IMG/VR virus record: IMGVR_UViG_3300045988_082360
Strand: one strand, 5' to 3'
DNA: 63,050 nt
Source of the DNA: a virus
In this document: piece by piece, positions 1-63,050 of the stretch
Layout: every line of letters begins with the position of its first letter
How positions within the stretch are numbered: position 1 is the stretch's first letter
Notes under the pieces: model-generated
Seen by the model: the letters and a program-made list of their open reading frames with translations, nothing else
Told to the model about the DNA's origin: nothing
The model's database searches: none
Translations under genes and position numbers: made by a program

Positions 1-55
1 ACTACACTGATCCAGAACGCAGCGACGCCTTATCCGGTCGAATTCGCCTTCAGCA
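1..55. repeat. terminal redundancy, identical to 62996-63050 (circular-assembly overlap)
   Basis: The 55 nt ACTACACTGATCC...GCCTTCAGCA are identical at both window ends. A coding frame runs through the junction. Confidence 0.9.
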
Positions 56-555
56 TGGATTGGGACGGGTTCGCAAAGACTGCGCACTTTGAGGCAGGCG
101 GCGTCAGCATGGCTGTGGTGCTGAGCGAGGATAAGTGCGACATTCCGGGCGAATGCCTGAAGAAAGGCGGTATCCCGCTGAAGATCGCCGTTTATGGCGT
201 CAAGGGCGAGGAACGGAAGTCGACGGGCTGGCATGTGACCAGCAAGATCCTCTTCCCGGCCAATATCAGCGTTGGCACAGGCGGCTCCGGAGACCCGATG
301 GGCGATGAAGCCTACAAGCAGATCATGGGAATCATCGGTGACCCATCGACGGCGGGTTTTGGCAACAAGACGCTGACCGAGGTGATCGTTGAGATCCAGA
401 GAAGCATTTCCGGAACGGCCTCGGATAAAGAGGTCGACGATATGCTGAACGACGCCTTTGCTTCGAGCGACCCGGGCGGAAGCACACCCGACAACACCGC
501 TTCTGACAAAGAAGTGGACGACCTACTCAATGATGTTTTCGGCGAACAGCCGTGA
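1..555 (+). CDS. tail-fibre-module protein, C-terminal part (gene starts at TTG 62951 and crosses the circular junction)
   Basis: The frame is open from nt 1 and in phase with 62951-63050. It has a duplicated C-terminal motif TASDKEVDD(M/L)LND(A/V)F at nt 415-459 and 496-540. Confidence 0.6.
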   Translation, partial: TTLIQNAATPYPVEFAFSMDWDGFAKTAHFEAGGVSMAVVLSEDKCDIPGECLKKGGIPLKIAVYGVKGEERKSTGWHVTSKILFPANISVGTGGSGDPMGDEAYKQIMGIIGDPSTAGFGNKTLTEVIVEIQRSISGTASDKEVDDMLNDAFASSDPGGSTPDNTASDKEVDDLLNDVFGEQP

Positions 556-583
556 ACAAATATATTTAAGGGGGACATGCAAT

Positions 584-1414
584 ATGTCTACTACCAAGCA
601 CACTACTATTGAACAGCTCAAGAAACTGGCGCTGCGCACCAAGAGCGAGATCGGCCTTGTCGACGCTAAGGTTGCCGGCCTGACCACTAAGGTCAATGAC
701 CTGGTGACTGCCGGCGGCGAGCCTAACAAGCTGGAAGGCATCAAGGTCAACGGCACTCTGCTGGCCCTGACCGATAAGATCGCCGACATCCTCATCGCTG
801 AGGGTAAGACCAACGGCACCATCTCCGCCAACGGCGTTGATATTCCCGTTCACGGTCTGGCGGCTCTGGCCTACAAGTCCGAGGTCGCCGAGGGCGATCT
901 GGCTGCTGCTCTGAAGGCCATCATCGACGCCAAGGCGAAGCAGGCTGACCTGGATACCCTGACCGGCGACGGCGAAGGCTCCATCAGCAAGATGATCGAC
1001 GCGGCTATCAACAAGTTCGCCACCGATGTGACCGATGACAATGTGGTCAACAGCTACAAGGAGCTGATCGACTGGGTTGCCAAGCACGGCCCTGAGGCGA
1101 CCAAGATGGCCGGCGGCATCAGCGAGAACAAGACCGCTATCGCCGACCTGAAGACTCTTGTCGGCACGCTGCCCGAGGGTGCGACCTCTACCACCGTTGC
1201 CGCTTACATCACCGAGGCGATCAATGCTCTGAGCATCGGCGATTACGCCAAGACGACCGAGGTGACTGCTGCGATCAACACCGCCCTGGAGTCTTACTAC
1301 ACCAAGACCCAGGTCGACGAAACCTTTGTCAAGAAGACTGACATCGTGATGGCTACCGACGCGGAAGTCGACGCCATGCTGACCGAAGTCTTCGGCGCTC
1401 AGGCTAACGTCTGA
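584..1414 (+). CDS. tail fibre / receptor-binding module protein
   Basis: ATG 584 sits after a GGGGGA RBS-like run. The protein is Ala/Thr/Gly-rich and fibre-like. Its N-terminus (TTIEQLKKLAL) is paralogous to the next ORF, and its C-terminus is TDAEVDAMLTEVFG. Confidence 0.6.
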   Translation: MSTTKHTTIEQLKKLALRTKSEIGLVDAKVAGLTTKVNDLVTAGGEPNKLEGIKVNGTLLALTDKIADILIAEGKTNGTISANGVDIPVHGLAALAYKSEVAEGDLAAALKAIIDAKAKQADLDTLTGDGEGSISKMIDAAINKFATDVTDDNVVNSYKELIDWVAKHGPEATKMAGGISENKTAIADLKTLVGTLPEGATSTTVAAYITEAINALSIGDYAKTTEVTAAINTALESYYTKTQVDETFVKKTDIVMATDAEVDAMLTEVFGAQANV

Positions 1415-1485
1415 TCCAGCATATGCGAGCGGGGGATGGGGCTTCCTGTCCCCCGTTCCACCTTTTGAAAGGAAGGTAACAACAT

Positions 1486-1872
1486 ATGGCAGAGCATAAG
1501 CTTTCCACATTTGACCAGCTCAAAAAGCTGGCACTTGCGGGGAAGAAGGATTCCGCCAAGCAGGTAGCTGAATTGGCGGAGCTTGTTGCCGCCGGACTGG
1601 AGGATCTCCAGCATATCGGCATCTCTGTTACTCTGCCGGCCGCGAATTGGAGCGGCGGAGCGCAGACTGTTGCACATGCTTCCCTCTTAGCTGACAGCAA
1701 CTATATTTATCTTGTAGGCGCAGACGCCGGTACCCGTAATGTGTACGACAGTTATGGCGTGAGCGCAGACAATGTAACTACGAGCGGGCAGATGACTTTC
1801 CGGTGCGATATGACGCCGACCGTTGACTTGTCCGTCTTTATCATTCGACTGGAGGTCGGAACAGATGAGTAA
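1486..1872 (+). CDS. tail-fibre-associated protein
   Basis: The N-terminus STFDQLKKLALAGK is paralogous to the 584 ORF. It lies in the fibre module with an RBS GAAAGGAAGG upstream. Confidence 0.5.
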   Translation: MAEHKLSTFDQLKKLALAGKKDSAKQVAELAELVAAGLEDLQHIGISVTLPAANWSGGAQTVAHASLLADSNYIYLVGADAGTRNVYDSYGVSADNVTTSGQMTFRCDMTPTVDLSVFIIRLEVGTDE

Positions 1873-4735
1873 TGTTGGCAAGGTATTCAACCTTTCCGGC
1901 GGCGGTGGCAGCGGCTCTCCTAAGATGGAAAGTCTGACTATCGCCACCACGCCCAACAAGACGGTCTATAAGTCCGGTGAAACTTTCGACCCCACCGGCA
2001 TGGTCGTTGTGGCAAACTACGGCGAAGGTCTGATGGCAAATGTGACGGGCTATACCGTCTCTCCCTCCGTTCTTACGGACGGGGTGAGCGAAGTTGTCAT
2101 CACCTACACCGAGGGTCGCATCACGAAGACCGCGACGGTTGCCGTGACGGTGGAAAAGGTGCTTGTCAGCATCGCCATCACCACACAGCCGACCAAGACG
2201 GTCTACCAGTATCAGGAGAGCCTTGACCCGGCAGGCATGGTCGTGACCGCGACCTTCTCGGACGGGAGCACGGCGGCTGTACTGGATTACACCTATCCGA
2301 CGACGAACTTCTCTACGCTGGGGCGTCAGGTCATGAAGCTTGAATACACCTACGAAGGTGTGACGAAGAGCACCGACCTTGTCGTTACGGTGCGGGGCAA
2401 AACCATTGTTGTTCCGACGCAGACGAACATCCCGACCTACAACGGTTCAGACAAGACGCCGAGCTGGAACGGCTACGATCCACTCAAAATGGAGATCTCC
2501 GGCGTGACGAGTGCCTCTGACGCAGGCAGTTACACGGCGATCTTCAAGCTGTCCTACGGCTATCTGTTCCCGGACGGCACGGATGAAGCCCGCGTAAAGT
2601 GGACGATCGACCGCGCTGTCATCTCGGTTCTGCCGACGCAGACGGGAACGCTTGTTGCCGACGGCACGAGCAAGACGCCGAGCTGGAATGGCTATGACAC
2701 GGAGAAGATGACCATTGGCGGCGATACCTCCGGTACGGCTGCCGGTGAGTACACGGCGACCTTTACGCCGACTTCCAACTACAAGTGGTCTGATGGCAGC
2801 ACAGGCGCCAAGGAAGTGAAGTGGACGATCATCTCGGTGCTCGTTTCCATTCCTTCGCAGAGCGGTACGCTGACCTACAACGGCAGCGCTCAGACGCCGA
2901 AGTGGCAGAATTTCGACAATGAGAACTCCTCTGTGAGCGTATCTGCCAAGACGAATGCCGGCGAGTACACGGCGACCTTTACCTTGAAGAAAGGTATGTG
3001 GACGGACGGTACGACCGCGGCCAAGACCATCAAGTGGACCATCGGCAGAGCTACCATCGCGGCGGTCCCCGCCCAGAGCGGCACGCTTGTCTATGACGGC
3101 AACCCGAAGACTCCTTCGTGGAACACCGCCTATGACTCGGCAAAGATGACCGTTTCCGTGACGGCCGCTACCAACGCAGGCACTTACAGCGCCACCTTTA
3201 CGCCGACTTCCAACTACAAGTGGTCGGATGGCAGCACCGGAGGCAAGACAGCATCGTGGACGATCGGCAAGGCCGCGAACAGTGTGACCAATTCGCCGAG
3301 CTCCATCGTGCTGAAGAGCAGCGCCAAGACCGCCACCTTTACGGTGAACCGCAAGGGCAACGGCACGATCACAGCCACCTCGAACAACACGGGCGTCGCA
3401 AAGATCAAGTCCATCAATCAAAGCACCGGCGTTGTGACCGTGGAAAGCGTGAACGACACGACCGGCACGGCCAAGATCACAGTCAAGGTCGCCGAGGGTA
3501 CGAATTACAAGGCGGCCTCTGATACGACGGTCAATGTGACGGCCACTTTCGTCACGATCTACGGCGTTGAGTGGGATTGGACGAGCAGCGGCCAGACCAA
3601 GGGCACACGCACAGACGCGGCGGCAAGCTTCGGCGACCCGTCTCCGGCGGTGAACAACGGCAGCGGTTCTTCTCCCTTTGACAACCTGATGCCGTGGTCC
3701 GGTATGGTGAAGGAGACCCGCAGCGGCGGCGTTGAGGTCAAGGAGCCGAAGTATTGGTTCAAGTGGACGAAGACCGGCAAGAAGCTGAAGCTCCAGATCG
3801 CGGACGGTTATGTGGAGGGATTCTCCGTTGACCCTGTAAACAGGGACCGCGGGGATGGCCTTGGCGAGCTGGATTTCTCCTACATCGGCCGCTACCACTG
3901 CGCCAGCGGCTACAAGTCCACCACGGGAGCAGCACAGCAGGTAAACATCACGAGAAGCCAGGCGCGCAGCGGTATTCATAACCTCGGCGCTAACTTCTGG
4001 CAGATGGACTTTGCTCAGTTCTGGTATGTGAACATGCTGTTCCTCGTGGAGTTTGCCGACTGGAACGGCGAGCGCATCGGCAGAGGCTGCTCTACGAGCG
4101 GTTCTAAGATGAACAACGGTCAGACCGACGCGATGGGTTACCACACCGGTACGACCGCAGCAAACCGCGACAGCTACGGCTTCACGCAGTATCGCAACAT
4201 TGAAGGCTGGTGGGACAATGTTTATGACTGGATGGACGGCTGCTACTATAACAGCAACGGCCTGAATGTCATCAGCAATCCCAACAACTTCAGCGACAGC
4301 GCAAATGGCACACCGGTCGGCACACCCTCTTCGGGTTATCCGTCCGACTTCACCATTCCGACAGCAAGCGGTCTTGAATGGGCGCTGTTCCCGAGCGCGG
4401 CAAACGGTAGTACAACGACCTATGTCCCGGATTACTGGTACTTCAGCGGTAGTAACCCGTGCCTGCACCATGGCGGTAACTATAACCAGAACCAGAATCA
4501 CGGTCCGTTCTACGTCAACTACAACAGAACGTCGAACTCGAACGACAACATCGGCTGTCGCATCCTTGCTAAGCCACAGGCTAACCCTCCATTTGGTAGT
4601 AGGGGTTCCTCACCCTTTCTATATCGCACGGTTGACCGCACAGCACTTGCTGAAGAAAAGCCGACAGGACACAGCTTAGTACACTTCGGGCCAGGTCTCG
4701 CCTTGGAACACCCCGCGGCGCTGGAACGGTTGTGA
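1865..4735 (+). CDS. DGR target protein: fibre-like adhesin with Ig-like repeats, four MBG-like repeats, a Big_2-like domain and a C-terminal C-type-lectin/FGE-type fold
   Basis: GGAGG lies 9 nt before ATG 1865. Repeats of the type PTQTGTL..DG..KTPSWNGYD...AGEYTATFTP occur. The C-terminus GWWDNVYDW...YWYFSGSNPCLHHGGNYNQNQNHGPFYVNYNRTSNSNDNIGCRI is typical of a DGR variable region. An RT gene follows immediately. Confidence 0.8.
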   Translation: MSNVGKVFNLSGGGGSGSPKMESLTIATTPNKTVYKSGETFDPTGMVVVANYGEGLMANVTGYTVSPSVLTDGVSEVVITYTEGRITKTATVAVTVEKVLVSIAITTQPTKTVYQYQESLDPAGMVVTATFSDGSTAAVLDYTYPTTNFSTLGRQVMKLEYTYEGVTKSTDLVVTVRGKTIVVPTQTNIPTYNGSDKTPSWNGYDPLKMEISGVTSASDAGSYTAIFKLSYGYLFPDGTDEARVKWTIDRAVISVLPTQTGTLVADGTSKTPSWNGYDTEKMTIGGDTSGTAAGEYTATFTPTSNYKWSDGSTGAKEVKWTIISVLVSIPSQSGTLTYNGSAQTPKWQNFDNENSSVSVSAKTNAGEYTATFTLKKGMWTDGTTAAKTIKWTIGRATIAAVPAQSGTLVYDGNPKTPSWNTAYDSAKMTVSVTAATNAGTYSATFTPTSNYKWSDGSTGGKTASWTIGKAANSVTNSPSSIVLKSSAKTATFTVNRKGNGTITATSNNTGVAKIKSINQSTGVVTVESVNDTTGTAKITVKVAEGTNYKAASDTTVNVTATFVTIYGVEWDWTSSGQTKGTRTDAAASFGDPSPAVNNGSGSSPFDNLMPWSGMVKETRSGGVEVKEPKYWFKWTKTGKKLKLQIADGYVEGFSVDPVNRDRGDGLGELDFSYIGRYHCASGYKSTTGAAQQVNITRSQARSGIHNLGANFWQMDFAQFWYVNMLFLVEFADWNGERIGRGCSTSGSKMNNGQTDAMGYHTGTTAANRDSYGFTQYRNIEGWWDNVYDWMDGCYYNSNGLNVISNPNNFSDSANGTPVGTPSSGYPSDFTIPTASGLEWALFPSAANGSTTTYVPDYWYFSGSNPCLHHGGNYNQNQNHGPFYVNYNRTSNSNDNIGCRILAKPQANPPFGSRGSSPFLYRTVDRTALAEEKPTGHSLVHFGPGLALEHPAALERL
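4430..4566 (+). repeat. single DGR repeat element (TR-like adenine-rich sequence occupying the VR position)
   Basis: Nine Asn codons (8 AAC, 1 AAT) fall within 26 codons at nt 4478-4555. No second copy was seen in any intergenic region. Confidence 0.5.
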
Positions 4736-4761
4736 GGCTACAAGGAGGAAAAACATCCCTG
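4567..4761 (+). ncRNA. possible DGR spacer RNA region between the repeat and the RT
   Basis: This 195-nt stretch has non-protein-like translation (ANPPFGSRGSSPFLYRTVDRTALAEEKPTG...) although it is formally still in the target ORF. Its position matches the TR-Sp-RT layout of characterised DGRs. Confidence 0.3.
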
Positions 4762-5937
4762 ATGAAACGAGTTCGAGTTTACAAAGAGATCATATCGGAC
4801 GAAAACCTTCGTCTGGCAATTCGGGAAGTGAACGCCGGCCATCGGCGAAACGGCAATCACAGCCTGAACAAAAAGGTCATTGAGATCGAAAATAATATGG
4901 ATGAATATGTGGAGAAGCTCCGAGCATTCATCCAAGGTCTGGTCGACGGAGACGAGCACATGCACCCTCCCATTAAGCGACGGCGCTGGGACCGCAACGC
5001 AGACAGCGGTAAAGGCAAATGGAGAGACATCAACGAGCCGCTTCTGTGGCCGGACCAATATGTTCACCACGCTGTTGTGCAGCCGATGATCCCGCACATT
5101 ATGCGGAGCATGGACCGGTACTGCATCGCAAGCGTCCCCGGCCGAGGGAACTCCTACGGCGTCAAGGCATTGAAGAAGTGGATGAAGAACGATGTAAATG
5201 GCACGAAGTATTGCTGCGAGTGCGACATCTACCACTGCTTTGAGGAGCTTGACCCGCCGTATGTCATCGAAGCTTTGAAGCGGGTGTTCAAGGACACCGA
5301 AACGCTCTGGCTGTGCGACGCCATTATGGAATACGGAGTCCTCATCGGCGCATTCTTCTCCGCATGGTTTCTCCATTTGACACTCCAGCCCTTGGATCTG
5401 ATGATCCATCAAAAGCAGTATGGCGTATCACACTATGTACGGCAGATGGACAACTTCACGATCTTTGGTTCCAACAAGCGAAAGCTGAGGAAGCTGCTGG
5501 AGGATATTAAGAAGTGGCTTGCCGAGATCGGAATGAAGATCAAAGGTAACTGGCAGATCTTCCGCGTCGGGTTTACGCCAAAAGTCGAGAGAGCACATCA
5601 GGCTTTGCCGAAGAAAAAGCAACGGCACCGCCGCCCGCGCTTACCATCGGCTCTTGGATACCGATTCGGACACGGTTACACGATCTTGCGAAAGCATAAT
5701 CTATTCCGGCTCAAGCAATCGCTTCATCTTTACTACTACCGGCGAGACAGGAACCGCGTCATCTCATTCAAGAGGGCTTCGGGGCTGATCTCACGGCTCG
5801 GACAGCTTCGCAAATGCAATCATCAGCAGGTTTTGGACAGGCATTACCAGCCCAAGACGATGTTTGCACTGAAGAAGGTCGTCCGAAAGGAGTGCAGAAG
5901 ACTTCAGGCATTATATCCGCCCTATCAGGCGGCATAA
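4762..5937 (+). CDS. DGR-type reverse transcriptase with non-canonical active site (QMDN instead of YxDD)
   Basis: RBS AAGGAGGA precedes ATG 4762. RT motifs present: INEPLLWPDQYVHHAVV, SVPGRGNSYG, CDIYHCFEELD, LIGAFFSAWFLHL, YVRQMDNFTIFG and LGYRF. Confidence 0.8.
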   Translation: MKRVRVYKEIISDENLRLAIREVNAGHRRNGNHSLNKKVIEIENNMDEYVEKLRAFIQGLVDGDEHMHPPIKRRRWDRNADSGKGKWRDINEPLLWPDQYVHHAVVQPMIPHIMRSMDRYCIASVPGRGNSYGVKALKKWMKNDVNGTKYCCECDIYHCFEELDPPYVIEALKRVFKDTETLWLCDAIMEYGVLIGAFFSAWFLHLTLQPLDLMIHQKQYGVSHYVRQMDNFTIFGSNKRKLRKLLEDIKKWLAEIGMKIKGNWQIFRVGFTPKVERAHQALPKKKQRHRRPRLPSALGYRFGHGYTILRKHNLFRLKQSLHLYYYRRDRNRVISFKRASGLISRLGQLRKCNHQQVLDRHYQPKTMFALKKVVRKECRRLQALYPPYQAA

Positions 5938-5952
5938 AAAGGAGTGATTTTC

Positions 5953-6330
5953 ATGAAAGTACAGGGAATGGTCAACCCCGGCAGTTTTACTGTGGAAGAG
6001 ATCCCCGGTACCAAACGAAGTCTTGTCCGTCTCTACCAGAATGTGGAGGCGTGCAAGATCGCTAAGGATGCCGAGGACAAGGAAGGTCTTGACGGGTTCC
6101 AGTATGACGAATACTGCGTTGAGGTCGAGAGTTGGCCCGGACTTGCTGCCAGCGTGCGGGAGAACTACGACACCTACCTTGCAAAGGGTAAGGACAATGA
6201 GGTCGACCGCAGTAACGATGCGTTGTTCCGCGCTCAGAAAAACACAGACTCCATCGTCCAGGATACGGACGCGATGAGCGTGGATCACGAATACCGACTG
6301 ACCCTGCTTGAGCTGGGTCTCTCGGAATAA
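5953..6330 (+). CDS. hypothetical phage protein (XkdW-like position)
   Basis: RBS AAAAGGAG lies 8 nt before ATG 5953. The gene sits between the fibre/DGR genes and the XkdX-like gene. Confidence 0.45.
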   Translation: MKVQGMVNPGSFTVEEIPGTKRSLVRLYQNVEACKIAKDAEDKEGLDGFQYDEYCVEVESWPGLAASVRENYDTYLAKGKDNEVDRSNDALFRAQKNTDSIVQDTDAMSVDHEYRLTLLELGLSE

Positions 6331-6352
6331 TTGAGAAAGGAGGAAAACGACT

Positions 6353-6493
6353 ATGCTGTATCGCACTCTGAAGCGCATGATCGAGCGCGGCCAGACCAAC
6401 GGCCTTGAGGAAAAGATCGACATTTTCTTCGCAGCCGGCAAGCTGACCGAAAGCGAGTATCAGGAGCTCATCGCCATGCTCAAGGCAGAATGA
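6353..6493 (+). CDS. XkdX-family small protein
   Basis: The 46-aa product is MLYRTLKRMIERGQTNGLEEKIDIFFAAGKLTESEYQELIAMLKAE. RBS AGGAGGAAAA is upstream. The ORF is below the 60-aa cut-off of the track. Confidence 0.5.
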   Translation: MLYRTLKRMIERGQTNGLEEKIDIFFAAGKLTESEYQELIAMLKAE

Positions 6494-6513
6494 ACGCACC
6501 GGAGGATTGAGAT

Positions 6514-6969
6514 GTGACTATTCAAGAGATTTTAGCCGGCGGGGGCGGTCTGCTCCTGATCCTTATGACCCTGGTGCAAATCGCCCCCGTCAAAATCAAC
6601 CCCTGGTCAGCACTCGCCAAAGCCATTGGTAAGGCGATCAATGCTGACATTTCAAAACGCCTCGACGAGATCGAGAAAAAGCTGGACTCACATATCAAAA
6701 CGGATGATCAAGGCCGGGCCGATGATTTGCGGGCGGCGATCCTTCGCTTTAACAATGAGCTGCTTCGTCCGATCCGTCATACGAAGGAAGAATTCATAGA
6801 GGTACTTGGGTATATCGACAAGTATGAGCATTATTGCGAAAAGCATCCGGAGTATCCAAACAGCCGCGCGGAAATCGCCATTGAGAACATTCGAGAGGTG
6901 TATAAGGTCCGGCTGAAGAAACGAGACTTCCTTCAGGACGAGGATGAGAAGGAGGTGGCGGCGCTGTGA
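6514..6969 (+). CDS. membrane-anchored protein of the lysis cassette
   Basis: GTG start follows GGAGGA. The N-terminus has a TM helix (GGLLLILMTLVQIAPV). The gene lies directly upstream of the holin-like genes. Confidence 0.45.
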   Translation: MTIQEILAGGGGLLLILMTLVQIAPVKINPWSALAKAIGKAINADISKRLDEIEKKLDSHIKTDDQGRADDLRAAILRFNNELLRPIRHTKEEFIEVLGYIDKYEHYCEKHPEYPNSRAEIAIENIREVYKVRLKKRDFLQDEDEKEVAAL

Positions 6970-7346
6970 GCAGGTGGGGTATCGGCCTTTCCGAGCAAAT
7001 GAAAGCCTGCAAAGAAGCAGAACCGTTTACTGATATTTTGGAGGGGGATGGGGGTGTTCCTGAAAAGGACCCCCCGTCTTCTTCCAAAACAGGGTTCAAG
7101 GTCACCACGATGAAAATTATCGTGTGGGTCTGCATTCTCAACGGGCTTGCATGGGTATGGTGCAGCTATATCCTTGCATTGCTCGGACGAGAGCAGATTG
7201 CAGAGGCCTTGTCACAGGTCGCGCTCAAGGAGATCATCGGCGTGGTGCTGATATACGGTCTCAAGGCGCTGTTTGAAAACCTGAGCAAGAACAATTCGTG
7301 GCCTGACAAGGGAAACTCTACTCCGCCCGAAGACGGGGCGGGATAA
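6966..7346 (+). CDS. holin-like membrane protein (start uncertain; ATG 7109 is an alternative)
   Basis: Hydrophobic segments are IIVWVCILNGLAWVWCSYILALL and IIGVVLIYGL. Its start overlaps the upstream stop in a GTGA arrangement. Confidence 0.4.
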   Translation: MSRWGIGLSEQMKACKEAEPFTDILEGDGGVPEKDPPSSSKTGFKVTTMKIIVWVCILNGLAWVWCSYILALLGREQIAEALSQVALKEIIGVVLIYGLKALFENLSKNNSWPDKGNSTPPEDGAG

Positions 7347-7361
7347 CAGGAGGAAAAGAAT

Positions 7362-7664
7362 ATGGAGAGTGTACTGAACTGGTCTGTCATCATCAGCATC
7401 ATTGGCGTGCTGGTGGTGCTGACGAACATTGTGGTACAGGTACTCAAGAAAGTAACCTGGGACAAGCTGCCGACAAATGCTCTGGCGATGATCGTTTCGC
7501 TGGTGCTGACGCTCGGCGCTTTCTTTGCATATTGTTCCATCAAGGAGATCGCTGTGGTGTGGTATATGGTGTTTGCCGCGGTGGTCCTCGCGTTCATGGT
7601 GGCTTATGCGGCAATGTTCGGATTTGACAAGCTGAAAGAGGCGCTGAGCCAGATCCATAAGTAG
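7362..7664 (+). CDS. holin
   Basis: The 100-aa product has three hydrophobic helices and a charged C-terminus (DKLKEALSQIHK). RBS AGGAGGAAAAG is upstream. Confidence 0.6.
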   Translation: MESVLNWSVIISIIGVLVVLTNIVVQVLKKVTWDKLPTNALAMIVSLVLTLGAFFAYCSIKEIAVVWYMVFAAVVLAFMVAYAAMFGFDKLKEALSQIHK

Positions 7665-7682
7665 TGATTAGAGGTCGAAAAA

Positions 7683-7722
7683 GGTGTAGGAGAGCCGGTT
7701 ATTTCTTGACTACTCCTACACC
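7683..7722. promoter_or_regulatory. 10-bp inverted repeat GGTGTAGGAG / CTCCTACACC (hairpin or protein-binding site)
   Basis: The arms are at 7683-7692 and 7713-7722. There is no T-run after it. The same half-site recurs at 7899-7908, 9201-9210 and 9221-9230. Confidence 0.5.
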
Positions 7723-7918
7723 TGTGGCCTAAAAGTGGCGTGGGGACTGGATCGGATGCTTCCGTTATAGAAACATCTTTTCAAATCGCTCGCTGCTAAG
7801 TGCTGTTATTTCAATGGTTTAAGCAGTAGTAAGATGTGGTTGAAAGGGTAGAAATGTAGATAAGTCATATATTATTCCTATATTATTTCTACATCGACAT
7901 TCCTACACAAAATACACC
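7723..7918. other. candidate attP region next to the integrase 3' end
   Basis: A gene-free, AT-rich stretch with short inverted repeats (GTAGAAAT...ATTTCTAC) lies adjacent to int. The crossover core cannot be identified from the sequence alone. Confidence 0.3.
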
Positions 7919-9154
7919 CTATTTTATTTTTTCGATTTCTTCCTTCAGCCAGTCGAATTCTCGCTGGGTATAGACCTTTTCGGTGATGTCGGATATCTTG
8001 TGACCGACCATGTATTTGATTGCATATTCGTCAATACCGGCTTTCTTTGCGGCCGTGACAAAGTGCTTTCTTCCGTCGTGAGGACGATGCTCCGGGTTAA
8101 GATTAAGCTCGTCACGAATCATCTCAAAGCCGGCCTTATAGCGTTGATAGCTCATCATCACAGTCTTGCCGCTGCGCTTGTCTTTGCAGTTGAAGAGATA
8201 TGGGCTGCCGATTTCTTTGGCTTTATTGTAATGTCGCTCCACAAGGTAACGAATTTTTGAGTGGATAGGTACGACGCGGTCTTCACCAGCTTCGGTCTTG
8301 ATGCCGCCTTTGAAAGTGCCATTCTCAAGGTCTACATTGGCAAGCTCAATTAGGCCGAGCTCTTGTGGACGCCATCCAGAATAACATTGAATGAGTATCA
8401 CATCAACGAAATTCTTATCGTCGACATGCTCCCAGAGCTTTGATATTTCTTCGTCCGTAAAAGGTATGTGCTCTTTCTTGACTTTCTGGATCTCTTTGAT
8501 CGTTTCGTCAGTCAGCTTGAATGTGCGCGAGTAGTTTCTGTCGACGATCTCATATTCCAGAGCATAGTCAAGCATCAGGTTGAACAAGGACTTGATCTTG
8601 TTCTTCATGGATGCGCTGGCGTGCTGCTCTTTCCCTCTGACAGTGGCAACACCCTCATCCATGCAGCCTTTCACATGGCGGGCACGGACATCCATCACTC
8701 GCATATCGTAGACAGCCGAACAATACTTCCAAGCTGAAGTAACGGCTCGTGAACTGCCATCCGATTTGAGCGTCTTGAAATACTCTTCCGACCACTTGTC
8801 GTAAAGCTCTTTGACGGTGATCGCGGCGCCGAGGTCATAAGGATTCTTATTGTATTCCACGAGCGCTGCATATGCGTCATTATAAGTTGCAAAATATGAG
8901 TCAGGCTTGAGCGGTTTGCAAATTGGCTTGCCGTCCTGAGTCTTTCCAACCGTAACCATCGCCCGAAAGGGATTCCGAAGGTTGCGGTTTTTTATTTCGC
9001 TGATTTGGCCAAACCCGTTCGGGAGGCGTCTTCGTTTATTGTTTTTGGCTCTCGGTTTTCGCTTTACTGACGGCTTCATTGGATAGCCGCAATGAGGGCA
9101 AGCCGGAGCCTTGTCGCTTACCTGCAATTCGCATTCAGGGCATTTTACAAGCAT
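7919..9154 (-). CDS. int: tyrosine recombinase / integrase with N-terminal zinc ribbon
   Basis: Motifs: CPECELQVSDKAPACPHCG; SGWRPQEL (Arg); HRPHDGRKHF (HxxR); VGHKISDITEKVYTQ (His, Tyr). GGAGG lies 8 nt before ATG 9154. The ORF is open up to 9193. Confidence 0.85.
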   Translation of the reverse strand: MLVKCPECELQVSDKAPACPHCGYPMKPSVKRKPRAKNNKRRRLPNGFGQISEIKNRNLRNPFRAMVTVGKTQDGKPICKPLKPDSYFATYNDAYAALVEYNKNPYDLGAAITVKELYDKWSEEYFKTLKSDGSSRAVTSAWKYCSAVYDMRVMDVRARHVKGCMDEGVATVRGKEQHASASMKNKIKSLFNLMLDYALEYEIVDRNYSRTFKLTDETIKEIQKVKKEHIPFTDEEISKLWEHVDDKNFVDVILIQCYSGWRPQELGLIELANVDLENGTFKGGIKTEAGEDRVVPIHSKIRYLVERHYNKAKEIGSPYLFNCKDKRSGKTVMMSYQRYKAGFEMIRDELNLNPEHRPHDGRKHFVTAAKKAGIDEYAIKYMVGHKISDITEKVYTQREFDWLKEEIEKIK

Positions 9155-9200
9155 TAGTTGCACCTCCATAGTTGATTTGTCCTTTGTAATCATATATTAT

Positions 9201-9230
9201 GGTGTAGGAGTTGTCAAGATATTCCTACAC
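9201..9230. promoter_or_regulatory. operator-like inverted repeat GTGTAGGA-N13-TCCTACAC in the int / early divergent region
   Basis: It lies between the int start and the first + strand gene, and TTGTCA lies inside the spacer. Confidence 0.45.
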
Positions 9231-9248
9231 TTTATTTTTGATGGAGCG

Positions 9249-9590
9249 ATGTATATGATTACAAATGATGTATCAACCTGCCCCAAATGCGGCGGCGATT
9301 TGAAATACTATGACCGTGTTACTCGGATTGTACGGACGAAAGGAAGAAAGACCTGGAAGATCCCCATGCGGAGGCTTCAATGCACTCGCTGCGGTTCCGT
9401 ACATAGAGAGCTTCCCGAACTGATATTTCCGTACAAACAGTACGAGGCTGAAGTTATCATCGGTGTTTTGGAGGGCTTCATCACCTGCGAAACCATCGGC
9501 TTTGAGGACTATCCCTGCGAAATGACGATGGTCCGATGGCAAGCTCAGGACTGGACCACCGAGGTTGTTTTAACAAAGCGCAGTTGCTAA
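9249..9590 (+). CDS. zinc-ribbon protein
   Basis: It has CPKCGG...CTRCGS Cys4 pairs and is the first + strand gene after the divergent region. Confidence 0.5.
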   Translation: MYMITNDVSTCPKCGGDLKYYDRVTRIVRTKGRKTWKIPMRRLQCTRCGSVHRELPELIFPYKQYEAEVIIGVLEGFITCETIGFEDYPCEMTMVRWQAQDWTTEVVLTKRSC

Positions 9591-9623
9591 CTTAGAATAG
9601 CCGTTGAAAGGAGGTAAACGCCA

Positions 9624-9875
9624 ATGAACGAGCAAGAGTTCCCTCAGGGGTCTGTCCCCGTGGCTGTTGCGGCCCGTGTGTATGGCAAAGATGCTTCATG
9701 GGTTCGTGCCGGCATTGTCTCAGGGTGGCTCCCGATTGGCAAAGCCACTCGCAGCGGAAAATTAGTCACAACCATCGAGGAGATGGATTCACGCTATGGC
9801 CGTATCAACTTTTACATCTCCCCAAAGCGTCTCTACGAGGAGACAGGATTTTTATGGAAAGGAGAACGACAATAA
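9624..9875 (+). CDS. small HTH protein (excisionase/AlpA-like)
   Basis: The segment VAVAARVYGKDASWVRAGIVSGWLPIGKA resembles the excisionase-family HTH pattern. RBS AAAGGAGG is upstream. Confidence 0.4.
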   Translation: MNEQEFPQGSVPVAVAARVYGKDASWVRAGIVSGWLPIGKATRSGKLVTTIEEMDSRYGRINFYISPKRLYEETGFLWKGERQ

Positions 9876-10297
9876 TGGCAACGGAAATCCGTCCGGAGCT
9901 GTCTGAGAAAAATCCGTACTGGATTGGCAAGCACCGGTATTACGAGCTAAAGCATTTCTGCCTCCAGTATCCGATCTGGAAGAAAGCCTATAATGCCCTG
10001 CTTGGCCTGAGCAGCCGTCCGAACGACCTTGATATTTTTGTCAAGAGTGGCCAAGTACGGAGCGATCCAACTGCAAGGTGTGCGGAATCTCGCGTATCCT
10101 TTGCCAAACGGATGGAACTGGTCGAGCAAGCTGCCATTGGTACGGACGGTGACCTCTATCCTTATATTTTGCGAGGGGTCACAGAGGGTATGTCCTACAA
10201 TGCCTTGAAAATGCAGTACGCCATTCCATGTTGCCGCGAGGTCTACTACAACTTGTATCGACGATTCTTCTGGCTGCTGAGTAAGGAGCGTGATTGA
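9875..10297 (+). CDS. sigma-70 region-4-like / ArpU-type transcription regulator
   Basis: The C-terminus GVTEGMSYNALKMQYAIPCCREVYYNLYRRFFWLL resembles the sigma r4 / ArpU-family HTH. The gene is about 140 aa. Confidence 0.4.
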   Translation: MATEIRPELSEKNPYWIGKHRYYELKHFCLQYPIWKKAYNALLGLSSRPNDLDIFVKSGQVRSDPTARCAESRVSFAKRMELVEQAAIGTDGDLYPYILRGVTEGMSYNALKMQYAIPCCREVYYNLYRRFFWLLSKERD

Positions 10298-10298
10298 G

Positions 10299-10505
10299 AT
10301 GCGGATTGTGAATGTGGCGGTCAGACAATGCTACCGCTTCAACTGCCCGAATTGCGGGAGCAAGCTGGAAGCTGACAGTGACGAGCTGGTTGATGTCGGT
10401 GGAAAGACCAGTCGGTTCTGGTGTCCTGTCTGCCGAGAGGAAAGATACATTCCATGGTCTTCTTTGAGAAAACGGACGGTCTACGAGGACAGTTCCGCAG
10501 ATTAA
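10299..10505 (+). CDS. zinc-ribbon protein
   Basis: It has CPNCGS...CPVCRE pairs. Confidence 0.5.
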   Translation: MRIVNVAVRQCYRFNCPNCGSKLEADSDELVDVGGKTSRFWCPVCREERYIPWSSLRKRTVYEDSSAD

Positions 10506-10522
10506 GCAAACCCCTTTATGGA
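10495..10522 (+). promoter_or_regulatory. 28-nt conserved motif, copy A
   Basis: CCGCAGATTAAGCAAACCCCTTTATGGA. It overlaps the stop of the upstream gene, 16 nt before ATG 10538. Confidence 0.6.
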
Positions 10523-10537
10523 AAGGAGTGTTTTTCT

Positions 10538-10720
10538 ATGGACACTATGTTTGAAAATTTAGATTTTCGGTTTGATAAGGAAAATAACGACGAACGACCT
10601 TTTATGATTGCTTGTAAAGATCGAGAAATCATGGATGGGGAACGTTGGGTGTTGGTATCTTTATCGACCGATGAAGCAAAAAGATTACTCAAGTATCTTG
10701 AAGAACACATTGCAAAATAA
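10538..10720 (+). CDS. hypothetical protein
   Basis: AAGGAG lies 9 nt upstream of the start, and a terminator follows. Confidence 0.5.
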   Translation: MDTMFENLDFRFDKENNDERPFMIACKDREIMDGERWVLVSLSTDEAKRLLKYLEEHIAK

Positions 10721-10728
10721 AGAAGATT

Positions 10729-10757
10729 GAGCCGTTGTCAGCGGCTCTTTCTTTTTT
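10729..10757 (+). terminator. intrinsic terminator
   Basis: Stem GAGCCG...CGGCTC followed by TTTCTTTTTT. Confidence 0.7.
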
Positions 10758-10854
10758 ATATTTTCCGGCACGCGGGTAACTGGATCAGATGCTAAATTGG
10801 TATCTGGAAAATTGCCCGGGGTAAAAATCTGAAAAATCATTTTGGAGGTATGAC

Positions 10855-11082
10855 ATGGAACTCATCATTGGCATTGCTGTCGGCATTATCATCGGGCTTG
10901 TAGTCGGAACGCTTATATTTCGGCGAAGGTATATTCCCGTCGGCGATCTTCGGATCGACCGTTCTGACCCGACGAGCGAACCATTTCTGTTTCTCGAATT
11001 AGGCACAGATGTGCGAACTATTTCTGGTATGAAAACCGTCACACTCAGCGTTCGCAACGAGAATTTCCTCCCGCACGAATAA
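10855..11082 (+). CDS. small membrane protein
   Basis: N-terminal TM helix ELIIGIAVGIIIGLVVGTLIF. RBS TGGAGG is upstream. Confidence 0.5.
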   Translation: MELIIGIAVGIIIGLVVGTLIFRRRYIPVGDLRIDRSDPTSEPFLFLELGTDVRTISGMKTVTLSVRNENFLPHE

Positions 11083-11098
11083 CACCCCCTATTATGGA
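11071..11098 (+). promoter_or_regulatory. 28-nt conserved motif, copy B
   Basis: CCGCACGAATAACACCCCCTATTATGGA. It overlaps the stop codon at 11080-11082. Confidence 0.6.
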
Positions 11099-11126
11099 GT
11101 CAACTTATTGAAAGGAGAAATGCAAT

Positions 11127-11537
11127 ATGGCAGAAATCAAGAAATTGCTGGATGATGCAATCGAAACCGAGATCAACAATCTCAACTCGGCATCTGACAA
11201 AGACGAGAAATCGGAGGTCATCAAGAACCTTGCAGCACTGCACAAGCTCCGTATCGAAGAGATCAAAACGGAAACTGAAATCGAGGAAAAGTCGGAGCGT
11301 CGGGCCATGGATAAAGCTGCCCATGACGAAGACGCGACACTGAAAGCGTTTCAGCTTGACGAGAATACGCTCGATCGGTACGCGAAGATCGGCATTGCTG
11401 CGGCGGAACTTGTATTGCCGCTGATGTTCTACGGCGTTTGGATGAGTAGAGGACTGAGATTCGAGGAAACGGGGACATTTACATCCCAGACATTCAAGAA
11501 TCTGTTCAATCGCTTCAAGCCTACTCGAAAGAGTTGA
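11127..11537 (+). CDS. hypothetical protein (coiled coil plus C-terminal hydrophobic segment)
   Basis: RBS AAAGGAGAAA is upstream. The N-terminal half is charged and helical, followed by IGIAAAELVLPLMFYGVWM. Confidence 0.5.
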   Translation: MAEIKKLLDDAIETEINNLNSASDKDEKSEVIKNLAALHKLRIEEIKTETEIEEKSERRAMDKAAHDEDATLKAFQLDENTLDRYAKIGIAAAELVLPLMFYGVWMSRGLRFEETGTFTSQTFKNLFNRFKPTRKS

Positions 11538-11586
11538 GCCAACAGGCGTTGAGAGTCGTGTAAAAAACACGCTCTCTTCGCTTTTT

Positions 11587-11614
11587 TCGTAGATTTTGCA
11601 GGGCGCTTTATGGA
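11587..11614 (+). promoter_or_regulatory. 28-nt conserved motif, copy C
   Basis: TCGTAGATTTTGCAGGGCGCTTTATGGA, located after a T-run. Confidence 0.6.
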
Positions 11615-11702
11615 AAGGAGATACCTAAGAGCTCTTTATATCTCTCGACTTAATACCGGAGGTACTGTATAATAGCAGCTACTTCCAGATTAACAGGAGG
11701 TA

Positions 11703-12044
11703 ATGAAAGTGCGCAGAAAAGGTAGAAAGGTTGTTAAACCGGCAGGTAGTGAATTGATGGACTACCTGAATAAGGGATACGCCATCTGCAACAAGTGCGG
11801 AGCGGTGATGGATCGGAAAGAAGATCCCGAAGGCGGATGCGATATTTATGCCTGCCCGTCCTGTGGATGGGAAATTGAGGAATTGGATTATGAGTACGAG
11901 AGCGCAGATGAAATGGAACTCGGACTCGATGAAAGAGGCGACGAGTATCTGATCTTCAGGGATGACATGCCGCCCGCAGGTTGTAAAGCTTGCGGTGGTC
12001 CCTACCCTTACTGCAAAGCGTCATGCAAAATGTTTGACGACTAA
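11703..12044 (+). CDS. Cys-rich zinc-finger protein
   Basis: It has CNKCGA...CPSCGW and CKACGG...CKASC pairs. RBS CAGGAGG is upstream. Confidence 0.5.
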   Translation: MKVRRKGRKVVKPAGSELMDYLNKGYAICNKCGAVMDRKEDPEGGCDIYACPSCGWEIEELDYEYESADEMELGLDERGDEYLIFRDDMPPAGCKACGGPYPYCKASCKMFDD

Positions 12045-12060
12045 AGCATTATCAACGGAG

Positions 12061-12095
12061 GAAAGTCCTGTAACAGGGGCTTTCTTCTTTTTGTT
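12061..12095 (+). terminator. intrinsic terminator (imperfect stem)
   Basis: Stem GAAAGTCCTG...CAGGGGCTTTC followed by TTCTTTTTGTTTT. Confidence 0.5.
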
Positions 12096-12107
12096 TTGGA
12101 GATAAAG

Positions 12108-12467
12108 ATGCGATACCACTATGAAAAGCCTACAATTTATCTGTCGATGTACGGAAAGCGTTATATTTGCGACCATCCGGTCTACGATAGCTGCACACTG
12201 TTTGAAATCGGAGATAAAGGCCTTGCCGTGATCCAACAGCGGTATGATGCCGAAACCAAGTCCACATTCTGGACAGAGGTGGATGCATGGCTGACCGATG
12301 CCCTCTATGTTCACCCGAAATTCAAGGAATTCTTTGATGAACGAGCCGGAACTTGTACGGACGGGCTCTGGCCCACCGTAACGATTCGGCAAATCATGTG
12401 GGCGCTGAAAATGAAGCCTTTGCAAAAGCAGCGTTGGGAAACGGTCTTCGACCGCCGTGATATTTAG
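12108..12467 (+). CDS. hypothetical protein
   Basis: GGAG lies 6 nt before ATG 12108. Confidence 0.5.
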   Translation: MRYHYEKPTIYLSMYGKRYICDHPVYDSCTLFEIGDKGLAVIQQRYDAETKSTFWTEVDAWLTDALYVHPKFKEFFDERAGTCTDGLWPTVTIRQIMWALKMKPLQKQRWETVFDRRDI

Positions 12468-12494
12468 CGCCAATCCAGCAGCCCCTATTATGGA
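12467..12494 (+). promoter_or_regulatory. 28-nt conserved motif, copy D (more divergent 5' half)
   Basis: GCGCCAATCCAGCAGCCCCTATTATGGA. Confidence 0.5.
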
Positions 12495-12523
12495 TACCAA
12501 TACCTATGAAAGGGGTTAGGAGT

Positions 12524-12739
12524 ATGGATGAGATGAAGATTCAATCGAAATTCATGACAGGACTTGTATCGAGGATCGTAAAGAAGGTACTTCGGACAAA
12601 ATTGGGCTGTGAAGTAGATATTCAGCTCAATGAGTTCCGGACGACAGTCATTGATGATAAGACTCATGTCCATCTGGATTTGGATGCGGACCTTACGAAA
12701 GAAGAACTTAACAAACTATTGAAGACTATTGGAATCTGA
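12524..12739 (+). CDS. hypothetical protein
   Basis: AGGAG lies before ATG 12524, and a terminator follows. Confidence 0.5.
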   Translation: MDEMKIQSKFMTGLVSRIVKKVLRTKLGCEVDIQLNEFRTTVIDDKTHVHLDLDADLTKEELNKLLKTIGI

Positions 12740-12745
12740 GGAATT

Positions 12746-12774
12746 GAGCCGTTTTATGCGGCTCTTTTCTTTTT
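12746..12774 (+). terminator. intrinsic terminator
   Basis: Stem GAGCCG-TTTTATG-CGGCTC followed by TTTTCTTTTT. Confidence 0.7.
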
Positions 12775-12802
12775 CCGCAGATTTTGCAACTCATATTATG
12801 GA
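12775..12802 (+). promoter_or_regulatory. 28-nt conserved motif, copy E, abutting the tRNA-like gene
   Basis: CCGCAGATTTTGCAACTCATATTATGGA. The tRNA-like acceptor stem starts 2 nt later. Confidence 0.6.
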
Positions 12803-12803
12803 G

Positions 12804-12877
12804 AAACAGTTAGCTCAGTGGTAGAGCGCTTCACAAAACCAGTGAAGAGGTGATCGGTTCGAGTCCGATACTGCTTC
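12804..12877 (+). tRNA. tRNA-like gene with an aberrant anticodon arm (identity undeterminable)
   Basis: It has a canonical D-arm (GCTC AGTGGTA GAGC), a 5-nt variable loop and a T-arm (ATCGG TTCGAGT CCGAT). The acceptor is 7 bp with one A-C mismatch. The anticodon arm is 19 nt (CTTCA-CAAAACCAG-TGAAG) with no T in the loop. No CCA is encoded. Confidence 0.5.
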
Positions 12878-12909
12878 TTTACTTTTTATTTTGGACGAAA
12901 GGAGAAAGC

Positions 12910-13239
12910 ATGAACATCGAGCAATTTGAACTGATCTTGTGCGACATGTACACCATGGATGCATGGTCGCCTCCGCTTCTCTGGAAGTGGAAAAAAGAGT
13001 TCAAGGAGGCAAGCACAAAACAGTGGGCGATCAGAGAGCTTGAGAACTACATTCGCAAGCGGCTCCATCATCGCTCCGATGGATCGGTCGACGAATTTAT
13101 CAGATTCACAAACGAGTTCGCCATGAAGATGGCTCGCTATTCAAATCACTCAGGAGAGAACCAAGAGATGCACGAGATCTTTCAAACTGCCAGTTCGGTC
13201 GCTGCTGATATTTTAGATCTCTTAAATGCAATGAAATGA
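12910..13239 (+). CDS. hypothetical protein, paralog family 1 (..QWAI.E..)
   Basis: RBS AAAGGAGAAAG is upstream. It shares the RWA/QWA-x-E-hydrophobic pattern and a C-terminal helix with the 14721 and 24962 ORFs. Confidence 0.5.
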   Translation: MNIEQFELILCDMYTMDAWSPPLLWKWKKEFKEASTKQWAIRELENYIRKRLHHRSDGSVDEFIRFTNEFAMKMARYSNHSGENQEMHEIFQTASSVAADILDLLNAMK

Positions 13240-13252
13240 AAGGAGAATTCAG

Positions 13253-13648
13253 ATGAAAGGCAAAAATCTTATTATGTGTGGGCTTTGTGCTTGTATCGGC
13301 TTTATTGGAGGTGAAGTCAGAGTATATCACAAAGTTCTCAACGAACTACGGACCATGAAACGCCCAAAGGTTACCTATATGGACTACTATGATAAGAGGC
13401 AACGACGGGTAGATAGATGCGTCTTTCAAAATCGCGCTGAGGCAGAAAAAGTTCTGGAAGAAATGATAAAGATTATCGAGAACTACGGGAGTGTTTCTCT
13501 GGCCGATTATTATGACTTATGCGGTGTTAAATGCGATTACACGGATGAACATTACGGTTTTGTCAGCAACGATGAACTTAAGAAAACGAAGATCGTTCGA
13601 TGCAACAATGGTTACACCCATGAATTTTCCAAAGTTATGAGGATTTAA
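13253..13648 (+). CDS. hypothetical protein, paralog family 2 (C-terminal domain shared with the 16200 ORF)
   Basis: The pattern F.NR..AE.VL..M..II..YG.VSLADYYDLCG...DY.D..YG matches FDNRGDADLVLDQLESAIANYGMASVLDLYDLAG...YMADKYGW in the 16200 ORF. Confidence 0.5.
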   Translation: MKGKNLIMCGLCACIGFIGGEVRVYHKVLNELRTMKRPKVTYMDYYDKRQRRVDRCVFQNRAEAEKVLEEMIKIIENYGSVSLADYYDLCGVKCDYTDEHYGFVSNDELKKTKIVRCNNGYTHEFSKVMRI

Positions 13649-13668
13649 GAGTCTAAAGGAGGATACCG

Positions 13669-14475
13669 ATGAAACTCGACCTTAAGATCGGGAGGAGCTT
13701 GAAGAAAGCATCTCCCACCATTCTGACATGTATTGGAGCCGCTGGCGTTGTGGCAACCGCGGTTCTGGCTGTCAAGGCAACCCCGAAAGCGGATAGTCTT
13801 ATCAAGGCTGACAGCAGGAGAAATCACGATGGCGACCCTTATGCTGCAACAAAGCTCGAAGCCGTCAAATCATGCTGGAAATGCTACATACCGGCTGCGG
13901 CCACTGGCGTCGCTACGATAATCTGCATCTTTGGAGCGAATACCCTCAATAAGAAGCAGCAGGCGTCTCTTGCCAGCGCCTATGCGCTCGTAAACCGATC
14001 CTATTCTGACTATAAGCATAAATTGAAAGAACTGTATGGCGAAGATGCTCACAAGAAGATCATGGAGTCCATCGCCGCAGAGAAAAGCAGTATGCCTCCT
14101 ATTACGGCTACTGGAGGCTTCTCCAATTCATCTTTGGAGTTTGAAGATGCCAACGAGGAGCAGCGACTCTTCTACGACAGCTTCTCCAAAAGATATTTTC
14201 AGGCAACCATAAGCCAAGTCCTGCAAGCAGAATATCACATCAACAGGAATATGGTTCTCGGCGCGTTCGTAACTCTGAACGATTTCTACGACTTCCTTGG
14301 AATAAGCCATGTCGAAGGCGGAGATGTTGTTGGCTGGTTGCTGTCTGATGGCATGTACTGGATCGACTTCGATAACTCGAAAGCTATGGTTGATGATGGA
14401 CTGAACGGAGAGATTCCGTGTTATGTCGTCGATGCTGAGTTCGGCCCTCAACCAGAATCTGCGTGGGATTATTGA
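13669..14475 (+). CDS. membrane protein, paralog family 3 (copy 1 of 3)
   Basis: It has an N-terminal TM (SPTILTCIGAAGVVATAVLAVKATPKA) and a second TM (CYIPAAATGVATIICIFGA). The C-terminus contains LNDFYDFLGI. It is paralogous to the 15022 and 16965 ORFs. Confidence 0.6.
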   Translation: MKLDLKIGRSLKKASPTILTCIGAAGVVATAVLAVKATPKADSLIKADSRRNHDGDPYAATKLEAVKSCWKCYIPAAATGVATIICIFGANTLNKKQQASLASAYALVNRSYSDYKHKLKELYGEDAHKKIMESIAAEKSSMPPITATGGFSNSSLEFEDANEEQRLFYDSFSKRYFQATISQVLQAEYHINRNMVLGAFVTLNDFYDFLGISHVEGGDVVGWLLSDGMYWIDFDNSKAMVDDGLNGEIPCYVVDAEFGPQPESAWDY

Positions 14476-14479
14476 TTTC

Positions 14480-14507
14480 CCGCAAAAACTACATCGCCTA
14501 TTATGGA
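14480..14507 (+). promoter_or_regulatory. 28-nt conserved motif, copy F
   Basis: CCGCAAAAACTACATCGCCTATTATGGA. Confidence 0.6.
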
Positions 14508-14523
14508 AAGGAGGTCATGCTTT

Positions 14524-14688
14524 ATGAACCAGAGAAATATCTTTAAGCTGCTGTCCCTTGCGGGAGTCGTCCTTGGCGGGATCGGAACATTGTTATCCGG
14601 CTGGGCCGACAACAAGGAGCAGGAAGCAATTATCGAGGAGAAGGTCAACGAAGCACTTGCTGCCAGAAACGAAGAGGAAGAGTCCTAA
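14524..14688 (+). CDS. small membrane protein
   Basis: GGAGG lies 9 nt before ATG 14524. TM helix LLSLAGVVLGGIGTLLSGW followed by an acidic tail. Confidence 0.5.
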   Translation: MNQRNIFKLLSLAGVVLGGIGTLLSGWADNKEQEAIIEEKVNEALAARNEEEES

Positions 14689-14720
14689 ACAGGGTTCTTC
14701 TCTTTTTTCGAGGTGAACTC

Positions 14721-15089
14721 ATGACAAATGATACGGTCGTACAAGCACTTCTTGACTATCTCAACGAATCGGATGAACCCGAAATCTATTGGCCACGCCA
14801 TCACTTTGAAGAATCTTGCTTTTCGAGATGGGCGGCATGGGAGATGATCGAGGCAATTTTAGACCATCCATTCGATGATCCGGAAGATGTGATCGAGGAG
14901 TTCACCATGAAAATGGTGATTTTCTCATCTATCGCAGATGGTACGGATGAAGGACTGATATTTTCGATTGCCGCTGATTTCGCCGATGAATGCTTAACAC
15001 TATTTAGAGAGGAGAACTCAAATGACAAAACAAACCATTATCGAGGCGTTGAAAAACGCCCAGAAGTCAATGAAAAAGCACAGCCCTGA
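14721..15089 (+). CDS. hypothetical protein, paralog family 1
   Basis: It contains SRWAAWEMIEAILDHP...IFSIAADFADECLTLF. Its 3' end overlaps the next gene by 68 nt. Confidence 0.5.
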   Translation: MTNDTVVQALLDYLNESDEPEIYWPRHHFEESCFSRWAAWEMIEAILDHPFDDPEDVIEEFTMKMVIFSSIADGTDEGLIFSIAADFADECLTLFREENSNDKTNHYRGVEKRPEVNEKAQP

Positions 15090-15786
15090 GATCCTCACCG
15101 GCATCGGAATTGCCGGGATGATCGCCACCACTGTATCCGCCGTTCGAGCAACGCCAAAGGCTTTGCAACTCATCGACGCCAGAGAAATCAAAGAAAACCG
15201 GCGTCTGAGCAACAAGGAGATCATTGCCACCACATGGAAGTGCTATGTTCCGGCTGCTGTTACAGGGGTGCTGTCCACAGCCTGCCTTGTAGGCGCCAGC
15301 TCTGCAAATCTTCGCCGCAACACTGCTCTTGCAACGGCTTATTCCATCTCCGAAACGGCTCTCAAGGAGTACAAAGAGAAGGCTGTTGAGGTAGTCGGCG
15401 AGAAAAAAGAGCAGGCGATCCGTGATGCAGTTGCCAAGGAGACGCTCACGAAACACCCTCTTGGCGAACGCGAGGTCATCATTACCGGAGGTGGTGATAT
15501 TCTCTGCTTCGACCCCCTTACAAACCGATATTTCAAGTCCGATCGCGACCGCCTGATGCGTGCTATGAATGAACTGAACAAACGAATGCGCGACGAGATG
15601 CGTGTTTCGCTGAATGATTTCTACGATGAGATCGGTCTGAGCGAGGCTGAGGTCGGAGAGCATCTCGGGTGGGACATTGACAACGGAAAAGGCTACATAG
15701 ACCTCGATTTCAGCACACAGTTGGCTGATGATGGAACGCCTTGCCTTGTCGTCGGTCATAACCACCCGCCTATTTACCTTTGGTAA
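15022..15786 (+). CDS. membrane protein, paralog family 3 (copy 2 of 3)
   Basis: It contains SPEILTGIGIAGMIATTVSAVRATPKA, CYVPAAVTGVLSTACLVGA and LNDFYDEIGL. Confidence 0.6.
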   Translation: MTKQTIIEALKNAQKSMKKHSPEILTGIGIAGMIATTVSAVRATPKALQLIDAREIKENRRLSNKEIIATTWKCYVPAAVTGVLSTACLVGASSANLRRNTALATAYSISETALKEYKEKAVEVVGEKKEQAIRDAVAKETLTKHPLGEREVIITGGGDILCFDPLTNRYFKSDRDRLMRAMNELNKRMRDEMRVSLNDFYDEIGLSEAEVGEHLGWDIDNGKGYIDLDFSTQLADDGTPCLVVGHNHPPIYLW

Positions 15787-15814
15787 GCGCAGATTTTGCA
15801 TCTCCTATTATGGA
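15787..15814 (+). promoter_or_regulatory. 28-nt conserved motif, copy G
   Basis: GCGCAGATTTTGCATCTCCTATTATGGA. Confidence 0.6.
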
Positions 15815-15857
15815 GAACCAAACAACAAAAATTACTTTTGAAAAGGAGAATTTTACT

Positions 15858-16109
15858 ATGGAAGACAAGAGAATGAACGAGATCGAGGAAATCGAAGCTA
15901 CGGAAGTCGACGAGACTCAGGACAGCTCTAATGCTGGTGCCCTGCTCGCCGGTGTCATCGGAGGTTTCATTGCTTACGCTGTGATTGGCGGGGCGAAGAA
16001 GCTGCGGGTGATCATCGAAGAGAAGGTCACTGCAAAGAAGCTGGCGGAAGCCGCTAAGACCGACAAGGCCGAAATCGACTCGGCAGACGAGGATTCCGAG
16101 GAAAACTAA
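15858..16109 (+). CDS. small membrane protein with acidic termini
   Basis: AAAGGAGAA precedes ATG 15858. TM helix ALLAGVIGGFIAYAVIGGA. Confidence 0.5.
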   Translation: MEDKRMNEIEEIEATEVDETQDSSNAGALLAGVIGGFIAYAVIGGAKKLRVIIEEKVTAKKLAEAAKTDKAEIDSADEDSEEN

Positions 16110-16135
16110 GAAAAGTAAATTGCGGAGTTCTACAA

Positions 16136-16176
16136 GGGAGAGTGCCAATAACAGGGCGCTTTCCCTTTTTTCTTTT
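16136..16176 (+). terminator. intrinsic terminator (imperfect stem)
   Basis: Stem GGGAGAGTGCC...GGCGCTTTCCC followed by TTTTTTCTTTTT. Confidence 0.55.
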
Positions 16177-16199
16177 TATCAAATTTTGGAGGTGCACTA

Positions 16200-16805
16200 A
16201 TGCCTGAATATCCTGATAACTCGCATAGCGCGAGAGAAAACACAAGTCCTCCCTCCAAACGGGTGGAGAAAGTTGTCAACGGCACAGCAAAGACCCGCAA
16301 GCAGAGCGAGGTCAAGAAATTTGCCGGCATATTCATGCCTGATGAAGTTGGCGATGTTAAAACCTTCATCATCACGGATGTCGTTATCCCTGGTTTGAAG
16401 AACGCCATCGCCGATGTTGTCAGCATTGTTCTCTTTGGCGAAGCCGGCCGCATCGGCACTCGGAAGAACGCCGGATCAAAGGTATCGTATCAGCGGTATT
16501 ATGACGATCCTCGCAGAGATGACCGCAGGAACTACAATCAGCGGCCGAGACCTGTTGCCGGGTTTGAATTTGATGACATCATCTTCGACAACCGTGGAGA
16601 TGCAGACCTCGTCCTCGACCAGTTAGAATCCGCTATTGCCAACTATGGCATGGCCAGCGTGCTGGATCTCTATGACCTCGCCGGACTTACTTGCCAGAAT
16701 TACATGGCTGATAAGTACGGCTGGACTGATATTCAGAGTGCCAGAGTTGCCCGAACGAGGGACGGCTACATCTTGCAGCTTCCCAGAGCAATCCAAATCA
16801 CCTAA
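16200..16805 (+). CDS. hypothetical protein, paralog family 2
   Basis: Its C-terminal domain is shared with the 13253 ORF (see that entry). RBS TGGAGG is upstream. Confidence 0.5.
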   Translation: MPEYPDNSHSARENTSPPSKRVEKVVNGTAKTRKQSEVKKFAGIFMPDEVGDVKTFIITDVVIPGLKNAIADVVSIVLFGEAGRIGTRKNAGSKVSYQRYYDDPRRDDRRNYNQRPRPVAGFEFDDIIFDNRGDADLVLDQLESAIANYGMASVLDLYDLAGLTCQNYMADKYGWTDIQSARVARTRDGYILQLPRAIQIT

Positions 16806-16819
16806 AAAGAGGTGCAGTC

Positions 16820-16930
16820 ATGTACGGATATTTTGTCTCAAGCGGGTACAGAGGCTTCGTCGACGGAACATGGATGCTGTTCCCGACTGAGTCCGAGTAT
16901 TACGAATACATGAAAGAGCTCGAAAACTGA
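16820..16930 (+). CDS. 36-aa conserved-looking small protein
   Basis: The product is MYGYFVSSGYRGFVDGTWMLFPTESEYYEYMKELEN. RBS AGAGGTG is upstream. The ORF is below the track cut-off. Confidence 0.4.
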   Translation: MYGYFVSSGYRGFVDGTWMLFPTESEYYEYMKELEN

Positions 16931-16964
16931 GCTGAAAACTACAATTAAGAAAGGATTTATTACC

Positions 16965-17933
16965 ATGAAAGCTAATGAAATCATGACTTCCGCAAAGCGT
17001 ACCTTCTCCAAGGTCGGCTTTGGGCTCCAGAAGAAGAGCCCCGAAATTCTTGTCGGCATCGGCATCGTAGGTGCTGTTGCAAGTGCCGTTCTGGCCTGCA
17101 AGGCTACCACAAAGGCAGGTGCCATCGTCGAGGAGTCTAAGAACTCTCTCGCTGATATTCGTGAGGCCAATGAAAACGGCGTCACCAAGGCTGGTGAGTC
17201 CTACTTCGCAGAGGATCGCAGGAAAGATCTCGCCATCGCCTATGTTCAGACAGGCGTGAAGTTCGCAAAGCTGTATGCCCCCGCGGTCATGATCGGTGCA
17301 GTTTCTATCGCCAGCATTCTCGCAAGCCACAACATCATGAAGAAGCGCAACGTCGCTCTGGCGGCTGCTTACGCTGCTGTCGATAAGTCTTTCAAGGATT
17401 ATCGTGACCGCGTAATCGAGCGTTTCGGCGAGCAGGTTGAAAAGGAGCTGCGCTACAACATCAAGGCGCAGGAGATCGAAGAGACCGTCACGGACGACAA
17501 GGGCAAGGAAAAGAAGGTCAAGCAGAATGTGAATGTCGCAGACGAGAACTGGAATGGCTCTGACTACGGCCCTTACGCAAAGGTGTTTGATGATACTCAC
17601 TCCGATTGGAAGCAGGACCCTGAAATGAACCTCTTCTATCTGCGTGCTCGTCAGGCTCAGGCGAATGATATGCTCAAGTCCCAGGGTCACCTCTTCCTGA
17701 ACGAAGTTTACGATATGCTCGGTTTCAAGCGCACCAAAGCCGGCGCTGTTGTCGGTTGGATCTATGACGACAAGAAGCCTTACGGCGACAACTTTGTTGA
17801 TTTCGGTATGACCGAGATTCGTCGTCACGATGCTGATTCGGACGAGTACAAGCGCGCGTTCATTCTGGACTTCAATGTTGTCGGCGACATCACTTCCAAG
17901 ATCGTCGACCACCAGAATGACTATCTCGCATGA
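16965..17933 (+). CDS. membrane protein, paralog family 3 (copy 3 of 3)
   Basis: It contains SPEILVGIGIVGAVASAVLACKATTKA, LYAPAVMIGAVSIASILAS and LNEVYDMLGF. Confidence 0.6.
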   Translation: MKANEIMTSAKRTFSKVGFGLQKKSPEILVGIGIVGAVASAVLACKATTKAGAIVEESKNSLADIREANENGVTKAGESYFAEDRRKDLAIAYVQTGVKFAKLYAPAVMIGAVSIASILASHNIMKKRNVALAAAYAAVDKSFKDYRDRVIERFGEQVEKELRYNIKAQEIEETVTDDKGKEKKVKQNVNVADENWNGSDYGPYAKVFDDTHSDWKQDPEMNLFYLRARQAQANDMLKSQGHLFLNEVYDMLGFKRTKAGAVVGWIYDDKKPYGDNFVDFGMTEIRRHDADSDEYKRAFILDFNVVGDITSKIVDHQNDYLA

Positions 17934-17943
17934 GGACAAGCCG

Positions 17944-18501
17944 ATGAAAAAATTGCTTATTTGCCTTCTTATCTTCGTCGGGGCTATTTTCATATCTTGT
18001 AACTTCGTGATAAACGCAACGATGACCAAAACGGTTCCGGAACAGCCTATGATTCAGACGGAACCTCTCTCTCTGATCGTCGAGACACCTGCTCCATCCA
18101 CTGATATTTTACTGGAGGAAGAGCCTGCACCTACTCCCGAACCAGAGCCTTTGGCTACGAGGGAGGAGATCGAGCTTCTTGCTCTCTGCACTATGGCGGA
18201 AGCCGAGGGAGAATGCGAGCAGGGCCAGCGACTGGTCATTGACAGCGTTCTCAATCGTGTAGATGATCCGCATTTCCCGAATACGATCTCCGAGGTCATC
18301 TGGCAGAAAAACCAGTATGCGGGTATGTACGGTGACCGTATCATCCGCTGCTATGTTATGGACGAGCTGGTAAAGCTCGTTGAAGAAGAACTGGAAAATC
18401 GTACCGACTACGATGTCGTGTTCTTCAATGCGGGCCATTACAGCGACTATGGAGTTCCTATGTTCCAGGTCGGAAACCATTACTTCTCAAGCTATGATTA
18501 A
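17944..18501 (+). CDS. SleB-like cell-wall hydrolase with signal/TM anchor
   Basis: The N-terminus is KKLLICLLIFVGAIFISC. The catalytic-domain pattern is LLALCTMAEAEGECEQGQRLVIDSVLNRVDDPHFPNTISEVIWQKNQY. Confidence 0.65.
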   Translation: MKKLLICLLIFVGAIFISCNFVINATMTKTVPEQPMIQTEPLSLIVETPAPSTDILLEEEPAPTPEPEPLATREEIELLALCTMAEAEGECEQGQRLVIDSVLNRVDDPHFPNTISEVIWQKNQYAGMYGDRIIRCYVMDELVKLVEEELENRTDYDVVFFNAGHYSDYGVPMFQVGNHYFSSYD

Positions 18502-18515
18502 AAGGAGGAACAATT

Positions 18516-18614
18516 ATGAAGAAGATCATGCTTTCCCTGCTCTCTTATACCCTGGCGACTATGTCCGGCCTCTGCCTGGTGGGCGGAGCAGCAGTCCTCA
18601 GCTACAAGGAGTGA
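18516..18614 (+). CDS. 32-aa membrane peptide
   Basis: AAAGGAGGAA lies 5 nt before the ATG. The product is MKKIMLSLLSYTLATMSGLCLVGGAAVLSYKE. Confidence 0.4.
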   Translation: MKKIMLSLLSYTLATMSGLCLVGGAAVLSYKE

Positions 18615-18619
18615 CTGAC

Positions 18620-18784
18620 ATGGAGGGAATTGCGAATTTCATTTCCATGCTCGACTATGTTCTTGACACAAAGCGTAAGCGTCACATCACCGGAGGATTG
18701 CTGTTGAGTGGCGCTTTACTCTTTGGCGGTCTGGCTATGACCGTCATGAGCATCCGAGATGACGAGGAGGACGAAGATGAGTAA
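18620..18784 (+). CDS. small membrane protein
   Basis: TM helix GGLLLSGALLFGGLAMTVM followed by an acidic tail. Confidence 0.4.
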   Translation: MEGIANFISMLDYVLDTKRKRHITGGLLLSGALLFGGLAMTVMSIRDDEEDEDE

Positions 18785-19364
18785 AGCATCTACCGGCTTT
18801 GCCTTTGTGGCAGGCCTTACTATCGGCGCAGCAGGCGCCTGGTACTATCTGAAGGATAAGTACGCAAAACTCGCCGAGGAAGAGATTGCCTCGGTCAAAG
18901 CAGCATACGCCAAGCGTGAGAAACCGACAATGGAAGAAAAAGCTGTCTCGCTTGTAAATGCTGCCAAGAACATGGATAAGGGTAGCATTACCGAGTACAC
19001 TCAGCGTTTGCAGGAGGCTGGTTATAAGGACTACTCCAGAACGATTGACGAGAAGCCCTCGGGAACGCCTGGTGAAGTTCCGTATGTCATCTCTCCTGAT
19101 GAATTCGGAGAGCTTGAAGACTATACGAAAGTTAGCCTGACCTACTTCGCTGATGGCGTCTTGGCTGATGAGTGCGGTGAAATCGTTGATGATGTGGAGG
19201 AAATCATCGGCGATGGGCTGGACCACTTCGGCGAATACGAAGACGATTCGGTGTTCGTAAGGAGTGATGCAAAGCGCTGTGACTACGAGATTCTCAAGGA
19301 TCTGCGTGATTTCAGCGACTTCAAGAAGAAAAACTTTCCTCCGAATAATGACGAGGAGGTCTGA
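18777..19364 (+). CDS. hypothetical protein with N-terminal TM (YtxH-like start)
   Basis: The N-terminus is MSKASTGFAFVAGLTIGAAGAWYYL. The start overlaps the upstream stop. Confidence 0.5.
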   Translation: MSKASTGFAFVAGLTIGAAGAWYYLKDKYAKLAEEEIASVKAAYAKREKPTMEEKAVSLVNAAKNMDKGSITEYTQRLQEAGYKDYSRTIDEKPSGTPGEVPYVISPDEFGELEDYTKVSLTYFADGVLADECGEIVDDVEEIIGDGLDHFGEYEDDSVFVRSDAKRCDYEILKDLRDFSDFKKKNFPPNNDEEV

Positions 19365-19366
19365 CC

Positions 19367-19930
19367 TTGACCAAGAGCGAGCTTAACGATCCATATTTCG
19401 AGTGGATGTACCGGCTCGTGGTCGACGACCGATATTCTAATAAGTCCTATCGGCGACTGTTCTACAAGCTCCACGACACGGAGTTTGCATACACAATCCC
19501 GATGGACGGCAACCGGGCCGAGGATGGCATCGAGCTTAGGTATCGGTTCGGTCGCGAGCAAGGCTATCGTGATGCTGTAATTGCCAACTGCCTTGATATT
19601 CGGCCTTGCAGTATCCTTGAAATGATGATCGCCCTTGCCATTCGATGTGAAGAACACATCATGGAAGACCCTGATATTGGCAACCGCACCGGACAGTGGT
19701 TCTGGAGTATGCTTGTCAGTTTGGGCCTTGGTTCTATGAGCGATGTTCGGTTTGATCCTGTTCGGGTCGACGAGATTCTCGACCGTTTTATGGATCATGA
19801 CTATGCACCGGATGGTAAGGGCGGTCTGTTCACAATCCGTAACCCTCGGTTTGATATGCGATCTATGGAAATCTGGTATCAGATGAATTGCTATCTTAAC
19901 GAGATCATCAGAGAAGGGAGTTTAACATGA
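19367..19930 (+). CDS. hypothetical protein
   Basis: A 187-aa ORF with a TTG start, tightly packed ahead of the replication gene. Confidence 0.45.
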   Translation: MTKSELNDPYFEWMYRLVVDDRYSNKSYRRLFYKLHDTEFAYTIPMDGNRAEDGIELRYRFGREQGYRDAVIANCLDIRPCSILEMMIALAIRCEEHIMEDPDIGNRTGQWFWSMLVSLGLGSMSDVRFDPVRVDEILDRFMDHDYAPDGKGGLFTIRNPRFDMRSMEIWYQMNCYLNEIIREGSLT

Positions 19931-20148
19931 ATACGATCACGCATGATATTTTCGTGACGGTCATGCCGTCTAAGAATTTCTGCAAGCAGATGCAGCGGCA
20001 GGCTCGCAGCACGAAGATGTTCAAGTTGCTTGCGGTAGGGGCGATGGTCCTTGCCGCAGCAACCGAGGTTGAGCGCAGGAAGCTGGAGGAGCAGGTCTAT
20101 CAGCTCTCTGTTCGAGTAAAGAAGTTGGAGCGCGGCGAAGGAGAGTAA
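19927..20148 (+). CDS. small coiled-coil/TM protein
   Basis: ATGA overlap with the upstream gene. It contains KLLAVGAMVLAAATEV followed by a charged helix. Confidence 0.4.
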   Translation: MNTITHDIFVTVMPSKNFCKQMQRQARSTKMFKLLAVGAMVLAAATEVERRKLEEQVYQLSVRVKKLERGEGE

Positions 20149-20151
20149 TCA

Positions 20152-23100
20152 ATGTTAGACTTCTTGGTGATTGCAACGCGCAGTGGCAAGCGTGGTATCA
20201 TCGAGATCTATCCCAAGTTTATCATCAAGAAAAGCAGCGACCTCATGATTAGAGGCGGCGATTTCTACGCTATCTGGATTGAGGAACGGGGATTGTGGTC
20301 GACTGATGAACAGGATGCGGTTGACCTGATCGACCGCGAACTGGACCGATACGCCGAGGAAAACTGTAAGCGTTTTGATGACAATTATCGAGTCATGCAT
20401 ATGTGGGACGCGGAAACCGGAATGATTGATACATGGCACAAATATTGCCAGAAGCAGATGAAGGACCAGTTCCATATGCTCGACGAGAAACTGATATTTT
20501 CAAACAGCAAAACGGGGAAAAAAGACTATGCCAGCAAGATGCTGAATTATCCGCTTGAGCAGGGTGAGGCGAACTCTTATGACAAGCTCATGAGTGTTCT
20601 GTACTCTCCTGCCGAGCGGCACAAAATCGAATGGGCCATTGGTTCAGTCGTGTCCGGTGACTCCAAGAGGCTGCAAAAGTTCATGGTGCTTTACGGCGCC
20701 GCTGGTACTGGTAAGTCCACGGTGCTCAACATCATTCAGCAGCTCTTTGATGGTTATTACTCTGTATTCGATGCTAAGGCTCTCGGTTCTTCAAGCAATG
20801 CATTTGCGCTGGAGGCGTTCAAGACGAACCCGTTGGTTGCCATTCAACATGATGGTGACCTATCCCGTATTGAGGATAACACGAGACTTAACAGCCTTGT
20901 TTCGCATGAGCTGATGACGGTCAACGAGAAGTTCAAATCAACTTACGCCAACCGTTTTAAGGCTTTCCTCTTTATGGGCACAAACAAACCGGTTCGTATT
21001 ACGGACGCTAAATCCGGTCTGATTCGACGTTTGATTGATGTTTCCCCAACAGGAGATAAGGTCGAGCCGAACGAGTACAAGACCATCATGAAGCACATCC
21101 CGTTTGAACTTGGCCCGATTGCTTACCACTGTCAAGAGGTCTATCTGGAAGATCCCGCTTACTACGACGGTTATATTCCGATTGCTATGTTGGGGGCCTC
21201 CAATGACTTCTACAACTACATCGTTGATTCCTACCCTGTCTTCAAGCGTGAAGACGGAACGTCCCTCAAGGCTGCTTGGGAGATGTATAAGACCTATAAT
21301 GAGGAAGCAAAGGTCTCGTACCCTCTCAGCCAGAGAGCGTTCAAGGAAGAGTTGAAGAACTATTTCCATGACTACACAGAGCGCTTCAGTATGGAAGATG
21401 GCACTCGTGTTCGGAGCTATTATAGTGGCTTCAGAACTGAAAAATTTGAGGAGCAGACCATCATTGATAAGCCGGAGCCCACAACTCGGCTGATTCAGTT
21501 TGATGGAACAGTATCCGCATTCGACAAGGATTGTGCGGACTGTCCTGCTCAGTATGCCACATCTAAAGAAACGCCCTCGCAGAAATGGGAAAAAGTCACG
21601 AAGACTCTTTCGCAGTTGGATACCTCTAAGCTCCACTATGTCAAGGTGCCTGAGAACCATATCGTCATCGACTTTGATATTCCTGACGAGAATGGCAATA
21701 AGTGCTTTGACCTGAACCTGGCAGAGGCGAGTAAGTGGCCTCCGACCTATGCCGAGGTCAGCAAGGGTGGTCAGGGTATCCATCTACATTATATTTACAC
21801 CGGCGATCCGACAAGGCTGAGCCGTATCTATGACGACCATATTGAGGTGAAGGTCTTCACTGGAAAAAGCTCGCTGCGCCGGAAACTCACTAAATTCAAC
21901 AACCTACCTATTGCAACCATAAGCTCTGGGTTACCATTGAAAGGAGAAAGCAGCATGGTAAACAACAAGGTGGTTCAGAGCGAGAAAGGGCTTAGGGTTC
22001 AAATCAAGAGAAATCTCAACAAGGAGATCCACCCTGCAACTAAGCCCAGTATCGACTTTATCCACAAGATTCTGACGGATGCGTATGAAAGCGGCATGGT
22101 TTACGATGTTACCGATATGCGCAATGCCGTCCTGGCCTTTGCCGCCAACAGCACCAATCAGGCAGAGTATTGCATCAAGCTCGTTAATAAGATGCCGTTC
22201 AAATCTGCCGATGCGGCCCCTGCGGCCAAGAATGAAACCGCTGATCTCGTCTTTTATGATGTCGAGGTGTTTCCGAACCTTTTTCTCGTGAACTGGAAGT
22301 TTGCAGGAAGCGCACAACCTGTGGTTCGGATGATCAACCCGACCTCTGAAGACATCGAGGGCCTGATGAAGTTCCGACTCATTGGCTTCAACTGCCGGCG
22401 GTATGATAACCACATTCTCTATGCTCGCTTGATGGGTTATACCAATGAGCAGCTTTACAACCTGTCTCAGCGGATCATCGGCAGCGAAAAGAAATCCAAG
22501 AGCAACAACTGCTTCTTTGGCGAAGCCTATAATGTCTCTTACACTGATGTATACGACTTCTGCTCGAAAAAACAGAGCTTGAAGAAGTGGGAAATCGAGC
22601 TTGGCATTCACCATCAGGAGCTCGGTCTTCCGTGGGATCAGCCTGTTCCGGAGAGCATGTGGCAGAAGGTTGCCGAGTATTGTGACAATGATGTCATTGC
22701 TACGGAGGCAGTATTCAATGCCCGTAAGGCTGACTTCATAGCTCGTGAGATCCTGGCCGATGTGGCTGGAATGACCGTCAACGATACCACGAACACTTTG
22801 ACCGCCAAGATTATCTTCGGTGGAAACAAGAAGCCGCAGGATCAGTTCAATTACCGCGACATGGGCGATGCCAGTCAGATTTGCAGCATGGACGATCTGC
22901 CGTTCAAGTTTGGGCCGGAAGAATATGACAACTATACGGCATTTGACAAGAAAGACCGTCCGATCTTCCCTGGTTACAAGTTCGACAAAGGCAAGTCTAC
23001 TTATCGCGGCGAAGAAGTTGGCGAGGGTGGCTATGTCTATGCCGAGCCTGGTATGTACGGAAATATCGCTCTGCTGGATATTGCTTCTATGCATCCCTCA

Positions 23101-24177
23101 AGCATCATCGCAGAGGATCTCTTCGGGCCGGTCTATACGAAGCGGTTTCGTGAGATTCGTGATGCTCGTGTCGCCATTAAGCATAAGGAGTTCGACAAGG
23201 CTCGCAAGATGCTGAACGGTGCTCTGGCAAAGTATCTGACGGACGAGAGTGCCGCCGATGCTCTGGCACAGGCGCTAAAAATCGCTATCAACTCCGTTTA
23301 CGGTCTGACTTCGGCCAGCTTCGAGAATCCGTTCCATGACAACCGTAACAAAGATAATATCGTCGCCAAGCGCGGAGCCCTGTTTATGATCAACCTCAAG
23401 CACGAGGTTCAGAAACGGGGCTTTGTTGTTGCTCACATCAAGACGGACTCTATCAAGATTCCAGACGCTACGCCTGAGATCATTCAGTTCGTCATGGACT
23501 ACGGTAAGATGTACGGTTATATTTTCGAGCACGAAGCGACTTATGATCGCATGTGCCTCGTCAACAACGCCGTTTATATTGCCAAGTACAAAGATGGTAA
23601 GCACGCCGGTGAGTGGACAGCCACGGGCACTCAGTTCCAGATCCCGTATGTCTTCAAGAAGCTCTTCTCGCATGAGGAGATCACCTTCGAGGATATGTGC
23701 GAGACGAAGTCCGTTACCTCTGCTATTTATATTGACAGAAGTCCCGATGAAGCCGCGGCCTATATCAACAACCCGGACATGGCAATACAGTCTGAGGATA
23801 ACCTTGTACTTGATAATGGTCATACTTTGCAGTTCATCGGAAAGGTCGGACTGTTTACCCCGATTAAGTCCGGTTGTGGTGGAGGTTCACTCGTTCGTCA
23901 AAACACCGATAAAAACGGCAATGTCAAGTACGATTCCGTCGTCGGAACAAAAGACTATCTATGGATGGAATCTGAGATGGTCAAAATTCTCGGAAAGGAA
24001 GACTGCATTGACCGGAGATACTATGATGCTCTCGTTGATGCTGCGGCCACTGATATTTCCAAGTATGGTGATTTCGAGTGGTTCGTTTCCGAAGATCCGT
24101 ATGTTTCTGACACACCGCCTTGGTTCGGTCCCGGCGAGCCCCACGAAGAAGACAGTACACCGTTTGATGTGAGGTAA
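20152..24177 (+). CDS. fused P-loop NTPase (SF3-helicase-like) / prim-pol-like / family B DNA polymerase
   Basis: Walker A GAAGTGKS (nt 20695-20718). Prim-pol-like HIVIDFDIPDENG...GGQGIHLHYIY. PolB ExoI FYDVEVF (22252-22272), ExoII FNCRRYDNHIL, ExoIII YCDNDVIATE, motif A LLDIASMHPSS, motif B KIAINSVYG, motif C HIKTDSIKI. Confidence 0.75.
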   Translation: MLDFLVIATRSGKRGIIEIYPKFIIKKSSDLMIRGGDFYAIWIEERGLWSTDEQDAVDLIDRELDRYAEENCKRFDDNYRVMHMWDAETGMIDTWHKYCQKQMKDQFHMLDEKLIFSNSKTGKKDYASKMLNYPLEQGEANSYDKLMSVLYSPAERHKIEWAIGSVVSGDSKRLQKFMVLYGAAGTGKSTVLNIIQQLFDGYYSVFDAKALGSSSNAFALEAFKTNPLVAIQHDGDLSRIEDNTRLNSLVSHELMTVNEKFKSTYANRFKAFLFMGTNKPVRITDAKSGLIRRLIDVSPTGDKVEPNEYKTIMKHIPFELGPIAYHCQEVYLEDPAYYDGYIPIAMLGASNDFYNYIVDSYPVFKREDGTSLKAAWEMYKTYNEEAKVSYPLSQRAFKEELKNYFHDYTERFSMEDGTRVRSYYSGFRTEKFEEQTIIDKPEPTTRLIQFDGTVSAFDKDCADCPAQYATSKETPSQKWEKVTKTLSQLDTSKLHYVKVPENHIVIDFDIPDENGNKCFDLNLAEASKWPPTYAEVSKGGQGIHLHYIYTGDPTRLSRIYDDHIEVKVFTGKSSLRRKLTKFNNLPIATISSGLPLKGESSMVNNKVVQSEKGLRVQIKRNLNKEIHPATKPSIDFIHKILTDAYESGMVYDVTDMRNAVLAFAANSTNQAEYCIKLVNKMPFKSADAAPAAKNETADLVFYDVEVFPNLFLVNWKFAGSAQPVVRMINPTSEDIEGLMKFRLIGFNCRRYDNHILYARLMGYTNEQLYNLSQRIIGSEKKSKSNNCFFGEAYNVSYTDVYDFCSKKQSLKKWEIELGIHHQELGLPWDQPVPESMWQKVAEYCDNDVIATEAVFNARKADFIAREILADVAGMTVNDTTNTLTAKIIFGGNKKPQDQFNYRDMGDASQICSMDDLPFKFGPEEYDNYTAFDKKDRPIFPGYKFDKGKSTYRGEEVGEGGYVYAEPGMYGNIALLDIASMHPSSIIAEDLFGPVYTKRFREIRDARVAIKHKEFDKARKMLNGALAKYLTDESAADALAQALKIAINSVYGLTSASFENPFHDNRNKDNIVAKRGALFMINLKHEVQKRGFVVAHIKTDSIKIPDATPEIIQFVMDYGKMYGYIFEHEATYDRMCLVNNAVYIAKYKDGKHAGEWTATGTQFQIPYVFKKLFSHEEITFEDMCETKSVTSAIYIDRSPDEAAAYINNPDMAIQSEDNLVLDNGHTLQFIGKVGLFTPIKSGCGGGSLVRQNTDKNGNVKYDSVVGTKDYLWMESEMVKILGKEDCIDRRYYDALVDAAATDISKYGDFEWFVSEDPYVSDTPPWFGPGEPHEEDSTPFDVR

Positions 24178-24181
24178 TTCT

Positions 24182-24385
24182 ATGGAGAAAAGCTTCACCA
24201 AAGACGGCGTTCGTTGGTTTACTTGCAGGCGATGTGGATTGAGAAACTGCGAGAACATTTATCGGTGGAAAAAGAAGCCGCAGCCTATGAAAAACATCTG
24301 CACCCTCTGCATTGAAAAAGAGGAACTGGCACACCAGGAAGCTCGGGAACGAGTTCATTACAGTCCATTCCAATATCCATTTTAA
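24182..24385 (+). CDS. zinc-ribbon protein
   Basis: It has CRRCGL...CTLCIE pairs. Confidence 0.45.
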   Translation: MEKSFTKDGVRWFTCRRCGLRNCENIYRWKKKPQPMKNICTLCIEKEELAHQEARERVHYSPFQYPF

Positions 24386-24406
24386 CAGTTGAGAGGAGTC
24401 TTAATC

Positions 24407-24895
24407 ATGAGTCGTAAAGCTACTGACAACATCATCATCGAAAACGCCCGCATTATCTTCCGGAACTTTTCCGGTAAGGAGGACAAGTACAACCGCACCG
24501 GTGATCGCAATTTCTGCGTTATCATCGAGGACCACAACGATGCTCAGCGTCTGATCGAAGACGGCTGGAATATCCGCGTGATGCCCCCCCGTGAGGAAGG
24601 TGACGAGCCTCGCCACTATCTCCAGGTCGCGGTGAGCTTCAAGAACTTCCCGCCCAAGGTCGTCATGGTCACCCGCCGCAAGCAGACGCCTCTCGATGAG
24701 GAGTCCATCGGCGCGCTCGACTTTGCCGAGATCAGCAATGTGGATCTTATCATCCGCCCCTATAACTGGATCATCCAGGAGGGCACCAAGAACGAGAAGA
24801 GCGGTGTGAAGGCCTACCTCAAAACGATGTATGTCACAATTGAGGAGGATGAGTTCGCTGAGAAGTATGCTGCGAGCGAGTATCCGCAGGAATAA
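24407..24895 (+). CDS. putative single-stranded-DNA-binding protein (phage SSB-like, acidic tail)
   Basis: It lies directly after the polymerase. It has a beta-rich N-terminal pattern ([15 protein letters not shown]...) and an acidic C-terminus ([17 protein letters not shown]). The call rests on position and composition only. Confidence 0.35.
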
Positions 24896-24905
24896 GAAAC
24901 TGATA

Positions 24906-24945
24906 GGGACGCTGGTTAGGAGGTAGCCGGCGTCCCATTTCTGTT
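24906..24945 (+). terminator. intrinsic terminator (weak T-run)
   Basis: Stem GGGACGCTGG...CCGGCGTCCC followed by ATTTCTGTTT. Confidence 0.5.
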
Positions 24946-24961
24946 TAAGGTGGAAACGTTT

Positions 24962-25320
24962 ATGTGTGAAAATTTCAATCGTGTTTTTGTTTATATGCTA
25001 CGCGAGTTTTTGAAACAGACAGATCCTAAAACAATTCGCGGCGTTTCAAAAGAACGTATGCTCATACAAAAAAACCAACACCTACCGATTTTCAAAAATA
25101 TTCCGTCCAAAGATGGGCAATTTCAGAACTTATAACAGCGATTCTTGCGAATCCGTGCAATTCAGCAGAGGATACCGCATATCGACTCGCATTAACTTTC
25201 TATAAATGTGCGTATGCTGCGGTTGATTCGAGGATGTATGAGGTATTTCATATAGCAGCAGAGTTTGTTGACAAGGAAGTTATTGGGTTGTTTAGAAACA
25301 ATCGAGGAATATATCCTTGA
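24962..25320 (+). CDS. paralog family 1 gene that needs a -1 frameshift at A_AAA_AAC (25069-25075), or is a homopolymer-indel pseudogene
   Basis: The zero frame stops at 25133-25135. The -1 frame is open from 25069 to TGA 25318-25320. It encodes QRWAISELITAILANP...VFHIAAEFVDKEVIGLF, which matches the 14721 and 12910 ORFs. Confidence 0.5.
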
Positions 25321-25348
25321 TAAAACAACTTATCGAAAGGAGAAGCCA

Positions 25349-26221
25349 ATGCTTTTATGGAAGCCCGCAAAAAAGAAGAAAACGGCTCATGCAAAGAAAG
25401 AGCCGCCTAAACCATATACGCCCCCTGATATTCCGAAGTTTGTTCAACAAAGCGAGAAAACAAAAGCCAAGGAAGAGAAACGAGTTCCTCCCGAAAAAGC
25501 GTTCATGGACACTTTACGACAGCTTACGAGCCGCCATCGGTCTATTGATATTTGGCGAGACTTTGTGGTGATGTCCGCATGTTCGTTTTCAAATGCTGTC
25601 GACAAGACACCGTTGCATTATCCCAAGCGTGAAAAACGTTATCTGCAAATCATAAAGAAGTATCGTCCGGAGGAACAAAAGTTATTTCCAGAACTACTCG
25701 CCCACCTCGTCATGGCCATGGAGGAAAATCCAGAACAGGATTTCCTTGGGGAGCTTTATATGACGCTTGAACTCTATGACAGTCGTTCCGGTCAGGTGTT
25801 TACACCATATCACGTCTGCCAGATGATGGCTGATATTTCTATGGACGATACTCTTAAGGACCGGATTGATATGAAGGGATATATCACGCTCTCTGATCCA
25901 TGTTGCGGGGCCGGAGCGACGATAATCGCCGGTGTAAACACGGTAAAAAAGCTACTGGAAAAAGAACATCTCAACTTCCAGAACTATGTGCTGGTGTCTG
26001 CTCAGGACATCGACGAACTCGTTGCGCTGATGTGCTATTTGCAGATATCGCTGCTTGGCGTTGCCGGATATGTTAAGGTCGGCAATTCGCTTACCGATCC
26101 AATCACAGATGGTGACTCTTTGGAGAACTACTGGTTCACGCCTATGTACTTCAGCGATTTCTGGTGTACGCGACGAATTATCCGTAGAATGCAGGATATT
26201 TTGGAGAGTGACTCGAAATGA
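25349..26221 (+). CDS. N6-adenine-methyltransferase-like protein with a degenerate catalytic motif
   Basis: It has GQVFTPYHV (motif X-like) and LSDPCCGAGATII (motif I). Where NPP(Y/F) is expected, only FTPMYF is present. The N-terminus is Lys-rich. Confidence 0.5.
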   Translation: MLLWKPAKKKKTAHAKKEPPKPYTPPDIPKFVQQSEKTKAKEEKRVPPEKAFMDTLRQLTSRHRSIDIWRDFVVMSACSFSNAVDKTPLHYPKREKRYLQIIKKYRPEEQKLFPELLAHLVMAMEENPEQDFLGELYMTLELYDSRSGQVFTPYHVCQMMADISMDDTLKDRIDMKGYITLSDPCCGAGATIIAGVNTVKKLLEKEHLNFQNYVLVSAQDIDELVALMCYLQISLLGVAGYVKVGNSLTDPITDGDSLENYWFTPMYFSDFWCTRRIIRRMQDILESDSK

Positions 26222-27453
26222 GTATCAGTCTGTACGATCATCAGCGCAGCGCCCTTGAAAAAATGAAGAACGGTTGCATTCTATGCGGCGGGGTCGGCTC
26301 CGGTAAATCCAGAACTGCTCTCGCCTATTACTATCTTCAACAAGGCGGAAATCTTGACATTCCTGATGCGCCGATGAAAAATCCGCTTGATATTTACATC
26401 ATCACCACGGCACGCAAGCGCGATACCTGTGAATGGGAGAATGAGTTGGCTCCATTCCTGCTCTCCACCCATGAGGACTGCAATTACTACAAGAACAAGG
26501 TCGTCATCGACTCGTGGAACAACATCGGCAAGTACAAAGATGTAAAAAACAGTTTCTTTATATTTGACGAGCAGCGTGTCGTCGGTTACGGGGCTTGGAC
26601 AAAAGCATTCCTGAAAATCGCCAAGGTGAATAAATGGATCTTGCTCTCCGCTACCCCCGGGGATACCTGGCAGGATTATATCCCAGTCTTCATCGCAAAT
26701 GGATTTTACCGGAACAAGACCGACTTCATCGACCAGCATGTAGTTTATGATTGGAGGTCAAAGTATCCAAAGGTTGACCGATACCTCAACACCGGACGGC
26801 TGATCCGTCTGCGCAATCGCATTCTCGTGACAATGGAGTTCGAGCGGCACACCACATCGCATCATCAAGATGTGCCTGTTTCCTACAACATTCCGCTCTA
26901 CAAAGATATTTCTCGAAACCGCTGGAACCCTTGGGAAGACCGTCCTATTGAAACGGCTTCTGAGCTTTGTATGAACTGGCGCCGCGTGGTGAATTCAGAC
27001 GAGTCCCGCAGCGTGGCCGTGTTGGAGATCATGGAAGATCACCCTAAAGTCATCATCTTTTACAATTTCGACTACGAGCTTGATATTCTCAAAAATCTTG
27101 GTTACCCCGATGGGACTGAAGTCGCTGAATGGAACGGTCACAAGCATCAAGAGATCCCGACCGGCGACAAATGGGTCTATCTCGTGCAGTACACGGCCGG
27201 CTGCGAGGGCTGGAACTGCATTACCACTGATACGATCATCTTCTACTCGCAGAACTATTCCTATAAGGTCATGGTTCAGGCTTCCGGACGAATCGACCGT
27301 CTGACGACGCCATTCAGTGACCTTTATTACTTCCATCTAAAGAGCTTTTCCGGTATTGATCTGGCGATCAGCAAGGCACTCAAGGAGAAGAAGAACTTCA
27401 ATGAGGGTCGCTTTGTCGGGTGGTCTACTGCGCCGATGCCGAAAGCTGCATGA
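26218..27453 (+). CDS. SF2 (SNF2/DEAD-like) helicase
   Basis: Motif I GGVGSGKSRTAL, motif II FIFDEQ, motif III LLSATPGD, motif VI QASGRIDRL. Confidence 0.7.
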   Translation: MSISLYDHQRSALEKMKNGCILCGGVGSGKSRTALAYYYLQQGGNLDIPDAPMKNPLDIYIITTARKRDTCEWENELAPFLLSTHEDCNYYKNKVVIDSWNNIGKYKDVKNSFFIFDEQRVVGYGAWTKAFLKIAKVNKWILLSATPGDTWQDYIPVFIANGFYRNKTDFIDQHVVYDWRSKYPKVDRYLNTGRLIRLRNRILVTMEFERHTTSHHQDVPVSYNIPLYKDISRNRWNPWEDRPIETASELCMNWRRVVNSDESRSVAVLEIMEDHPKVIIFYNFDYELDILKNLGYPDGTEVAEWNGHKHQEIPTGDKWVYLVQYTAGCEGWNCITTDTIIFYSQNYSYKVMVQASGRIDRLTTPFSDLYYFHLKSFSGIDLAISKALKEKKNFNEGRFVGWSTAPMPKAA

Positions 27454-27470
27454 CATGAAAAGGAGAAATT

Positions 27471-28763
27471 ATGGATAACGCAAAAATTATTGCTGTCGAC
27501 TTCGATGGCACTTTGGTTGAAAACAAATGGCCTGAGATCGGTGCACCGATTGAAAAAAACATCGCCAAGGTTAAGGCTGAACAGGAAGCTGGCGCCAAAA
27601 TCATTCTTTGGACGAACCGCGTCGGCGAACCTTTGGAAAAGGCACTTTCGTTCTGCAAAGAGCAGGGTATCCACCTCGATGCTGTCAATGAGAATCTGCC
27701 CGAAATCACAAAAGCATTTGGGACGGACTGCCGGAAAATCTTCGCCAACGAGTATTGGGATGATCGCGCAGTGCCTATGTCCGAGAAGGATATTGGAGAA
27801 TTCTCCGACGGGTTCCACACTTTCAATTCTCTCTATCATCAGCGGCTCATCCTCTTCGCAGCCTTGGTGAACACTTTCCCGACGCTTGCTTGGAAATCCC
27901 ACAAGCATTCGGATGGAGAGGCTCCGTTTGGCGGAGGCTGGTTCATCGTTGGCGTCGACACGCCAAAAGGGCCCTATACCTATCATTACGAGGACAAGGA
28001 CTGGGACCTGTTCCACTGCAAAGAGGTGGCCACTGCCCCTGAGTGGGACGGCCATACCGATAAGGATGTCGAGCGGGTACTTTCCCTTTCCGATGACGAG
28101 AGTGATTGGGCGGCTCGTGAAGTTGCTCTTGCTTCTAAGAAAGAACGCGAAAGTGCCGAAGATAAAGACGACTGGGATTACGGTGTTGCGTGCTATGAGA
28201 GTGCCCTCAGAGCGTATCGGTCTTTGGAACGCGACGGCCACTCCGGTATGAGCATTCAGATCACCAAGAGCATCCTGAACCGCCTCATTGACGGCAAATG
28301 CCTTACCCCCATTGAGGACGATCCTGATATTTGGACTAAGGTCGAGTTTGGTGAGAACGACCCTATCCAGCACTTCCAGTGCAAGCGCATGAGCAGCCTG
28401 TTTAAGGATGTCGCCGAGGACGGTACGGTCACTTACTCGGATGTCAACCGTGTTCAGCTCATCAACAAAGAAAGCCCTGATATTCCGTTCAGAAACGGCT
28501 TCGGTACTCGCCTTATCGACAAGACGTATCCAATCACGCTTCCGTACTTCCCGGCGGACAAGAAGTTCAAGATCATCGTCGAAGAGTTTCTGACCGATGA
28601 GAAAAATGGCGACTTCGATACCGTCGGCTATCTCCAGCTTATTCTTCCCAATGGCAACACCGTTGAGCTGAATGGATATTTCAAAGATGGTCCGGAAGGC
28701 ATGGTTCGCATCGAGCAGGCTGAGTACGAAGAGAGAAAAGCTAACCGGATCGACAAGAAGTAA
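27471..28763 (+). CDS. HAD-superfamily phosphatase-like N-domain fused to an unknown C-terminal domain
   Basis: It has IIAVDFDGTLV (the DxDxT motif) and ILWTNR. The remaining ~300 aa were not recognised. Confidence 0.5.
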   Translation: MDNAKIIAVDFDGTLVENKWPEIGAPIEKNIAKVKAEQEAGAKIILWTNRVGEPLEKALSFCKEQGIHLDAVNENLPEITKAFGTDCRKIFANEYWDDRAVPMSEKDIGEFSDGFHTFNSLYHQRLILFAALVNTFPTLAWKSHKHSDGEAPFGGGWFIVGVDTPKGPYTYHYEDKDWDLFHCKEVATAPEWDGHTDKDVERVLSLSDDESDWAAREVALASKKERESAEDKDDWDYGVACYESALRAYRSLERDGHSGMSIQITKSILNRLIDGKCLTPIEDDPDIWTKVEFGENDPIQHFQCKRMSSLFKDVAEDGTVTYSDVNRVQLINKESPDIPFRNGFGTRLIDKTYPITLPYFPADKKFKIIVEEFLTDEKNGDFDTVGYLQLILPNGNTVELNGYFKDGPEGMVRIEQAEYEERKANRIDKK

Positions 28764-28789
28764 CCACTGATATTTGAAAGGAGAAAAAT

Positions 28790-29272
28790 ATGATCCCCAT
28801 TGATACAATAGTCAGCATTAAATCCGGTGACGAGTACGGTGGTAAATACACCGGAAAACTCGGCATCATTAAAAAGTTTACAGATGATCGGGTCGGAGTG
28901 GAGTTTGCCGGCCTTAAAAACCACGCAAGCAAATACGGCCTCTTCTGGTTCAAGAAAGAGAATGTGACACCTTCACTCTTTGATGCGCCGAAGCGCAACG
29001 ATGCAATCATTCCGGCGGCTCTTGCTAAGGCTTTCCTCAACTTCACTTTCGGAGCCCCCAGGGCATCGCTCGGCGTGAAGCAGGTCATTTTCAGTGGTCC
29101 TAAAACGATCGTGTTCTGGCTCGACGGAACAAAGACTATCGTTTCTTGCGGCGAGGGTGATGACAATGATCCCTATGCCGGGTTCTGTGCTGCTGTTACG
29201 AAGCGAGTCTTTGGCTCCACTTCTCAGGCAAAGAAGGTCTTGGCAAGAACGAGAAAGGAGACTTCCAAATGA
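28790..29272 (+). CDS. hypothetical phage protein (SH3/KOW-like N-terminus)
   Basis: RBS AAAGGAGAAAAA is upstream. The C-terminal pattern is VIFSGPKTIVFWLDGTKTIVSCGEGDDNDPYAGFCAAVTKRVFG. Confidence 0.45.
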   Translation: MIPIDTIVSIKSGDEYGGKYTGKLGIIKKFTDDRVGVEFAGLKNHASKYGLFWFKKENVTPSLFDAPKRNDAIIPAALAKAFLNFTFGAPRASLGVKQVIFSGPKTIVFWLDGTKTIVSCGEGDDNDPYAGFCAAVTKRVFGSTSQAKKVLARTRKETSK

Positions 29273-29565
29273 GCACCATTTATATCGGCGAACGGCAAAG
29301 CGGCAAAACAACTATGCTCATCGAAATGTCTGAAAAGACCGGTGCCACCATCGTTGTGGCTACCTATCAGATGGGTAAGAAAATTCCTGTTCCCATCACG
29401 GTGACGAACTATATCCGTCTTCTCGCAAGCGGTGGTCTTGGGAGATCTGAGAAGTATCTCGTAGATGAGCTTCAGATGATACTCTCTGCTATGAATGTCG
29501 AAGCTGCTACTGTTGACTGCGACTGCATTGAGGTTCTTCGCGGCCAGCAGAAAGAAGGTTTGTAA
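29269..29565 (+). CDS. small P-loop protein
   Basis: Walker A-like GERQSGKTT. Confidence 0.45.
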   Translation: MSTIYIGERQSGKTTMLIEMSEKTGATIVVATYQMGKKIPVPITVTNYIRLLASGGLGRSEKYLVDELQMILSAMNVEAATVDCDCIEVLRGQQKEGL

Positions 29566-29861
29566 TGGCCGGGCTTAAAATGAATGTTGAGTTCCCAACT
29601 CGACTCTGTGAAGTCAAAGGTGAGCTCGGATATTTTCACCTTTGGGAGCGGTGGAGCAATGTCATTGATGCCAGCCCGCTTCGTGGAGGGCATCCTGCTG
29701 GTCAGATTGGGCAGGTTTATGGCATTGTTGAATTCAAAGATGGTGTTCGCCGTGTCGATCCTGTTTCCATCAAGTTTTGCGATGAGGAGAATGCCGCTCT
29801 CTGTGCGCTTGTAAAGCACAATGAGGCGTTAAGGAAAGGAGAAACAAATGCTGAAGATTGA
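29565..29861 (+). CDS. hypothetical protein
   Basis: ORF with an ATGG overlap, packed in the operon. Confidence 0.4.
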   Translation: MAGLKMNVEFPTRLCEVKGELGYFHLWERWSNVIDASPLRGGHPAGQIGQVYGIVEFKDGVRRVDPVSIKFCDEENAALCALVKHNEALRKGETNAED

Positions 29862-30594
29862 AAATGTCGAAGTTCTTGGCTGGGGGCACGCCATTCGAGG
29901 CATGAGGAACCCTAAGAACTCGTGGGCGAAAAGCGATAGTGGCCCAGAATGTCCTTATGGGAAAGAAAAATGTTGCGGAGAATGCCAGCAAAATTTCTGC
30001 ATTGGCCCCAACGATAAGCAACTCATGATGGCCCTCCGCAACGCTGGTACGGATCATCGTAAGTTCATGCGGATGATTACCGTCTATCTCGACATCACTG
30101 CACCGCTGTACTGGTGGAAAGAGTTCGACACCTATAAGGTCGGTACGGTCGCCAACTCCTGCTCGACGATGCACAAAATTACTGACAAGGAGTTTACACT
30201 GGATGATTTTAGTCACGAGCACCTCATTGACTATTGTTTATATTCTTGCAATGAAGTCGATGAACCCGTGATAAACGACGCTCCTCATATTGGGTGCGGA
30301 GGACTTCAGCTTCTTAACCTGACAATTAACGTCCTCAATTATTACAGGGAAAAATATCTTGTAGCGACGAAGACTGAGGAATATACCGGCCTCCCCGCCA
30401 AGGATATTTGGTGGCAGATGATCCAGCTTCTCCCCAGTTCCTACAACCAGAAGCGGACGGTAATGCTGAACTATGAGGTTCTGGCCAATATCTACAAATC
30501 CCGTCGGCATCACAAGCTCGATGAATGGCATACACTTTGCGACCGGATTGAAAATCTGCCTTATTCTGCGTTGATTACCGGCACTGCCGTTTGA
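29848..30594 (+). CDS. ThyX-like (flavin-dependent thymidylate synthase fold) protein, divergent motif
   Basis: It contains ITVYLDITAPLYWWKEFDTYKVGTVANSCSTMH in place of the RHRxxSxxxxSxR signature. It lies in a nucleotide-metabolism neighbourhood. Confidence 0.35.
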   Translation: MLKIENVEVLGWGHAIRGMRNPKNSWAKSDSGPECPYGKEKCCGECQQNFCIGPNDKQLMMALRNAGTDHRKFMRMITVYLDITAPLYWWKEFDTYKVGTVANSCSTMHKITDKEFTLDDFSHEHLIDYCLYSCNEVDEPVINDAPHIGCGGLQLLNLTINVLNYYREKYLVATKTEEYTGLPAKDIWWQMIQLLPSSYNQKRTVMLNYEVLANIYKSRRHHKLDEWHTLCDRIENLPYSALITGTAV

Positions 30595-30637
30595 CACCAC
30601 TCCGGCTGTTATGATACAATCATAAAAAAGAAATCAT

Positions 30638-30665
30638 GCGCAAAAAGTACATCGCCTATTATGGA
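30638..30665 (+). promoter_or_regulatory. 28-nt conserved motif, copy H
   Basis: GCGCAAAAAGTACATCGCCTATTATGGA. Confidence 0.6.
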
Positions 30666-30681
30666 AGGAGGTTGTTAGGCT

Positions 30682-30882
30682 ATGGCTGAACGCAACGATT
30701 CTCACCTTCTGGATGGTGGTGATTCTGTGGGTATGACGGATAACCAGTACAAGGGCATGCTGCTTGACCAGTTGGAAGACTGGCAGGAGATCCTTGACCT
30801 GGCAATCGCAGCCGGGAACACCGAGATTCAGAAAAAGGCTGAGAAGCAAATCGCGAAGATCAACGAAAAGCTGAAATTCTAA
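30682..30882 (+). CDS. hypothetical small protein
   Basis: GGAGG lies before ATG 30682, and a terminator-like hairpin follows. Confidence 0.45.
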   Translation: MAERNDSHLLDGGDSVGMTDNQYKGMLLDQLEDWQEILDLAIAAGNTEIQKKAEKQIAKINEKLKF

Positions 30883-30955
30883 TCTCTACCCAGAGGGAAG
30901 GGCTTGTGGAAACACAGGCTCTTCTCTTTTTATATTTTTCAGGAGTGTGAATACT

Positions 30956-31291
30956 ATGACACCTAATGAGTACCAGAAAGAAGCACTTCGGACCGCATCC
31001 GGAATGTCTAAGGAATACCCTCGTATTCTCAACGGCCTGATGGGTCTGAACGGCGAAGCCGGAGAATGCATTGATATTCTCAAAAAGCATCTTTACCAGG
31101 GCCACGCTTTCGATAGCGAACACATGGCAAAAGAACTTGGCGATGTCGCATGGTATCTGGCCATCAGCGCAGAAGCTATCGGATATGATCTGGAGACGAT
31201 CTTCCAGATGAACATTGATAAGCTCCGCGCCCGCTATCCCGATGGTTTTGATGCCGAACACAGTCTGCATCGCAGAGTGAATGATATTTGA
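30956..31291 (+). CDS. MazG-like nucleoside triphosphate pyrophosphohydrolase
   Basis: It contains YQKEALRTA...GLNGEAGECIDILKKHLYQGH...ELGDVAWYLA...NIDKLRARYPDGF. Confidence 0.7.
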   Translation: MTPNEYQKEALRTASGMSKEYPRILNGLMGLNGEAGECIDILKKHLYQGHAFDSEHMAKELGDVAWYLAISAEAIGYDLETIFQMNIDKLRARYPDGFDAEHSLHRRVNDI

Positions 31292-31306
31292 AAGGAGCTT
31301 GTGAAA

Positions 31307-31516
31307 ATGGATGAGAAAAAAATCCACTCAATCATTGATGAAGCAATGGCGGCTCGTGACCGCTCTGTGTCCATTTATATTTCGCCTGATGGCGGTGTTT
31401 CTGTTTCGGTCTTCCCGTGGCCGGACGAAGAGACACTCCGCAACATGAGAGCCAGCGGTCTGATTTCTCACAATGACTACCGGACACAACTTGGCCTGTC
31501 GCCTATGAAAGACTAA
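31307..31516 (+). CDS. hypothetical small protein
   Basis: AAAGGAG lies 9 nt before ATG 31307. Confidence 0.4.
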   Translation: MDEKKIHSIIDEAMAARDRSVSIYISPDGGVSVSVFPWPDEETLRNMRASGLISHNDYRTQLGLSPMKD

Positions 31517-31527
31517 GGAGGATCGCA

Positions 31528-31878
31528 ATGAACGAAAAAGTTCTGAGACATAAGGAAATCTGCGATGGGCTGAACGAGCTCTACGCACGCAAAAACCATG
31601 ACTATGGCGACAGCTTCCATACCACTTTCGTCGAGGAAGGTCTCGCTATGGCCCGTATCCGTTTGGGGGATAAGTTCTCCCGCTTCAAGACCCTGTCCCG
31701 CCTTTCCTGCAATGACCGCGACCAGCAGCAAGTTACGGATGAGTCCATTCGTGATACGCTGCTTGATCTCGCAAACTATGCCATCATGACTGTGTTGGAG
31801 ATGGATACACCGGATGAGAGTCATGCGACTATGTACGGTTATGACAAGCCTATCTATACTGTTAAGGAGGATAAGTAA
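31528..31878 (+). CDS. DUF1599-like (nucleotide-modification-associated) protein
   Basis: It contains ARKNHDYGDSFH...RIRLGDKFSRFKTL...LDLANYAIM. Confidence 0.5.
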   Translation: MNEKVLRHKEICDGLNELYARKNHDYGDSFHTTFVEEGLAMARIRLGDKFSRFKTLSRLSCNDRDQQQVTDESIRDTLLDLANYAIMTVLEMDTPDESHATMYGYDKPIYTVKEDK

Positions 31879-31879
31879 G

Positions 31880-32146
31880 ATGAAAGCTAAGAGAGCGCTT
31901 TGTATGCTTGCGGCAATCCTCCTCGTTGTCGCCATGATGCTGATGTTCCTGACGGGTTGTAACAGACAAGTCATCGACACGACATTCAGCTATGACAATG
32001 CTATCCTGGCGCTTCCCGATGGTTCAGTCATCAGCGGGAAAATTGAAAGCTGGAAAGACTATGATGACGGCGATCAGATTCAGGTAAAAATTGACGGAAC
32101 TACATATCTGGTTCATTCCGTCAACATCGTACTGATAAAGGAGTAA
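31880..32146 (+). CDS. lipoprotein
   Basis: Signal peptide plus lipobox: MKAKRALCMLAAILLVVAMMLMFLTGC. Confidence 0.6.
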   Translation: MKAKRALCMLAAILLVVAMMLMFLTGCNRQVIDTTFSYDNAILALPDGSVISGKIESWKDYDDGDQIQVKIDGTTYLVHSVNIVLIKE

Positions 32147-32151
32147 TGATT

Positions 32152-32475
32152 ATGTGGAAGCGCGAACTGATCCGCAACAAGATCTATGCGGTATTGATGG
32201 TGCTGGCATCTTTGCCGGTTGTTATTTTGGAGAAGGATGGTACGGTCCTTCTCCTTTCTCTTTTCTTCGGAGTTCCAATGTTCTTCGCAAAAGAAAACTG
32301 GATCATGGGAGGACCCGTTCATGAAAGTAAAGAAAGCCGGAAAAAGAGTGTTTGGAGCCGTAATGTCCGCTGCCGAGAAAAAGGCTATGGACATGGAGAT
32401 ACAGCGACAGCTCGCAGAGTACGATCGAAAGCATATCCGAGAGATCGACGCTCTGGTTCTGTGGGAGCTGCGTGA
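32152..32475 (+). CDS. small membrane protein (3' extension overlapping the next gene is doubtful)
   Basis: AAGGAG lies 8 nt before ATG 32152. Two TM helices are followed by a basic tail that overlaps the 32321 gene by 155 nt. Confidence 0.35.
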   Translation: MWKRELIRNKIYAVLMVLASLPVVILEKDGTVLLLSLFFGVPMFFAKENWIMGGPVHESKESRKKSVWSRNVRCREKGYGHGDTATARRVRSKAYPRDRRSGSVGAA

Positions 32476-32656
32476 ACAGCTCGGCTTCGGCAACAAGAGG
32501 CTTAAAAAATTCTATGACAACTTCTCCCGCGGCATCGAGGCTTTGATCCGTCGTTATGAGATGGAACAGGGCGATGATGTCTGGCTCTGTACCTACAAGC
32601 TGAAAGAGATCGGCTGTGATCTTGAAAAATGGGAGAAAGAAAGAGGTGACCAATGA
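32321..32656 (+). CDS. hypothetical protein
   Basis: GGGAGGA precedes ATG 32321. The sequence is helical and charged. Confidence 0.45.
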   Translation: MKVKKAGKRVFGAVMSAAEKKAMDMEIQRQLAEYDRKHIREIDALVLWELREQLGFGNKRLKKFYDNFSRGIEALIRRYEMEQGDDVWLCTYKLKEIGCDLEKWEKERGDQ

Positions 32657-32844
32657 GCGACCGAAAAAACTCGGAGGGCTACTCAGATCCGACAGCCTAC
32701 CAGGCCATGATGAACCTTGAAATCGAGGAGCTTCGCTTTAAGAAGTTGCTCAGGTCCATAAAGGATGTGTGTGACTTGGCAGACTTTGAGATCGAAGGTC
32801 GTGTCGTTCTGATCGACAAGCGGTCCGGACGGATATGGAGGTAG
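32653..32844 (+). CDS. hypothetical small protein
   Basis: ATGA overlap with the upstream gene. Confidence 0.4.
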   Translation: MSDRKNSEGYSDPTAYQAMMNLEIEELRFKKLLRSIKDVCDLADFEIEGRVVLIDKRSGRIWR

Positions 32845-32848
32845 AAAA

Positions 32849-33124
32849 ATGTTTAACTTTCCTACTGAAGATATTGTGAAGGCATTCGAGGCCTTTAGCG
32901 AAGCCATCAATCAGTTGGCTGCTGATATTGTTGATGCGTGGGAAGCTGTCACCGTGACTGTATCAGCCGTCCTCGACGATGATGCGCTCTGGCCAAACCG
33001 ATACGGAATGCAGCCTAAAAAGTACGGTCAATCTCTTCAGAAACACTCCAAAAAGTCATTCAAGCAATATGACTACATCCCGATTATGGCAAAAAATCTC
33101 CCTTATCAGCGGAGAGCATTTTAG
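32849..33124 (+). CDS. hypothetical small protein
   Basis: It is the last ORF before the 600-nt gene-free region. Confidence 0.4.
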   Translation: MFNFPTEDIVKAFEAFSEAINQLAADIVDAWEAVTVTVSAVLDDDALWPNRYGMQPKKYGQSLQKHSKKSFKQYDYIPIMAKNLPYQRRAF

Positions 33125-33201
33125 CAAAACTGCGTGAATTTGCCCCGGTTCTGTCTAATCTAAGATAGAATTCGGGGCTCTTTCATGCGCAAAAATCGTG
33201 G

Positions 33202-33464
33202 CCACTTTTATTTTGAAAAACGGGCTTCTGCCCACTTTCTTTCAGAAACTTGATATATTTGGGCGAGTTTAGAGACTTGTAGAGACGGTTCTGGCCAAAA
33301 AAAGTGGGTTTTTGCCCGGTTTTATTTGAAAAGTGGGCAGGCTGAAACCGTTGGTACACAAGGCTTTGCGGGATTTCTGCCCACTTTCCCACTTTTTTCT
33401 TTAATTAGTGTGAAGAAAAAATGTAAAAAAATATATATAAGTGACGAGAAAAAGTGGGTTTTTG
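33202..33464. repeat. iteron-like array of AAAGTGGG / CCCACTTT (7 copies, both orientations) with an AT-rich block
   Basis: Copies: CCACTTTT 33202-33209; CTGCCCACTTT 33228-33238 and 33377-33387; CCCACTTT 33388-33395; AAAGTGGGTTTTTG 33301-33314 and 33451-33464; AAAGTGGGCAG 33330-33340. The AT-rich block is at 33396-33440. Confidence 0.6.
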
Positions 33465-33517
33465 GCCAAAGCCCGATTTTCCTCAAAAAACTCTGACTTC
33501 CTTTTCGTGCGCGAGTG

Positions 33518-33526
33518 TGATATACT
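33518..33526 (+). promoter_or_regulatory. extended -10 promoter element TGATATACT
   Basis: It has the TGnTATACT form. There is no good -35 at 17 nt. It lies about 7 nt before the start of a long stem structure. Confidence 0.4.
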
Positions 33527-33532
33527 AAGCTT

Positions 33533-33700
33533 GCGACACAATTAAATCTTCTTATCCGCTTCACTATGGGAGAATTACTTGGCAACAAGTGTTTCTCTCT
33601 TAACTCGTTATACCCATAGTGGTGGTAAGAGGATTGTGTCGCAGCAATGAGAGATGCGCTTTTGCAGGGTGCGTCTCTTCGTTGGGGCGCACCTTTTTTA
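33533..33700 (+). ncRNA. structured leader RNA ending in an intrinsic terminator, upstream of the late/packaging operon
   Basis: Nested pairings: GCGACACAAT (33533-33542) with ATTGTGTCGC (33633-33642), and CACTATGGG (33562-33570) with CCCATAGTG (33613-33621). The terminator stem GGTGCG/CGCACC plus T6 is at 33668-33699. Confidence 0.45.
33667..33700 (+). terminator. intrinsic terminator 30 nt before the first late-operon gene
   Basis: GGTGCG-loop-CGCACC followed by TTTTTT. Confidence 0.6.
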
Positions 33701-33729
33701 TTTGCACTCTTACGAGGGGAGGACGTAGC

Positions 33730-34251
33730 GTGGCACGGCCTTACACTGAACAGCAAGTTCTCAAGAAACTGGATATTCCAGATTTCAGACATTTGACAAA
33801 AGAAAAAGTCATTGCTTTTGCGACAATGGTTCCGAAAATGAACCCCGAAGTTGCAAAGAAAGCTCTTGAGCAATTTCCGAACTTCGCTTCGACTTCACTT
33901 GATGTTTTGAAAGAGTACCGCAGCATCATCCAGGAAGCGATGGAAGACGATCGAGAGAGTATGCGCAGTTGTTACGATATGTATAACCGCGTGATGGATT
34001 CTCTTGAAAAAATGCTGGACAACGACGACCTGACATTTGAGCAGAAGACTTATATTCTCAATCAGATGCAGGAAGTTGCCGCAGCGGTAGCGGATAAGGA
34101 CTCTGAAAAATCGAGGAACCGTTTGAAGCTCATTGGGGTTATCGGCGGCATAGCTGCTGCCATTGTCGCGGCTTTGGCTTCGAGTCTTGGAGGTAACATC
34201 GCACTGAAAGAAAGCAACAACATTGATGATGACAACATAACGGATTTATGA
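33730..34251 (+). CDS. hypothetical protein with C-terminal TM
   Basis: GAGGGGAGGA precedes GTG 33730. The protein is helical, and its C-terminus contains LIGVIGGIAAAIVAALASSLGG. Confidence 0.45.
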   Translation: MARPYTEQQVLKKLDIPDFRHLTKEKVIAFATMVPKMNPEVAKKALEQFPNFASTSLDVLKEYRSIIQEAMEDDRESMRSCYDMYNRVMDSLEKMLDNDDLTFEQKTYILNQMQEVAAAVADKDSEKSRNRLKLIGVIGGIAAAIVAALASSLGGNIALKESNNIDDDNITDL

Positions 34252-34266
34252 GAAAGGACAGACAGC

Positions 34267-34389
34267 ATGAGTAAAGGTAACGGAAAGCGTAGCACTTGTG
34301 GACTGATCCTCGATGTGATACTTACTTTCTGCACAGGAGGTCTGTGGCTGATTTGGATACTCATTCGGTATCTGCGAAATAATAGCTGA
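34267..34389 (+). CDS. 40-aa membrane peptide
   Basis: The product is MSKGNGKRSTCGLILDVILTFCTGGLWLIWILIRYLRNNS. A terminator follows. The ORF is below the track cut-off. Confidence 0.4.
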   Translation: MSKGNGKRSTCGLILDVILTFCTGGLWLIWILIRYLRNNS

Positions 34390-34405
34390 CCCTCTGGATA
34401 TTTGA

Positions 34406-34440
34406 CCGAGACGCTTGAAAAGGTGTCTCGGCTTTTTTTA
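34406..34440 (+). terminator. intrinsic terminator
   Basis: Stem CCGAGAC...GTCTCGG followed by CTTTTTTT. Confidence 0.7.
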
Positions 34441-34455
34441 TGCCCTTTTTGGCTT

Positions 34456-34483
34456 CCGCAGAAAAAACAGGGTCTTTTATGGA
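34456..34483 (+). promoter_or_regulatory. 28-nt conserved motif, copy I (heads the operon containing the polymerase-like gene)
   Basis: CCGCAGAAAAAACAGGGTCTTTTATGGA. Confidence 0.6.
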
Positions 34484-34549
34484 GAAGAGAGAGATGTGTT
34501 ACACATTTCCCTCTCTCCATTTTATTTTTTGTCGAAAGGAGGTCATTTC

Positions 34550-34849
34550 GTGGCCAGAAGTTCCAGACTTGAGAGCGGATTTCAAGACCGTTTAATCGAG
34601 TCATTGAAAGCGTTGTTCCCTGGATGCATGGTTTTCAAGATGGACCAAATTCAGGGACTTCCCGATCTGTTGATTCTTTATGGCGAGAAGTGGGCCTCCC
34701 TCGAATGTAAGAGGTCTGCGACAGCTAAGAAGCGCCCAAATCAGGACTACTATGTCGAGAAGATGAACGATATGTCATTCTCTCGCTTTGTGTGTCCGGA
34801 AAATAAAGAGGAGGTATTGAATGAACTTCAACAGGCATTCCAACCTTGA
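34550..34849 (+). CDS. VRR-NUC / PD-(D/E)xK nuclease
   Basis: AAGGAGG precedes GTG 34550. It carries the D...E-x-K arrangement GLPDLLILYGEKWASLECK. Confidence 0.55.
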   Translation: MARSSRLESGFQDRLIESLKALFPGCMVFKMDQIQGLPDLLILYGEKWASLECKRSATAKKRPNQDYYVEKMNDMSFSRFVCPENKEEVLNELQQAFQP

Positions 34850-35378
34850 AGGTCAGCACGCCTTCCTTGGTGCAAGTAAGTATCACTGGATCAATTACAC
34901 CGATGATAAAATCGCGGACTCCTATGTGAGATTTCTGGCAACACAGAAAGGAACTGTTCTTCACGCATTCGCCGCTCAGTGTATTCTTTTGGGGCAGAAA
35001 CTTCCCAAGTCTCAGAAGACTCTGAACATGTATGTGAATGACGCTATCGGTTATAAGATGACGCCGGAACAGATCCTCTACTATTCCCCGAACTGTTTCG
35101 GAACGACCGATGCGATTTGTTTCCGAAATAATTTTCTTCGCATCCATGATTTGAAGACCGGAGAAATTGATGCTCACATTGAACAGTTGGAGGTCTATGC
35201 CGCTCTGTTCTGTTTGGAGTATCATATTCGTCCAGCCGATATTGAAATGGAACTGCGTATCTACCAGCACGACCAAATTCTGTACCATAAGCCGACTGTC
35301 GAAGATATTCTGCCAATCATGGACAGGATCATCACAGCCGACAAGGTCATCAACAAAATTAGAGAAGAGGAGGGTTAA
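34821..35378 (+). CDS. PD-(D/E)xK (RecB/Cas4-like) nuclease
   Basis: It contains GASKYHW..., GTTDAICF...LRIHDLKTG and QLEVYAALF. Confidence 0.45.
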   Translation: MNFNRHSNLEGQHAFLGASKYHWINYTDDKIADSYVRFLATQKGTVLHAFAAQCILLGQKLPKSQKTLNMYVNDAIGYKMTPEQILYYSPNCFGTTDAICFRNNFLRIHDLKTGEIDAHIEQLEVYAALFCLEYHIRPADIEMELRIYQHDQILYHKPTVEDILPIMDRIITADKVINKIREEEG

Positions 35379-35381
35379 GCT

Positions 35382-38072
35382 ATGGACCTCGTAGAGGAAG
35401 ATATTCTGATGCACTATGGCGTCAAACGGCGCTCTGGGCGCTATCCGTGGGGTTCCGGTGATAACCCTTACCAACATGGCGGCGACTTCCTGGCTCGCGT
35501 TGAAGAGCTTCAGCGGCTCGGCAAAACTGAAAAACAGATTGCTGATGAACTTCATCTTTCGACGACTGACTTGCGGATGCAGGTTCGCGTCGCAAAGCAT
35601 GAACGCCGTGCTCTTCAGGCAGATCGTGCCCGTTCTTTGCGGGAAGACGGTAAGACGCTGGATGAGATCGCCTCAATCCTCGGTTATGCGAATGACTCTT
35701 CTGTTCGCGCACTGCTGAATGAGAATACGGCAGCCAATAAGAATAAGGCGCAAGCCACGGCAGAGATTCTGAAGAAAGAGCTTGCGGAAAAAGGAGCCAT
35801 TGATGTAGGCACCGGCGTTGAGCGGCAGCTTGGCGTTTCTACCGGTGTTCTTCAAGAGGCTCTTTTCATTTTGGAAACAGAGGGCTATAACCGCTATGGC
35901 GTCGGCGTTCCCCAGGTAAACGACCCGAAGAAACGCACGATCACCCCCGTTATTTCCGTTCCTGAGATTGACCAGAGAGAGGTTTATCAGAACCTTGATT
36001 TGGTGAAGTCTGTTGGCGACTACCATTCTACTGATGGTGGCGAGTCTTGGGACAAGCGTGAGTATCCGGCGAGCATTGATTCCAGCCGTGTGAAGATCCT
36101 TTATGGCGATGAGGGTGGCGCACTGAAAGACGGTGTCATTGAGATCCGTCGCGGCGTTGCTGACCTTGATTTGGGAGACTCTCACTATGCTCAAGTTCGT
36201 ATCCTTGTGGATGGTACTCATTACCTCAAAGGAATGGCGATGTATTCTGACGATATGCCCGATGGCGCAGACATTGTCTTTAACACCAACAAGCATACCG
36301 GAACACCTAAGATGGATGTTCTGAAGAAAATTCAGGATGATCCCGACAACCCTTTCGGGGCTTTGATTAAGGCTAATGGCCAGAGTCACTATATCGACGC
36401 CGCCGGCAATGAGAAGCTTTCTGCGATCAACAAGCTGAAAGAAGAGGGCGACTGGGACAAGATGAGTAAAAATCTTTCTTCCCAGTTCCTTTCCAAGCAG
36501 CCCATCCAGCTTATCAAGAAGCAGTTGGATTTGACTTACGCTGATGCTGCTGACGAGTTCTCGGAGATCTGTTCTTTGAACAATCCCACCGTAAAGCGGA
36601 AGCTCCTGTTAGACTTTGCGGATGAGTGCGACTCGGCTGCTGTCCATCTGAAAGCGGCCGCTCTCCCTCGTCAGAGCACTCAGGTCATTCTTCCGCTGAA
36701 TGCGATGAAAGAGACCGAGATCTTCGCCCCGAACTATCGTGATGGCGAAAAGGTCGTACTAATTCGCTATCCGCATGGTGGTACCTTTGAGATACCCGAG
36801 CTTACGGTCAATAACAAAAACCCGACTGCCGTTTCCGTTCTCGGAAAGAACATTCGGGATGCTGTTGGTATCAACCCTAAGGTTGCAGAGCGTCTTTCTG
36901 GTGCTGACTTTGATGGCGACCAGGTCGTTGTCATTCCTACCGGTGGGAGGGTGAAGATCCAATCTACCCCCGCCCTTAAGGATTTGAAAGACTTCGATCC
37001 TAAGACTGATTACTCGACTGAGGGCAAGACTGGCGTTCGGCTCCTTGCAAAGGGTGCTGCTACACAGAGACAGATGGGTGAGATTTCAAATCTCATTACT
37101 GACATGACTCTGAAAGGCGCTACTGAGCCTGAGATCGCAAGAGCGGTCAAACACAGCATGGTCGTCATTGATGCGGCCAAGCACAAGCTCGACTACCGGC
37201 AGTCTGAGAAAGACAATGGTATCGCCGAGCTCAAGAAGAAGTATCAAGGCTTTGACGACGAGACTGGTCACCATGGCGGCGCCTCTACCCTCCTATCCCG
37301 TAGAAAGCAGGATGTTGAGGTACCGGAGCGTCAGGGCAGCGGTGTCATTGATCCTCTGACAGGAAAAGTCGTTTACAAGGAGTCCGGCAGAACTTATGTG
37401 GACCCCCGTACCGGAAAGACGGTAGCAGCAACCACTAAGGTTAAACGCATTCTCGCAGTTGATGATGTTCGTTCGATGTCTTCTGGAACGCTTCAGGAAG
37501 AGGCCTATGCCGACTATGCCAACAAGATGAAAGACCTTGCCGACAAGGCCCGTCTTGAATACAAGGCTACCCCTACTCTGAAGCGCTCTGCCAGTGCGGC
37601 CAAGGCCTTTGAACCCGAAGTGAACCGCCTTATGGCTGCTCTCAAGGTCGCGCAGTTGAATGCTCCTCTTGAACGAGAAGCTCAACGAATTGCAAATGCT
37701 CGTGTAAAAGCAAAGGTTCAGGCAAACAACATTACTGACAAAGATGAGATTTCCAAGATCCGTCGTGCTGCCATCAGTGATGCCAGAAATTCTACTGGCG
37801 CAAGCGGAAAGCGAACTCGCATTACAATCAGCGATGGCGAATGGACTGCAATTCAGTCTGGTGCAATTTCAGACACAACCTTGAGCGAGATCTTGCGCTA
37901 TGCCGAACCGAAAACTGTAAGAGAACGAGCAACGCCGAGAAGAACAACGCAGTTGTCCGATGCTCGCATTAGCAGAATCAAAGCAATGGCAAATTCTGGT
38001 CACACAAATGCTGAAATCGCTGAAGCATTGGGAATTTCGACTTCTGCTGTTTCCAAGTATCTGAATTCATGA
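35382..38072 (+). CDS. YonO/RdRP-like two-barrel RNA polymerase candidate with N- and C-terminal HTH segments
   Basis: It contains VVLIRYPHGG (R462, nt 36765) and SGADFDGDQVVVIP (DFDGD at nt 36906-36920). HTH-like segments are GKTEKQIADELHLSTTDLRMQV, GKTLDEIASILGYANDSSVRALL and GHTNAEIAEALGISTSAVSKYL. Confidence 0.55.
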   Translation: MDLVEEDILMHYGVKRRSGRYPWGSGDNPYQHGGDFLARVEELQRLGKTEKQIADELHLSTTDLRMQVRVAKHERRALQADRARSLREDGKTLDEIASILGYANDSSVRALLNENTAANKNKAQATAEILKKELAEKGAIDVGTGVERQLGVSTGVLQEALFILETEGYNRYGVGVPQVNDPKKRTITPVISVPEIDQREVYQNLDLVKSVGDYHSTDGGESWDKREYPASIDSSRVKILYGDEGGALKDGVIEIRRGVADLDLGDSHYAQVRILVDGTHYLKGMAMYSDDMPDGADIVFNTNKHTGTPKMDVLKKIQDDPDNPFGALIKANGQSHYIDAAGNEKLSAINKLKEEGDWDKMSKNLSSQFLSKQPIQLIKKQLDLTYADAADEFSEICSLNNPTVKRKLLLDFADECDSAAVHLKAAALPRQSTQVILPLNAMKETEIFAPNYRDGEKVVLIRYPHGGTFEIPELTVNNKNPTAVSVLGKNIRDAVGINPKVAERLSGADFDGDQVVVIPTGGRVKIQSTPALKDLKDFDPKTDYSTEGKTGVRLLAKGAATQRQMGEISNLITDMTLKGATEPEIARAVKHSMVVIDAAKHKLDYRQSEKDNGIAELKKKYQGFDDETGHHGGASTLLSRRKQDVEVPERQGSGVIDPLTGKVVYKESGRTYVDPRTGKTVAATTKVKRILAVDDVRSMSSGTLQEEAYADYANKMKDLADKARLEYKATPTLKRSASAAKAFEPEVNRLMAALKVAQLNAPLEREAQRIANARVKAKVQANNITDKDEISKIRRAAISDARNSTGASGKRTRITISDGEWTAIQSGAISDTTLSEILRYAEPKTVRERATPRRTTQLSDARISRIKAMANSGHTNAEIAEALGISTSAVSKYLNS

Positions 38073-38088
38073 AAGGAAGTGAGAGAAA

Positions 38089-38355
38089 ATGGCTCAATCA
38101 TGCGCGCTGACTACGACAGATAATCCGTATGATCCCTTTACCCAGTACGATGCTTGGTATCGCTTTGATGAAGGCAAAGGCTATCACTCTTGCGCCTACC
38201 TGGCCCGTATAGCCAGGACCTCTGATCAGCTTTCAGATGCTGAAAACGAACAGGAACTTGAGCGTGCCATTGACGACATCATCAAATACGATCCACTTGG
38301 GATCTACAAAAAAGTAAAAGCAGACACAAAGGATTCGCCTCCCGTGAGTGCATAA
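38089..38355 (+). CDS. conserved-looking small phage protein
   Basis: The pattern is TTTDNPYDPFTQYDAWYRFDEGKGYHSCAYLARIA. RBS GGAAGTGAGAG is upstream. Confidence 0.45.
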   Translation: MAQSCALTTTDNPYDPFTQYDAWYRFDEGKGYHSCAYLARIARTSDQLSDAENEQELERAIDDIIKYDPLGIYKKVKADTKDSPPVSA

Positions 38356-38852
38356 AGGCTTTAGCAGTCTCTTTCGCTCAAATCGGGAGGTTTTATCTTT
38401 GGCTCTGCTTTTGCAACACAATAAGTTTTAACTCCTAATCACCTTTTGCTTAGCGAGACTGCCTTGCTCTCCAAAAGGTATAGGGGGGGGTCGCAAAAAC
38501 AGCACCCCCTCTGCATCGCGGCGGTCTTTGAAAATTCTCCGGGGGATATTTTTGAAAAATATTTTTCGGGGTTGGGGGCAGCCGGCGGGAGTTTTGGGCG
38601 ACGAGACAGGGTTTGAACGGGCCCACAGGGCTGATATTTCACCTCCTGATGTGTTCTTCTTTCCATGGAATTGCCACGACCGGGTCATGCAAGTGCTTTC
38701 TCTACCTCCATCTTTCATTTGGGGATTTCTCCTTTCAACTTGTTCAGCCAGTCAGTTCTGTGGGTTCTTTCAAGCCCTGTCTCAAAGTCCAAATAAGTAA
38801 TACAAAACACAGTGCATACCATGATCAAACACAGCGAGAGGAGGTGGCAAGG
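38356..38852. other. 497-nt gene-free region upstream of the terminase genes (candidate cos/pac or late control region)
   Basis: It has a G8 run at 38483-38490, several G4-5 runs, and a palindrome ATATTTTT-G-AAAAATAT at 38546-38562. ORFs predicted here have non-protein-like sequence. Confidence 0.35.
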
Positions 38853-39188
38853 ATGGCAAAGGCTGCAAGATCATCTGAGAAAGTACCTAAATCCCGTGCG
38901 GCTCTTACTCCTGAAGCAAGAGAGAAGCAACTGATTGCCTTAGCCATTGATGTTGCCGAAGAGCAGATGCGCAACGGCACTGCTTCCTCTCAGGTGATTT
39001 CCCATTTTCTGAAACTCGGCTCCACCAGAGCCCAGATCGAAAAAGAATTGCTTGAGAAACAGAGGGATCTTGCCGCGGCAAAGGCCGAAGCAATCGAGTC
39101 CTCCGCCAAGATGGAGGATCTGTACCTCAAGGCGGCCAAGGCTATGAAGAGCTATCAGGGGCAGGAGGACGAAGAGGATGAATATTAA
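38853..39188 (+). CDS. putative terminase small subunit
   Basis: GAGGAGGTGG precedes ATG 38853. The 111-aa protein is helical (LIALAIDVAEEQMRNGTASSQVISHFLKLGS). It sits at the head of the packaging block. Confidence 0.4.
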   Translation: MAKAARSSEKVPKSRAALTPEAREKQLIALAIDVAEEQMRNGTASSQVISHFLKLGSTRAQIEKELLEKQRDLAAAKAEAIESSAKMEDLYLKAAKAMKSYQGQEDEEDEY

Positions 39189-39594
39189 AAGCTATTCAGA
39201 GCTTGTTCTTCTTCCAACCTTTAAAGATCGCTTTGAGTATCTTCGGCTTGACGGCATCGTCGGCGAAACGACTTTCGGCTTCGACCGTTATATGAACCAG
39301 GTCTTTTACAGGTCGCTGGAATGGAAGAAGATCCGAGACGCGGTGATTGCAAGAGATCTTGGCTGCGACCTTGGCATCGAAGGTCATGAGATATTTGGTC
39401 GAGTCATCATTCATCATCTGAACCCGATTCGGCAGAGAGATCTTCTGGAACGGACAGACATTCTGCTCGACCCTGAGTATCTCATCACAACGACCCATGA
39501 GACGCATCAGGCAATTCACTACGGTGACAAAAATCTGTTGCTCACCGAACCACCGCAGCGGACAAGGAATGATACCTGTCCCTGGAAACATTAA
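39178..39594 (+). CDS. HNH endonuclease
   Basis: It contains CDLG...HEIFGRVIIHHLNPI...THETHQAIHYG. Confidence 0.65.
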   Translation: MNIKSYSELVLLPTFKDRFEYLRLDGIVGETTFGFDRYMNQVFYRSLEWKKIRDAVIARDLGCDLGIEGHEIFGRVIIHHLNPIRQRDLLERTDILLDPEYLITTTHETHQAIHYGDKNLLLTEPPQRTRNDTCPWKH

Positions 39595-39613
39595 ACCAAA
39601 GGAGGAACCGACT

Positions 39614-39922
39614 ATGCAGAATAATCCTCGCAAGCAGGACATCATTCAGGAGCTTCGCGATAAGCGTCAGGATGTGACGGAACTCTGCACTGAGGCAGAA
39701 ACGGTCAATGAGCCGCACACTGGCTCTGGTATTGTTACGGACTGTCTCTATCTGAATGTGCGTAAACTGCCTGACATCAACGCAGATGTTGCGGTCGTCG
39801 TTGACGCGCTGACGCAGGTCTGCGTTGACTTGGATGCGTCCACGGAAGACTTTTACAAAGTTCGCACTTCTGATGGGGTCGAGGGCTTTTGTATGAGAAA
39901 GTACATTGCCCTTTCCAAGTAA
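39614..39922 (+). CDS. hypothetical protein (SH3-like C-terminus)
   Basis: It contains GIVTDCLYLNVRKLPD...FYKVRTSDGVEGFCMRKYI. Confidence 0.4.
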   Translation: MQNNPRKQDIIQELRDKRQDVTELCTEAETVNEPHTGSGIVTDCLYLNVRKLPDINADVAVVVDALTQVCVDLDASTEDFYKVRTSDGVEGFCMRKYIALSK

Positions 39923-39933
39923 GGAGTGCATCT

Positions 39934-40308
39934 ATGGATACGACTGAAAGCATCCTGACATCAGTGAAGAAGCTTCTCGGAATTGACGAGAGCTACACTC
40001 ACTTTGACGCCGACCTCATCATGCACATCAACTCCGTCTTTTCCATTCTTGGACAGATGGGAGTTGGCCCAAAGAAAGGCTTTGCCATTTCAGGGGCTGA
40101 TGAAAAGTGGTCTGACTTTCTTGAGGATGACCCCGGTCGGCTTGCCCTTGTAAAATCTTATATGCACCTTAAAGTTCGGCTGCTTTTCGACCTGCCTACC
40201 GCTTCCTCTGCTGTTGACGCGATGAACCGTCAGATCAGCGAGTTTGAGTGGCGGCTTTTCGTGGCGGCCGATAATGCTGCAAGAGAGGAGGAAAGTCAAA
40301 ATGGATGA
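39934..40308 (+). CDS. head-tail connector (gp6-like) protein
   Basis: It contains ILTSVKKLLGIDESYTHFDADLIMHINSV...LVKSYMHLKVRLLFD. Confidence 0.5.
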   Translation: MDTTESILTSVKKLLGIDESYTHFDADLIMHINSVFSILGQMGVGPKKGFAISGADEKWSDFLEDDPGRLALVKSYMHLKVRLLFDLPTASSAVDAMNRQISEFEWRLFVAADNAAREEESQNG

Positions 40309-40846
40309 ACTTTGCCACTATGGCATCAAAGGCCAGAAATGGGGCGTTCGCCGTTTTCAGAATTCAGACGGCAGTTACACCTCTGAGGGAAAACGCCGCG
40401 CTCAGCAGCAGGAGAAGAAAGATCCTGTGAAAGAGATGAAAGATGAAGACCTTAGAAAGGCAATCACTCGGTTATCTCTGGAAAACAAATATAAGGATCT
40501 GACCAAAAAGCCGACCCCGCCCTCCAAGCTTGAGTCGACCAAGAAAGCTGTGGATGCCACTTCCGAGCTTGTTAATCGGGCGAAGAAGATGGATCAGGAC
40601 AGCCGCAAGGCTGCGAAGAAAGAGCGGATGGACCTGAGCAAGAAGACCGACAAGGAGCTTCGCGACCAGATCAACCGTGAGCTTTTGGAACGGCAGTACA
40701 ACGATCTGTTTGCCAAGGAGTCGGTGTCCAAAGGCCGCCGCTATCTTTCCGATGTGCTTGACAACGCAGGAACGGTTTTGGCTGTCGGCAGTTCGGCTCT
40801 GAGCATTGCTCTCGCAATTCAGCAGTTGCAGAAGAAGGCGGGGTAA
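40301..40846 (+). CDS. HYGIKGQKWG-motif protein with coiled coil and C-terminal TM
   Basis: The N-terminus is MDELCHYGIKGQKWGVRRFQNSDGSYTSEGKRR. The C-terminus contains AGTVLAVGSSALSIALAI. Confidence 0.5.
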   Translation: MDELCHYGIKGQKWGVRRFQNSDGSYTSEGKRRAQQQEKKDPVKEMKDEDLRKAITRLSLENKYKDLTKKPTPPSKLESTKKAVDATSELVNRAKKMDQDSRKAAKKERMDLSKKTDKELRDQINRELLERQYNDLFAKESVSKGRRYLSDVLDNAGTVLAVGSSALSIALAIQQLQKKAG

Positions 40847-40852
40847 TACTGA

Positions 40853-42598
40853 ATGGCCCTGTCGAATACTGCTGTTCCCCGGTATTACGGGAAATTTCGT
40901 GAAGCGGTGATTCGGGGTGAGATCCCTGTCTGCAAAGAGATTTCGATGGAGATGAACCGGATCGACGATCTGATCGCGAATCCAGGAATCTATTACGATG
41001 ATAAAGCCGTTGAGGGCTGGATCAAGTATTGCGAGGCAGAGATGACTCTGACGGATGGTTCCGATCTTCACCTCCTTGACAGCTTCAAGCTGTGGGGCGA
41101 GCAGGTATTCGGCTGGTATTACTTTGTGGAGCGCACGGTCTATGAGCCGAACGCGGACGGACGAGGCGGGCACTATGTCAAGAAGATGATCAAGAAGCGG
41201 CTTGTGAACAAGCAATACCTGATCGTCGGACGAGGTGCCGCTAAGTCGATCTATGATTCGTGCATCCAATCATTCTTTGAGAATGTGGACACAAGTACGA
41301 CCCATCAGATCACGACGGCTCCGACCATGAAGCTGGCCGAAGAGGTCATGTCACCGATCCGCACCGCCATCACAAGAGCTCGCGGCCCCGTATTCCAATT
41401 TCTAACCCAAGGCTCACTCCAGAACACGACCGGTTCACAGGCCAACCGCGTCAAGTTGGCTTCGACCAAGAAAGGCATTGAGAACTTTCTGACCGGCTCT
41501 CTCATTGAGATCCGCCCCATGTCGATCAACAAGCTGCAAGGTCTTCGATGCAAGATCGCAACCGTAGACGAGTGGCTCTCCGGCGACATTCGCGAGGATG
41601 TTATCGGCGCTATCGAGCAGGGCGCTTCCAAGGTGGACGACTATCTGATCGTGGCCACCAGTTCGGAGGGTACTGTTCGTAACGGCGCCGGTGACACCAT
41701 CAAAATGGAGCTTATGAGCATTCTCAAAGGGGATTATCCAAACCCGCATGTTTCGATCTGGTGGTACAAGCTCGACTCTGTCGACGAGGTCGGCTATCCT
41801 GAGATGTGGATGAAGGCAAACCCGAACATCGGAAAGACGGTAAGTTACGAGACTTATCAGCTTGATGTGGAACGCGCCGAGAAAGCGCCTGCCGCAAGGA
41901 ATGATATTCTTGCCAAGCGTTTCGGACTGCCGATGGAGGGTTATACCTATTACTTCACCTACGAAGAGACACTGCCGCATCGCAAACGCGATTACTGGCA
42001 GATGGCCTGCGCGCTGGGCGGAGACCTTTCTCAGGGTGACGACTTCTGTTCGTTCACCTTTTTGTTCCCGCTGCGTAATGGTTCCTTTGGCGTGAAGACC
42101 AGAAACTACATTACTTCCAGAACGCTGAATAAGCTGCCCGCTGCTATGCGTAATAAGTATGAGCAGTTTATGGATGAGGGCAGTCTTGTCGTTTTGGATG
42201 GAACAGTTCTGGACCCAATGCAGGTCTATGAGGACTTGGACGAGTACATCGTTGCGTGTGGGTATGATGTCCGCTGCTTTGGCTATGACCCATACAACGC
42301 CAAGGAGTTTGTGGAACGCTGGGCGGCTGAGAACGGCCCGTTCGGCATTGAGAAAGTCATTCAGGGCGCGAAGACGGAGTCCGTTCCATTGGGTGAGCTG
42401 AAGAAGCTGGCCGAAGACCGGATGCTCCTCTTCGATGAAGAGCTGATGACCTATGCCATGGGCAACTGCATCGCCATGGAAGATACCAACGGAAACCGGA
42501 AGCTGATGAAGAAGCGGTACGAGCAGAAAATCGACGCTGTGTCGGCTATGATGGATGCCTATATCGCTTACAAGAGGAATCCGGAAGCATTTGAATAA
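40853..42598 (+). CDS. terL: terminase large subunit
   Basis: 581 aa. It has a Walker A-like LIVGRGAAKS and a Walker B-like IATVDEW. The C-terminal nuclease region contains AMGNCIAMEDTNGNRKL. Confidence 0.8.
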   Translation: MALSNTAVPRYYGKFREAVIRGEIPVCKEISMEMNRIDDLIANPGIYYDDKAVEGWIKYCEAEMTLTDGSDLHLLDSFKLWGEQVFGWYYFVERTVYEPNADGRGGHYVKKMIKKRLVNKQYLIVGRGAAKSIYDSCIQSFFENVDTSTTHQITTAPTMKLAEEVMSPIRTAITRARGPVFQFLTQGSLQNTTGSQANRVKLASTKKGIENFLTGSLIEIRPMSINKLQGLRCKIATVDEWLSGDIREDVIGAIEQGASKVDDYLIVATSSEGTVRNGAGDTIKMELMSILKGDYPNPHVSIWWYKLDSVDEVGYPEMWMKANPNIGKTVSYETYQLDVERAEKAPAARNDILAKRFGLPMEGYTYYFTYEETLPHRKRDYWQMACALGGDLSQGDDFCSFTFLFPLRNGSFGVKTRNYITSRTLNKLPAAMRNKYEQFMDEGSLVVLDGTVLDPMQVYEDLDEYIVACGYDVRCFGYDPYNAKEFVERWAAENGPFGIEKVIQGAKTESVPLGELKKLAEDRMLLFDEELMTYAMGNCIAMEDTNGNRKLMKKRYEQKIDAVSAMMDAYIAYKRNPEAFE

Positions 42599-42612
42599 GA
42601 GAGGAGGATGTC

Positions 42613-43599
42613 ATGGATTACCTTGACAAGCCTGACCCGCAAACTTTTATCGCTCACCATGGTATCAAAGGCCAGAAATGGGGCATTCGCCGTTTCCAGA
42701 ATGAAGACGGTAGCTTGACAAAGGCGGGAAAAGAGCGATACAATGAACAAAACAGCCCCAATTCGAGTGATAACTCCGAGAACCAAAAGTTTCATTTGAC
42801 TGAAAAGCAGAAGAAATATTGCAAAACCGTTGCGATTGCCACAGGAGCTGCTTTGGTCGTTTATGCTGGCTTTAAGCTCGCAGATAGCGGTGAATTGAAT
42901 AGACTCTGTGAAAAGGCAAAAGAGTTGAGCCTTGGCGCTGACTACAAAAGCTTTTCAAGAAACGATTCTTTTACAGGTGAGATGAGCGTATCGCAAGTAA
43001 AAGAGAAGTTCCTTAATCGCATTAACCCTGAATATGGCAATTCTCTCGGAAGTTTCATGAATTGTAGGCGGTGTACTTTTGCCTATGAGCTTTCAAGGCG
43101 TGGCTATGATGTGCAGGCGACCAAAACTCTTATTGGAACGGGTCAGGACGCCAACGGAATGAATCAAATGCTGTTTGTGCCACGGTTCACGAAAAAAGAA
43201 TACAAGGAAGCTTTGAATGCGTACACTCATGATTCTTCCATCTATGCCGCTAATAACTTTATAAAAAGGCTTACTGGTGGTTTTTCAGAGGACATACATC
43301 TTTCTAAGAAAAATGCCATCAGGGATGTGTATGACGCATTTAGTAAAATGCCTAATTCTGCAAGAGGCGAGTTATCCGTAACGTGGAAGGGGCATAATGG
43401 CGGCCATAGTCTTGCTTGGGAGGTCATCAATAATAAGCCTGTTATTTTTGATTTCCAGACCCATAAGGTATATGAGACACCTGATAAGTTTTCTGAAATC
43501 GCCAACATGTTCGACGGGCTTGATACCGCTACATTATGCCGACTTGATGATAAGGACTTAAATCTCGATCTTCTTCGGCGATGGGTAAAGCATAGCTAA
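42613..43599 (+). CDS. HYGIKGQKWG-motif protein with TM and a papain-fold (Cys-His-Asp) toxin/protease-like C-domain
   Basis: The N-terminus contains HHGIKGQKWGIRRFQNEDGSLTKAGKERY. TM helix VAIATGAALVVYAGFKLA. The C-domain contains FMNCRRCTFAYELSRRGYDV...GGHSLAWEVINNKPVIFDFQTH. Confidence 0.45.
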   Translation: MDYLDKPDPQTFIAHHGIKGQKWGIRRFQNEDGSLTKAGKERYNEQNSPNSSDNSENQKFHLTEKQKKYCKTVAIATGAALVVYAGFKLADSGELNRLCEKAKELSLGADYKSFSRNDSFTGEMSVSQVKEKFLNRINPEYGNSLGSFMNCRRCTFAYELSRRGYDVQATKTLIGTGQDANGMNQMLFVPRFTKKEYKEALNAYTHDSSIYAANNFIKRLTGGFSEDIHLSKKNAIRDVYDAFSKMPNSARGELSVTWKGHNGGHSLAWEVINNKPVIFDFQTHKVYETPDKFSEIANMFDGLDTATLCRLDDKDLNLDLLRRWVKHS

Positions 43600-43614
43600 A
43601 AATCTGGAGGTCTG

Positions 43615-43833
43615 ATGATGAAAGAGCAAAGGTTTGATAAACAACAGCTTAAGTCCGCAATCAAGTTTAAGCCAACAAATATGCTTTTGGAAGAGTTTAT
43701 TTCCGATTACTTTAAGCGACACCCAGAAGCAAAGCATACCAGTCAAGCTGAGAGAAGATTGAAACGAAAGTTCTATTTGTCTATGCTGAAACGGAATTTT
43801 TTACGCAAATCTTCGAGCAGTTTAGATAATTAA
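43615..43833 (+). CDS. small basic protein (immunity-like position)
   Basis: A 72-aa ORF follows the toxin-like domain gene immediately and is followed by a terminator. Confidence 0.35.
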   Translation: MMKEQRFDKQQLKSAIKFKPTNMLLEEFISDYFKRHPEAKHTSQAERRLKRKFYLSMLKRNFLRKSSSSLDN

Positions 43834-43848
43834 ATCATTTACCATGCT

Positions 43849-43881
43849 CCGCAGACTTTGAACGGTCTGCGGAATTTTTTT
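43849..43881 (+). terminator. intrinsic terminator
   Basis: Stem CCGCAGAC...GTCTGCGG followed by AATTTTTTT. Confidence 0.75.
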
Positions 43882-43909
43882 ATGCCATGAAGGAGGTGAT
43901 GAGTTCCGA

Positions 43910-45154
43910 ATGGAAATGACAGTTGCCACGCGGCTAAAGCACGCATGGAATACATTCATGAACCGAGATTCTTATGTTTCTCGGATGTCGATTGGGCCGA
44001 GTTACGGTTATCGCCCCGACCGTCCACTCTTCAGCCGTGGAAATGAGCGTTCGATCATTACCTCGGTCTATAACCGTATTGCGCTGGATGTCTCATCTAT
44101 GACCGTTCAGCATGTGCGGCTGGATGGCAGCGACCGATTTAAGGAGGTCATCGAGAGTGGGCTTAATAACTGTTTAACGGTAGAAGCCAATGTTGACCAG
44201 ACCGGAAGGGCCTTTATGCAGGACATTGTTATGTCGATGCTGGACGAGGGCTGCGTTGCTATCATCCCTGTCGATACAAACTTTGATCCTGAGAAAACCG
44301 GCGGCATTGACATCGAAACGATGCGGACCGGCAAGATTCTTGAATGGTTCCCGCAGCATGTAAAGGTTCGCGTCTACAATGACCAGCGCGGTGAGAAAGA
44401 GGATATTCTTGTCCCCAAGAGTACCGTCGGCATTGTGGAGAATCCTTTCTATGCTGTCATGAATGAACCGAACTCTACGATGCAGCGGCTTATCCGAAAG
44501 CTGAACCTGCTGGACGCCATTGACGAGCAGAACAGTTCCGGAAAGCTGAACCTCATCATTCAGTTGCCGTATGTCATCAAGACAGAAGCACGTCGTCAAC
44601 AGGCGGAATTGCGCCGACAAGATATCGAGAACCAGTTAGCCAGCTCCAAATACGGTGTTGCATACACTGACGGAACTGAGCATGTGGTCCAACTGAATCG
44701 CCCCGTCGAGAACAACCTGATGTCCCAGATCGAATACCTGACGAGTATGCTTTACAGCCAGTTAGGTTTGACCCAGGGCATTCTGGATGGCTCTGCCGAC
44801 GATAAGACGATGCAGAACTACCTGACTCGAATCGTTGAGCCAATCCTCTCTGCCATTGTTGATGAGATCAAGAGGAAATTCCTCACCAAAACTGCTCGGT
44901 CGCAAAAGCAGTCCATCCTGTTCTTCCGAGATCCCTTCAAGCTGGTGCCTGTCGATAAGATCGCCGAGATGACTGACAAGTTCACCCGCAACGAGGTTAT
45001 GACCTCGAATGAGATCCGGCAGAAGATCGGCATGAAGCCTTCTTCCGACCCAAAGGCGGACGAGCTGCGCAACAGCAATCTGAGCGCACCGGCGGAAAGC
45101 ACGCCGGCATCAACACCGAAGGAGGACAACAATCAAAATGGAGAAGAAACTTAA
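43910..45154 (+). CDS. portal protein
   Basis: A 414-aa ORF lies between the terminase block and the protease-capsid gene. RBS GAAGGAGG is upstream. The call is mainly positional. Confidence 0.6.
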   Translation: MEMTVATRLKHAWNTFMNRDSYVSRMSIGPSYGYRPDRPLFSRGNERSIITSVYNRIALDVSSMTVQHVRLDGSDRFKEVIESGLNNCLTVEANVDQTGRAFMQDIVMSMLDEGCVAIIPVDTNFDPEKTGGIDIETMRTGKILEWFPQHVKVRVYNDQRGEKEDILVPKSTVGIVENPFYAVMNEPNSTMQRLIRKLNLLDAIDEQNSSGKLNLIIQLPYVIKTEARRQQAELRRQDIENQLASSKYGVAYTDGTEHVVQLNRPVENNLMSQIEYLTSMLYSQLGLTQGILDGSADDKTMQNYLTRIVEPILSAIVDEIKRKFLTKTARSQKQSILFFRDPFKLVPVDKIAEMTDKFTRNEVMTSNEIRQKIGMKPSSDPKADELRNSNLSAPAESTPASTPKEDNNQNGEET

Positions 45155-47033
45155 GTACGACTTCAGCGGCTGGGCGACGCGCAATGACCTTGTGTGCAGT
45201 GATGGCCGCACCATTCGCCGTGATGCGTTTGCGCATTGCGACGGAAAGACCGTCCCCCTCGTATGGAATCACCAGCATGACGACCCGACCAATATTCTGG
45301 GCCATGCGCTGCTGGAAAACCGCGAGGATGGCGTTTACGCTTACTGCACATTCAACGAAACTGCTGCCGGTAAGGCTGCTAAGCTGATCGTGCAGCATGG
45401 AGATGTGGATTCCCTGTCCATCTATGCCAACGGCCTGAAGCAGCAGGGCGGAAATGTGATGCATGGTGACATCAAGGAGCTGAGCCTTGTGGTCGCCGGT
45501 GCAAATCCCGGAGCATTCATCGACTTTGTCGATCTTGCTCATGGAGAGGGCTCTGAGCAGGAAGTCATCTTCTGCGCCAACGAACCTATCACGCTCGCCC
45601 ATGCAGATGAAGGCAAAGCTGATGACTCTGCCGATGACGGCAAGAAGTCCGCTGATGGCGACAAGAAAGACACCGAAGATGGCGACACCATTGAAGATGT
45701 CATCAACAGCCTGACCGAAAAGCAGAAGACCGTTGTGGTTGCTCTGCTCGCCAATGCTATGGCCCACAGCGATTCTGACGACGATGATGGCGAAGAGAAG
45801 AAGGACGACGGCCACATCGAACATTCTGACAAATCCGAAGGAGGAGACAAGACTATGAAACACAATGTTTTCGAGAAGCCTGAGGACAATCAGGCGACCA
45901 CCCTGAGCCATTCCGCTCAGACCGAGATCATCGCCAATGCCAAGCTCAAGAGCGTTGGCACTCTTCAGGGGGCTATGAAGCTCTACGCCGAGCAGCATAA
46001 CGATACTCTGAAGCACGGTATCGACGACATCGAGGCCCTGTTCCCCGAGTATAAGGATCTGCGCACCGGCGCTCCTGAGCTCATCACCCGTGACCAGGGC
46101 TGGGTCAATGTGGTCATGAACAAGGTCCACAAGAGCCCTATCAGCCGTATCCGTACCCGCAACATGGATGCCCGCGGCGATGATATCCGCGCGCATGGTT
46201 ACCAGAAGGGCAAGAAGAAGGTTCCTTCCGGCAACATGAAGCTGATGAAGCGCACCACCGATCCGCAGACCATCTACATCACTGACTCCATGCACCGCGA
46301 TGACATCATCGACATCACCGATTTCGATGTGGTCGAGTACCAGTACGGTGTGATGCGTCAGACTCTGCTGGAAGAGGTCGCTACCGCTATCCTGATCGGT
46401 GACGGCCGCGATGAGGCGGATGAGCACAAGATCTCTGAGGAGCATGTCCGTTCTATCTGGAATGACGACGATCTCTACACCATTCACTATGATGTTGACA
46501 TCGAGGCTGCCCGCAACGAGCTTCAGGGTACCGGCACCGCTTCCCGTTTCGGCGAGAACTACATCTACGCCGAGGCGATCATCACGGCTGCCCTTTACTC
46601 CCGCGAGAAGTTCAAGGGCACCGGCACTCCCGACTTCTTCTGCACGCCGCATCTGGTGAATGTGATGCTGCTGGCCCGCGACACCAACGGTCGCCGCATC
46701 TACAACTCCAAGGCTGATCTGGCTGCCGCGCTGAACATCAACGAGCTGCACACTGCTGAGCAGTTCGAGGGTCTGGCCCGCACCGACAAGACCGGCAAGA
46801 AGCATAACCTGCTGGGTATCTTCGTCAACCTGAGCGACTACACCGTCGGCTCTACCAAGGGCGGCGAGATCACCCGCTTCAACCAGTTCGACATCGACTT
46901 CAACCAGGAGAAGTACCTGATCGAGACTCGTCTGTCCGGCGCTCTGACCAGACTGTGGTCTGCTATCGCACTGGAAGAGCCCGTGAAGGCCTCTTCCGGC
47001 CAGACCGAGGATGCCGGTCACGAAGGCACCTAA
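45138..47033 (+). CDS. prohead protease - acidic linker - HK97-fold major capsid protein fusion
   Basis: The N-terminal S78/U35-like pattern is DGKTVPLVWNHQHDDPTNILGHA...GDVDSLSIYA. A D/E/K-rich linker follows. The C-terminal ~390 aa are MCP-like (ALFPEYKDL...TGTPDFFCTPHLVNVMLLARDTNGRRIY). An in-frame AAGGAGGA plus ATG lies at 45855. Confidence 0.7.
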   Translation: MEKKLKYDFSGWATRNDLVCSDGRTIRRDAFAHCDGKTVPLVWNHQHDDPTNILGHALLENREDGVYAYCTFNETAAGKAAKLIVQHGDVDSLSIYANGLKQQGGNVMHGDIKELSLVVAGANPGAFIDFVDLAHGEGSEQEVIFCANEPITLAHADEGKADDSADDGKKSADGDKKDTEDGDTIEDVINSLTEKQKTVVVALLANAMAHSDSDDDDGEEKKDDGHIEHSDKSEGGDKTMKHNVFEKPEDNQATTLSHSAQTEIIANAKLKSVGTLQGAMKLYAEQHNDTLKHGIDDIEALFPEYKDLRTGAPELITRDQGWVNVVMNKVHKSPISRIRTRNMDARGDDIRAHGYQKGKKKVPSGNMKLMKRTTDPQTIYITDSMHRDDIIDITDFDVVEYQYGVMRQTLLEEVATAILIGDGRDEADEHKISEEHVRSIWNDDDLYTIHYDVDIEAARNELQGTGTASRFGENYIYAEAIITAALYSREKFKGTGTPDFFCTPHLVNVMLLARDTNGRRIYNSKADLAAALNINELHTAEQFEGLARTDKTGKKHNLLGIFVNLSDYTVGSTKGGEITRFNQFDIDFNQEKYLIETRLSGALTRLWSAIALEEPVKASSGQTEDAGHEGT

Positions 47034-47048
47034 GGGAGAAAATTCAAA

Positions 47049-47390
47049 ATGGCAAAATTTTACGGACCGGTAGGCTATGCTGAAACGGTGGAAACGGCGC
47101 CTGGTGTATATGTGGAAAAGATCACGGAGCGGATGTACTTCGGAGACTTGACCCGTAACACCAGGCGTCTTCAGTCATCGGAAACGCTCAATGACGACAT
47201 CAATGTTGCGAATGAGATCAGCATAGTCGCCGATCCGTTTGCCAACCAGAATTTCCACCGAATGCGGTATGTTGGCTTTATGGGGGCAAATTGGAAGATC
47301 TCCAATGTTGAAGTCCATTATCCGAGACTGATCCTGACGATCGGAGGTGTCTACAATGGAGAGACTGCTTCTTCAGAAGACGCTATCTGA
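47049..47390 (+). CDS. conserved phage structural-module protein (head-tail region)
   Basis: The pattern is FYGPVGYAETVETAPGVYVEKITERMYFGD...ISNVEVHYPRLILTIGGVYNGE. Confidence 0.45.
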   Translation: MAKFYGPVGYAETVETAPGVYVEKITERMYFGDLTRNTRRLQSSETLNDDINVANEISIVADPFANQNFHRMRYVGFMGANWKISNVEVHYPRLILTIGGVYNGETASSEDAI

Positions 47391-47676
47391 CATTCTTGGA
47401 TGCCCCGACCGAGGCGAAAAGTGCCGTGTGTACTTTCAGCCTCCCGCCAGCAAGGAAATGATTTATGACTGCATCGTTTACGAGCGCAGCCGTATTGAAC
47501 CTACTTTTGCTGACAATCAGCCTTATGCGCTTCACGACCGGTATCAGGTAACTGTGATTTACAGAAATCCTGACAGCGAGATCCCAAGCAAGATCGCGCT
47601 TCTTCCGATGTGCAGCCATGAACGCCACTATACCAAAGAAAACCTGAACCATGATGTGTTCAACCTATATTTCTAA
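47356..47676 (+). CDS. head-tail joining / tail-completion-type protein
   Basis: A small ORF between the capsid and major tail genes. The start is either GTG 47347 or ATG 47356. Confidence 0.4.
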   Translation: MERLLLQKTLSDILGCPDRGEKCRVYFQPPASKEMIYDCIVYERSRIEPTFADNQPYALHDRYQVTVIYRNPDSEIPSKIALLPMCSHERHYTKENLNHDVFNLYF

Positions 47677-47697
47677 CCTTACAAGGAGGAAACAGCT

Positions 47698-48363
47698 ATG
47701 AAGATCAAATGGGATGAAGTCGGCAAGCGTCTGTATGAGACCGGCGTCGACCACGGCGTCCTGTTCCCGATGGGCGAGGACAATGCATATGTCAAAGGTG
47801 TGCCCTGGTACGGCCTGAGCGCCGTGAACGAGAGCCCCTCCGGCGGCGAGCCTAATGCCGTATGGGCGGACAACATCAAGTACCTGAACCTGATGAGTGC
47901 CGAGGACTTCGGTGCCACCATCGAGGCTTACACCTATCCCGATGAGTTCGAGGCCTGCAACGGCTGCGCTGAGATCGCCCCGGGTGTCACCATCGCCCAG
48001 CAGGATCGCAAGATGTTCGGCTTCAGCTATCGCACGCTGATCGGCAACGATACGGTTGGTACGAACTACGGCTACAAGCTCCATCTGGTGTACGGTGCGC
48101 AGGCTTCTCCCTCTGAGAAGAACAACCAGACCGTGAACGACAGCCCTGAGGCCGCCACCATGAGCTGGGAAATCAGCACCACGCCTGTGGATGTCCCCAA
48201 TTTCAAGCCGACCGCGCATCTGGTCATCGACTCCACCAAGACCGACAAGGCCAAGCTCGCGAAGCTGGAGGAGATGCTGTACGGCACCGATGGCGACCAG
48301 GCCACCGAACCCACGCTTCCGATGCCCGAGAAGGTCATCGAGCTGCTGAAGGCTGCCGGCTGA
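47698..48363 (+). CDS. major tail protein
   Basis: 221 aa, with a strong RBS AAGGAGGAAA. The pattern is WDEVGKRLYETGVDHGVLF...YGLSAVNESPSGGE. A terminator follows. Confidence 0.65.
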   Translation: MKIKWDEVGKRLYETGVDHGVLFPMGEDNAYVKGVPWYGLSAVNESPSGGEPNAVWADNIKYLNLMSAEDFGATIEAYTYPDEFEACNGCAEIAPGVTIAQQDRKMFGFSYRTLIGNDTVGTNYGYKLHLVYGAQASPSEKNNQTVNDSPEAATMSWEISTTPVDVPNFKPTAHLVIDSTKTDKAKLAKLEEMLYGTDGDQATEPTLPMPEKVIELLKAAG

Positions 48364-48385
48364 TCCACAGTACAAGAACTTCTAA

Positions 48386-48423
48386 AGCGGGGCTCTCTTC
48401 ACCGAGGGCTCCGCTTTCTTTAA
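48386..48423 (+). terminator. intrinsic terminator (imperfect stem) after the major tail gene
   Basis: Stem AAGCGGGGCTCTC...GAGGGCTCCGCTT followed by TCTTTAATTTTT. Confidence 0.55.
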
Positions 48424-48444
48424 TTTTTGAAAGGAGAAAGCATC

Positions 48445-48861
48445 ATGCTTAAGAAAACTATTGCTTATACCGACTACAACGGTACCACTCGCAAGGAGGA
48501 TTTTTACTTCAACCTGACACAGGCTGAGGTGACGGAACTGGAGGTCTCTGTTGAGGGAGGCCTGGTCGAAATGATCAACCGCATCGTTGCCGCGCAGAAT
48601 GGCAAGGTCATCATTGAGACCTTCAAGGACATCATTCTGCGCGCTTACGGTGAGAAGTCTCCGGATGGCCGTCGATTCATTAAGAACCAGGAAGTCCGCG
48701 ATGCCTTCGCTCAGACCGAGGCGTACAGCAACCTGTTCATGGAACTGGCAACCGACGCTAAGGCTGCCAGCGAGTTCGTCAACGGCATCGTTCCTCCCAA
48801 GACGGAAAAGGCAGCCCCGGCCGATCAGAGTGCCGAAGCTACCGCTGTTCCTGAAAACTGA
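48445..48861 (+). CDS. tail assembly chaperone
   Basis: The pattern is YTDYNGTTRKEDFYFNLTQAEVTELE. It lies between the major tail protein and the tape measure. Confidence 0.55.
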   Translation: MLKKTIAYTDYNGTTRKEDFYFNLTQAEVTELEVSVEGGLVEMINRIVAAQNGKVIIETFKDIILRAYGEKSPDGRRFIKNQEVRDAFAQTEAYSNLFMELATDAKAASEFVNGIVPPKTEKAAPADQSAEATAVPEN

Positions 48862-48879
48862 TGACAATGAGGACCGGCG

Positions 48880-49419
48880 ATGCTGAAGATCACAGTGCCG
48901 GCTACCGAATTGTTTGACGGGGTCGGAAACTTTATCAACACCAAGGAGCAGACGCTCCAGTTGGAGCATTCGCTGGTCTCTCTTTCAAAATGGGAAGCCA
49001 AATGGCACAAGCCTTACTTGTCCCGCAAGGCAATGACCATAGAAGAGACGATCGACTACATCCGGTGTATGACGCTGACACAGAATGTCGACCCGAATGT
49101 GTATAAAGCGATCACTCCATCAAATTTGAAGACGGTCACGGAGTACATTGACGCTCCGATGACCGCCACGACCATCTCCAATGCAAAGAAAAAGGGTGGA
49201 AGCCGTAAAATCGTCACGGCAGAGGTCATTTATTATTGGATGATCTCCTACGGCATCCCGTTTGAGTGCCAGAAATGGCATCTGAACCGACTGCTGACCC
49301 TTATCAATGTGTGTAATGTGGAGGGGTCGCCGCCTCAGAAGCTTTCGAGAGCGGAGGTTGCCGCGCAGTATAAAGCGCTGAACGCCGCCCGACGAAAGCA
49401 GTGGAATACAAGGGGGTAA
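48880..49419 (+). CDS. second tail-assembly-region protein
   Basis: A separate ORF with its own RBS. No overlap or slippery site links it to the 48445 ORF. Confidence 0.4.
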   Translation: MLKITVPATELFDGVGNFINTKEQTLQLEHSLVSLSKWEAKWHKPYLSRKAMTIEETIDYIRCMTLTQNVDPNVYKAITPSNLKTVTEYIDAPMTATTISNAKKKGGSRKIVTAEVIYYWMISYGIPFECQKWHLNRLLTLINVCNVEGSPPQKLSRAEVAAQYKALNAARRKQWNTRG

Positions 49420-49423
49420 CACC

Positions 49424-50251
49424 ATGACAGAAAAAGAACTGAGAGCCAAAGTAGTCTCAATCGCAGAGAAGTATCTCGGATGTAAGGAAAGCAATGGCTC
49501 GCATAGAAAAATCATCGACCTTTATAACACTCACAAACCGCTTGCACGAGGGTACTCCGTGAAATACACGGACGCCTGGTGCGCAACTTTTGTGAGTGCT
49601 GTGTTTATTGAGGCCGGCTTGACAGAGATCGCACCGACTGAATGCGGATGCGGAGCAATGATCAATCTTTATAAGAAGATCGGTCGTTGGGAAGAGAATG
49701 ATGCCTATGTCCCCTCTCCGGGTGATGTTATCATGTATGACTGGCAAGATAACGGCGTGGGTGATAATACTGGTGCCGCTGATCATGTCGGCATTGTGGT
49801 GAGTGTTTCCGGAAATTCCATCAAGGTCATCGAAGGAAATATGAGTGATGCCGTTGGGCATAGAACCTTGCGGGTGAATGGCAAATACATTCGAGGCTAT
49901 TGCCTCCCCAAGTATGCTGCCAAAGCTGGTTCGACAGGTTCCAACACGACGACACCGCCGAGTAATGGCTCTGCAAGCAAGCCCGCAAGTGCTAAAAAGG
50001 CAGCCGAGGCAGCAAGATCTTTCAATAAGACTTTGGCCGGTACTTATGTTGTCACGGCGAATGTTGGGCTGCACATCCGTAATGGTGCAGGAACCGGTAA
50101 GGCCAGTCTCGCCGTACTTCCCAAAGGTACAAAAGTTGCAAACTATGGGTACTACACGCTTGTCGGCAATATAAAGTGGCTTTATGTTCAGGTCACTTAC
50201 AAGGGTGTCACATACACCGGATTTTGCAGTTCTCAGTATTTGAAGAAGTAA
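49424..50251 (+). CDS. CHAP/NlpC-P60-type peptidoglycan hydrolase with C-terminal SH3b domain (endolysin or tail lysin)
   Basis: It has YTDAWCATFVSAVF (Cys) and ADHVGIVVSVSGNSIKVIEGN (His, Glu/Asn). The SH3b-like region is TYVVTANVGLHIRNGAGTGK...WLYVQVTYKGVTYTGFCSSQYL. Confidence 0.7.
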   Translation: MTEKELRAKVVSIAEKYLGCKESNGSHRKIIDLYNTHKPLARGYSVKYTDAWCATFVSAVFIEAGLTEIAPTECGCGAMINLYKKIGRWEENDAYVPSPGDVIMYDWQDNGVGDNTGAADHVGIVVSVSGNSIKVIEGNMSDAVGHRTLRVNGKYIRGYCLPKYAAKAGSTGSNTTTPPSNGSASKPASAKKAAEAARSFNKTLAGTYVVTANVGLHIRNGAGTGKASLAVLPKGTKVANYGYYTLVGNIKWLYVQVTYKGVTYTGFCSSQYLKK

Positions 50252-50274
50252 ACAAGTGCAATTTGGAGGAAAAC

Positions 50275-50652
50275 ATGATCACGTTCAGACAAAAGGGCGA
50301 CTTCTCCAAGCTGACGAGGTTTTTGGAGAGAGCCAAAGAAACGGTGCATCTCGGAGACCTCGATCAGTATGGCCGAGCCGGAGTGGCCGCTCTTGCGTCT
50401 GCAACGCCTGTTGACTCTGGAGAAACGGCCCAATCGTGGTATTACGAGATCACGAACAAGAAGGGTTTTGTGAGCATCTCGTTTCACAATTCAAATATTC
50501 AAAATGGAGTTCCAATTGCCATCATTTTGCAGTATGGGCATGGAACTGGAACCGGCGGCTGGGTAGCGGGACGTGATTACATCAATCCTGCTATCCGGCC
50601 TATTTTTGATCAAATCGCAAATGACGCATGGAAGGAGGTCACGAAGACATGA
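50275..50652 (+). CDS. small structural protein (HK97 gp10-like?)
   Basis: It contains SATPVDSGETAQSWYYEI. It lies just upstream of the tape measure. Confidence 0.35.
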   Translation: MITFRQKGDFSKLTRFLERAKETVHLGDLDQYGRAGVAALASATPVDSGETAQSWYYEITNKKGFVSISFHNSNIQNGVPIAIILQYGHGTGTGGWVAGRDYINPAIRPIFDQIANDAWKEVTKT

Positions 50653-53600
50653 GCACAACGATCGACGAGAGAGTTGTTGAAATGCGATTCGACAACCGTC
50701 AATTCGAGGCGGGTGTGAAGACAAGTTTGTCCACGCTCGACAAACTCAAAGAGGGTTTGGATCTGGACGGTGCGGCTAAAGGTCTGAAGGGCCTTGGCGA
50801 CGCAGCTAAAAAGTGCGACCTTTCGACCCTTAGCAATTCCGTCGAGACTGTTCGGATGAAATTCTCGGCGCTCGAAGTCATGGCGGTGACCGCCCTTTCA
50901 AACATTACCAACTCGGTCATCAATACCGGAAAACGGATGATCGAATCGTTTACATTGGAGCCTCCTAAACAAGGCTTTGACGAATACGAGCTTAAGATGG
51001 GCTCTATTCAGACGATCATGATGAGCACCGGCGCATCGTTGGAGGAGGTCAATAAGTATCTTCAGGAGCTGAACACCTACTCCGATAAGACGATTTACTC
51101 TTTCCAGGATATGACCTCCAATATCGGTAAGTTCACGAATGCCGGCGTCGGCCTTGAGGATGCTGTTATGGCTATCCAGGGCGTGTCGAATGTGGCTGCC
51201 GTATCCGGTGCAAATGCAAACGAGGCTTCCCGTGCAATGTATAACTTTGCGCAGGCCTTGTCCGCAGGATATGTCAAGCTGATCGACTGGAAATCCATTG
51301 AAAATGCGAACATGGCAACGGTGGAATTCAAGACGCAGCTTTTGGAGTCGGCTGTTGCGTGCGGAACTTTGACGAAAACCGCAGATGGAATGTATAAGAC
51401 CGTCAAGGGAAATGTCATCGACGCCACACATAATTTTAACGATTCTTTGCAGGACCAGTGGATGACGACGGAAGCTCTTGTCGGCACACTTCGTAATTAT
51501 GCGGATGAAACGACCGACATCGGCAAGAAGGCATTCGCGGCTGCACAGGATGTTAAGACATTCTCACAGTTGATGGACACCTTAAAGGAAGCTGCGGGTT
51601 CTGGTTGGGCCAACACATGGGAGATCCTCTTTGGTGACTTTGAAGAAGCTAAGGAATTGTGGACGGGTCTTAGTCAGGCGATCGGCGGATTTATTGATAC
51701 ACAGTCTGATGCTCGTAATTCAGTGCTTCAGGGATGGAAAGACCTTGGCGGCAGAACCGAGCTGATCGAGTCTCTCAAGAATACGCTCAAGGGAATCGGA
51801 ATGGTTATCAAGCCGATCACGGAGGCTTTTCGTGATATTTTTCCTCCAACTACGGCGGAACAGCTTCATAATCTGACGGAAGGACTGCTGAAGTTCACAG
51901 AAAAGCTGACGCTTAGTGACACTGCTTCTGAAAACCTGAAGAACACCTTCAAGGGTCTGTTCGCAATTCTTGATATTTGCAAGCGGGCAATCGGTGCAAT
52001 TCTGGGTCCGGTCGGTTCTCTTCTTGGGAAAGTAACCGGCTTAGGCGGTGGTGTTCTCGGCGTGACCGGCTCTATCGGAGAATGGCTCGTCAAGCTTGAC
52101 GAAGCGATCAAGAAGAACGACATTTTCGGAAAAGGCATTGAGAAAATATCCGACTTTGTGAGCGGTGCTGTTACGGCCATCAAGAATTTTGCCGAGTCTG
52201 TTCGTGAATACCTCGGTCTGCCGACGCTTGACGAAGCGAAGGAGTCTCTGAAAGAACTCTTTGGTACTGCCGAAGAGAAGATTCAGGTTCCCGGACTGAA
52301 ACTCCTGCACACGATCCTGGAGAAGCTGAAAGAGCGTGCCGGTCAGGTCAAAGACGCTATTGTCGGTCTGAAAGATGGCATCTCCGATGCGTTTTCTAAG
52401 ATTGGCGGAAATACAGATGTGTCGAAATTTGCCGCATTGATCCAAGCACTATCCGTTGCCGCTAAGAAAATTGGCGGGGGTATTTTCGATGTGGTCGGAA
52501 ACGGCATCAATAAGATCGTAACTGCGGTGAGTAACGCTGATTTTAGTGGAATCATCGACCTGCTGAACGGAATTTCTATCGGCGGTATTGCGATTGCCAT
52601 AACCAAATTCACCAATAGTTTGACGAAGCCCTTTGATGAAGTCGGAGGCCTTCTTGACAATGTGAAGGGGATTCTGGATGGGGTTCGTGGATGCTTTGAG
52701 GCGTATCAGACGCAGTTAAAAGCCGGAACTTTGCTGAAAATAGCAAGCGCTATTGCGATTCTGGCAGCATCTATCGTCGCGATTTCTCTTATTGATAGTG
52801 AGAAGTTATCTGCGTCACTGGGAGCTATTACGGTTCTCTTTGCCGAATTGATGGCATCCATGTCGGTCTTTACCAAAATCAGCGGAGATGTTAAAGGTGC
52901 GGTGAAGAGTTCGACAATGATGCTCGCCATGTCTACATCTATCCTGATCCTTGCATCAGCTCTAAAGAAGATCGGTGACTTGGATGGTGGACAGCTTGCA
53001 AAAGGTGTTGCCGGTGTGACGGCCTTGATGGCGGCGATGGTCGGTGCGGTGAAGCTGCTTAACATGAGCGGCGGTTCTTCGATGAAGGGCGCGACACAGA
53101 TGGTTCTCTTTGCGGCTTCCATCAAGATCCTTGCATCGGTCTGCACAGACCTTGCAACGCTTGAATGGGGTGGGCTTGCAAAAGGGCTGACCGGTGTCGG
53201 TGTACTGCTGGCAGAAGTCTCACTCTTTATGAACACCGCAAAGTTCAGTGGAAAGTCTTTGACAACAGCGGCGGGCATCGTCATTCTTGCCTCGGCAATC
53301 AAAATCCTGGCATCCGCCTGTAAGGATCTCGGTAGTCTCGATTTCGGACAGCTTGTGAAGGGGCTTGGCTCCATTGGTGTTCTTCTGGCGGAGATCACGG
53401 TCTTTACCAAGTTGACCGGCGATGCAAAGGGTCTGGTGTCCACCGGGATCGCGATGATCGGGATTGGCGCTGCTATGAAGATCTTTGCTTCCGCGATGGG
53501 CGACTTCGGAAACCTTGACTGGAATCAGATCGCCAAGGGGCTTGTCGCTATGGGCGGTGCATTGGCCGAAGTTGCTATCGCTATGAAAGTGATGCCGAAG

Positions 53601-56600
53601 AACACGATAAGTGTTGGCGTTGGTCTGATCGCTGTCGGTGCAGCACTTGAGATCGTGGCAAATGCCCTTGGAAAGATGGGCGGTATGACCTGGGAAGAGA
53701 TCGTAAAGGGGCTCGTCACAATGGGCGGCGCTCTTGCAGAGCTTGCCATCGGTCTGAATGTGATGAACGGTACTTTGCCTGGCTCTGCTGCCATGCTGGT
53801 AGCGGCTGGCGCATTGGCTATTCTGACTCCGGTGCTGCTGGCTCTTGGCTCAATGAGTTGGGAGAGCATCGCCAAGGGGCTTGTGACGATTGCCGGTGCA
53901 TTCACCGTGATCGGTGTGGCCGGTCTTGTGCTGACTCCTCTTGTTCCGACGATCCTGGCGCTTGCCGGAGCATTTGCGTTGATCGGTGTCGGTACCGCAG
54001 CTATCGGAGCAGGTCTTCTCGCTGCCGGTGCCGGACTGTCGGCTATTGCAGTCGGCATTACCGCCTTGGCTACTTCTCTTGGCGCAGGTGTGACCGTTAT
54101 TGTGGCAGGACTCAGCACGATCATCACAGGGATTGCCGCGTTGATCCCTGCCATTGCCGAAAAGCTCGGCGAGGCTATTATAGCGTTCTGCGGCGTGATC
54201 GCTCAGGGAGCTCCCGCTATTGGAGAAGCTGTTAAGGCCGTCATTCTTACGCTGGTGGATGTACTTGTTGAGTGCGTCCCTGCCATTGCTGACGGTGCAT
54301 TAGCACTGCTGTCTGGAGTGCTCGCTTCTCTTGCAAACTATACTCCGGAAATCGTTGACTCTGTCATGCTGTTCCTGATCAACCTGCTGAACGGCATTGC
54401 AGAGCGGCTGCCCGAACTCATTCAGGCGGCAGTCAATGTGATCGCGGCATTCTTCTCCGGCATCATTGATGCTCTGGCAGGACTTGATACAAGCGTATTG
54501 GTGAAAACCATCGCCGGCATCGGTCTGCTGTCCGGCATTATGGTCGCATTGGGTGCGGTAGCCGCATTGATCCCCAGCGCTATGATGGGTGTGCTCGGCA
54601 TGGGTGCTCTTATCGCTGAGCTGGCAATCGTTCTTGCTGCTGTTGGTGCCCTTGCGCAGATCCCCGGCCTTTCCTGGCTGATCGGTGAGGGCGGCAAGCT
54701 GCTGGAGCAGATCGGTACGGCGATCGGTGGGTTTGTCGGCGGCATTGTCGGCGGATTCATGAGTGGTATTTCCAGTCAGTTCCCGCAGATCGGCAGTGAC
54801 CTTGCGGCGTTTATGACAAATGTTCAGCCGTTTATCGACGGCGCAAGCAGTATCTCTCCGGCAATGTTCAGCGGTGTGCAGGCATTGACAGACGCGATAT
54901 TGCTGCTGACGAAGGCCGAGCTTGTGCAGGGTATTGCGTCCTGGTTCACGGGTAGTTCTTCTCTTTCGGATTTTGCTGATGAGCTCGTTCCGTTCGGAGA
55001 AAGCATGGCGGAGTTCAGCACCGCAATCAGCGGGATGGACGCCGACCTTGTTTCCAAAGCGGCGACTGCCGGTAAGGCACTTGCAGAGATGGCCACAACG
55101 CTGCCGAACAGCGGCGGTGTAGTCGGCTTCTTTGCCGGTGAGAATGACATGGACAAGTTTGGAGAGCAGTTGGTTCCGTTCGGCAAGGCTATGAAGGACT
55201 ACTCTCTCGCTGTCAAAGGAATGGATGTCGGTGCTGTCAGCAATTCCGCTTCTGCCGGTAAGGCTCTCGTGGAACTCTCCAATACCATTCCGAACTGCGG
55301 CGGGCTTGTGAGCTTTTTTACCGGAGACAACAGCATTGCAGATTTCGGCGACCAGCTCGTTCTCTTCGGCAATGGTCTTGCGGCTTACTCCGCCTCTATC
55401 GAGGGTATCAACATGAGCAAGCTCTCCGGCGCGATCACACAGGTCGAGAAGCTGGTGGCGCTTGCCGATACGGTGAAGAATATGGATCAGTATGCATTTG
55501 TGAACTTTACGAATGCGCTGGTTCTGCTGGCAAACACAAGTATCAAAAACTTTACCGACGCCTTTTATAACAGCGGAGCTACCGTGAGCACGGCGGTCAT
55601 CTATATGCTCAATTCCGCAGGCACGACCATCCGGCAGAACCAGACGATCGTTAATGTGGCGATGGCTGAGCTGATGCTTGCGATGGCCGCGACCGTGAAA
55701 GCACATACCGCGAGCATGAATACCGCGGTCGTGCAGATGATGGTCGGCTTCAGCACCACGATCCGCAGCAACGGTGCTTCCGTGCGGACGGCGATGCAGT
55801 CTGTCATGCTGGTCGTTGTGGCAGAAGTGAACAACTACAAGGATCAGTTCAATGAAGCCGGCAGGAATGTTTCGCAGGGCTTTATCAACGGCATCCGCTC
55901 GAAGCTGAGCGGCGCCTCTCAGGCTGGCCGTGATTTGGGTCTTGCGGCGCTGAATGCGGCAAAGAAGGCGCTGGACAGCCATTCTCCCTCCCGCGAGTTT
56001 ATCGAGCTTGGTAAAAACATCGGCGAGGGTATGACCATCGGTATCAACAATGCGATCGTTCCGGTTTCTTCAGCCGCGGCAAAGATGAGCGATGAAGCCA
56101 TCAAGGTCGCACAGAAGGGACTCGACTCCTTTAAGGATTGGGCGGAAGAGCGGAAATATTACAGCGAGCTCAGCTTGAAAGAGGAGCTTGCCGGATGGGA
56201 AACGCTCCAGAAGAAATACCGCGAGGGCAGTGAGGAACGAAAGCAGATCGACCGCGAGGTCTATCGTGTTCAAAATGAGTTGGTTACGGCCACTTATCAG
56301 TATTCGATGAACTGGATCGAAGAGCAGAAATCGTATAACAAGCTGACTCTTGCAGAGGAACTGGCTGCCTATAAGCGTGTTCAGAGCCGATATGCCAAGG
56401 GGACAGAGCTGCGGAAGAAGCTCGACCTGCAAGTTTACCAGTTGGAGAAAGAGATCAGCGACGCGCAGAAACAGTATATCTCTGATGTGCAGTCTGTGCA
56501 GAGCGAGGCGAACCAGAAGCGGCTCGACCTGGAGGAAGAGTACGCCGATAAGGTAAAGTCGATCAATGCGCAACTGGCGAGCGATATTCAGGCTGAGAAC

Positions 56601-57836
56601 GACAAGTACGAGAATGCTCTGAAATCCCGCGAGGATTCCCTCTATAAGTCCTATGGCCTCTTTGACGCTGTGAAGGAGCGTGATGAGGTCAGCGGCGACA
56701 CCCTGATGAAGAATCTTGAGGGTCAGGTCAAGGAATTTGGCGAATGGCAGGATATTTTAGAGTCTCTTGCCGGCAGAGGACTTGACAGTGACCTCCTTGA
56801 AGAACTTCAGGACATGGGTCCCGACGCGATCGCCCAGATCAAGGCGCTGAACAACATGAGCGACTCCGAGCTTGAGAAGTATGCTGACCTCTGGAAGGTC
56901 AAGCACGCAATGGCTCGCGAGCAGGCGGTCGGCGAATTAGAGGGGCTGCGCGAAGAGACCCAGCAGAATATTGCAAAACTCCGCGAGGAGGCCGATCAGG
57001 AGCTTACCGAGTATCGTGCTCTCTGGCAGGAGAAGATGAATCAGGTCACGGAAGACGCCAACGCTCAGTTGGAACAGCTCCGCAGAAGCTTTGAGGAAAA
57101 GGTTGGTCTTATCAAGAACAATACTGAGGATGAGCTTCAGGAGATGGCCGACACGGCGCAGAAGGTTCTGACGGAAGCTGGTTGGGATGAGACCGGCAAG
57201 CAGATCGTCAAGGGGCTTACTGAAGGCGTTCAGTCTGAGAAGTCCAGCTTTGTTGATGAGATCACGCAACTGGCTCTTGCAGGCGTACAGGCGGCGAAAT
57301 CGACACTGGACATCCGCTCTCCATCGAGGGTGTTCCGTGAGATCGGTAACTACACCGGCCTTGGTTTCGTGAAAGGTCTTCAGGACTATGTTGACCGCTC
57401 TTATGCGGCCGGTTCTGAGATGGCGGAGTCGGCCGAGGGCGGTCTTTCCGGTGTGCTCCAGACCATTGCCGACATCGTGAGCGGCGGGTTCGATATGGAG
57501 CCGGTGATCCGTCCTGTTCTGGATCTCTCTGCCGTATCGGCCGGAGCAGACGCCTTGAACAACCTATTCTATTCGCAGCGAGCGGTCGGCCTTGTCGGGC
57601 AGGCTGCCGTTGCATTTGAGGCACAGCGCGGCGGAAGCAGCCAGACAACCATTTCCGTCGACAATGATGATGTTGTGGCTGAACTCCGCACGCTTCGAGG
57701 TGAGATGGCTTCGATGCTGGAACGCATGGAGAAGCTGCGTGTTGTGCTGAACACCGGTGCGCTCGTCGGCGAACTTGCTGAACCGATGGATGTGGCACTC
57801 GGACAGCGGTCTACACAAAGAGGAAGGGGGATTTAA
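50649..57836 (+). CDS. tape measure protein (2,395 aa)
   Basis: It is the longest ORF, in the tail module. It has Gly/Ala-rich hydrophobic ~55-aa repeats (..ILASA.KDLG.LD..QLAKGL..), three ~60-aa repeats (F.D.LVPFG..M..YS.A..GMD...) and coiled-coil repeats. Confidence 0.85.
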   Translation: MSTTIDERVVEMRFDNRQFEAGVKTSLSTLDKLKEGLDLDGAAKGLKGLGDAAKKCDLSTLSNSVETVRMKFSALEVMAVTALSNITNSVINTGKRMIESFTLEPPKQGFDEYELKMGSIQTIMMSTGASLEEVNKYLQELNTYSDKTIYSFQDMTSNIGKFTNAGVGLEDAVMAIQGVSNVAAVSGANANEASRAMYNFAQALSAGYVKLIDWKSIENANMATVEFKTQLLESAVACGTLTKTADGMYKTVKGNVIDATHNFNDSLQDQWMTTEALVGTLRNYADETTDIGKKAFAAAQDVKTFSQLMDTLKEAAGSGWANTWEILFGDFEEAKELWTGLSQAIGGFIDTQSDARNSVLQGWKDLGGRTELIESLKNTLKGIGMVIKPITEAFRDIFPPTTAEQLHNLTEGLLKFTEKLTLSDTASENLKNTFKGLFAILDICKRAIGAILGPVGSLLGKVTGLGGGVLGVTGSIGEWLVKLDEAIKKNDIFGKGIEKISDFVSGAVTAIKNFAESVREYLGLPTLDEAKESLKELFGTAEEKIQVPGLKLLHTILEKLKERAGQVKDAIVGLKDGISDAFSKIGGNTDVSKFAALIQALSVAAKKIGGGIFDVVGNGINKIVTAVSNADFSGIIDLLNGISIGGIAIAITKFTNSLTKPFDEVGGLLDNVKGILDGVRGCFEAYQTQLKAGTLLKIASAIAILAASIVAISLIDSEKLSASLGAITVLFAELMASMSVFTKISGDVKGAVKSSTMMLAMSTSILILASALKKIGDLDGGQLAKGVAGVTALMAAMVGAVKLLNMSGGSSMKGATQMVLFAASIKILASVCTDLATLEWGGLAKGLTGVGVLLAEVSLFMNTAKFSGKSLTTAAGIVILASAIKILASACKDLGSLDFGQLVKGLGSIGVLLAEITVFTKLTGDAKGLVSTGIAMIGIGAAMKIFASAMGDFGNLDWNQIAKGLVAMGGALAEVAIAMKVMPKNTISVGVGLIAVGAALEIVANALGKMGGMTWEEIVKGLVTMGGALAELAIGLNVMNGTLPGSAAMLVAAGALAILTPVLLALGSMSWESIAKGLVTIAGAFTVIGVAGLVLTPLVPTILALAGAFALIGVGTAAIGAGLLAAGAGLSAIAVGITALATSLGAGVTVIVAGLSTIITGIAALIPAIAEKLGEAIIAFCGVIAQGAPAIGEAVKAVILTLVDVLVECVPAIADGALALLSGVLASLANYTPEIVDSVMLFLINLLNGIAERLPELIQAAVNVIAAFFSGIIDALAGLDTSVLVKTIAGIGLLSGIMVALGAVAALIPSAMMGVLGMGALIAELAIVLAAVGALAQIPGLSWLIGEGGKLLEQIGTAIGGFVGGIVGGFMSGISSQFPQIGSDLAAFMTNVQPFIDGASSISPAMFSGVQALTDAILLLTKAELVQGIASWFTGSSSLSDFADELVPFGESMAEFSTAISGMDADLVSKAATAGKALAEMATTLPNSGGVVGFFAGENDMDKFGEQLVPFGKAMKDYSLAVKGMDVGAVSNSASAGKALVELSNTIPNCGGLVSFFTGDNSIADFGDQLVLFGNGLAAYSASIEGINMSKLSGAITQVEKLVALADTVKNMDQYAFVNFTNALVLLANTSIKNFTDAFYNSGATVSTAVIYMLNSAGTTIRQNQTIVNVAMAELMLAMAATVKAHTASMNTAVVQMMVGFSTTIRSNGASVRTAMQSVMLVVVAEVNNYKDQFNEAGRNVSQGFINGIRSKLSGASQAGRDLGLAALNAAKKALDSHSPSREFIELGKNIGEGMTIGINNAIVPVSSAAAKMSDEAIKVAQKGLDSFKDWAEERKYYSELSLKEELAGWETLQKKYREGSEERKQIDREVYRVQNELVTATYQYSMNWIEEQKSYNKLTLAEELAAYKRVQSRYAKGTELRKKLDLQVYQLEKEISDAQKQYISDVQSVQSEANQKRLDLEEEYADKVKSINAQLASDIQAENDKYENALKSREDSLYKSYGLFDAVKERDEVSGDTLMKNLEGQVKEFGEWQDILESLAGRGLDSDLLEELQDMGPDAIAQIKALNNMSDSELEKYADLWKVKHAMAREQAVGELEGLREETQQNIAKLREEADQELTEYRALWQEKMNQVTEDANAQLEQLRRSFEEKVGLIKNNTEDELQEMADTAQKVLTEAGWDETGKQIVKGLTEGVQSEKSSFVDEITQLALAGVQAAKSTLDIRSPSRVFREIGNYTGLGFVKGLQDYVDRSYAAGSEMAESAEGGLSGVLQTIADIVSGGFDMEPVIRPVLDLSAVSAGADALNNLFYSQRAVGLVGQAAVAFEAQRGGSSQTTISVDNDDVVAELRTLRGEMASMLERMEKLRVVLNTGALVGELAEPMDVALGQRSTQRGRGI

Positions 57837-57837
57837 G

Positions 57838-58599
57838 TTGTACCATTCGATCACATTTGGCGATAAGAACACATGGGACGATTGGCGGCTTGTCCCCGCT
57901 TCCCGTCCGCTATTCAATCCGCCTGCACAAAAGGTGAAGACTCTGGACATTCCCGGTGGGGACGGCGTCATTGATCTGTCGCAAGCCCTCACCGGGTATC
58001 CGGTGTATCAGAACCGGACAGGGTCTATCGAGTTTATTGTCATGAACGACTTTAAGCCGTGGCACATGGCTTACTCGGACATTATGGACTATCTGCACGG
58101 ACAGACCATGCGGGCGATCCTTGAGGACGATCCTGAATATTTCTACGAAGGGCGCTTCACAGTGAACGCCTGGAAGTCGGAAAAGGACTGGTCGCGGCTC
58201 GTCATCGACTACGATGTCGGCCCGTACAAGTGGAAAAACCTTTCCTCCATCGACAACTGGCTATGGGACCCGTTCAACTTTCAAAATGGAGTCATTCAGG
58301 CAGCTTTGTTCCGCAACATTGCGGTGACGACAGAGAGGAAAGAGATCGAGCTGGACGCGGTGATGTACGGACGGGCTCCGGTATGCCCCAGATTCATTGT
58401 GCAAAGCAGTGAGGGACGCGGCGTTCATGTCCGATTTGTCAACCGTCAGCTCAGCATCGACCTGATAAAGCTTTTGCCGGAGGGAACCATTCAGATCCCT
58501 GAGTTTATTCTGTTTGGCGACTACGGCGGGACGATCTATCTTTGGGTTGACGAGGGAACGGGGACCGTGTCCGTTGATTTCAGACAAGGGAGGTTGTAA
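57838..58599 (+). CDS. distal tail protein (Dit-like)
   Basis: TTG 57838 follows AGGAAGGGGG directly after the tape-measure stop. The pattern is ITFGDKNTWDDWRLVPASRP. Confidence 0.55.
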   Translation: MYHSITFGDKNTWDDWRLVPASRPLFNPPAQKVKTLDIPGGDGVIDLSQALTGYPVYQNRTGSIEFIVMNDFKPWHMAYSDIMDYLHGQTMRAILEDDPEYFYEGRFTVNAWKSEKDWSRLVIDYDVGPYKWKNLSSIDNWLWDPFNFQNGVIQAALFRNIAVTTERKEIELDAVMYGRAPVCPRFIVQSSEGRGVHVRFVNRQLSIDLIKLLPEGTIQIPEFILFGDYGGTIYLWVDEGTGTVSVDFRQGRL

Positions 58600-58602
58600 G
58601 CG

Positions 58603-61260
58603 ATGTATTCTGTTTATGCCGATGGCGTCTGCATCTACAATGATGCCTTCGCGTTGGACAACATGAAGCTTGCAAGCCCCAAGCTGACGCTGGAAGACAA
58701 TGCGGCCGGTTCCTTCGTGATGACGGTTCCGCCCTCCAATCTCGGATACAGCACCATCATCCGTATGGTGACCGACATTGCCGTCCACAAGGACGGAAAA
58801 GAGATCTGGGCGGGGCGCGTCCTCTCTGAAAACGAGGACTTTTACAGAAACCGGGTGCTTACTTGCGAGGGCGAGCTTGCATTCTTCAACGACAGCACAC
58901 AGCCGCCTGCGGAGTACGCCGGAGGGACGATCCGTGAGTACCTTGAGGCGATGATCGCCATTCACAACGCAAAGGTCGGAGACAACCGGAAGTTCACCGT
59001 CGGCATTGTTACTGTGGTGGATGAAGATTTTCCGACTTATTACACCAACTATGAAAAGACCATCACGATCTTGAATGCGTTGGTGGCGCAGTACGGCGGT
59101 CATCTGCGGGTGCGTAAGGAAGACGGAATCCGCTATCTCGACTATTTGGCGGATTACCCCGACACTTGCAGCCAGACGATCCAGTTCGGCTCCAACCTCA
59201 TCGAACACACCAAGGGATGGGATATGACGGAGTTTGCAACGGTCATCGTTCCGCTTGGCAACAGGCTTGACAAGAGCGAGATCGAGGCCTTGGACGCCTA
59301 TCTGACCGTTGAGAGCGTGAATGAGGGCAGCCTTTATGTCCAGTCCTCCGAGGCTGTGAAAACCTATGGCTGGATCGAGAAAACAGTGATATGGGACAGC
59401 GTTTCTGATCCTGAAGCGCTGCTGGAAAAGGCGAAGGCATATCTTGCCGACTTGCAGTTCGACAACATGGAACTGGAAGTGAGTGCCCTTGACCTCCACT
59501 ATCTCAACGCAAATGTAGAAGCCGTTAAGCTTTTAGACGAGATCCGCGTGATCTCGCGGCCGCATGGGCTTGACCGTGTATTTCCTGTCACGAAGCTGGA
59601 GATCCCTCTGGACAGTCCGGAGAATACCCAGTTTACGCTTGGCGACACGGTGCAGACAAGCCTTACCAGTGTGAACAACCAGATCAGCGCCGCTATCCTT
59701 GAGAAAATCGAGGGTCTCCCAAAGGCGCACAACATCCTAAAAGAGGCAAAAGAAAACGCCACACAGATCATGACAGCGGCCACGACCGGCTACATCACGA
59801 TCACACGGGACGAATACGGTTCTGACACGCTTTATATTTCCAATATCCGCGACTATACCAAAGCCGACAAGCTCTGGAAATGGAACATGAACGGTCTTGG
59901 CTACTCCAAGGATTACGGAAAGACCTTTGGGCTTGCCATCACAATGGATGGTTCTATTGTGGCAGACTATATCACGACCGGTGTTCTCAATGCCGATGTG
60001 ATCCGCGCCGGTACGCTGAAAGATTACGGCGGAAACTTCTCGCTTGACTTCGAGAGCGGCAAGCTGACGATGAAGAAAGGCTCCATCGACATTGGAGACG
60101 GAAACTTCACCGTTGACGAAGAAGGCAACCTTACCGCACGCCGAGGCACCTTTGCGGGTACTCTGGCTGCGGCGAAAGGCACCTTCAGCGGTACGCTGGT
60201 CGGTGTGGACGGAAACTTCAAGGGCGTGGTTCAGGCCTCTGACTTCCTTGACCGAGCGGGCAACAGCATGATGGACGATGAGCGATTCAAGTCTAAATAC
60301 CTGAGCGTCTACGGGCTTACCGTTACCAACGGTGTCCGCACGACCTTTGCTGTTGATTCCAGCGGTTCCGTTACCATAGACGGTAAGGTGACGCTGTCCG
60401 CCGGAAGCACGATCAACTGGGCGTCCGTGACGAACCAGAACCTCACCTCCAACCCCGCCTACTCGCTGGCAAGCACGGCGAATGCAAACGCGGCCACTGC
60501 AAAGAGCGCAGCAGACGACGCTTATGATGAGGCTTCTGCTGCATGGTCGAGAGCAAATAAGGCCTATCAGGATCGGTGCACCGACCAGAATGTGTTTGAT
60601 GTGCTCACCTCAGGTGGTACGAAGTTCGGTATTTTCAGCGACTCATACAGCGGACGGCTTTACATCAATGCCGATTATATTCGCTCCGGCACAATCAATG
60701 CCGATTATATCGACCTATCATGCGATTATGGTGGATTCTGCAAAGGGCATGGCTCTGACGGTCAGCATACGACCTACGGTGCGATGATGTATGGTTCTAA
60801 CGGTCCTGGTTGGGAGCCTTATATTATTGTTACCAATGCCGGCGCCCGTATCTCCGGAACCGGAGCAGACCTTGTCGTTTCCGGCGGCATCACCATGAGT
60901 GAAGAGCCAAGTTACGGTTCCGACTTAAGGATCAAGAACAGCATCGACTATGATCTTGCCTCTTATGAGGCGTTCTTCCTTGCGCTGAAGCCGTCCACCT
61001 TCAAGTACAACAAAGGTACTTCCGGGCGGAAACATTTCGGCTTTATCGCCCAGGATGTAGAACAGGCAATGCTTGACACCGGACTTACGTCAGATCAACT
61101 TGCGGCACTTGTCAAAGATCCTGTCAAAGAGATCCTTTCGGATGGCATCACGGACTACCGTTACAGCATCCGATACGGCGAACTTATTGCGCTCAATACG
61201 CACATGATCCAGAAACTCTATCAAATGGTCGAAGAACTGCTTCAGCAAAAGGAGGGATAA
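58603..61260 (+). CDS. tail-associated / fibre protein with C-terminal S74 intramolecular-chaperone domain
   Basis: 885 aa following Dit. The C-terminus SDLRIKNSI...FKYNKGTSGRKHFGFIAQDVEQ...YSIRYGELIALNTHMIQKL is typical of the endosialidase-chaperone (Peptidase_S74) module. Confidence 0.7.
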   Translation: MYSVYADGVCIYNDAFALDNMKLASPKLTLEDNAAGSFVMTVPPSNLGYSTIIRMVTDIAVHKDGKEIWAGRVLSENEDFYRNRVLTCEGELAFFNDSTQPPAEYAGGTIREYLEAMIAIHNAKVGDNRKFTVGIVTVVDEDFPTYYTNYEKTITILNALVAQYGGHLRVRKEDGIRYLDYLADYPDTCSQTIQFGSNLIEHTKGWDMTEFATVIVPLGNRLDKSEIEALDAYLTVESVNEGSLYVQSSEAVKTYGWIEKTVIWDSVSDPEALLEKAKAYLADLQFDNMELEVSALDLHYLNANVEAVKLLDEIRVISRPHGLDRVFPVTKLEIPLDSPENTQFTLGDTVQTSLTSVNNQISAAILEKIEGLPKAHNILKEAKENATQIMTAATTGYITITRDEYGSDTLYISNIRDYTKADKLWKWNMNGLGYSKDYGKTFGLAITMDGSIVADYITTGVLNADVIRAGTLKDYGGNFSLDFESGKLTMKKGSIDIGDGNFTVDEEGNLTARRGTFAGTLAAAKGTFSGTLVGVDGNFKGVVQASDFLDRAGNSMMDDERFKSKYLSVYGLTVTNGVRTTFAVDSSGSVTIDGKVTLSAGSTINWASVTNQNLTSNPAYSLASTANANAATAKSAADDAYDEASAAWSRANKAYQDRCTDQNVFDVLTSGGTKFGIFSDSYSGRLYINADYIRSGTINADYIDLSCDYGGFCKGHGSDGQHTTYGAMMYGSNGPGWEPYIIVTNAGARISGTGADLVVSGGITMSEEPSYGSDLRIKNSIDYDLASYEAFFLALKPSTFKYNKGTSGRKHFGFIAQDVEQAMLDTGLTSDQLAALVKDPVKEILSDGITDYRYSIRYGELIALNTHMIQKLYQMVEELLQQKEG

Positions 61261-61640
61261 TGTTGAAGAAACAGCTTAAAAATTCAGAAATGGTCGTGAT
61301 GGTCCAGAACCTGCGGCCGCTTCTTCAGCTCCGCAACAAGATCGGCTATATCGCCGCGAGGAACTTCCGGATGCTTTCTACTGCTTTGACCGAGTATGAA
61401 GCATTCAAACACGACCTCATCAACAAATACGGAGAGCCCGACAAGGATGAAAGTGGCAACGAGACCGGAACCATTTCCATCAAGGTGGGCTCTCCTAATT
61501 TTAAGGCCTTCTGCGACGAGCTTGCTCCGTTCAACGAGATGGAGCATGAGGTCGAGCTGATGACTGCCAAGTATGAAGATACGATCGGCTGTCTGAGCGG
61601 CGAGGAGATCCTGCTGCTCGACTGGATGCTGGAGGACTAA
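61260..61640 (+). CDS. hypothetical tail-module protein
   Basis: ATG overlaps the upstream stop (TAATG). Confidence 0.4.
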   Translation: MLKKQLKNSEMVVMVQNLRPLLQLRNKIGYIAARNFRMLSTALTEYEAFKHDLINKYGEPDKDESGNETGTISIKVGSPNFKAFCDELAPFNEMEHEVELMTAKYEDTIGCLSGEEILLLDWMLED

Positions 61641-61656
61641 GGAAGGAGTGATTTAG

Positions 61657-62949
61657 ATGGCTGATATCAGCAGCTTTCTGAAAAAAATCCTCAGCGCCAT
61701 TTATGGCGAAGAGGTTCGCGGCTCCATCCATGATGCTCTGGCGGCGATGAACACGGAGTCCAGCAGCGCGATGGAGTTTGCCTCCACAGCCAAGGATTCC
61801 GCACAGGCAAATGCCGCGGCTGCCAAGAAGTCCGCAGAAGATGCCGAGAAAAAGGCGACAAGCGCCTCAGAATCCGCTGCGGCGGCTGCACTCTCCGAGG
61901 GAAGCATCAAGACTTCTGAGGAAAATGTCAACAAGCAGGCCGCAGACGCAAAAGAAGCTGCCGCCGGTGCTAAGGCATCTGAGACAGAGGCGAAGAACTC
62001 GGAAGAGATCACCAAACAGAAGGCACGGGAGGCCACGGACGCCAAGACAGCGGCGATGCTTGCCGAGGGAGAGGTCAAGGCCGCCGAGGAGCGCGTGAGA
62101 ACCATCCGCTCAGAGGCTGAGACACTGGGCACACAGGCTACTGCTGACCGCAACGCAGCGGAAGAGGCCCGTGCTGCTGCGGAAGCTGCAAGAGATGCGG
62201 CGTCGAACAGTCAAAATGGAGCAAAAGCATCGGAAAATGCCGCTGCTGCATCGAAGACGGACGCCGAAGCCGCTAAAACGGCTGCTGTGGACGCCCGTGA
62301 CAAGGCGCAGACCGCTAAAACGGCCGCCGAGAACGCGCGGGAGTCCGCCGAGAACTCTGAGGCAAACGCCAAGACTTACAAGGAGTCTGCCGCAGAGAGT
62401 GCCGCGACCGCACAGCAGTACAGCGGCAAGCCGCCTAAGCCGGAGAACGGTACCTGGTGGATCTGGGACGCTGAGAAGGGCACCTATGTGAACACCAACA
62501 TCAGCTGCGAGCTGACCGGCCCGACCGGCAACGGTATCCAGAGCATTCAGTTGACGCAGGGCAATCATACGCCAGGCTCGACTGATATTTACACCGTTAC
62601 GATGACAGACGGAAGCAAGTACAACATCGCCGTCTACAACGGTCTGAACGGAACGGGTACGGGCGATGTGCTCGGCATCCATTTCGATCTGGTGCTTCCG
62701 GCCTCCGGATGGTCGAACGGTTCCATCACTGTGGCGGAGAGCCGCCTTGTGGCCGCTGCCAAGTACAAATACCTCATTGATGCATATGAAGCCAGCCGTG
62801 AAGAATACCTCGAATGCAATGTGCGTCCGAAAGACATCTCCACGACCGGCTTCATCACATTTGTGAACGATACCGACCCGATCAAAGACATCACGGTGAA
62901 CATCGTGCGTCTTGAACTGTCGGTCAATGCCGAAGAAGGAGGCGAATGA
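61657..62949 (+). CDS. fibre protein with Ala/Glu/Lys-rich coiled coil and C-terminal globular domain
   Basis: It has long AAxxAxxSAExA-type repeats at nt ~61780-62420, followed by GKPPKPENGTWWIWDAEKGTYVNTNI... Confidence 0.6.
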   Translation: MADISSFLKKILSAIYGEEVRGSIHDALAAMNTESSSAMEFASTAKDSAQANAAAAKKSAEDAEKKATSASESAAAAALSEGSIKTSEENVNKQAADAKEAAAGAKASETEAKNSEEITKQKAREATDAKTAAMLAEGEVKAAEERVRTIRSEAETLGTQATADRNAAEEARAAAEAARDAASNSQNGAKASENAAAASKTDAEAAKTAAVDARDKAQTAKTAAENARESAENSEANAKTYKESAAESAATAQQYSGKPPKPENGTWWIWDAEKGTYVNTNISCELTGPTGNGIQSIQLTQGNHTPGSTDIYTVTMTDGSKYNIAVYNGLNGTGTGDVLGIHFDLVLPASGWSNGSITVAESRLVAAAKYKYLIDAYEASREEYLECNVRPKDISTTGFITFVNDTDPIKDITVNIVRLELSVNAEEGGE

Positions 62950-62950
62950 T

Positions 62951-63050
62951 TTGAAAATCGCGATCAAAAGCTGCTTCACCACGCTGGTGGAGGACACTAC
63001 ACTGATCCAGAACGCAGCGACGCCTTATCCGGTCGAATTCGCCTTCAGCA
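62951..63050 (+). CDS. 5' part of the junction-spanning tail-fibre-module gene (continues at nt 1-555)
   Basis: AGGAGG lies 9 nt before TTG 62951. The frame is in phase with ATG 55 after circularisation. Confidence 0.55.
   Translation, partial: MKIAIKSCFTTLVEDTTLIQNAATPYPVEFAFS
62996..63050. repeat. terminal redundancy, identical to nt 1-55
   Basis: Exact 55-nt identity with the window start. Confidence 0.9.

Follow-up and report, generated by a model that had tools for sequence, protein, structure and literature searches.

Organization of the locus

We analysed the DGR locus of a 63,050-nt viral contig (IMG/VR record IMGVR_UViG_3300045988_082360), which in its full length is referred to below as the window. 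The two ends of the window overlap by 55 nt and the contig thus closes as a 62,995-bp circle; an overlap of this size is, we assume, what a k=55 de Bruijn assembler leaves behind, and it suggests that the window was assembled by SPAdes at k=55. At the locus, the gene of a tail protein, the DGR target, runs in frame into one AAC-codon-rich repeat copy (4424-4565), which is followed directly on its 3' side by a spacer and an RT gene (Table 1), the arrangement that an earlier note on this DNA had described.

Table 1. Features of the DGR locus and the contig ends, in window positions
Feature	Position	Strand	Basis
55-nt terminal overlap	1..55	.	identical to 62996-63050 (100%); repeat family D7
Tail-protein DGR target gene, chimeric 956-codon ORF here	1865..4735	+	ORF list; PHROG 'tail protein' and Pfam Big_3 matches; relatives' gene calls
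VR-derived 5' part of repeat	4424..4446	+	alignment to relatives' TRs and VRs; differs from every TR solely at TR adenines
Candidate crossover interval	4447..4453	+	between last VR-type substitution and repeat positions 31/32
TR-derived part of repeat	4447..4565	+	TR type throughout; position 139 (4562) is TR-type A
DGR spacer, non-coding, between TR and RT	4566..4761	+	98-99% identity to relatives' TR-RT spacer
RT-18 RNA motif (Rfam RF03021)	4641..4747	+	cmscan 66.9 bits, gathering score 41.3, E=3e-11, full model
DGR-type reverse transcriptase, 391 aa, intact	4762..5937	+	Pfam RVT_1; motif C QMDN, motif 4 IGAFFSA

The frame of the target is open across 1823-4735, with a probable ATG at 1865. 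Its stretch YVPDYWYFSGSNPCLHHGGNYNQNQNHGPFYVNYNRTSNSNDNIGCRI contains nine Asn codons, eight AAC and one AAT, in agreement with the earlier count. The Ile codon of GCRI ends at 4564, and a further 56 sense codons follow before a TGA (4733-4735) that lies 26 nt upstream of the RT start codon, again as previously described. The native product in intact relatives is 908 aa long according to gene calls and ends in ...IGCRLQERPPKAA, with the stop 8 codons past GCRL. This conserved C-terminus, LQERPPKAA (LQKLP across the clade), always lies 3-8 residues from the end of the VR and is missing in the fused form; a gene-position collection, stated to cover 153 billion positions, has no record of the fused 956-aa protein. 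DGR targets typically bear a variable tip with a C-type-lectin (or Ig) fold. For the tip of this target, a domain search gave no Pfam match, a profile of 27 target C-termini matched no PDB sequence, phmmer likewise returned nothing meaningful, and a single-sequence AlphaFold model reached a pLDDT of 29. The sequence pattern of the tip presumably resembles that of CLec-type VRs, a resemblance in pattern only.

The repeat copy is a hybrid of VR and TR

Alignment to the TRs and VRs of relatives revealed that the first 23 nt of the window's repeat copy are of VR type, while the following 119 nt are TR-like with 0 substitutions. In the VR-type part there are three substitutions, each of which hits a TR adenine (4433 A>T, 4439 A>T, and 4446 A>G) and which change Asn to Tyr, Asn to Tyr, and Asn to Ser, respectively; over the same 23 positions the VRs of relatives have 1-6 substitutions (median 3). 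The TRs of L001 and seven more relatives have exactly the sequence of the copy from 4447 onward, and the remaining TRs differ at a few strain-polymorphic sites. Across repeat positions 24-138 all 34 adenines are kept and no substitution is present, compared to 10-22 substitutions in 55 genuine VRs, and position 139 is the TR-type A, whereas 54 of the 55 VRs carry a C. Since repeat positions 31/32 are mutated in 87% of VRs, the crossover most likely took place inside the 7-nt candidate interval, provided that the window's own VR resembled this majority. The repeat had been taken for an undiversified template, and this description fits from 4447 onward but not in the VR-type first 23 nt.

We found no second repeat copy in the window: in an ungapped scan of both strands with four sub-windows, the sequence being treated as circular, the best match to 4430-4566 covered 58 of 137 positions, which is background, and a repeat search of the whole window likewise found none, as had been claimed. 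The window thereby lacks a TR/VR pair differing almost only at TR adenines, the DGR hallmark that its relatives display. It also lacks the recipient-site elements of the relatives, namely the target-gene stop and a GC-rich hairpin 3' of the VR (ACGCCCGCC-AAA-GGCGGCGT, starting 6 nt 3' of the VR). The copy could in principle be an ordinary undiversified VR whose TR lies elsewhere or on another replicon, as its Asn-rich composition, and nothing more, would suggest; we give this reading practically no credence, since the copy continues into the TR's own flank (spacer, RT-18, and RT) instead of a VR flank with stop and hairpin, and since the closed circle holds no other copy.

Relatives carry two repeat copies

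We compared more than 100 related loci, covering 80 from IMG/VR, 47 from MAGs and isolates, and 18 that share with the window an exact copy of the RT or of the upstream 128-aa protein, and judged the layout wherever the flank sufficed. Every relative with enough flank had two repeat copies, arranged as target-VR, gap, TR, spacer, and RT. The single-repeat layout was confined to single contigs: near-identical genomes have two copies, and none of the more than 100 relatives with sufficient flank was collapsed. Mismatches between TR and VR fell on TR adenines in 994 of 1024 cases, and almost all were at A in the MAG and isolate loci too. Close relatives aligned to the window as two overlapping pieces, with the window up to 4565 matching the VR and the window from 4424 matching the TR 291-294 nt downstream, so that about 292 nt of the intact layout are missing from the window. 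The gap sequence of a restored locus would read AGGAACGCCCGCCAAAGGCGGCGTGAC... This two-piece alignment and the hybrid repeat bear out the earlier proposal, in which a VR-TR collapse joined a TR-like copy to the target.

The nearest strains shared 96-98% identity over 12 kb; a same-strain intact twin, which would reveal the window's true VR, was not found among the relatives, and blastn in distant mode against the GenBank phage collection gave one irrelevant 162-nt match. The phage is a very common temperate phage of human-gut Oscillospiraceae with a canonical, active DGR.

No avd-like gene (PF05635) or other accessory gene (avd or HRDC) was recognised in the neighbouring ORFs or in the plausible small plus-strand ORFs of the window, which were scanned as concatenated sequences with antisense-looking ones dropped by eye; within this scope, the reported lack of avd is confirmed. 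The suggestion that the collapse removed avd is not, as the clade's cassette has none: the VR-TR gap, which measures ~150 nt in close relatives and ~120-380 nt in the clade as a whole, contains no ORF for Avd and has no room for an accessory gene.

The extension of the target is spacer sequence with an RT-18 RNA

The reading frame through the spacer is not conserved among relatives: in L004, L047, and L052 it ends at a stop codon past the 51st codon, and frameshifts interrupt it in the 83% group. On this comparison, the 56-codon extension of the target is read-through of the DGR spacer and not a protein-coding feature. The tail had been called non-protein-like; it is indeed non-coding, but it carries a known structured RNA, catalogued in Rfam as RT-18. 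The 3' end of the RT-18 motif includes the Shine-Dalgarno sequence of the RT (AAGGAG), and the motif also spans the TGA of the fused ORF. An MFE fold of the entire spacer was uninformative (z-score 0.1), and the RNA was identified by the Rfam covariance model instead. Neither promoters nor terminators rose above shuffle expectation when the window locus and an intact relative were scanned for them.

The locus thus shows a further DGR hallmark, a TR immediately 5' of the RT with a structured spacer RNA in between. Motifs RT-1 to RT-19 occur near RT genes, and only RT-10 has been assigned to a DGR, the others being a matter of speculation (Weinberg 2017, PMC5737381). The window matches the full RT-18 model, and RT-18 here lies between TR and RT, in the spacer of a DGR that demonstrably diversifies. 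A literature search for RT-18 by name found nothing.

Comparison with known DGRs

The locus shares with the DGR of Bordetella phage BPP-1 (mtd-avd-TR-brt) a bRT-related RT, a TR just 5' of the RT with a structured spacer RNA between them, a VR at the 3' end of a tail-protein gene, adenine-specific changes, and, in relatives, a GC hairpin after the VR. It differs from BPP-1 in that no avd lies between VR and TR and none was recognised in the scanned ORFs, in motif C (QMDN compared to YMDD) and motif 4 (IGAFFSA compared to IGSLTSQ), in the merger of VR and TR in the window contig, and in the spacer RNA, which is RT-18 here and RT-10 in BPP-1 (Weinberg 2017, PMC5737381). With the Avd-less target-VR/TR/RT cassettes of prophages of Oscillospiraceae and other Clostridia, the window's own clade, it has in common the gene order, a repeat of ~140 nt, the tip motif ...GG.Y.Q....G.F.V.....S.....IGCRLQ..P directly before the stop, and xMDN-type RTs. 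However, all other members of the clade have two repeat copies, and the window one hybrid copy.

Origin of the single-repeat layout

The single-repeat layout is probably a merger of VR and TR produced as an assembly artefact, and the join would then date from library preparation or assembly and would not have arisen in a cell. The contig path would jump from the first 23 nt of the VR to the homologous TR position and drop ~292 nt, comprising what remains of the VR, the target's 8 final codons with their stop, the GC hairpins after the VR, and an A/T-rich stretch before the TR. Because the VR would differ among the phage genomes in a sample while the TR stays constant, the de Bruijn graph would fragment at the VR, and the high-coverage TR path would offer a shortcut. 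The appearance of a single-repeat DGR and the 56-codon tail of the target would then be due to the VR/TR join and not be features of the phage. The window resembles the de Bruijn collapse of a short direct repeat in having one hybrid copy, lost inter-repeat DNA, a breakpoint within the repeat, other assemblies fragmented at the same place, and a terminal overlap of k-mer size. It differs in that the repeats are only 85-90% identical, from which we infer that collapse needs within-sample VR heterogeneity or chimeric intermediates.

The region from VR to RT is a demonstrated assembly trouble spot, as 20 of the 80 related contigs in IMG/VR have their first base somewhere from the VR start to the RT start, and in one (L033) poly-G/poly-C junk is attached at this place. 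The collapse-specific pattern and the window's exact junction had 0 matches each in IMG/VR. The same collapse was present in five further human-gut metagenome contigs, in which the last VR-type substitution lies at repeat position 10, 31, 31, 67, and 124, compared to 23 in the window; three of the five have SPAdes NODE names (coverage 3.7-12.6x), so that at least three are SPAdes assemblies. Judged by their junctions, the six collapsed contigs are independent events: no junction is common to samples and none has spread.

There are also points against an artefact. Intact SPAdes contigs of the same phage exist elsewhere, and the assembler thus does not always fail at this locus. Moreover, a k=55 graph should emit only 55-mers present in reads or lower-k contigs, so that some VR-5'/TR-3' junction molecule or intermediate contig must have existed, which might just as well have been a real deletion variant as a PCR chimera.

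The earlier note had named both a biological deletion and an assembly artefact as routes to the collapse, and both are still live, with the artefact favoured and a deletion that leaves a fossil DGR the doubtful one. On this less likely reading, the VR and TR direct repeats would have recombined in the phage population, or replication would have slipped from one to the other; the DGR would be dead as a result, and the tail protein would have its mostly Asn-rich tip frozen and end in a 56-residue extension. The repeats have the precise geometry of a direct-repeat deletion (142-nt VR and TR, 85-90% identical, 292 nt apart), the junction 55-mers must stem from some molecule, the five further collapsed contigs come from independent samples, and the crossover of one of them (L081), past position 124 near the 3' end, lies in the longest VR/TR-identical block. 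Against this, none of the six junctions is common between samples, whereas intact genomes with an identical RT occur in many. Neither RT nor spacer shows decay; an RT protein identical to that of the window was found in 110 blocks of public assemblies, intact cassettes included, and because the RT is intact and identical to those of intact cassettes, the loss is either very recent or not real. Furthermore, the fused form lacks the conserved native C-terminus, the window's crossover falls in a 7-nt interval if its VR was like 87% of the others, and the locus is independently known to break assemblies. We also considered an RT-mediated "retro-deletion", in which cDNA joins the VR to the TR locus, and rejected it, as the TR-like part is free of adenine changes and hence not cDNA-derived.

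The collapsed element had also been suggested to be possibly self-templating, in which case the fused copy would act as TR, transcribed by read-through along with the spacer, and at the same time receive the mutagenised cDNA made from it. In favour of this, the RT, the spacer RNA, and the repeat lie in one orientation, and each is intact. However, self-homing would irreversibly erode adenines, and 34 of 34 in positions 24-138 are intact; the copy has the TR-type A at 139 and no post-VR GC hairpin; and the collapsed layout occurs in six unrelated one-offs and no lineage. In phage BPP-1, IMH/IMH* elements and the hairpin reportedly set recipient status, and by analogy the window copy, with a TR-type 139 and no hairpin, should not be a cDNA recipient. 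We regard a functional single-repeat DGR of this kind as effectively excluded.

Returning to the assembly artefact, the virus has a standard DGR and most likely lacks the odd single-repeat architecture. DGR loci of metagenome-assembled "complete" phage genomes can accordingly collapse silently, besides fragmenting, and yield fused ORFs and seemingly VR-less DGRs; six such contigs came to light for this phage alone. A check for hybrid VR/TR copies is therefore advisable wherever orphan RTs or degenerate DGRs are counted in surveys. Were the single-copy form instead a genuine in vivo product of VR x TR deletions recurring independently across human-gut phage populations, which we entertain only tentatively, each deletion would inactivate the DGR, fix the receptor-binding tip in what is largely the template (Asn-rich) state, and extend the target protein by 56 residues translated from spacer RNA; DGRs would then carry a built-in route of recurrent self-inactivation.

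A DGR RT clade with an altered catalytic box

The best and only PDB match of the window RT was Bordetella bRT (8ub7, E=2.7e-5), aligned across motifs 2-6, and the relatives of this RT adjoin A-mutated repeat pairs, which places it in the DGR clade. A retron or group II intron, which would likewise combine an RT with an upstream RNA, was rejected, as the only solved relative is bRT and relatives carry A-mutated repeat pairs; a group II maturase model scored 41 bits, compared to a cut-off of 300 bits.

For DGR RTs, [I/L/V]GxxxSQ in motif 4 has been described as diagnostic and the YxDD catalytic box as 100% conserved (PMC3521204). The window RT deviates from both motifs with IGAFFSA and QMDN, and a sister group keeps SQ but has YMDN. 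In this RT clade of Oscillospiraceae-phage DGRs, Asn thus replaces the second catalytic Asp of YxDD, either as YMDN or as QMDN with SA in place of SQ. A literature search found no paper that pairs YMDN with reverse transcriptase or DGR. Genomes with the identical QMDN RT carry differing VRs that are diversified adenine-specifically. Because the QMDN/YMDN clade shows A-specific diversification, the motif rule needs relaxing, and QMDN and IGAFFSA are no ground for excluding an element from the DGRs. The xMDN clade contradicts the report that both aspartates are 100% conserved among DGR RTs (PMC3521204) and is possibly of more interest than the collapse itself.

A single repeat copy fused to the target gene

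The window closes as a 62,995-bp circle, with nucleotides 1-55 an exact repeat of 62996-63050, and the product of its long ORF (Table) is a tail protein that has Big_3 repeats and, at its C-terminus, a PHROG "tail protein" domain. The earlier note had described here a diversity-generating retroelement (DGR) with only one repeat copy, Asn-codon-rich like a template repeat (TR), fused to the target gene and followed by spacer and reverse transcriptase (RT). This description was accurate, since the ORF and the RT start codon are as it had them, the repeat-encoded end of the protein reads ...YVPDYWYFSGSNPCLHHGGNYNQNQNHGPFYVNYNRTSNSNDNIGCRI with 9 Asn codons (8 of them AAC), the target frame stays open for 56 codons beyond that end until a TGA at 4733-4735, and no second repeat copy exists on either strand of the window, where the best ungapped match (58/137) is at background level.

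Table. Features of the window and of a close relative
Feature	Position	Strand	Basis or remark
Long ORF (target gene)	1823-4735	+	probable ATG 1865; ORF list
RT gene	ATG 4762	+	391 aa; TGA of target ORF 26 nt before ATG
RT motif 4, IGAFFSA	5341-5361	+	alignment to bRT (8ub7)
RT motif C, QMDN	5440-5451	+	alignment to bRT (8ub7)
28-36-nt motif	10493-10528, 11072-11099, 11585-11620, 12468-12495, 12773-12808, 14478-14513, 15788-15815, 30639-30666, 34454-34489		
3' part of variable repeat and gap in close relative L141	locus 8940-9229		

Relatives keep two repeats

A search with the RT gave 270 relatives in IMG/VR, 80 of which were fetched, and 47 from MAGs and isolates, mostly gut Oscillospiraceae and other Clostridia. 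The window's exact RT protein is found in 110 blocks of public assemblies, and 4,607 sequences belong to its 90% cluster. Wherever the upstream DNA of a locus sufficed, window 4300-4565 matched the end of the target gene (75-91% identity), and a second site, located 291-294 nt downstream, matched window 4424-4765 with identities of up to 99%. The target-gene site is the variable repeat (VR) and the downstream site the TR; 994 of 1024 TR-to-VR mismatches fell on TR adenines. The same two-site, adenine-biased pattern was found in more distant cassettes, including those of cultured isolates. The native target protein of the relatives has 908 aa and ends ...IGCRLQERPPKAA at its stop, 8 residues past the VR-encoded GCRL. 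The VR-TR gap of ~150 nt, which includes AGGAACGCCCGCCAAAGGCGGCGTGACTGTTCCCC..., contains two GC hairpins, one starting 6 nt after the VR and a second, strong one with a T-rich run behind it, as well as an A/T-rich stretch. No ORF for Avd was found in this gap, and in the window a scan of the cassette's neighbours and of the plausible small plus-strand ORFs gave no Avd (PF05635) either. The window's element works like the DGR of Bordetella phage BPP-1 and belongs to an Avd-less Clostridia-phage DGR clade with the order target-VR, TR, RT-18 spacer, RT.

Two variations on this layout were seen. Some phages of the 83% group have a second VR with adenine-only changes ~1.9 kb downstream of the RT (L060 and L063, locus 9095-9234; also L057, L064 and L070), giving two target genes per cassette, with no counterpart in the window. 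Furthermore, three phages otherwise ~97% identical to the window (L146, L147, L148) carry a different DGR module with a 953-aa target and a 384-aa RT. The exchanged block comprises the target C-terminal domain, VR, TR and RT (corresponding to window 3550-6262), and cassette and receptor-binding tip appear to have been exchanged as one unit.

The window repeat is a hybrid of VR and TR

Against the TRs of close relatives, the window's 142-nt copy (4424-4565) showed three constant differences, 4433 A>T, 4439 A>T and 4446 A>G, all at TR adenines commonly mutated in VRs; the remaining differences are TR strain polymorphisms. Nucleotides 4447-4565 are of TR type, identical to the TR of eight relatives (L001 and seven others), and are followed by the TR's own downstream flank. 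At repeat positions 1-23 the window has 3 substitutions compared to 1-6 (median 3) in 55 genuine VRs of the same TR type, and at positions 24-138 it has 0 compared to 10-22 (median 14). The repeat thus reads as a VR/TR hybrid: with VR-like positions 1-23 and TR-like sequence from 4447, the contig passes from VR to TR between 4447 and ~4453 and lacks ~292 nt, namely the remainder of the VR, the end of the target gene (8 codons and stop), the hairpins and the DNA upstream of the TR. The earlier note's reading of a VR-TR collapse is therefore supported, by the VR-type 5' part joined to a TR-type 3' part and by the two copies kept in relatives. Its suggestion that avd was removed in the process is wrong, as the cassette of this clade has no avd to lose.

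The same note had raised the possibility of a fossil or possibly self-templating DGR. A self-homing copy would lose adenines, but all 34 at positions 24-138 are intact. Only at position 139 do the repeats differ in a nearly fixed way, with A in the TR and C in 54 of 55 VRs; there the window carries the TR base, and its copy is without the post-VR hairpin. In BPP-1, IMH versus IMH* and a hairpin reportedly decide which repeat is the recipient, and by these equivalents we infer that the fused copy should not accept cDNA. The self-templating reading was accordingly rejected.

Artefact or genuine deletion

A collapse-specific pattern (VR upstream flank, 110-125 nt, TR downstream flank) gave 0 matches in IMG/VR and five in metagenome contigs, all from human gut (ENA contigs ORSL01001085, ERZ838118 NODE_3115, OGUO01000919, OKXE01000494 and OPVK01000900), three of which have SPAdes NODE names and a coverage of 3.7-12.6x. 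The VR-like part differs in each collapsed contig, and the last VR-type substitution lies at repeat position 10, 31, 31, 67 or 124 in these five compared to 23 in the window. The six collapsed contigs are independent events, none seen twice. In all six the TR-like part is without adenine changes and hence stems from the DNA of the TR, not from mutagenised cDNA, which excludes an RT-mediated origin of the join.

We consider the collapse to be probably an artefact of assembly or library preparation. The locus demonstrably defeats assemblers: in 20 of the 80 IMG/VR contigs the first nucleotide falls between the starts of VR and RT, and the IMG/VR locus L033 (locus 1400-1480) is joined to poly-G/poly-C junk ~180 nt upstream of the TR, another misassembly at the VR end. 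Such failure would be expected if the VR is heterogeneous within samples while the TR is not. The 55-nt overlap between the window's ends is of the size that circular contigs retain after de Bruijn assembly with k=55. A true deletion between the direct repeats in the source sample, for which the main argument is that the junction k-mers must stem from some molecule or intermediate contig, is less likely: no collapse event recurs, while intact genomes encoding the identical RT were recovered repeatedly, from many samples and by assemblers including Logan, MEGAHIT and SPAdes, and the RT and spacer of the window are undecayed. The fused target protein is not on record in the gene-position collection. 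The "single-repeat DGR" is thus most likely no feature of the phage and in itself of low interest; for practical work it teaches that a hybrid VR/TR copy in a "complete" metagenomic phage genome is the mark of a silently collapsed DGR locus.

In one Logan contig (L143), a 642-nt segment inside the RT gene is inverted (locus 9805-10446, corresponding to window 4998-5639), breaking the RT into three short ORFs; this inversion could be real or another assembly error.

The spacer contains an RT-18 RNA

The 56 extra codons, called non-protein-like in the earlier note, are TR-RT spacer and not protein. Rfam RT-18 RNA (RF03021) gave a full-length match at 4641-4747 (66.9 bits against a gathering score of 41.3) that takes in the RT Shine-Dalgarno sequence and the TGA closing the target ORF. 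The open frame over the spacer is unconserved, with a stop after 51 codons in three relatives (L004, L047, L052) and frameshifts in the 83% group. RT-1 to RT-19 were described as motifs adjoining RT genes, of which RT-10 alone was tied to a DGR and the others were speculated upon (Weinberg et al., 2017; PMC5737381). RT-18, unassigned in that description, here lies between TR and RT, in the spacer of a DGR family that is demonstrably active.

An Asn replaces the second catalytic Asp of the RT

In an alignment to the BPP-1 RT (bRT, PDB 8ub7), QMDN of the window RT falls on YMDD and IGAFFSA on IGSLTSQ, and the window's RT group combines QMDN with SA in place of SQ. Both aspartates were reported to be 100% conserved in DGR RTs and SQ to be diagnostic (Schillinger et al., 2012; PMC3521204); a literature search found no paper mentioning YMDN with RT. 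QMDN occurs in 88 fetched loci (RT at least 81% identical to the window's) and YMDN or YIDN in 37 (37-53% identical), while YMDD is confined to the 5 most distant. Among 50%-identity representatives, x-x-D-N (YMDN, YIDN, YLDN, HMDN, YADN, YVDN) was found in ~26 clusters, mostly among the closest non-QMDN matches; most, not all, of the more distant matches have YxDD. Sister RT groups, including those of cultured Oscillospiraceae and Butyricicoccus, have YMDN, YIDN, YLDN or HMDN. In loci with x-x-D-N RTs, including those of isolates such as Butyricicoccus pullicaecorum DSM 23266, repeat-pair mismatches lie almost all at adenines, and different VRs occur in genomes encoding the identical QMDN RT. 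To judge by these adenine-specific mismatches and differing VRs, diversification evidently takes place in the clade even with Asn in place of the second catalytic Asp. Besides the window, the loci with Asn at this position of YxDD include L075-L124 and P0126-P0253.

Other repeats in the window

A 28-36-nt motif, TTCCGCAGATTTTGCA......TTTATGGA[A/G]AGGAG, has about nine occurrences in the window (Table), often with a ribosome-binding site at its end, and resembles a shared promoter or regulatory element of an early or replication gene block. Finally, two neighbouring structural genes share a 78-nt direct repeat (40316-40393 and 42655-42732, 81% identical) that codes for the peptide HYGIKGQKWG[V/I]RRFQN.

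What the first reader, a model, noticed from the sequence alone, without database searches (positions are those of the whole stretch)
10495..34483. Nine copies of a contiguous 28-nt motif that heads short operons and does not fit sigma-70 geometry
All nine copies are on the + strand, in intergenic gaps or overlapping the preceding stop codon, and usually follow an intrinsic terminator:
- 10495 CCGCAGATTAAGCAAACCCCTTTATGGA
- 11071 CCGCACGAATAACACCCCCTATTATGGA
- 11587 TCGTAGATTTTGCAGGGCGCTTTATGGA
- 12467 GCGCCAATCCAGCAGCCCCTATTATGGA
- 12775 CCGCAGATTTTGCAACTCATATTATGGA
- 14480 CCGCAAAAACTACATCGCCTATTATGGA
- 15787 GCGCAGATTTTGCATCTCCTATTATGGA
- 30638 GCGCAAAAAGTACATCGCCTATTATGGA
- 34456 CCGCAGAAAAAACAGGGTCTTTTATGGA

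The register is fixed: CGCA at positions 2-5, an A/T run at 7-11, CA at 13-14, mostly CC at 18-19, and TTATGGA at 22-28.

The conserved upstream box is only about 14 nt from the TATTAT block, and there is no TTGACA at 17 nt. Several Shine-Dalgarno sequences begin right after TTATGGA (GGAAAGGAGG). A start site 7 nt downstream of TATTAT would therefore cut off the SD.

The layout looks like the single-block promoters of phage-encoded polymerases. The T7 promoter, for example, is ...CACTATA^GGGAGA, and here it would be ...CCTATTAT^GGAGA. Candidate readers are the polymerase-like protein at 35382 and the sigma-r4/ArpU-like protein at 9875.

A degenerate tenth copy lies at 33187-33214.
Basis: partly seen in the sequence, partly recalled or inferred. 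Interest (0 to 1): 0.8.

Follow-up and report, generated by a model that had tools for sequence, protein, structure and literature searches.

The report
Promoter motif for a phage-encoded RNA polymerase
A 28-base signal repeated nine times in this gut-bacterium prophage is most likely the start signal read by the phage's own single-protein RNA polymerase, and the same signal, in the same layout, turns up in related phages of very different bacteria.

Summary
Nine copies of CGCA-N7-CA-N7-TTATGGA lie on the + strand between 10.5 and 34.5 kb, against about 1.4 expected by chance. The proposed tenth copy is not real.

ORF 35382-38072 has an invariant ADFDGD motif and a predicted two-barrel RNA polymerase fold. 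It also carries helix-turn-helix (HTH) domains at the N and C termini.

The same motif, in the same register, occurs in relatives whose polymerase is 38-54% identical:
- Faecalibacterium phage FP_oengus
- Arthrobacter phage Kardesai
- Gordonia phage Gill
- Streptomyces phage Scap1
- Lactococcus phage P092, where only the 3' two-thirds is kept

In these relatives it again precedes short genes, tRNAs and the polymerase operon.

A sigma-70/sigma-A reading fails on four counts:
- The -35-like box sits 14 bp from TATWAT.
- The critical "-11 A" is absent in FP_oengus.
- 31 distinct tRNA genes start within 3 nt of the motif's end.
- In 99 of 251 sites the ribosome-binding site starts directly after the motif.

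Transcription must therefore start at about G26 of TTATGGA.

Best reading, with confidence about 0.65: this is the cognate promoter of the phage polymerase. This rests on comparative inference; nothing has been tested experimentally.

Parts of the motif were noticed before in two actinophage clusters, but were called a sigma-70 -10 box or a recombination boundary.

The parts
10495..10522 (+). Motif copy 1, CCGCAGATTAAGCAAACCCCTTTATGGA. An SD abuts it and an ATG lies at 10538 (60-aa ORF). A terminator follows at 10729-10747.
11071..11098 (+). Motif copy 2. It overlaps the stop of ORF 10855-11082 and heads the 136-aa ORF 11127-11537.
11587..11614 (+). Motif copy 3 (CGTA variant). It directly follows a hairpin at 11551-11576 plus a T-run, and heads ORF 11703-12044.
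12467..12494 (+). Motif copy 4 (CGCC variant). It begins at the last base of ORF 12096-12467 and heads ORF 12524/12533-12739.
12775..12802 (+). Motif copy 5. It directly follows terminator 12746-12764 and directly precedes the tRNA-Val.
12804..12877 (+). tRNA-Val (anticodon AAC). Its 5' end lies 5 nt after the TATTAT hexamer and 2 nt after the motif end.
14480..14507 (+). Motif copy 6. It lies 5 nt after the stop of DUF6353 gene 13669-14475. AAGGAGG abuts it and an ATG lies at 14524. A terminator follows at 14676-14701.
15787..15814 (+). Motif copy 7. It lies 1 nt after the stop of DUF6353 gene 15022-15786 and heads ORF 15858-16109. A terminator follows at 16134-16167.
30638..30665 (+). Motif copy 8. 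AGGAGG abuts it and an ATG lies at 30682 (66-aa ORF). A terminator follows at 30892-30929.
30591..30620 (+). Canonical sigma-A-type promoter match (TTGACA-18-TACAAT with an upstream TG), 18 nt upstream of copy 8. It is listed for contrast, to show what a host-type promoter looks like in this element.
34456..34483 (+). Motif copy 9. It follows terminator 34406-34431 and heads the endonuclease-exonuclease-polymerase operon. A copy at this position is conserved in all relatives examined.
34481..34530 (+). Leader hairpin (-19.3 kcal/mol, z -4.1) followed by a U-run. It starts exactly at G26 of copy 9. It looks like an attenuator or terminator sitting in front of the polymerase operon.
34550..35378 (+). 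VRR-Nuc-type endonuclease (34550-34849) and Cas4-like exonuclease (34821-35378). These are the first genes of the polymerase operon and are conserved in all lineages compared.
35382..38072 (+). 896-aa single-polypeptide two-barrel RNA polymerase homologue. It has two N-terminal HTHs (about aa 47-113), the invariant motif SGADFDGD at 506-513, and a C-terminal sigma-r4-like HTH (aa about 855-895). It is the proposed reader of the motif.
38089..38355 (+). 88-aa ORF immediately after the polymerase gene. It is conserved in FP_oengus, Kardesai and P092. Its function is unknown, and it could be a cofactor.

Best explanation
The 28-nt block is the cognate promoter of the phage's own RNA polymerase, the 896-aa product of 35382-38072. 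This enzyme is a single polypeptide with a two-barrel catalytic core (ADFDGD) fused to HTH DNA-binding domains at both ends.

Proposed mechanism, with G26 taken as +1:
- The HTH modules read the upstream box T-CGC-R at -26 to -21, the A/T tract, and CA at -13/-12.
- The A/T-rich TWAT at -4 to -1 melts.
- RNA synthesis starts at G26 (plus or minus 2 nt) and gives transcripts that begin GGA/GAG.

Each copy drives a short unit that is usually closed by an intrinsic terminator. The unit can be a small ORF, a tRNA, or the endonuclease-exonuclease-polymerase operon itself.

Shown by the data:
- the motif, its strand bias and its positions
- the polymerase fold and catalytic motif
- conservation of the motif's register across phyla
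- the positional limits on the start site

Inferred:
- which domain reads which box
- the exact start nucleotide
For: 1. The motif is real and strand-specific. In 80 related loci there are 132 hits on the polymerase strand and 0 on the other.

2. ORF 35382 looks like a polymerase:
- It matches phrog_4291 'RNA-dependent RNA polymerase' over its full length with E=0.
- SGADFDGD is invariant across 51 homologues.
- The AF2 model (pLDDT 77) finds RDR2 and then the largest subunits of Pol IV, bacterial, ASFV and Pol II polymerases, and phage 'RdRP' proteins.
- bioRxiv 10.1101/842583 independently reports HHpred 95.7% to PF05183, plus terminal HTHs.

3. The register is the same in phages whose polymerase is only 38-54% identical, on hosts from Clostridia, Bacilli and Actinobacteria:
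- FP_oengus: ACGCGAAAAATACAGCCTCCTTTATGGA, 13 copies
- Kardesai: TCGCGTAAATTACAAGGGGTATAATGAA, 10 copies
- Gill: TCGCAGAAATTACACGTCCTATAATGAG, 11 copies
- Scap1: CGCAAGTTTTACAGCCTCTATAGTGAG
- P092: TTTTAAGTTTTACATACCCTATAATGAG, 10 copies

4. Among proteins conserved in all four genomes compared, the polymerase is the only one with recognisable DNA-binding and transcription features. The 'ArpU-like' ORF is not conserved.

5. The geometry excludes a sigma-A -10 reading:
- The -35-like TTCGCA is 14 bp from TATWAT.
- The position equivalent to -11 A is T in 13/13 FP_oengus sites and A in only 55% of 424 sites.
- 31 non-redundant tRNA genes of varied identity begin -1 to +3 nt from motif position 28. 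Most have a terminator just upstream, so no other promoter is available to them.
- 99 of 251 sites have the SD starting at position 29-31.
- Leader hairpins begin exactly at G26 in the window and in Kardesai.

6. The motif is specific to this phage family:
- 115/120 IMG/VR stretches with the exact pattern encode homologues of window proteins.
- In 596 Gb of prokaryotic genomes, 47 of the first 120 hits are in this phage context.

7. A canonical sigma-A promoter at 30591-30620 in the same element looks quite different from the motif.
Against: - There is no experimental 5'-end or transcription data for any member of the family.
- DNA-dependent RNA synthesis has not been shown for this family. 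Sequence-level homology to the one characterised enzyme, YonO, is undetectable (hhalign probability 0.3%).
- The polymerase gene lies behind one of its own proposed promoters. The first polymerase molecules therefore need another source: host read-through, weak host recognition, or delivery in the virion. None of these is shown.
- The structural-gene module has no copy in the window or in Gill. YonO, by contrast, transcribes late genes from a single promoter (PMC5467207). It is therefore possible that the polymerase serves the late genes and that something else reads the motif.
- In four of six lineages the 3' block is a perfect TATAAT, and published notes call it a sigma-70 -10 box (PMC9671010, PMC10868162).
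- Other proteins of unknown function are co-conserved and could be the true reader or a cofactor: three DUF6353 paralogues, phrog_4079 and the 88-aa ORF.
- The polymerase and the primase-polymerase are co-inherited in about 250 phage records, so no natural knockout exists to test the link.
Confidence: 0.65

Rival explanations
1. The motif is a host-RNA-polymerase promoter. TATWAT would be the sigma-A -10 box. The upstream CGCR/A-tract/CA box would be bound by a phage-encoded activator or a sigma-like factor, in the manner of T4 MotA/AsiA or a phage sigma. The phage polymerase would then serve only the late genes, as YonO does.
For: - TATAAT is perfect in Kardesai, Gill and P092.
- Cluster DJ genome notes interpret it as a sigma-70 -10 box.
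- The copies head early or middle-type genes and the polymerase operon itself. That is the usual task of host polymerase before a phage polymerase exists.
- There are no copies in the structural module.
- YonO uses one late promoter.
- Several co-conserved proteins of unknown function could be the factor.
Against: - The -35-like box is 14 bp from the hexamer, not 16-18 bp.
- No TG extension is present.
- The -11 A is missing in 13/13 FP_oengus sites and in 45% of 424 sites.
- A start 6-8 nt after the hexamer would fall inside 31 different tRNAs and inside the SD of 99 sites.
- No alternative -10-like hexamer lies at positions 13-20.
- The upstream box keeps the same register in hosts of different phyla.
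- The version with a phage sigma-like factor of unusual geometry is not excluded.
Confidence: 0.17
2. The motif works at the RNA level. It would be a processing site (for an endoribonuclease, or a 5'-leader determinant) that creates defined 5' ends just upstream of SDs and tRNAs in read-through transcripts.
For: - The motif's end lies at a fixed distance of 0-3 nt from tRNA 5' ends and SDs.
- Five of the nine copies overlap or abut the preceding ORF, so they could be co-transcribed with it.
Against: - About half of the sites, and nearly all of the tRNA-linked ones, lie directly after a terminator hairpin plus T-run. An upstream transcript would end before reaching them.
- There is no conserved secondary structure or pairing across the block.
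- No Rfam family other than the tRNA matches the 9-39 kb region searched.
- The conserved features (CGC box, A/T tract, fixed spacing over 28 nt) are typical of duplex-DNA recognition.
- In Gill, gaps of about 85 nt are fully accounted for by terminator, motif and SD, which leaves no room for another promoter.
Confidence: 0.05
3. The motif is a DNA site with a role other than transcription initiation. It could be a recombination 'boundary sequence' that promotes gene shuffling, as proposed for cluster AU phages, or an oriented repressor-binding site like the 'stoperators' of cluster A mycobacteriophages.
For: - bioRxiv 10.1101/2020.01.10.891226 describes the 32-bp repeat in cluster AU as a boundary sequence that flanks rearranged genes.
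- The copies sit at gene boundaries in the most mosaic part of the genome.
- Stoperators are also asymmetric and oriented with transcription (my own knowledge).
Against: - The motif keeps a strict register relative to SDs, tRNAs and 5' hairpins.
- Its internal spacing is conserved across phyla while the flanking genes are unrelated.
- It is present in strictly lytic phages with no integrase or repressor annotated, which argues against a prophage-repressor site.
- Recombination at repeated promoters can be a by-product of their repetition and does not exclude promoter function.
Confidence: 0.05

Closest known systems
T7/SP6-type single-subunit polymerase promoters (about 23 bp, -17 to +6, TATA at -4 to -1, start at G)
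   Same: - One contiguous block with no separate -35 and -10 boxes.
- An A/T-rich melting segment ends at -1.
- The initial transcribed sequence is purine-rich (GGA/GAG).
- There are many copies per genome, all co-oriented with the genes.
- The block is often paired with terminators.
- The Scap1 version even reads CTCTATAGTGAGA.
   Different: - The enzyme here is not a T7/Pol-A-fold polymerase. It is a two-barrel enzyme with fused HTH domains.
- The conserved block reaches further upstream, to about -26.
- The copies head early or middle-type genes and the polymerase gene itself.
YonO of Bacillus prophage SPbeta (single-polypeptide two-barrel DNA-dependent RNA polymerase; PMC5467207)
   Same: - It is a single-chain phage enzyme of about 100 kDa with the DxDGD catalytic loop.
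- It belongs to the RdRP-like branch of two-barrel polymerases.
- It is encoded by a temperate phage of a Firmicute.
   Different: - No sequence-level similarity is detectable (hhalign probability 0.3%).
- The YonO promoter sequence is unknown. Only one start site has been mapped, upstream of yonK, and it drives late genes.
- The yonN-yonK region has no similar motif.
- Terminal HTH domains are a feature of the present family.
Late promoters of jumbo-phage non-virion multisubunit polymerases (phiKZ T(-3)ATG(+1); AR9 A(-11)ACA-N6-TA/G(+1); PMC7598289)
   Same: - These are two-barrel-family phage polymerases.
- The start-site element is TATG with G as +1. Here T22-W-A-T-G26 is the invariant core.
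- An upstream ACA element is present.
   Different: - Those enzymes have 4-5 subunits plus a specificity subunit.
- ACA here lies at -14 to -12, not -10 to -8.
- The present motif has an additional CGCR box and an A/T tract.
- There is no uracil-DNA and no phage nucleus context.
Bacterial sigma-70/sigma-A promoters
   Same: - A TTGACA-like hexamer (TTCGCA, or TTTACA in P092) is present.
- A TATAAT-like hexamer is present.
- The polymerase's C-terminal HTH matches Pfam Sigma70_r4_2 (E 6e-7).
   Different: - The spacer is 14 bp, measured from the CGCR box to the hexamer, instead of 17 plus or minus 1.
- The inferred start lies 1-4 nt after the hexamer instead of about 7.
- The -11 A is not conserved.
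- The block looks like a compressed sigma-70 promoter, but it is not one.
Repeated intergenic motifs already noted in cluster DJ Gordonia phages (Vardy PMC9671010, Conley PMC10868162) and cluster AU Arthrobacter phages (Giantsbane, bioRxiv 10.1101/2020.01.10.891226)
   Same: Judging by host cluster, position and the reported TATAAT, these are very likely the same element. Five or six copies of a 32-50 bp intergenic repeat lie in the region of small membrane-protein genes.
   Different: - Those reports treat single clusters.
- They interpret the repeat as a sigma-70 -10 promoter or as a recombination boundary.
- They do not connect it with the HTH-polymerase gene, with other clusters, or with Firmicute phages.
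- I did not see their motif sequences, because the figures are not held.

Membership tests
sigma-70/sigma-A promoter | A -35 hexamer lies 16-18 bp upstream of the -10 hexamer. | tested here: not met
   The only conserved upstream box (T)CGCR ends 14 bp before TATWAT in every lineage. There is no TTGACA at 17 bp and no TG extension.
sigma-70/sigma-A promoter | The -10 hexamer has A at -11 and T at -7. | tested here: not met
   Position 21 is T in 13/13 FP_oengus copies and in 3/9 window copies. It is A in 55% of 424 non-redundant sites. T at position 25 is invariant.
sigma-70/sigma-A promoter | Transcription starts about 7 nt (6-9) downstream of the -10 hexamer. | tested here: not met
   This is an indirect test. 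31 distinct tRNAs begin 3-7 nt after the hexamer, and 99 SDs begin 4-6 nt after it. A start at +7 would truncate them. Direct 5'-end mapping cannot be done with these tools.
   Foldseek hits are RDR2 and the largest subunits of multisubunit polymerases, not T7-type enzymes. PHROG assigns phrog_4291.
T7-like single-subunit polymerase promoter system | A contiguous conserved block spans the start site, with A/T-rich -4 to -1 and G at +1. | tested here: inconclusive
   The sequence layout fits: TWAT then G-R-R, and the block is contiguous. The start site is only inferred.
Two-barrel (double-psi beta-barrel) RNA polymerases, YonO/RdRP-like branch | A catalytic DxDGD loop is present. | tested here: met
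   SGADFDGD at residues 506-513 is invariant in alignments of 8 and of 51 homologues.
Two-barrel (double-psi beta-barrel) RNA polymerases, YonO/RdRP-like branch | The overall fold resembles solved two-barrel polymerases. | tested here: met
   - AF2 model: pLDDT 77.4, pTM 0.61.
- Top PDB hits: 7eu1_M and 7w88 (RDR2), E 6e-5 and 1e-4, probability 1.00, about 530 aligned columns.
- Next hits: Pol IV NRPD1, bacterial beta', ASFV and Pol II largest subunits.
- TM-scores are low (0.25), as expected for multidomain proteins.
Two-barrel (double-psi beta-barrel) RNA polymerases, YonO/RdRP-like branch | Sequence homology to YonO or to Pfam RdRP (PF05183) is detectable. | tested here: inconclusive
   - hhalign against YonO: probability 0.3%.
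- Pfam scan: no PF05183 hit at E<=0.01.
- PDB profile search: HTH hits only.
- A preprint reports HHpred 95.7% to PF05183.
Two-barrel (double-psi beta-barrel) RNA polymerases, YonO/RdRP-like branch | The enzyme carries out DNA-templated, promoter-specific RNA synthesis. | not testable with these tools
   This needs purified protein and in vitro transcription.
N4 virion-polymerase hairpin promoters | The promoter forms a short DNA hairpin around the conserved core. | tested here: not met
   Positions 15-19 show no consistent complementarity with positions 26-31 in any of six lineages.
T4 middle (MotA/AsiA) promoters | An activator box replaces the -35 while a normal sigma-70 -10 box and start distance are kept. 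| tested here: not met
   There is an upstream box, but the -10 and start-distance criteria fail, as shown above. No MotA or AsiA homologue was looked for specifically.
Known RNA families (Rfam 15) | A covariance-model match at the gathering threshold. | tested here: not met
   Only the tRNA at 12804-12877 matches in the 9-39 kb region.

The most novel reading that the evidence does not exclude
This would be the first promoter consensus for the YonO-class, single-polypeptide two-barrel RNA polymerases.

A self-contained enzyme would carry its own sigma-like HTH modules and read a 'compressed sigma-70-like' promoter: a -35-like box, a 14-bp spacer, TATWAT ending at -1, and a start at G. The geometry would be conserved from gut Clostridia prophages to soil actinophages and dairy lactococcal phages.

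That would define a portable, host-independent transcription system for Gram-positive bacteria. It would also give a view of how promoter recognition can be built into a minimal two-barrel polymerase.
Probability: 0.6. Interest if true: 0.8.

Novelty: new variant of a known kind. Interest (0 to 1): 0.7.

Why it matters
Phage polymerases paired with their own promoters, such as T7, SP6 and N4, are central tools and are models of transcription initiation. For the single-chain two-barrel polymerases only YonO has been characterised, and its promoter is unknown.

If the reading is right:
- A defined 28-nt promoter becomes available for a polymerase family found in at least 250 isolated phages and in very common human-gut prophages. 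Hosts include Agathobaculum, Faecalibacterium, Lachnospiraceae and Oscillospiraceae.
- The question of how such enzymes find promoters becomes directly testable in easy hosts (Gordonia, Arthrobacter, Lactococcus).
- The repeated 'mystery motifs' already reported in the actinophage cluster DJ and AU literature would be explained.
- A candidate orthogonal expression system for Gram-positive bacteria would emerge.
- Annotation of these phages would improve, because the motif marks the boundaries of transcription units and the tRNA genes fused to promoters.

Tried and rejected
- **Tenth copy at 33187.** Rejected. It scores 3.1 bits and lies within an iteron-like array.
- **SPbeta P_yonO region (yonN-yonK gap) and the 50-kb SPbeta segment.** No motif in this register was found.
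- **hhalign of the family profile against YonO, plus sequence and profile searches of the PDB.** Only HTH hits came back. The link to polymerases needed a fold comparison.
- **N4-like DNA hairpin across TATWAT.** No consistent pairing was found.
- **Rfam scan of 9-39 kb.** Only the tRNA matched.
It has no Pfam hit at E<=1 and is not conserved outside the FP_oengus lineage.
- **Natural knockouts, meaning relatives with the replication module but no polymerase.** None exist. Genus counts are the same for both genes for all but fragmentary or unnamed records (250 vs 253 records).
- **A distinct late promoter conserved around the cos region.** Nothing convincing was found.
- **First pattern search.** I used a wrong spacer (N8) and missed the copies. 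This was corrected.
- **One literature search.** It was too broad and uninformative.
- **PDB sequence searches for DUF6353, phrog_4079 and the 88-aa ORF.** They returned nothing informative.

Full report
**1. The observation**

All nine listed sequences are present at the stated coordinates on the + strand. The pattern CGCA-N7-CA-N7-TTATGGA with up to two mismatches gives exactly these nine hits, against 1.43 expected; none of 100 shuffles reached nine. My first search used a wrong spacer and missed them.

A weight matrix built from the nine sites scores them at 30-40 bits. The next best site on either strand of the 63-kb window scores 7.4 bits, which is within the range of shuffled sequence. 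The claimed tenth copy at 33187 scores 3.1 bits. It lies in a separate array of CCCACTTT/AAAGTGGG words, so I reject it.

Every copy is followed by a gene start 15-107 nt downstream. In three copies an AGGAG(G) ribosome-binding site abuts the motif and an ATG follows 15-16 nt later. Copy 12775 is followed after 1 nt by a tRNA-Val at 12804-12877.

Only three copies directly follow a terminator hairpin. More typically a terminator closes the short unit downstream of a copy.

**2. What the element is**

The window is a temperate siphophage. It has an integrase at 7919-9154 on the minus strand, and its gene order parallels Faecalibacterium phage FP_oengus. Identical polymerase proteins are recorded from Agathobaculum butyriciproducens and from more than a thousand gut contigs.

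The nine copies lie in the non-structural half, between 10.5 and 34.5 kb. There are none in the structural module.

**3. The candidate reader**

ORF 35382-38072 (896 aa) matches PHROG 4291, 'RNA-dependent RNA polymerase', end to end. It contains ADFDGD, which is invariant within SGADFDGD in 51 homologues. Pfam detects only a C-terminal HTH, with Sigma70_r4_2 at E 6e-7. Two further HTH-like segments lie at residues 47-113.

An AlphaFold2 model (pLDDT 77, pTM 0.61) retrieves these from the PDB, in order:
- plant RDR2 (E 6e-5 and 1e-4, about 530 aligned columns)
- the largest subunits of Pol IV, bacterial, ASFV and Pol II polymerases

From BFVD it retrieves phage 'RdRP' proteins and poxvirus polymerase.

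A preprint had already proposed that this protein family is a YonO-like polymerase with terminal HTHs, shared by an actinophage supercluster and by Lactococcus and Faecalibacterium phages. It says nothing about promoters (10.1101/842583).

YonO itself is a proven single-chain DNA-dependent RNA polymerase, but its promoter sequence remains undetermined (PMC5467207). I found no sequence-level link to YonO and no similar motif near its mapped start region.

**4. The decisive comparison**

In 80 IMG/VR loci whose polymerase is 64-100% identical, the matrix finds 132 sites on the polymerase strand and none on the other. One of these is a conserved copy about 0.9 kb upstream of the polymerase gene.

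More importantly, phages whose polymerase is only 38-54% identical carry their own version of the motif in the same register:

| Phage | Host | Motif | Copies |
|---|---|---|---|
| FP_oengus | Faecalibacterium | ACGCGAAAAATACAGCCTCCTTTATGGA | 13 |
| Kardesai | Arthrobacter | TCGCGTAAATTACAAGGGGTATAATGAA | 10 |
| Gill | Gordonia | TCGCAGAAATTACACGTCCTATAATGAG | 11 |
| Scap1 | Streptomyces | CGCAAGTTTTACAGCCTCTATAGTGAG | about 3 |
| P092 | Lactococcus | TTTTAAGTTTTACATACCCTATAATGAG | 10 |

The common skeleton is (T)CGCR, a 7-nt A/T-rich stretch, CA, N5, then T-A/T-T-W-A-T followed by G-R-R. P092 has lost the CGCR box.

In every lineage the copies are co-oriented with the genes. They follow terminators and precede small genes. 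One copy heads the endonuclease-exonuclease-polymerase operon.

Among window proteins conserved in all four compared genomes, the polymerase is the only one with recognisable DNA-binding or transcription features. The 'ArpU-like' ORF is restricted to the FP_oengus lineage and has no Pfam match.

The exact pattern is specific to this phage family:
- 115 of 120 viral stretches that carry it encode homologues of window proteins.
- In 596 Gb of prokaryotic genomes, 47 of the first 120 hits are in that context.

**5. Why it is not a host sigma-A promoter**

- The upstream box is 14 bp from the hexamer.
- The base that would be the essential -11 A is T in all 13 FP_oengus copies and in 3 of the 9 window copies. 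It is A in only 55% of 424 non-redundant sites.
- In relatives, 31 non-redundant tRNA genes of varied identity (Val, Phe, Ile, Leu, Tyr, suppressor-type) begin between -1 and +3 nt from motif position 28. Most have a terminator immediately upstream, so the motif is their only possible promoter. A start 6-8 nt after the hexamer would fall inside the tRNA.
- 99 of 251 sites with an identifiable SD and start codon have the SD beginning at position 29-31.
- Leader hairpins in the window and in Kardesai begin exactly at G26.
- A canonical TTGACA-18-TACAAT promoter 18 nt upstream of copy 30638 shows what a host-type promoter looks like here.

Together these points place the start at about G26. The motif then reads as box -26 to -21, CA at -13/-12, TWAT at -4 to -1, and G-R-R at +1 to +3. 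This layout works like a T7 promoter. It also echoes the T(-3)ATG(+1) start element of phiKZ non-virion polymerase promoters (PMC7598289). It is not a member of either system.

**6. Mechanism and its weak points**

I conclude, at about 0.65 confidence, that the block is the cognate promoter of the phage polymerase. The polymerase's HTH modules would supply sequence recognition.

Four weaknesses remain:
- There are no experimental data.
- The polymerase operon sits behind one of these promoters, and a terminator-like hairpin lies in its leader. The source of the first polymerase molecules is therefore unexplained.
- The structural genes carry no copy. The alternative, that the polymerase serves late genes while a host core plus an unknown phage factor reads the motif, cannot be excluded. 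I give this 0.17.
- Co-conserved proteins of unknown function could be involved: DUF6353 in three copies, phrog_4079 and the 88-aa ORF.

RNA-processing and recombination-boundary readings are much less likely. The reasons are the terminator context, the lack of any conserved structure, and the motif's presence in phages with no integrase or repressor annotated.

**7. Novelty**

The repeat has been noticed locally before:
- In cluster DJ Gordonia phages, as a 43-50 bp motif 'containing a sigma-70 -10' (PMC9671010, PMC10868162).
- In cluster AU Arthrobacter phages, as a 32-bp 'boundary sequence' (10.1101/2020.01.10.891226).

In the library I could search, nothing links it to the polymerase, shows its conservation across phyla, or derives the start-site geometry.

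I classify it as a new variant of a known kind: a phage polymerase with a cognate promoter, but for a polymerase class with no known promoter.

Noticed in passing
window 38486-38560: This looks like a cos site (cohesive genome ends). GGGGGGGGTCGCAAAAACAGCACCCCCTCTGCATCGCGGCGGT|CTTTGAAAATTCTCCGGGGGATATTT matches the joined right and left physical ends of Gordonia phage Gill and Streptomyces phage Scap1, and the right end of Lactococcus phage P092. Virion DNA would therefore end just after the polymerase operon and begin just before the terS-like gene at 38853.
   Followed up: partly
window 33130-33500: An iteron-like array sits in a 500-bp non-coding gap. About eight copies of CCCACTTT/AAAGTGGG, in both orientations, flank an A/T-rich core at 33400-33440. 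The same word (GCCCACTTTTG / CAAAAGTGGCC) occurs in the equivalent gap of Arthrobacter phage Kardesai (L202:33610-33691). It may be a replication origin.
   Followed up: partly
window 34481-34530; also L203:29455-29495 and L202:9330-9349: A strong hairpin (-19.3 kcal/mol, z -4.1) plus a U-run starts exactly at the inferred +1 of the motif copy that heads the polymerase operon. A similar hairpin plus U9 follows a copy in P092. A short 5' hairpin follows a Kardesai copy. This may be an attenuator gating polymerase expression, or a 5'-end stabiliser.
   Followed up: partly
relatives L081-L190 (e.g. L112:10901-10976, L153:226-301, L115:5696-5768) and window 12804-12877: tRNA genes in this phage family are almost always fused to the motif, with a leader of 3 nt or less. 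They include suppressor-type anticodons (UUA reading the stop codon UAA, UCA reading UGA) and several with 6- or 8-nt anticodon loops that ARAGORN cannot name. The window's own tRNA-Val has the unusual anticodon AAC. P092 carries two tRNA-like sequences that ARAGORN misses.
   Followed up: partly
window 35382-35480 (polymerase residues 1-33): The N-terminal 33 residues are predicted to be disordered (pLDDT below 50). They nevertheless contain the most invariant stretch of the protein outside the active site, HYG-x-KR-x-SGRYPWGSG, conserved from Lactococcus phages to Streptomyces phages. This could be a packaging or ejection signal, or a partner-binding peptide.
   Followed up: no
window 13669-14475, 15022-15786, 16965-17933: There are three paralogues of DUF6353 (E 1e-77 to 1e-81). 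They are conserved in all lineages compared, and their function is unknown. Motif copies directly follow the first two.
   Followed up: no
window 27471-28763: A 430-aa protein carries a WDGH domain and a Tad3 (type I Thoeris inhibitor) domain. It is a probable anti-defence gene sitting within the replication module.
   Followed up: no
window 30591-30620 and 9144-9600: Canonical sigma-A-type promoter matches lie next to the motif system. TTGACA-18-TACAAT with a TG sits 18 nt upstream of copy 30638. Several more lie between the integrase and the first + strand genes (for example 9570-9598). These are candidates for the host-dependent immediate-early step.
   Followed up: no
window 38089-38355: An 88-aa ORF lies directly downstream of the polymerase gene. 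It is conserved (43-54% identity) in FP_oengus, Kardesai and P092, and small ORFs are annotated at the same position in Gill and Scap1. It has no family or structure match. It could be a polymerase cofactor.
   Followed up: partly
L327:100-125 (Gordonia phage Gill left end): TGTAATTACTATAGAGGAAC lies near the left genome end, upstream of the first genes. It resembles the 3' part of the motif but is out of register. It may be unrelated, or it may be a different promoter class for the late genes.
   Followed up: no

Follow-up and report, generated by a model that had tools for sequence, protein, structure and literature searches.

What kind of protein is encoded by the 896-aa ORF that lies just ahead of the packaging and structural genes in this phage, and which part of the phage life cycle could it serve? 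The window, that is, the whole stretch of 63,050 nt that was analysed, represents a circular, ~63-kb temperate gut phage with an integrase at 7919-9193, and the phage was found integrated, as prophage copies, in an NCBI genome named Agathobaculum butyriciproducens. The original prediction, made from the letters alone, was a single-chain two-barrel RNA polymerase of the RdRP/YonO type with fused helix-turn-helix (HTH) modules, and this is supported by profile searches, by Foldseek and by invariant residues. The gene and the parts of its core are as follows.

35382..38072, + strand: polymerase gene, predicted HTH-fused two-barrel enzyme of 896 aa (ATG-start ORF; PHROG 4291; Foldseek matches).
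36090..36443, + strand: DPBB-B, candidate beta-like barrel, residues ~237-354 (beta-strand cluster in both models; inside the ~500-column QDE-1 alignment).
36678..36938, + strand: DPBB-A, beta-prime-like barrel, residues 433-519, with the R-x-P and the metal loop (five invariant signature residues; model strands).
37041..37184, + strand: two long conserved helices 3' of the second barrel, residues 554-601, MGEISNLITDMT and ARAVKHSMVVIDAAKHKL (model helices 554-577 and 582-601).

Both the ORF and its DFDGD (D509-D513, nt 36906-36920) lie exactly where they had been placed. Residues 505-519 read LSGADFDGDQVVVIP and include this loop, while residues 456-476 read EKVVLIRYPHGGTFEIPELTV and contain LIRYPH, with R462, P464 and H465 (nt 36765-36776). 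The forty-five residues originally given as the gap between the two motifs are approximate, since R462 to D509 is 47 and E456 to L505 is 49, and the proposed likeness to the R-x-P...D-x-DGD spacing of YonO holds, the R-to-D distance being 43 in YonO and 47 here. R462, P464, D509, D511 and D513 do not vary in either of two sets of diverse homologues, with 12 and 33 members, and the catalytic-signature residues are all invariant in relatives that are 38-55% identical and come from two phyla; conservation within the protein is highest in the central 480 residues. The predicted structure places the DPBB-A strands at residues 433-438, 457-461, 473-476, 494-497 and 514-519. The DPBB-B candidate carries YAQVRI (269-274), HYLKGMAMY (280-288) and VFNTNK (299-304), in which Q271, R273, K283 and K304 are invariant, the two lysines across the family homologues. 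Invariant residues also mark the helices that follow the second barrel (M565, G566, S569, N570, L571, I572, D574, M575, H591, S592, M593, D597, K600 and H601), and these helices may occupy the bridge-helix position, judging from the order in which solved single-chain two-barrel RNAPs carry their domains.

The protein matches PHROG 4291 ('RNA-dependent RNA polymerase') over residues 4-895 (E = 0, 1202 bits), and its match to Pfam RdRP is weak, under the gathering score (residues 500-607, E 0.012). Foldseek searches used AlphaFold models of moderate confidence (pTM 0.49-0.56), and global TM-scores did not exceed 0.45. The full-length model (pLDDT 72.5) matched RDR2 (probability 1.0), then Pol IV, Pol II, ASFV and bacterial beta-prime subunits. 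The core-only model (residues 225-705) matched QDE-1 (E 1.2e-10, TM 0.38-0.45, ~500 columns), followed by Thermus phage P74 gp62 (8f5m_A, E 1.3e-6), RDR2 and beta-prime/Rpb1, and its match to 6vr4_A was weak (E 0.03); in a viral structure library, RdRP-annotated phage proteins matched at probability 1.0. Among the kinships that the original prediction had expected, those with QDE-1 and beta-prime were recovered by Foldseek, but an hhalign comparison of the family profile with YonO gave no detectable homology (probability 2.5%). The protein is thus YonO-like by fold and motif, not by alignment.

HTH segments flank this core, and the three strings predicted at the outset are present at residues 47-68, 90-112 and 873-894.

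35406..35459, + strand: conserved N-terminal peptide ILMHYGVKRRSGRYPWGSG, residues 9-26, predicted disordered (conservation and low pLDDT).
35520..35717, + strand: two N-terminal HTH-like segments, residues 47-68 and 90-112 (sub-threshold Pfam, 8vd6 match, model helices).
37959..38066, + strand: C-terminal three-helix HTH of sigma-70 region 4 / LuxR type, residues 860-895 (Pfam above gathering score).

The C-terminal module exceeds the Pfam gathering thresholds of Sigma70_r4_2 (29.4 against 25.7 bits), HTH_23 (29.2 against 24.6) and GerE (27.4 against 23.5), and likewise that of HTH_24; its helices are modelled at 860-871, 876-883 and 887-895, and G884 is invariant. The N-terminal segments are sub-threshold in Pfam (Sigma70_r4_2 E 0.007, HTH_18 E 0.003) and match 8vd6, a solved HTH-repeat protein, at E 5.6e-6; they are helical in the model (50-56, 61-88, 93-100 and 105-112), and G47 and G90 are invariant in homologues. 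Ahead of them, residues 1-32 have pLDDT below 50, and the peptide within this stretch has H11, G13, S18, G19, R20, Y21, G24 and G26 invariant across two host phyla, with a sub-threshold match to DUF7211 (17.3 bits against 27). The idea that such an architecture would be unusual is overstated: HTH-core-HTH is the norm within its own family, of at least 1,186 clusters (the number in the representatives library, at 50% identity), and an RdRP-like core with HTHs at both ends is already described by Koert et al. in a 2021 preprint (bioRxiv 10.1101/842583). The family is therefore already catalogued and its HTH-flanked core is not new; it is carried by ~250 sequenced phages (of Arthrobacter, Gordonia, Streptomyces and Lactococcus, and Faecalibacterium FP_oengus) within the same nuclease-nuclease-polymerase operon. 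No enzymatic data on its members were found in the searchable literature.

As originally described, two closely packed genes precede this one, and the cluster is headed by a copy (copy I) of a 28-nt motif.

34550..34849, + strand: endonuclease gene, operon gene 1, VRR-Nuc type by orthologue annotation (GTG start; PHROG 93, E 6.5e-14).
34821..35378, + strand: Cas4-like exonuclease gene, operon gene 2 (PHROG 3953, E 8e-83; Pfam DUF2800).
38089..38355, + strand: small conserved ORF of 88 aa, 3' of the polymerase gene (PHROG 4303, E 8e-37).

Gene calls in near-identical contigs give the endonuclease a length of 99 aa, and orthologues of the exonuclease are annotated 'Cas4 family exonuclease'. The order endonuclease, Cas4-like exonuclease, polymerase and small ORF is common to 12 relatives, from eight named host genera plus a saliva contig, the small ORF following the polymerase gene in 11 of the 12 examined; the exception is Siphovirus contig89, in which the next annotated ORF is on the opposite strand. 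Helicase genes stand just upstream of the operon in relatives. In the window, the operon is the last unit ahead of the packaging and structural genes (terminase 40853, portal 43910). In linear genomes it is last before the genome end, so that circularisation of the DNA brings it right in front of the terminase and structural genes, as in the window.

The motif itself occurs nine times in the window, always on the + strand.

10496..15814, + strand: seven motif copies just past the integrase, at 10496-10522, 11072-11098, 11588-11614, 12468-12494, 12776-12802, 14481-14507 and 15788-15814.
30639..30665, + strand: further motif copy, upstream of ORF 30682-30882 (weight matrix).
34454..34484, + strand: copy I, heading the polymerase operon, TTCCGCAGAAAAAACAGGGTCTTTTATGGAG (37.5 bits by weight matrix).

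Copy I, proposed as CCGCAGAAAAAACAGGGTCTTTTATGGA at 34456-34483, is present there. The copies follow the pattern CGC-N7-RCA-N5-(T/C)(A/T)TTATGGA, and a weight matrix built from the nine sites scores them at 35-44 bits, with at most 12 in the rest of the window and at most ~10 in shuffled sequence. Several copies come after intrinsic terminators, and the motif often stands ahead of an RBS or a tRNA; that at 12776-12802 abuts tRNA-Val (12803-12878). In relative L014, the copy at 30639-30665 has changes at non-conserved positions only. To judge from these sequence features, the nine copies appear promoter-like. The motif has no TTGACA-type -35 and is not called by a sigma-70 scan; its -10-like box is TATTAT in six copies and has T for the key A at position 2 in the other three. 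Immediately ahead of the copy at 30639 there is a sigma-70 promoter close to consensus (TTGACA-18-TACAAT, with TG). At the orthologous operon head of FP_oengus there is a related element (14.9 bits, the best match in 42.7 kb), and those 42.7 kb contain just two other possible sites, one matching the pattern (13902) and one borderline by weight matrix (12727). A related element of equal spacing is also found upstream of the orthologous operon in the Arthrobacter phage Mudcat, and similar boxes, TTTA(A/T/G)T then AGAAGG, occur in Streptomyces and Curtobacterium phages.

Three further elements surround the operon head.

33217..33475, both orientations: six (GGCCAAAA/ctg)CCCACTTTT boxes around an AT-rich tract (494-nt non-coding region upstream of the operon).
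34406..34431, + strand: intrinsic-terminator-like hairpin ending the upstream transcription unit (11-pair stem then CTTTTTTTAT).
34481..34531, + strand: promoter-proximal, terminator-like leader hairpin (34481-34518) and T-run (34519-34531), just 5' of the RBS at 34536-34542.

The leader hairpin folds at -19.3 kcal/mol (z = -5.3), and 0 of 200 shuffles fold equally well; analogues are found in FP_oengus (z -4.3) and Perkunas (z -4.9) and are weak or absent in five other relatives. A 350-nt stretch contains 12 box words where 0.25 would be expected; FP_oengus and Mudcat have this box upstream of their polymerase operon as well, and it was not found in the examined stretch of Bilo, Perkunas and Jaylociraptor.

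With a probability of roughly 70%, we propose that the gene encodes a single-polypeptide, DNA-dependent two-barrel RNA polymerase of the RdRP/QDE-1/YonO side, with fused HTHs, which serves as a phage transcriptase for part of the lytic programme. In this enzyme the N-terminal beta-like barrel (~237-354) would provide basic residues, and the beta-prime-like barrel (433-519) would hold R462-x-P464 and the Mg-binding D509-x-D511-G-D513 loop. The two N-terminal HTH-like modules and the C-terminal sigma-region-4/LuxR-type HTH, predicted to flank the core in cis, may give the DNA or promoter recognition that cellular enzymes get from sigma. Most likely the polymerase is the phage's own transcriptase, and the part it transcribes is probably the late region downstream of its gene, by position and by analogy with YonO. 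Repeat analysis of the late region found no repeated promoter-like motif, so the late-gene role is argued from position and analogy.

Who reads the 28-nt motif is a separate matter. That the HTHs of the polymerase recognise all nine copies is a tentative idea, to which we give clearly less than even odds. Since copy I heads the polymerase's own operon, expression would then be self-amplifying, and positive autoregulation through this copy, suggested in the original prediction, is offered here as a hypothesis; the hairpin after copy I would stop host RNAP and not the phage enzyme, and transcripts from copy I could continue into the late genes. Such reading is favoured by a sharply defined, strand-specific motif placed after terminators and before RBSs or a tRNA, by its departures from a sigma-70 promoter, by a leader hairpin and U-run that are non-random in three lineages and by related elements across host phyla, which a phage-encoded reader explains more easily. 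YonO is without the flap that mediates hairpin-dependent termination (PMC5467207), and P23-45 is a precedent for multi-copy promoters of a phage RNAP. However, upon prophage induction another enzyme must first transcribe a gene that stands behind a terminator and the motif, seven copies adjoin the integrase ahead of the replication genes, where early promoters for host RNAP are expected, six of the nine copies have in TATTAT a good -10 box for sigma-A, and FP_oengus has just two other possible sites in the 42.7 kb examined. Host RNAP, alone or with a small phage factor, may instead use the copies as early or middle promoters, with the phage polymerase acting later from another promoter, for example in the ~500-nt gap at 38356-38852; we consider this a serious candidate, although somewhat short of an even chance. 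It solves the bootstrapping problem of the prophage, it suits the location of the copies, the -10-like TATTAT and the T-rich DNA upstream, and it parallels the scheme described for YonO, which is made by host RNAP and then fires a single late promoter downstream of its gene; the sigma-70 promoter upstream of 30639 indicates that host promoters exist in the phage genome. Against it stand the lack of a -35 match, the variable position 2 of the -10-like box and the conserved CGCA and RCA positions, which play no part in sigma-A recognition. Moreover, neither a sigma factor nor an activator was identified among the window ORFs scanned (many small ORFs have no annotation), and the repeat analysis gave no candidate late promoter.

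Other readings concern the activity of the protein itself. It could make primers or activating transcripts for replication or recombination at an origin, the CCCACTTTT box cluster, bound by its HTHs. The cluster looks like an origin: its repeats, which face both ways, surround an AT-rich tract, and it occupies a single locus in a genome. Phages from two phyla keep it upstream of the operon, and the polymerase is among the few DNA-binding proteins conserved across the phage group. The VRR-Nuc-type and Cas4-like partners and the upstream helicase genes of relatives also fit such a role, and to that extent speak against a transcriptase. This role is nonetheless unlikely, given that the phage already encodes a large protein of primase/helicase-polymerase type (1341 aa, DUF5906; 'helicase/polymerase' in FP_oengus), that the characterised phage two-barrel enzymes are all transcriptases and that three relatives lack the cluster in the stretch examined. 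Slightly less probable still is an RNA-dependent enzyme that copies or amplifies RNA, such as regulatory or anti-defence RNAs. Its closest structures are the RNAi polymerases QDE-1 and RDR2, and the family goes by 'RNA-dependent RNA polymerase' in PHROG and RefSeq, but these names were transferred from Pfam RdRP, and YonO, the sole characterised bacterial-virus member of that side of the superfamily, is DNA-dependent. DNA templates are also what one would expect for a dsDNA phage and for a protein with three DNA-binding HTH modules. QDE-1, the best structural match, is mainly RNA-dependent, which counts against the transcriptase reading, and yet it also has DNA-dependent activity (PMC9508822). 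Finally, automatic NCBI and JGI names (winged-HTH regulator, NarL/FixJ-type regulator, HTH DNA-binding domain protein) see just the HTHs, as if the protein were a DNA-binding regulator with a catalytically dead centre; this is very improbable, with conservation highest in the central 480 residues, an invariant catalytic signature and a fold that matches active polymerases.

Set beside known systems, the proposed transcriptase is closest to the 'putative RNA polymerase' of FP_oengus (AUV56548.1), a full-length homologue (PHROG 4291) with 54% identity, and to those of the actinophage supercluster and the Lactococcus 1706-like phages (38-51% identity, full length). They share the HTH-core-HTH layout, the invariant motifs and the four-gene operon before the structural genes or the genome end; the member studied here differs in sitting in a temperate phage with an integrase, and, with respect to FP_oengus, in its nine motif copies, of which only the operon-proximal one is clearly shared. 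YonO of SPbeta is a proven DNA-dependent RNAP, and the SPbeta late genes, which it transcribes, form one operon that starts just downstream of yonO (Forrest et al. 2017, PMC5467207). Both YonO and our polymerase are single chains of ~840-900 aa that contain the two barrels, and in each case the gene stands immediately ahead of the late/structural block of a temperate siphovirus. The motif order, read directly from its sequence, is VRLPWVKG, ~220 aa, ILRSPH, 43 aa and FDNDGD, similar to QVRI..HYLKG, ~180 aa, LIRYPH, 47 aa and DFDGD here, with VRLPWVKG in the same relative position as the DPBB-B motifs. In contrast to the three fused HTHs of our protein, none were reported for YonO in database scans and literature searches, and its promoter recognition is an open question (PMC5467207).

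QDE-1 of Neurospora and plant RDR2, the best structural matches to the core, are single-chain two-barrel enzymes with 11-15% identity; they are eukaryotic, mainly RNA-templated and without HTH modules, and their N-terminal domains are missing from the polymerase. RDRs have a Q-x-R...KG motif in the first barrel, as the polymerase does in its candidate DPBB-B. The solved phage single-chain two-barrel RNAPs, P23-45 gp64 and P74-26 gp62 (non-virion) and phi14:2 gp66 (virion-packaged, ~2,200 aa), belong to the same fold class and are phage transcriptases with their own multi-copy promoter motifs, but they have only 14-15% identity and belong to lytic phages that infect Thermus and Cellulophaga, and their paper mentions no helix-turn-helix domains. 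In bacterial beta-prime, an R-x-P lies upstream of the metal loop, NADFDGDQMAVH in E. coli, and the polymerase likewise has one upstream of the similar GADFDGDQVVVI; whereas bacterial RNAP has separate beta, alpha and omega subunits, the core here is one chain. Similarly, region 4 of sigma-70 is carried on a dissociable factor, whereas the Sigma70_r4_2-matching HTH of the polymerase is covalently fused to its core.

Structure comparison supports the reading of the 896-aa protein as an RNA polymerase with two barrels in a single chain, placing it among two-barrel polymerases and not in a non-polymerase family that lacks the barrel fold. The strings originally quoted for this ORF were all found, with DFDGD at the stated nucleotides, and its gene is indeed the third of a tightly packed cluster:

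34550, most likely GTG start of the endonuclease gene, after an AAGGAGG box (called as 99 aa in near-identical contigs)
34821-35378, Cas4-like exonuclease gene, between the endonuclease and polymerase genes
35382-38072, plus strand, polymerase gene, ORF of 896 aa
residues 47-68, 90-112 and 873-894 of the polymerase, helix-turn-helix (HTH)-like strings
residues 456-476 of the polymerase, EKVVLIRYPHGGTFEIPELTV, containing R462-Y-P464-H465
residues 505-519 of the polymerase, LSGADFDGDQVVVIP, with DFDGD at nt 36906-36920
38089-38355, small ORF of 88 aa, downstream of the polymerase gene

The 28-nt string heading this operon is present at 34456-34483 and is unique in a search allowing up to three mismatches. 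The order endonuclease, Cas4-like exonuclease, polymerase, small ORF is conserved in phage relatives.

A first homologue search returned near-identical gut sequences only, and the members for alignment were collected with a profile built from phage homologues, leaving out the window protein. In alignments of 12 and of 33 diverse family members, D509, D511 and D513 are invariant within the block LSGADFDGD, as are R462, P464 and H465 within LIRYPHGGxFEIPELTVNN. The R462-Y-P464(-H465) signature lies 47 residues N-terminal to D509, so that the forty-five residues of the original prediction hold as an approximation only. An invariant R-x-P N-terminal to the aspartate loop is a property of two-barrel enzymes (R446/P448 in Rpb1), for which Ruprich-Robert and Thuriaux defined eight residues invariant in all members (PMC2919709). 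The same alignments contain a further invariant block, YAQVRI...HYLKGMAMY...FNTNK, which includes Q271, R273, K283 and K304, together with the blocks MGxISNLITDMT and ARAVxHSMVVIDAxKHKL. In two-barrel polymerases, the beta-type barrel supplies two conserved lysines and an acidic residue (K979, K987 and D837 in Rpb2). The invariant K283 (HYLKG) and K304 (FNTNK) lie inside a beta-strand cluster of the predicted model (237-354), and this placement makes them candidate counterparts of the catalytic lysines.

Sequence searches of the PDB, with the single sequence and with a 12-sequence profile, returned nothing but HTH proteins and designed repeats, covering the HTH parts and leaving the core unmatched; structures were therefore predicted. 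The full-length model, built from 33 sequences (pLDDT 72.5, pTM 0.56), shows beta-strands clustered at 237-354 and again at 433-519, with long helices between the two clusters. The K283/K304 region, a helical connector (375-421) and the R462/D509 region follow one another in the single 896-aa chain, and the DFDGD loop falls between predicted strands 494-497 and 514-519, within the Foldseek alignments to beta-prime and to the cellular RNAi polymerase QDE-1. Against the PDB, Foldseek matched this model to two-barrel polymerases exclusively, with RDR2, another cellular RNAi polymerase, at the top (E 1.8e-4, probability 1.0), followed by Pol IV, Pol II, ASFV and bacterial beta-prime subunits; in a viral library, the top matches were phage proteins labelled RdRP (11-13% identity, probability 1.0). 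The signal was much stronger for a core-only model (residues 225-705, pLDDT 71.8), which matched QDE-1 at E 1.2e-10 over about 500 columns (TM 0.38-0.45), the Thermus phage RNAP P74 gp62 at E 1.3e-6 and RDR2 at E 2e-6, each with probability 1.0, while all its remaining matches were RNAP large subunits. Pfam RdRP (PF05183) matched residues 500-607 of the single sequence weakly (14.7 bits, E 0.012, gathering score 23.8).

The C-terminal HTH exceeds the Pfam gathering thresholds of Sigma70_r4_2 (29.4 vs 25.7), GerE (27.4 vs 23.5) and HTH_23 (29.2 vs 24.6), and HTH_24 is also above its threshold there; the N-terminal HTH-like segments gave matches below threshold only. The N-terminus in addition carries a peptide, HYGxxRxSGRYPWGSG, that is invariant in the 12 and 33 aligned members and predicted to be disordered. 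Assignment of this N-terminus to DUF7211 (PF23847, an HYGxKGxKWG profile) was rejected at 17.3 bits against a gathering score of 27. The polymerase and DUF7211-type peptides may represent a common docking or packaging peptide. A related DUF7211 peptide, HYGIKGQKWGVRRFQN, is present in two ORFs on either side of the large terminase gene:

40244-40846, ORF with DUF7211 peptide, 29.2 bits, which passes the gathering score
42613-43599, ORF with DUF7211 peptide, 23.0 bits against a gathering score of 27

One of these two ORFs contains a papain-fold glutamine-deamidase toxin domain, matches a 'virion structural protein' PHROG and is missing from two near-identical prophage copies.

The polymerase belongs to PHROG 4291, 'RNA-dependent RNA polymerase', which it matches at E = 0 (residues 4-895 against profile positions 7-906 of 909). 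Full-length homologues were found by tblastn in 250 phage records at 38-54% identity, with at least 80% of the query covered in 249 of them. These records comprise 95 Arthrobacter, 55 Gordonia, 54 Streptomyces and 13 Lactococcus phages, the others including Curtobacterium, Microbacterium, Rhodococcus and Bifidobacterium phages and the Faecalibacterium phage FP_oengus. Their labels range over 'HTH DNA-binding domain protein', 'hypothetical', 'RNA-dependent RNA polymerase', 'putative RNA polymerase', 'tail fiber' and 'excise'; most database records call the protein an HTH regulator only, which is a misleading name. When 1.84 billion cluster representatives were searched with a profile, 1,186 proteins matched at E <= 1e-30, and nearly all of the best 150 align over positions 5-882. 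The HTH-core-HTH layout is therefore the norm in PHROG 4291, and the fused architecture, initially thought unusual, is not so within this family. Two representatives, P0306 (1789 aa) and P0329 (1809 aa), are about twice as long, with the polymerase core (profile positions ~113-840) as their C-terminal half and the usual N-terminal region absent.

Thus, the window polymerase adds one more member to a family already catalogued and interpreted computationally. The Lactococcus phage 1706 protein is one of the five YonO-like families of Ruprich-Robert and Thuriaux (PMC2919709). Koert et al. (bioRxiv 10.1101/842583) described the same family from the 'putative RNA polymerase' of FP_oengus and its homologues in an actinophage supercluster and 1706-like phages, reporting the DxDGD loop, HTH at both ends, a match of the family alignment to Pfam RdRP (HHpred probability 95.7%, 286 columns) and its status as a 'signature gene' of the phage group. 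Promoters are not discussed by these authors, and the operon-proximal element, leader hairpin and box cluster described here are absent from their preprint (bioRxiv 10.1101/842583). The literature searched yielded neither biochemical work nor a published assay for the HTH-fused family.

The window has an exact 55-bp terminal direct repeat (1-55 and 62996-63050), which shows that the assembly is circular, at about 62,995 bp. Contigs of 210-325 kb, as well as a 2.86-Mb genome under the name Agathobaculum butyriciproducens, encode an identical polymerase, and the protein is indexed in 5,412 blocks of an assembly collection. The tyrosine integrase gene and the identical genes in the A. butyriciproducens genome identify a temperate phage, and a common one in the gut. 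The operon is followed by a gap (38356-38852), an HNH endonuclease, the large terminase (40853-42598) and the portal, and then by a head protease/capsid fusion, the tape measure and tail genes. The linear actinophage and lactococcal phage genomes carry the polymerase operon as the final unit ahead of their right end, so that after circularization it reads towards the structural genes. The gap that separates the operon from the HNH/terminase genes has no convincing ORF in its roughly 500 nt and gave no RNA family match; since it corresponds to the ends of the linear relatives, it may be a cos/pac site and/or late promoter. Other features of the window are as follows:

1823-4735, Ig-like-repeat protein of 970 aa
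4641-4747, RT-18 RNA (Rfam, 66.9 bits)
4732-5937, reverse transcriptase (RVT_1)
7919-9193, minus strand, tyrosine integrase
13669-14475, 15022-15786 and 16965-17933, three paralogues with a predicted membrane anchor (PHROG 2152, function unknown, E 1e-79 to 1e-84)
27471-28763, 430-aa protein with WDGH and Tad3 (Thoeris inhibitor) domains

The Ig-like-repeat protein, RNA and reverse transcriptase form a module (1823-5937) resembling a diversity-generating retroelement, for which quick BLAST over the ranges tried found no template/variable repeat pair. The PHROG 2152 paralogues sit in the region rich in the promoter-like motif, and the 430-aa protein is, from its domains, a likely anti-defense gene.

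The 28-nt motif at the head of the operon belongs to a degenerate family of nine copies on the plus strand (consensus, aligned on TTATGGA: ttTtcCGCAgAt..tgCA.c.CCTaTTATGGA). A weight matrix built from these copies scores them at 35-44 bits and everything else in the 63 kb, on both strands, at 12 bits or less. Seven copies lie at 10.5-15.8 kb, just past the integrase gene, one at 30.6 kb and one at the polymerase operon; the structural region has none. Four copies are immediately followed by an AAGGAG-type ribosome-binding site (RBS), several stand directly 3' of intrinsic terminators, and the copy from 12776 ends directly before a tRNA-Val gene (anticodon AAC, 12803-12878), so that transcription from it would begin at, or immediately beside, the 5' end of the mature tRNA. 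In a relative about 97% identical around the 30.6-kb copy, the changes are confined to non-conserved positions. A near-consensus sigma-70 promoter (TTGACA, 18 nt, TACAAT, with TG) lies about 10 nt 5' of the copy at 30639, so that two promoter-like elements are stacked within 30591-30665. As a standard sigma-70 promoter the motif was rejected, a consensus scan having called none of the nine sites, which leaves room for a promoter resting on its -10 box alone. The copies lack a TTGACA-type -35, and in three of the nine the -10-like box has T at position 2. A sigma-54 promoter, considered for the TTGCA-like part, was also rejected (GG/GC spacing 2 nt short; ACA for GCA in four copies). A search for a second repeated intergenic motif, as a late promoter, yielded nothing beyond RBS-like words, and no sigma factor was found among the window ORFs scanned. 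The ORF at 9698-10297, tried as a sigma/ArpU-like factor, has no Pfam or NCBIfam match and a sole PHROG, 11237, of unknown function.

Three non-coding elements at the operon recur in relatives, and we treat them as leads rather than findings. The operon-proximal element is found in FP_oengus as CGCGATAAAAACATGCCCTTTTATGGGG, about 60 nt 5' of the orthologous operon and the best weight-matrix match in 42.7 kb (14.9 bits), and in the Arthrobacter phage Mudcat as CGCTAGAATTACACGGGGTATAATGAGG with identical spacing, where the relaxed pattern, partly fitted after the fact, would give about 0.01 chance matches at the locus. In Streptomyces, Curtobacterium and Microbacterium relatives, a comparable -10-like box precedes a purine-rich start, as in TTTAATAGAAGGGA. 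A terminator-like leader hairpin with a U-run (34481-34531) directly follows motif copy I, 5' of the RBS; its z-score is -5.3 in the window, -4.3 in FP_oengus (19068-19115 of the stretch 8639-51344, L001) and -4.9 in the Gordonia phage Perkunas, and in five other relatives it is weak or missing. The window and FP_oengus preserve the structure with differing sequences. The third element is a cluster of boxes in a 494-nt non-coding region (33125-33618) 5' of the operon:

33231, 33308, 33337, 33380, 33388 and 33458, six boxes of the form (GGCCAAAA/ctg)CCCACTTTT, occurring in either orientation and flanking an AT-rich tract

This box also stands 5' of the operon in FP_oengus (L001:18257-18450) and Mudcat (1680-1930 of the Mudcat stretch, L003), making it common to phages of Agathobaculum, Faecalibacterium and Arthrobacter; the fetched stretches of Bilo, Perkunas and Jaylociraptor did not show it. 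The cluster looks like a candidate origin or a regulatory or binding platform. A separate octamer, TGATATTT, is strongly orientation-biased in FP_oengus 8639-51344 (27 times on the plus strand, 0 on the minus) and was rejected as a promoter, being mostly inside genes and unrelated to the window motif.

We consider it likely, with a probability of roughly 0.7, that the phage has in this polymerase a DNA-dependent two-barrel transcriptase of its own, with HTH modules in cis and probably serving late genes, a role proposed from the operon position and the YonO precedent. The motif could be read by the host RNAP, the polymerase then being an early or middle product; we hold this reading as tentative, at somewhat under even odds. 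It is more doubtful that the phage enzyme itself reads the motif: the leader terminator would gate out the host RNAP and positive feedback would follow, but such a circuit faces a bootstrapping problem in a prophage. Less likely than a transcriptase are a replication-linked role at the box cluster, for which the candidate origin would be the site, an RNA-templated role, as the family label would have it, and a purely regulatory role, as the HTH labels would have it.

It is tempting to speculate on a self-sufficient, sigma-independent and promoter-specific RNAP, although an HTH-read promoter, terminator bypass and a self-amplifying switch are unlikely to hold jointly. The fused HTH modules would recognize a promoter conserved in phages of two bacterial phyla (CGC-N7-RCA-N5-TATTATGG in the window phage, TTTAAT-AGAAGG-type variants elsewhere), and the phage enzyme would pass the hairpin right after its own promoter, which would block the host RNAP. 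The resulting switch would drive its own operon and, with transcripts running on over the genome junction, the entire late region as a single unit. Moreover, the invariant disordered N-terminal peptide, as a relative of DUF7211, might dock the polymerase to a conserved partner.

Single-chain two-barrel polymerases are seen as models for the ancestor of all cellular RNA polymerases. To our knowledge, few have been studied (YonO, QDE-1 and the RDRs, crAss-like gp66, and P23-45 gp64/gp96), and how such enzymes find promoters is largely open. The HTH-fused family is abundant (1,186 clusters, about 250 sequenced phages), and because its DNA-recognition modules are fused in cis to the core, it is a good system for specific initiation by a minimal two-barrel enzyme. 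The templates on offer are the nine-copy motif, its conserved operon-proximal copy, the promoter-proximal terminator and the cross-phylum box cluster. The remaining interest lies in an abundant, cis-HTH-fused minimal RNAP that these promoter, leader and box elements would make testable.

The window polymerase and YonO, the RNAP of the SPbeta prophage, share the order of their signatures with similar spacing (VRLPWVKG 265-272, ILRSPH 490-495 and FDNDGD 534-539 in YonO), and the beta-like barrel comes first in both, as in the solved single-chain enzymes. Comparison of the 33-sequence family profile with YonO produced no alignment (hhalign probability 2.5%), in a test of low power (one template sequence, Neff 2.1), and agreement is confined to the order and spacing of the motifs. 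Forrest et al. showed that YonO is a DNA-dependent RNAP that transcribes the SPbeta late genes as one operon, starting just downstream of yonO, and left open whether it recognizes promoters unaided (PMC5467207). As yonO lies just upstream of the SPbeta late block, so the polymerase operon of the window phage reads towards the structural genes.
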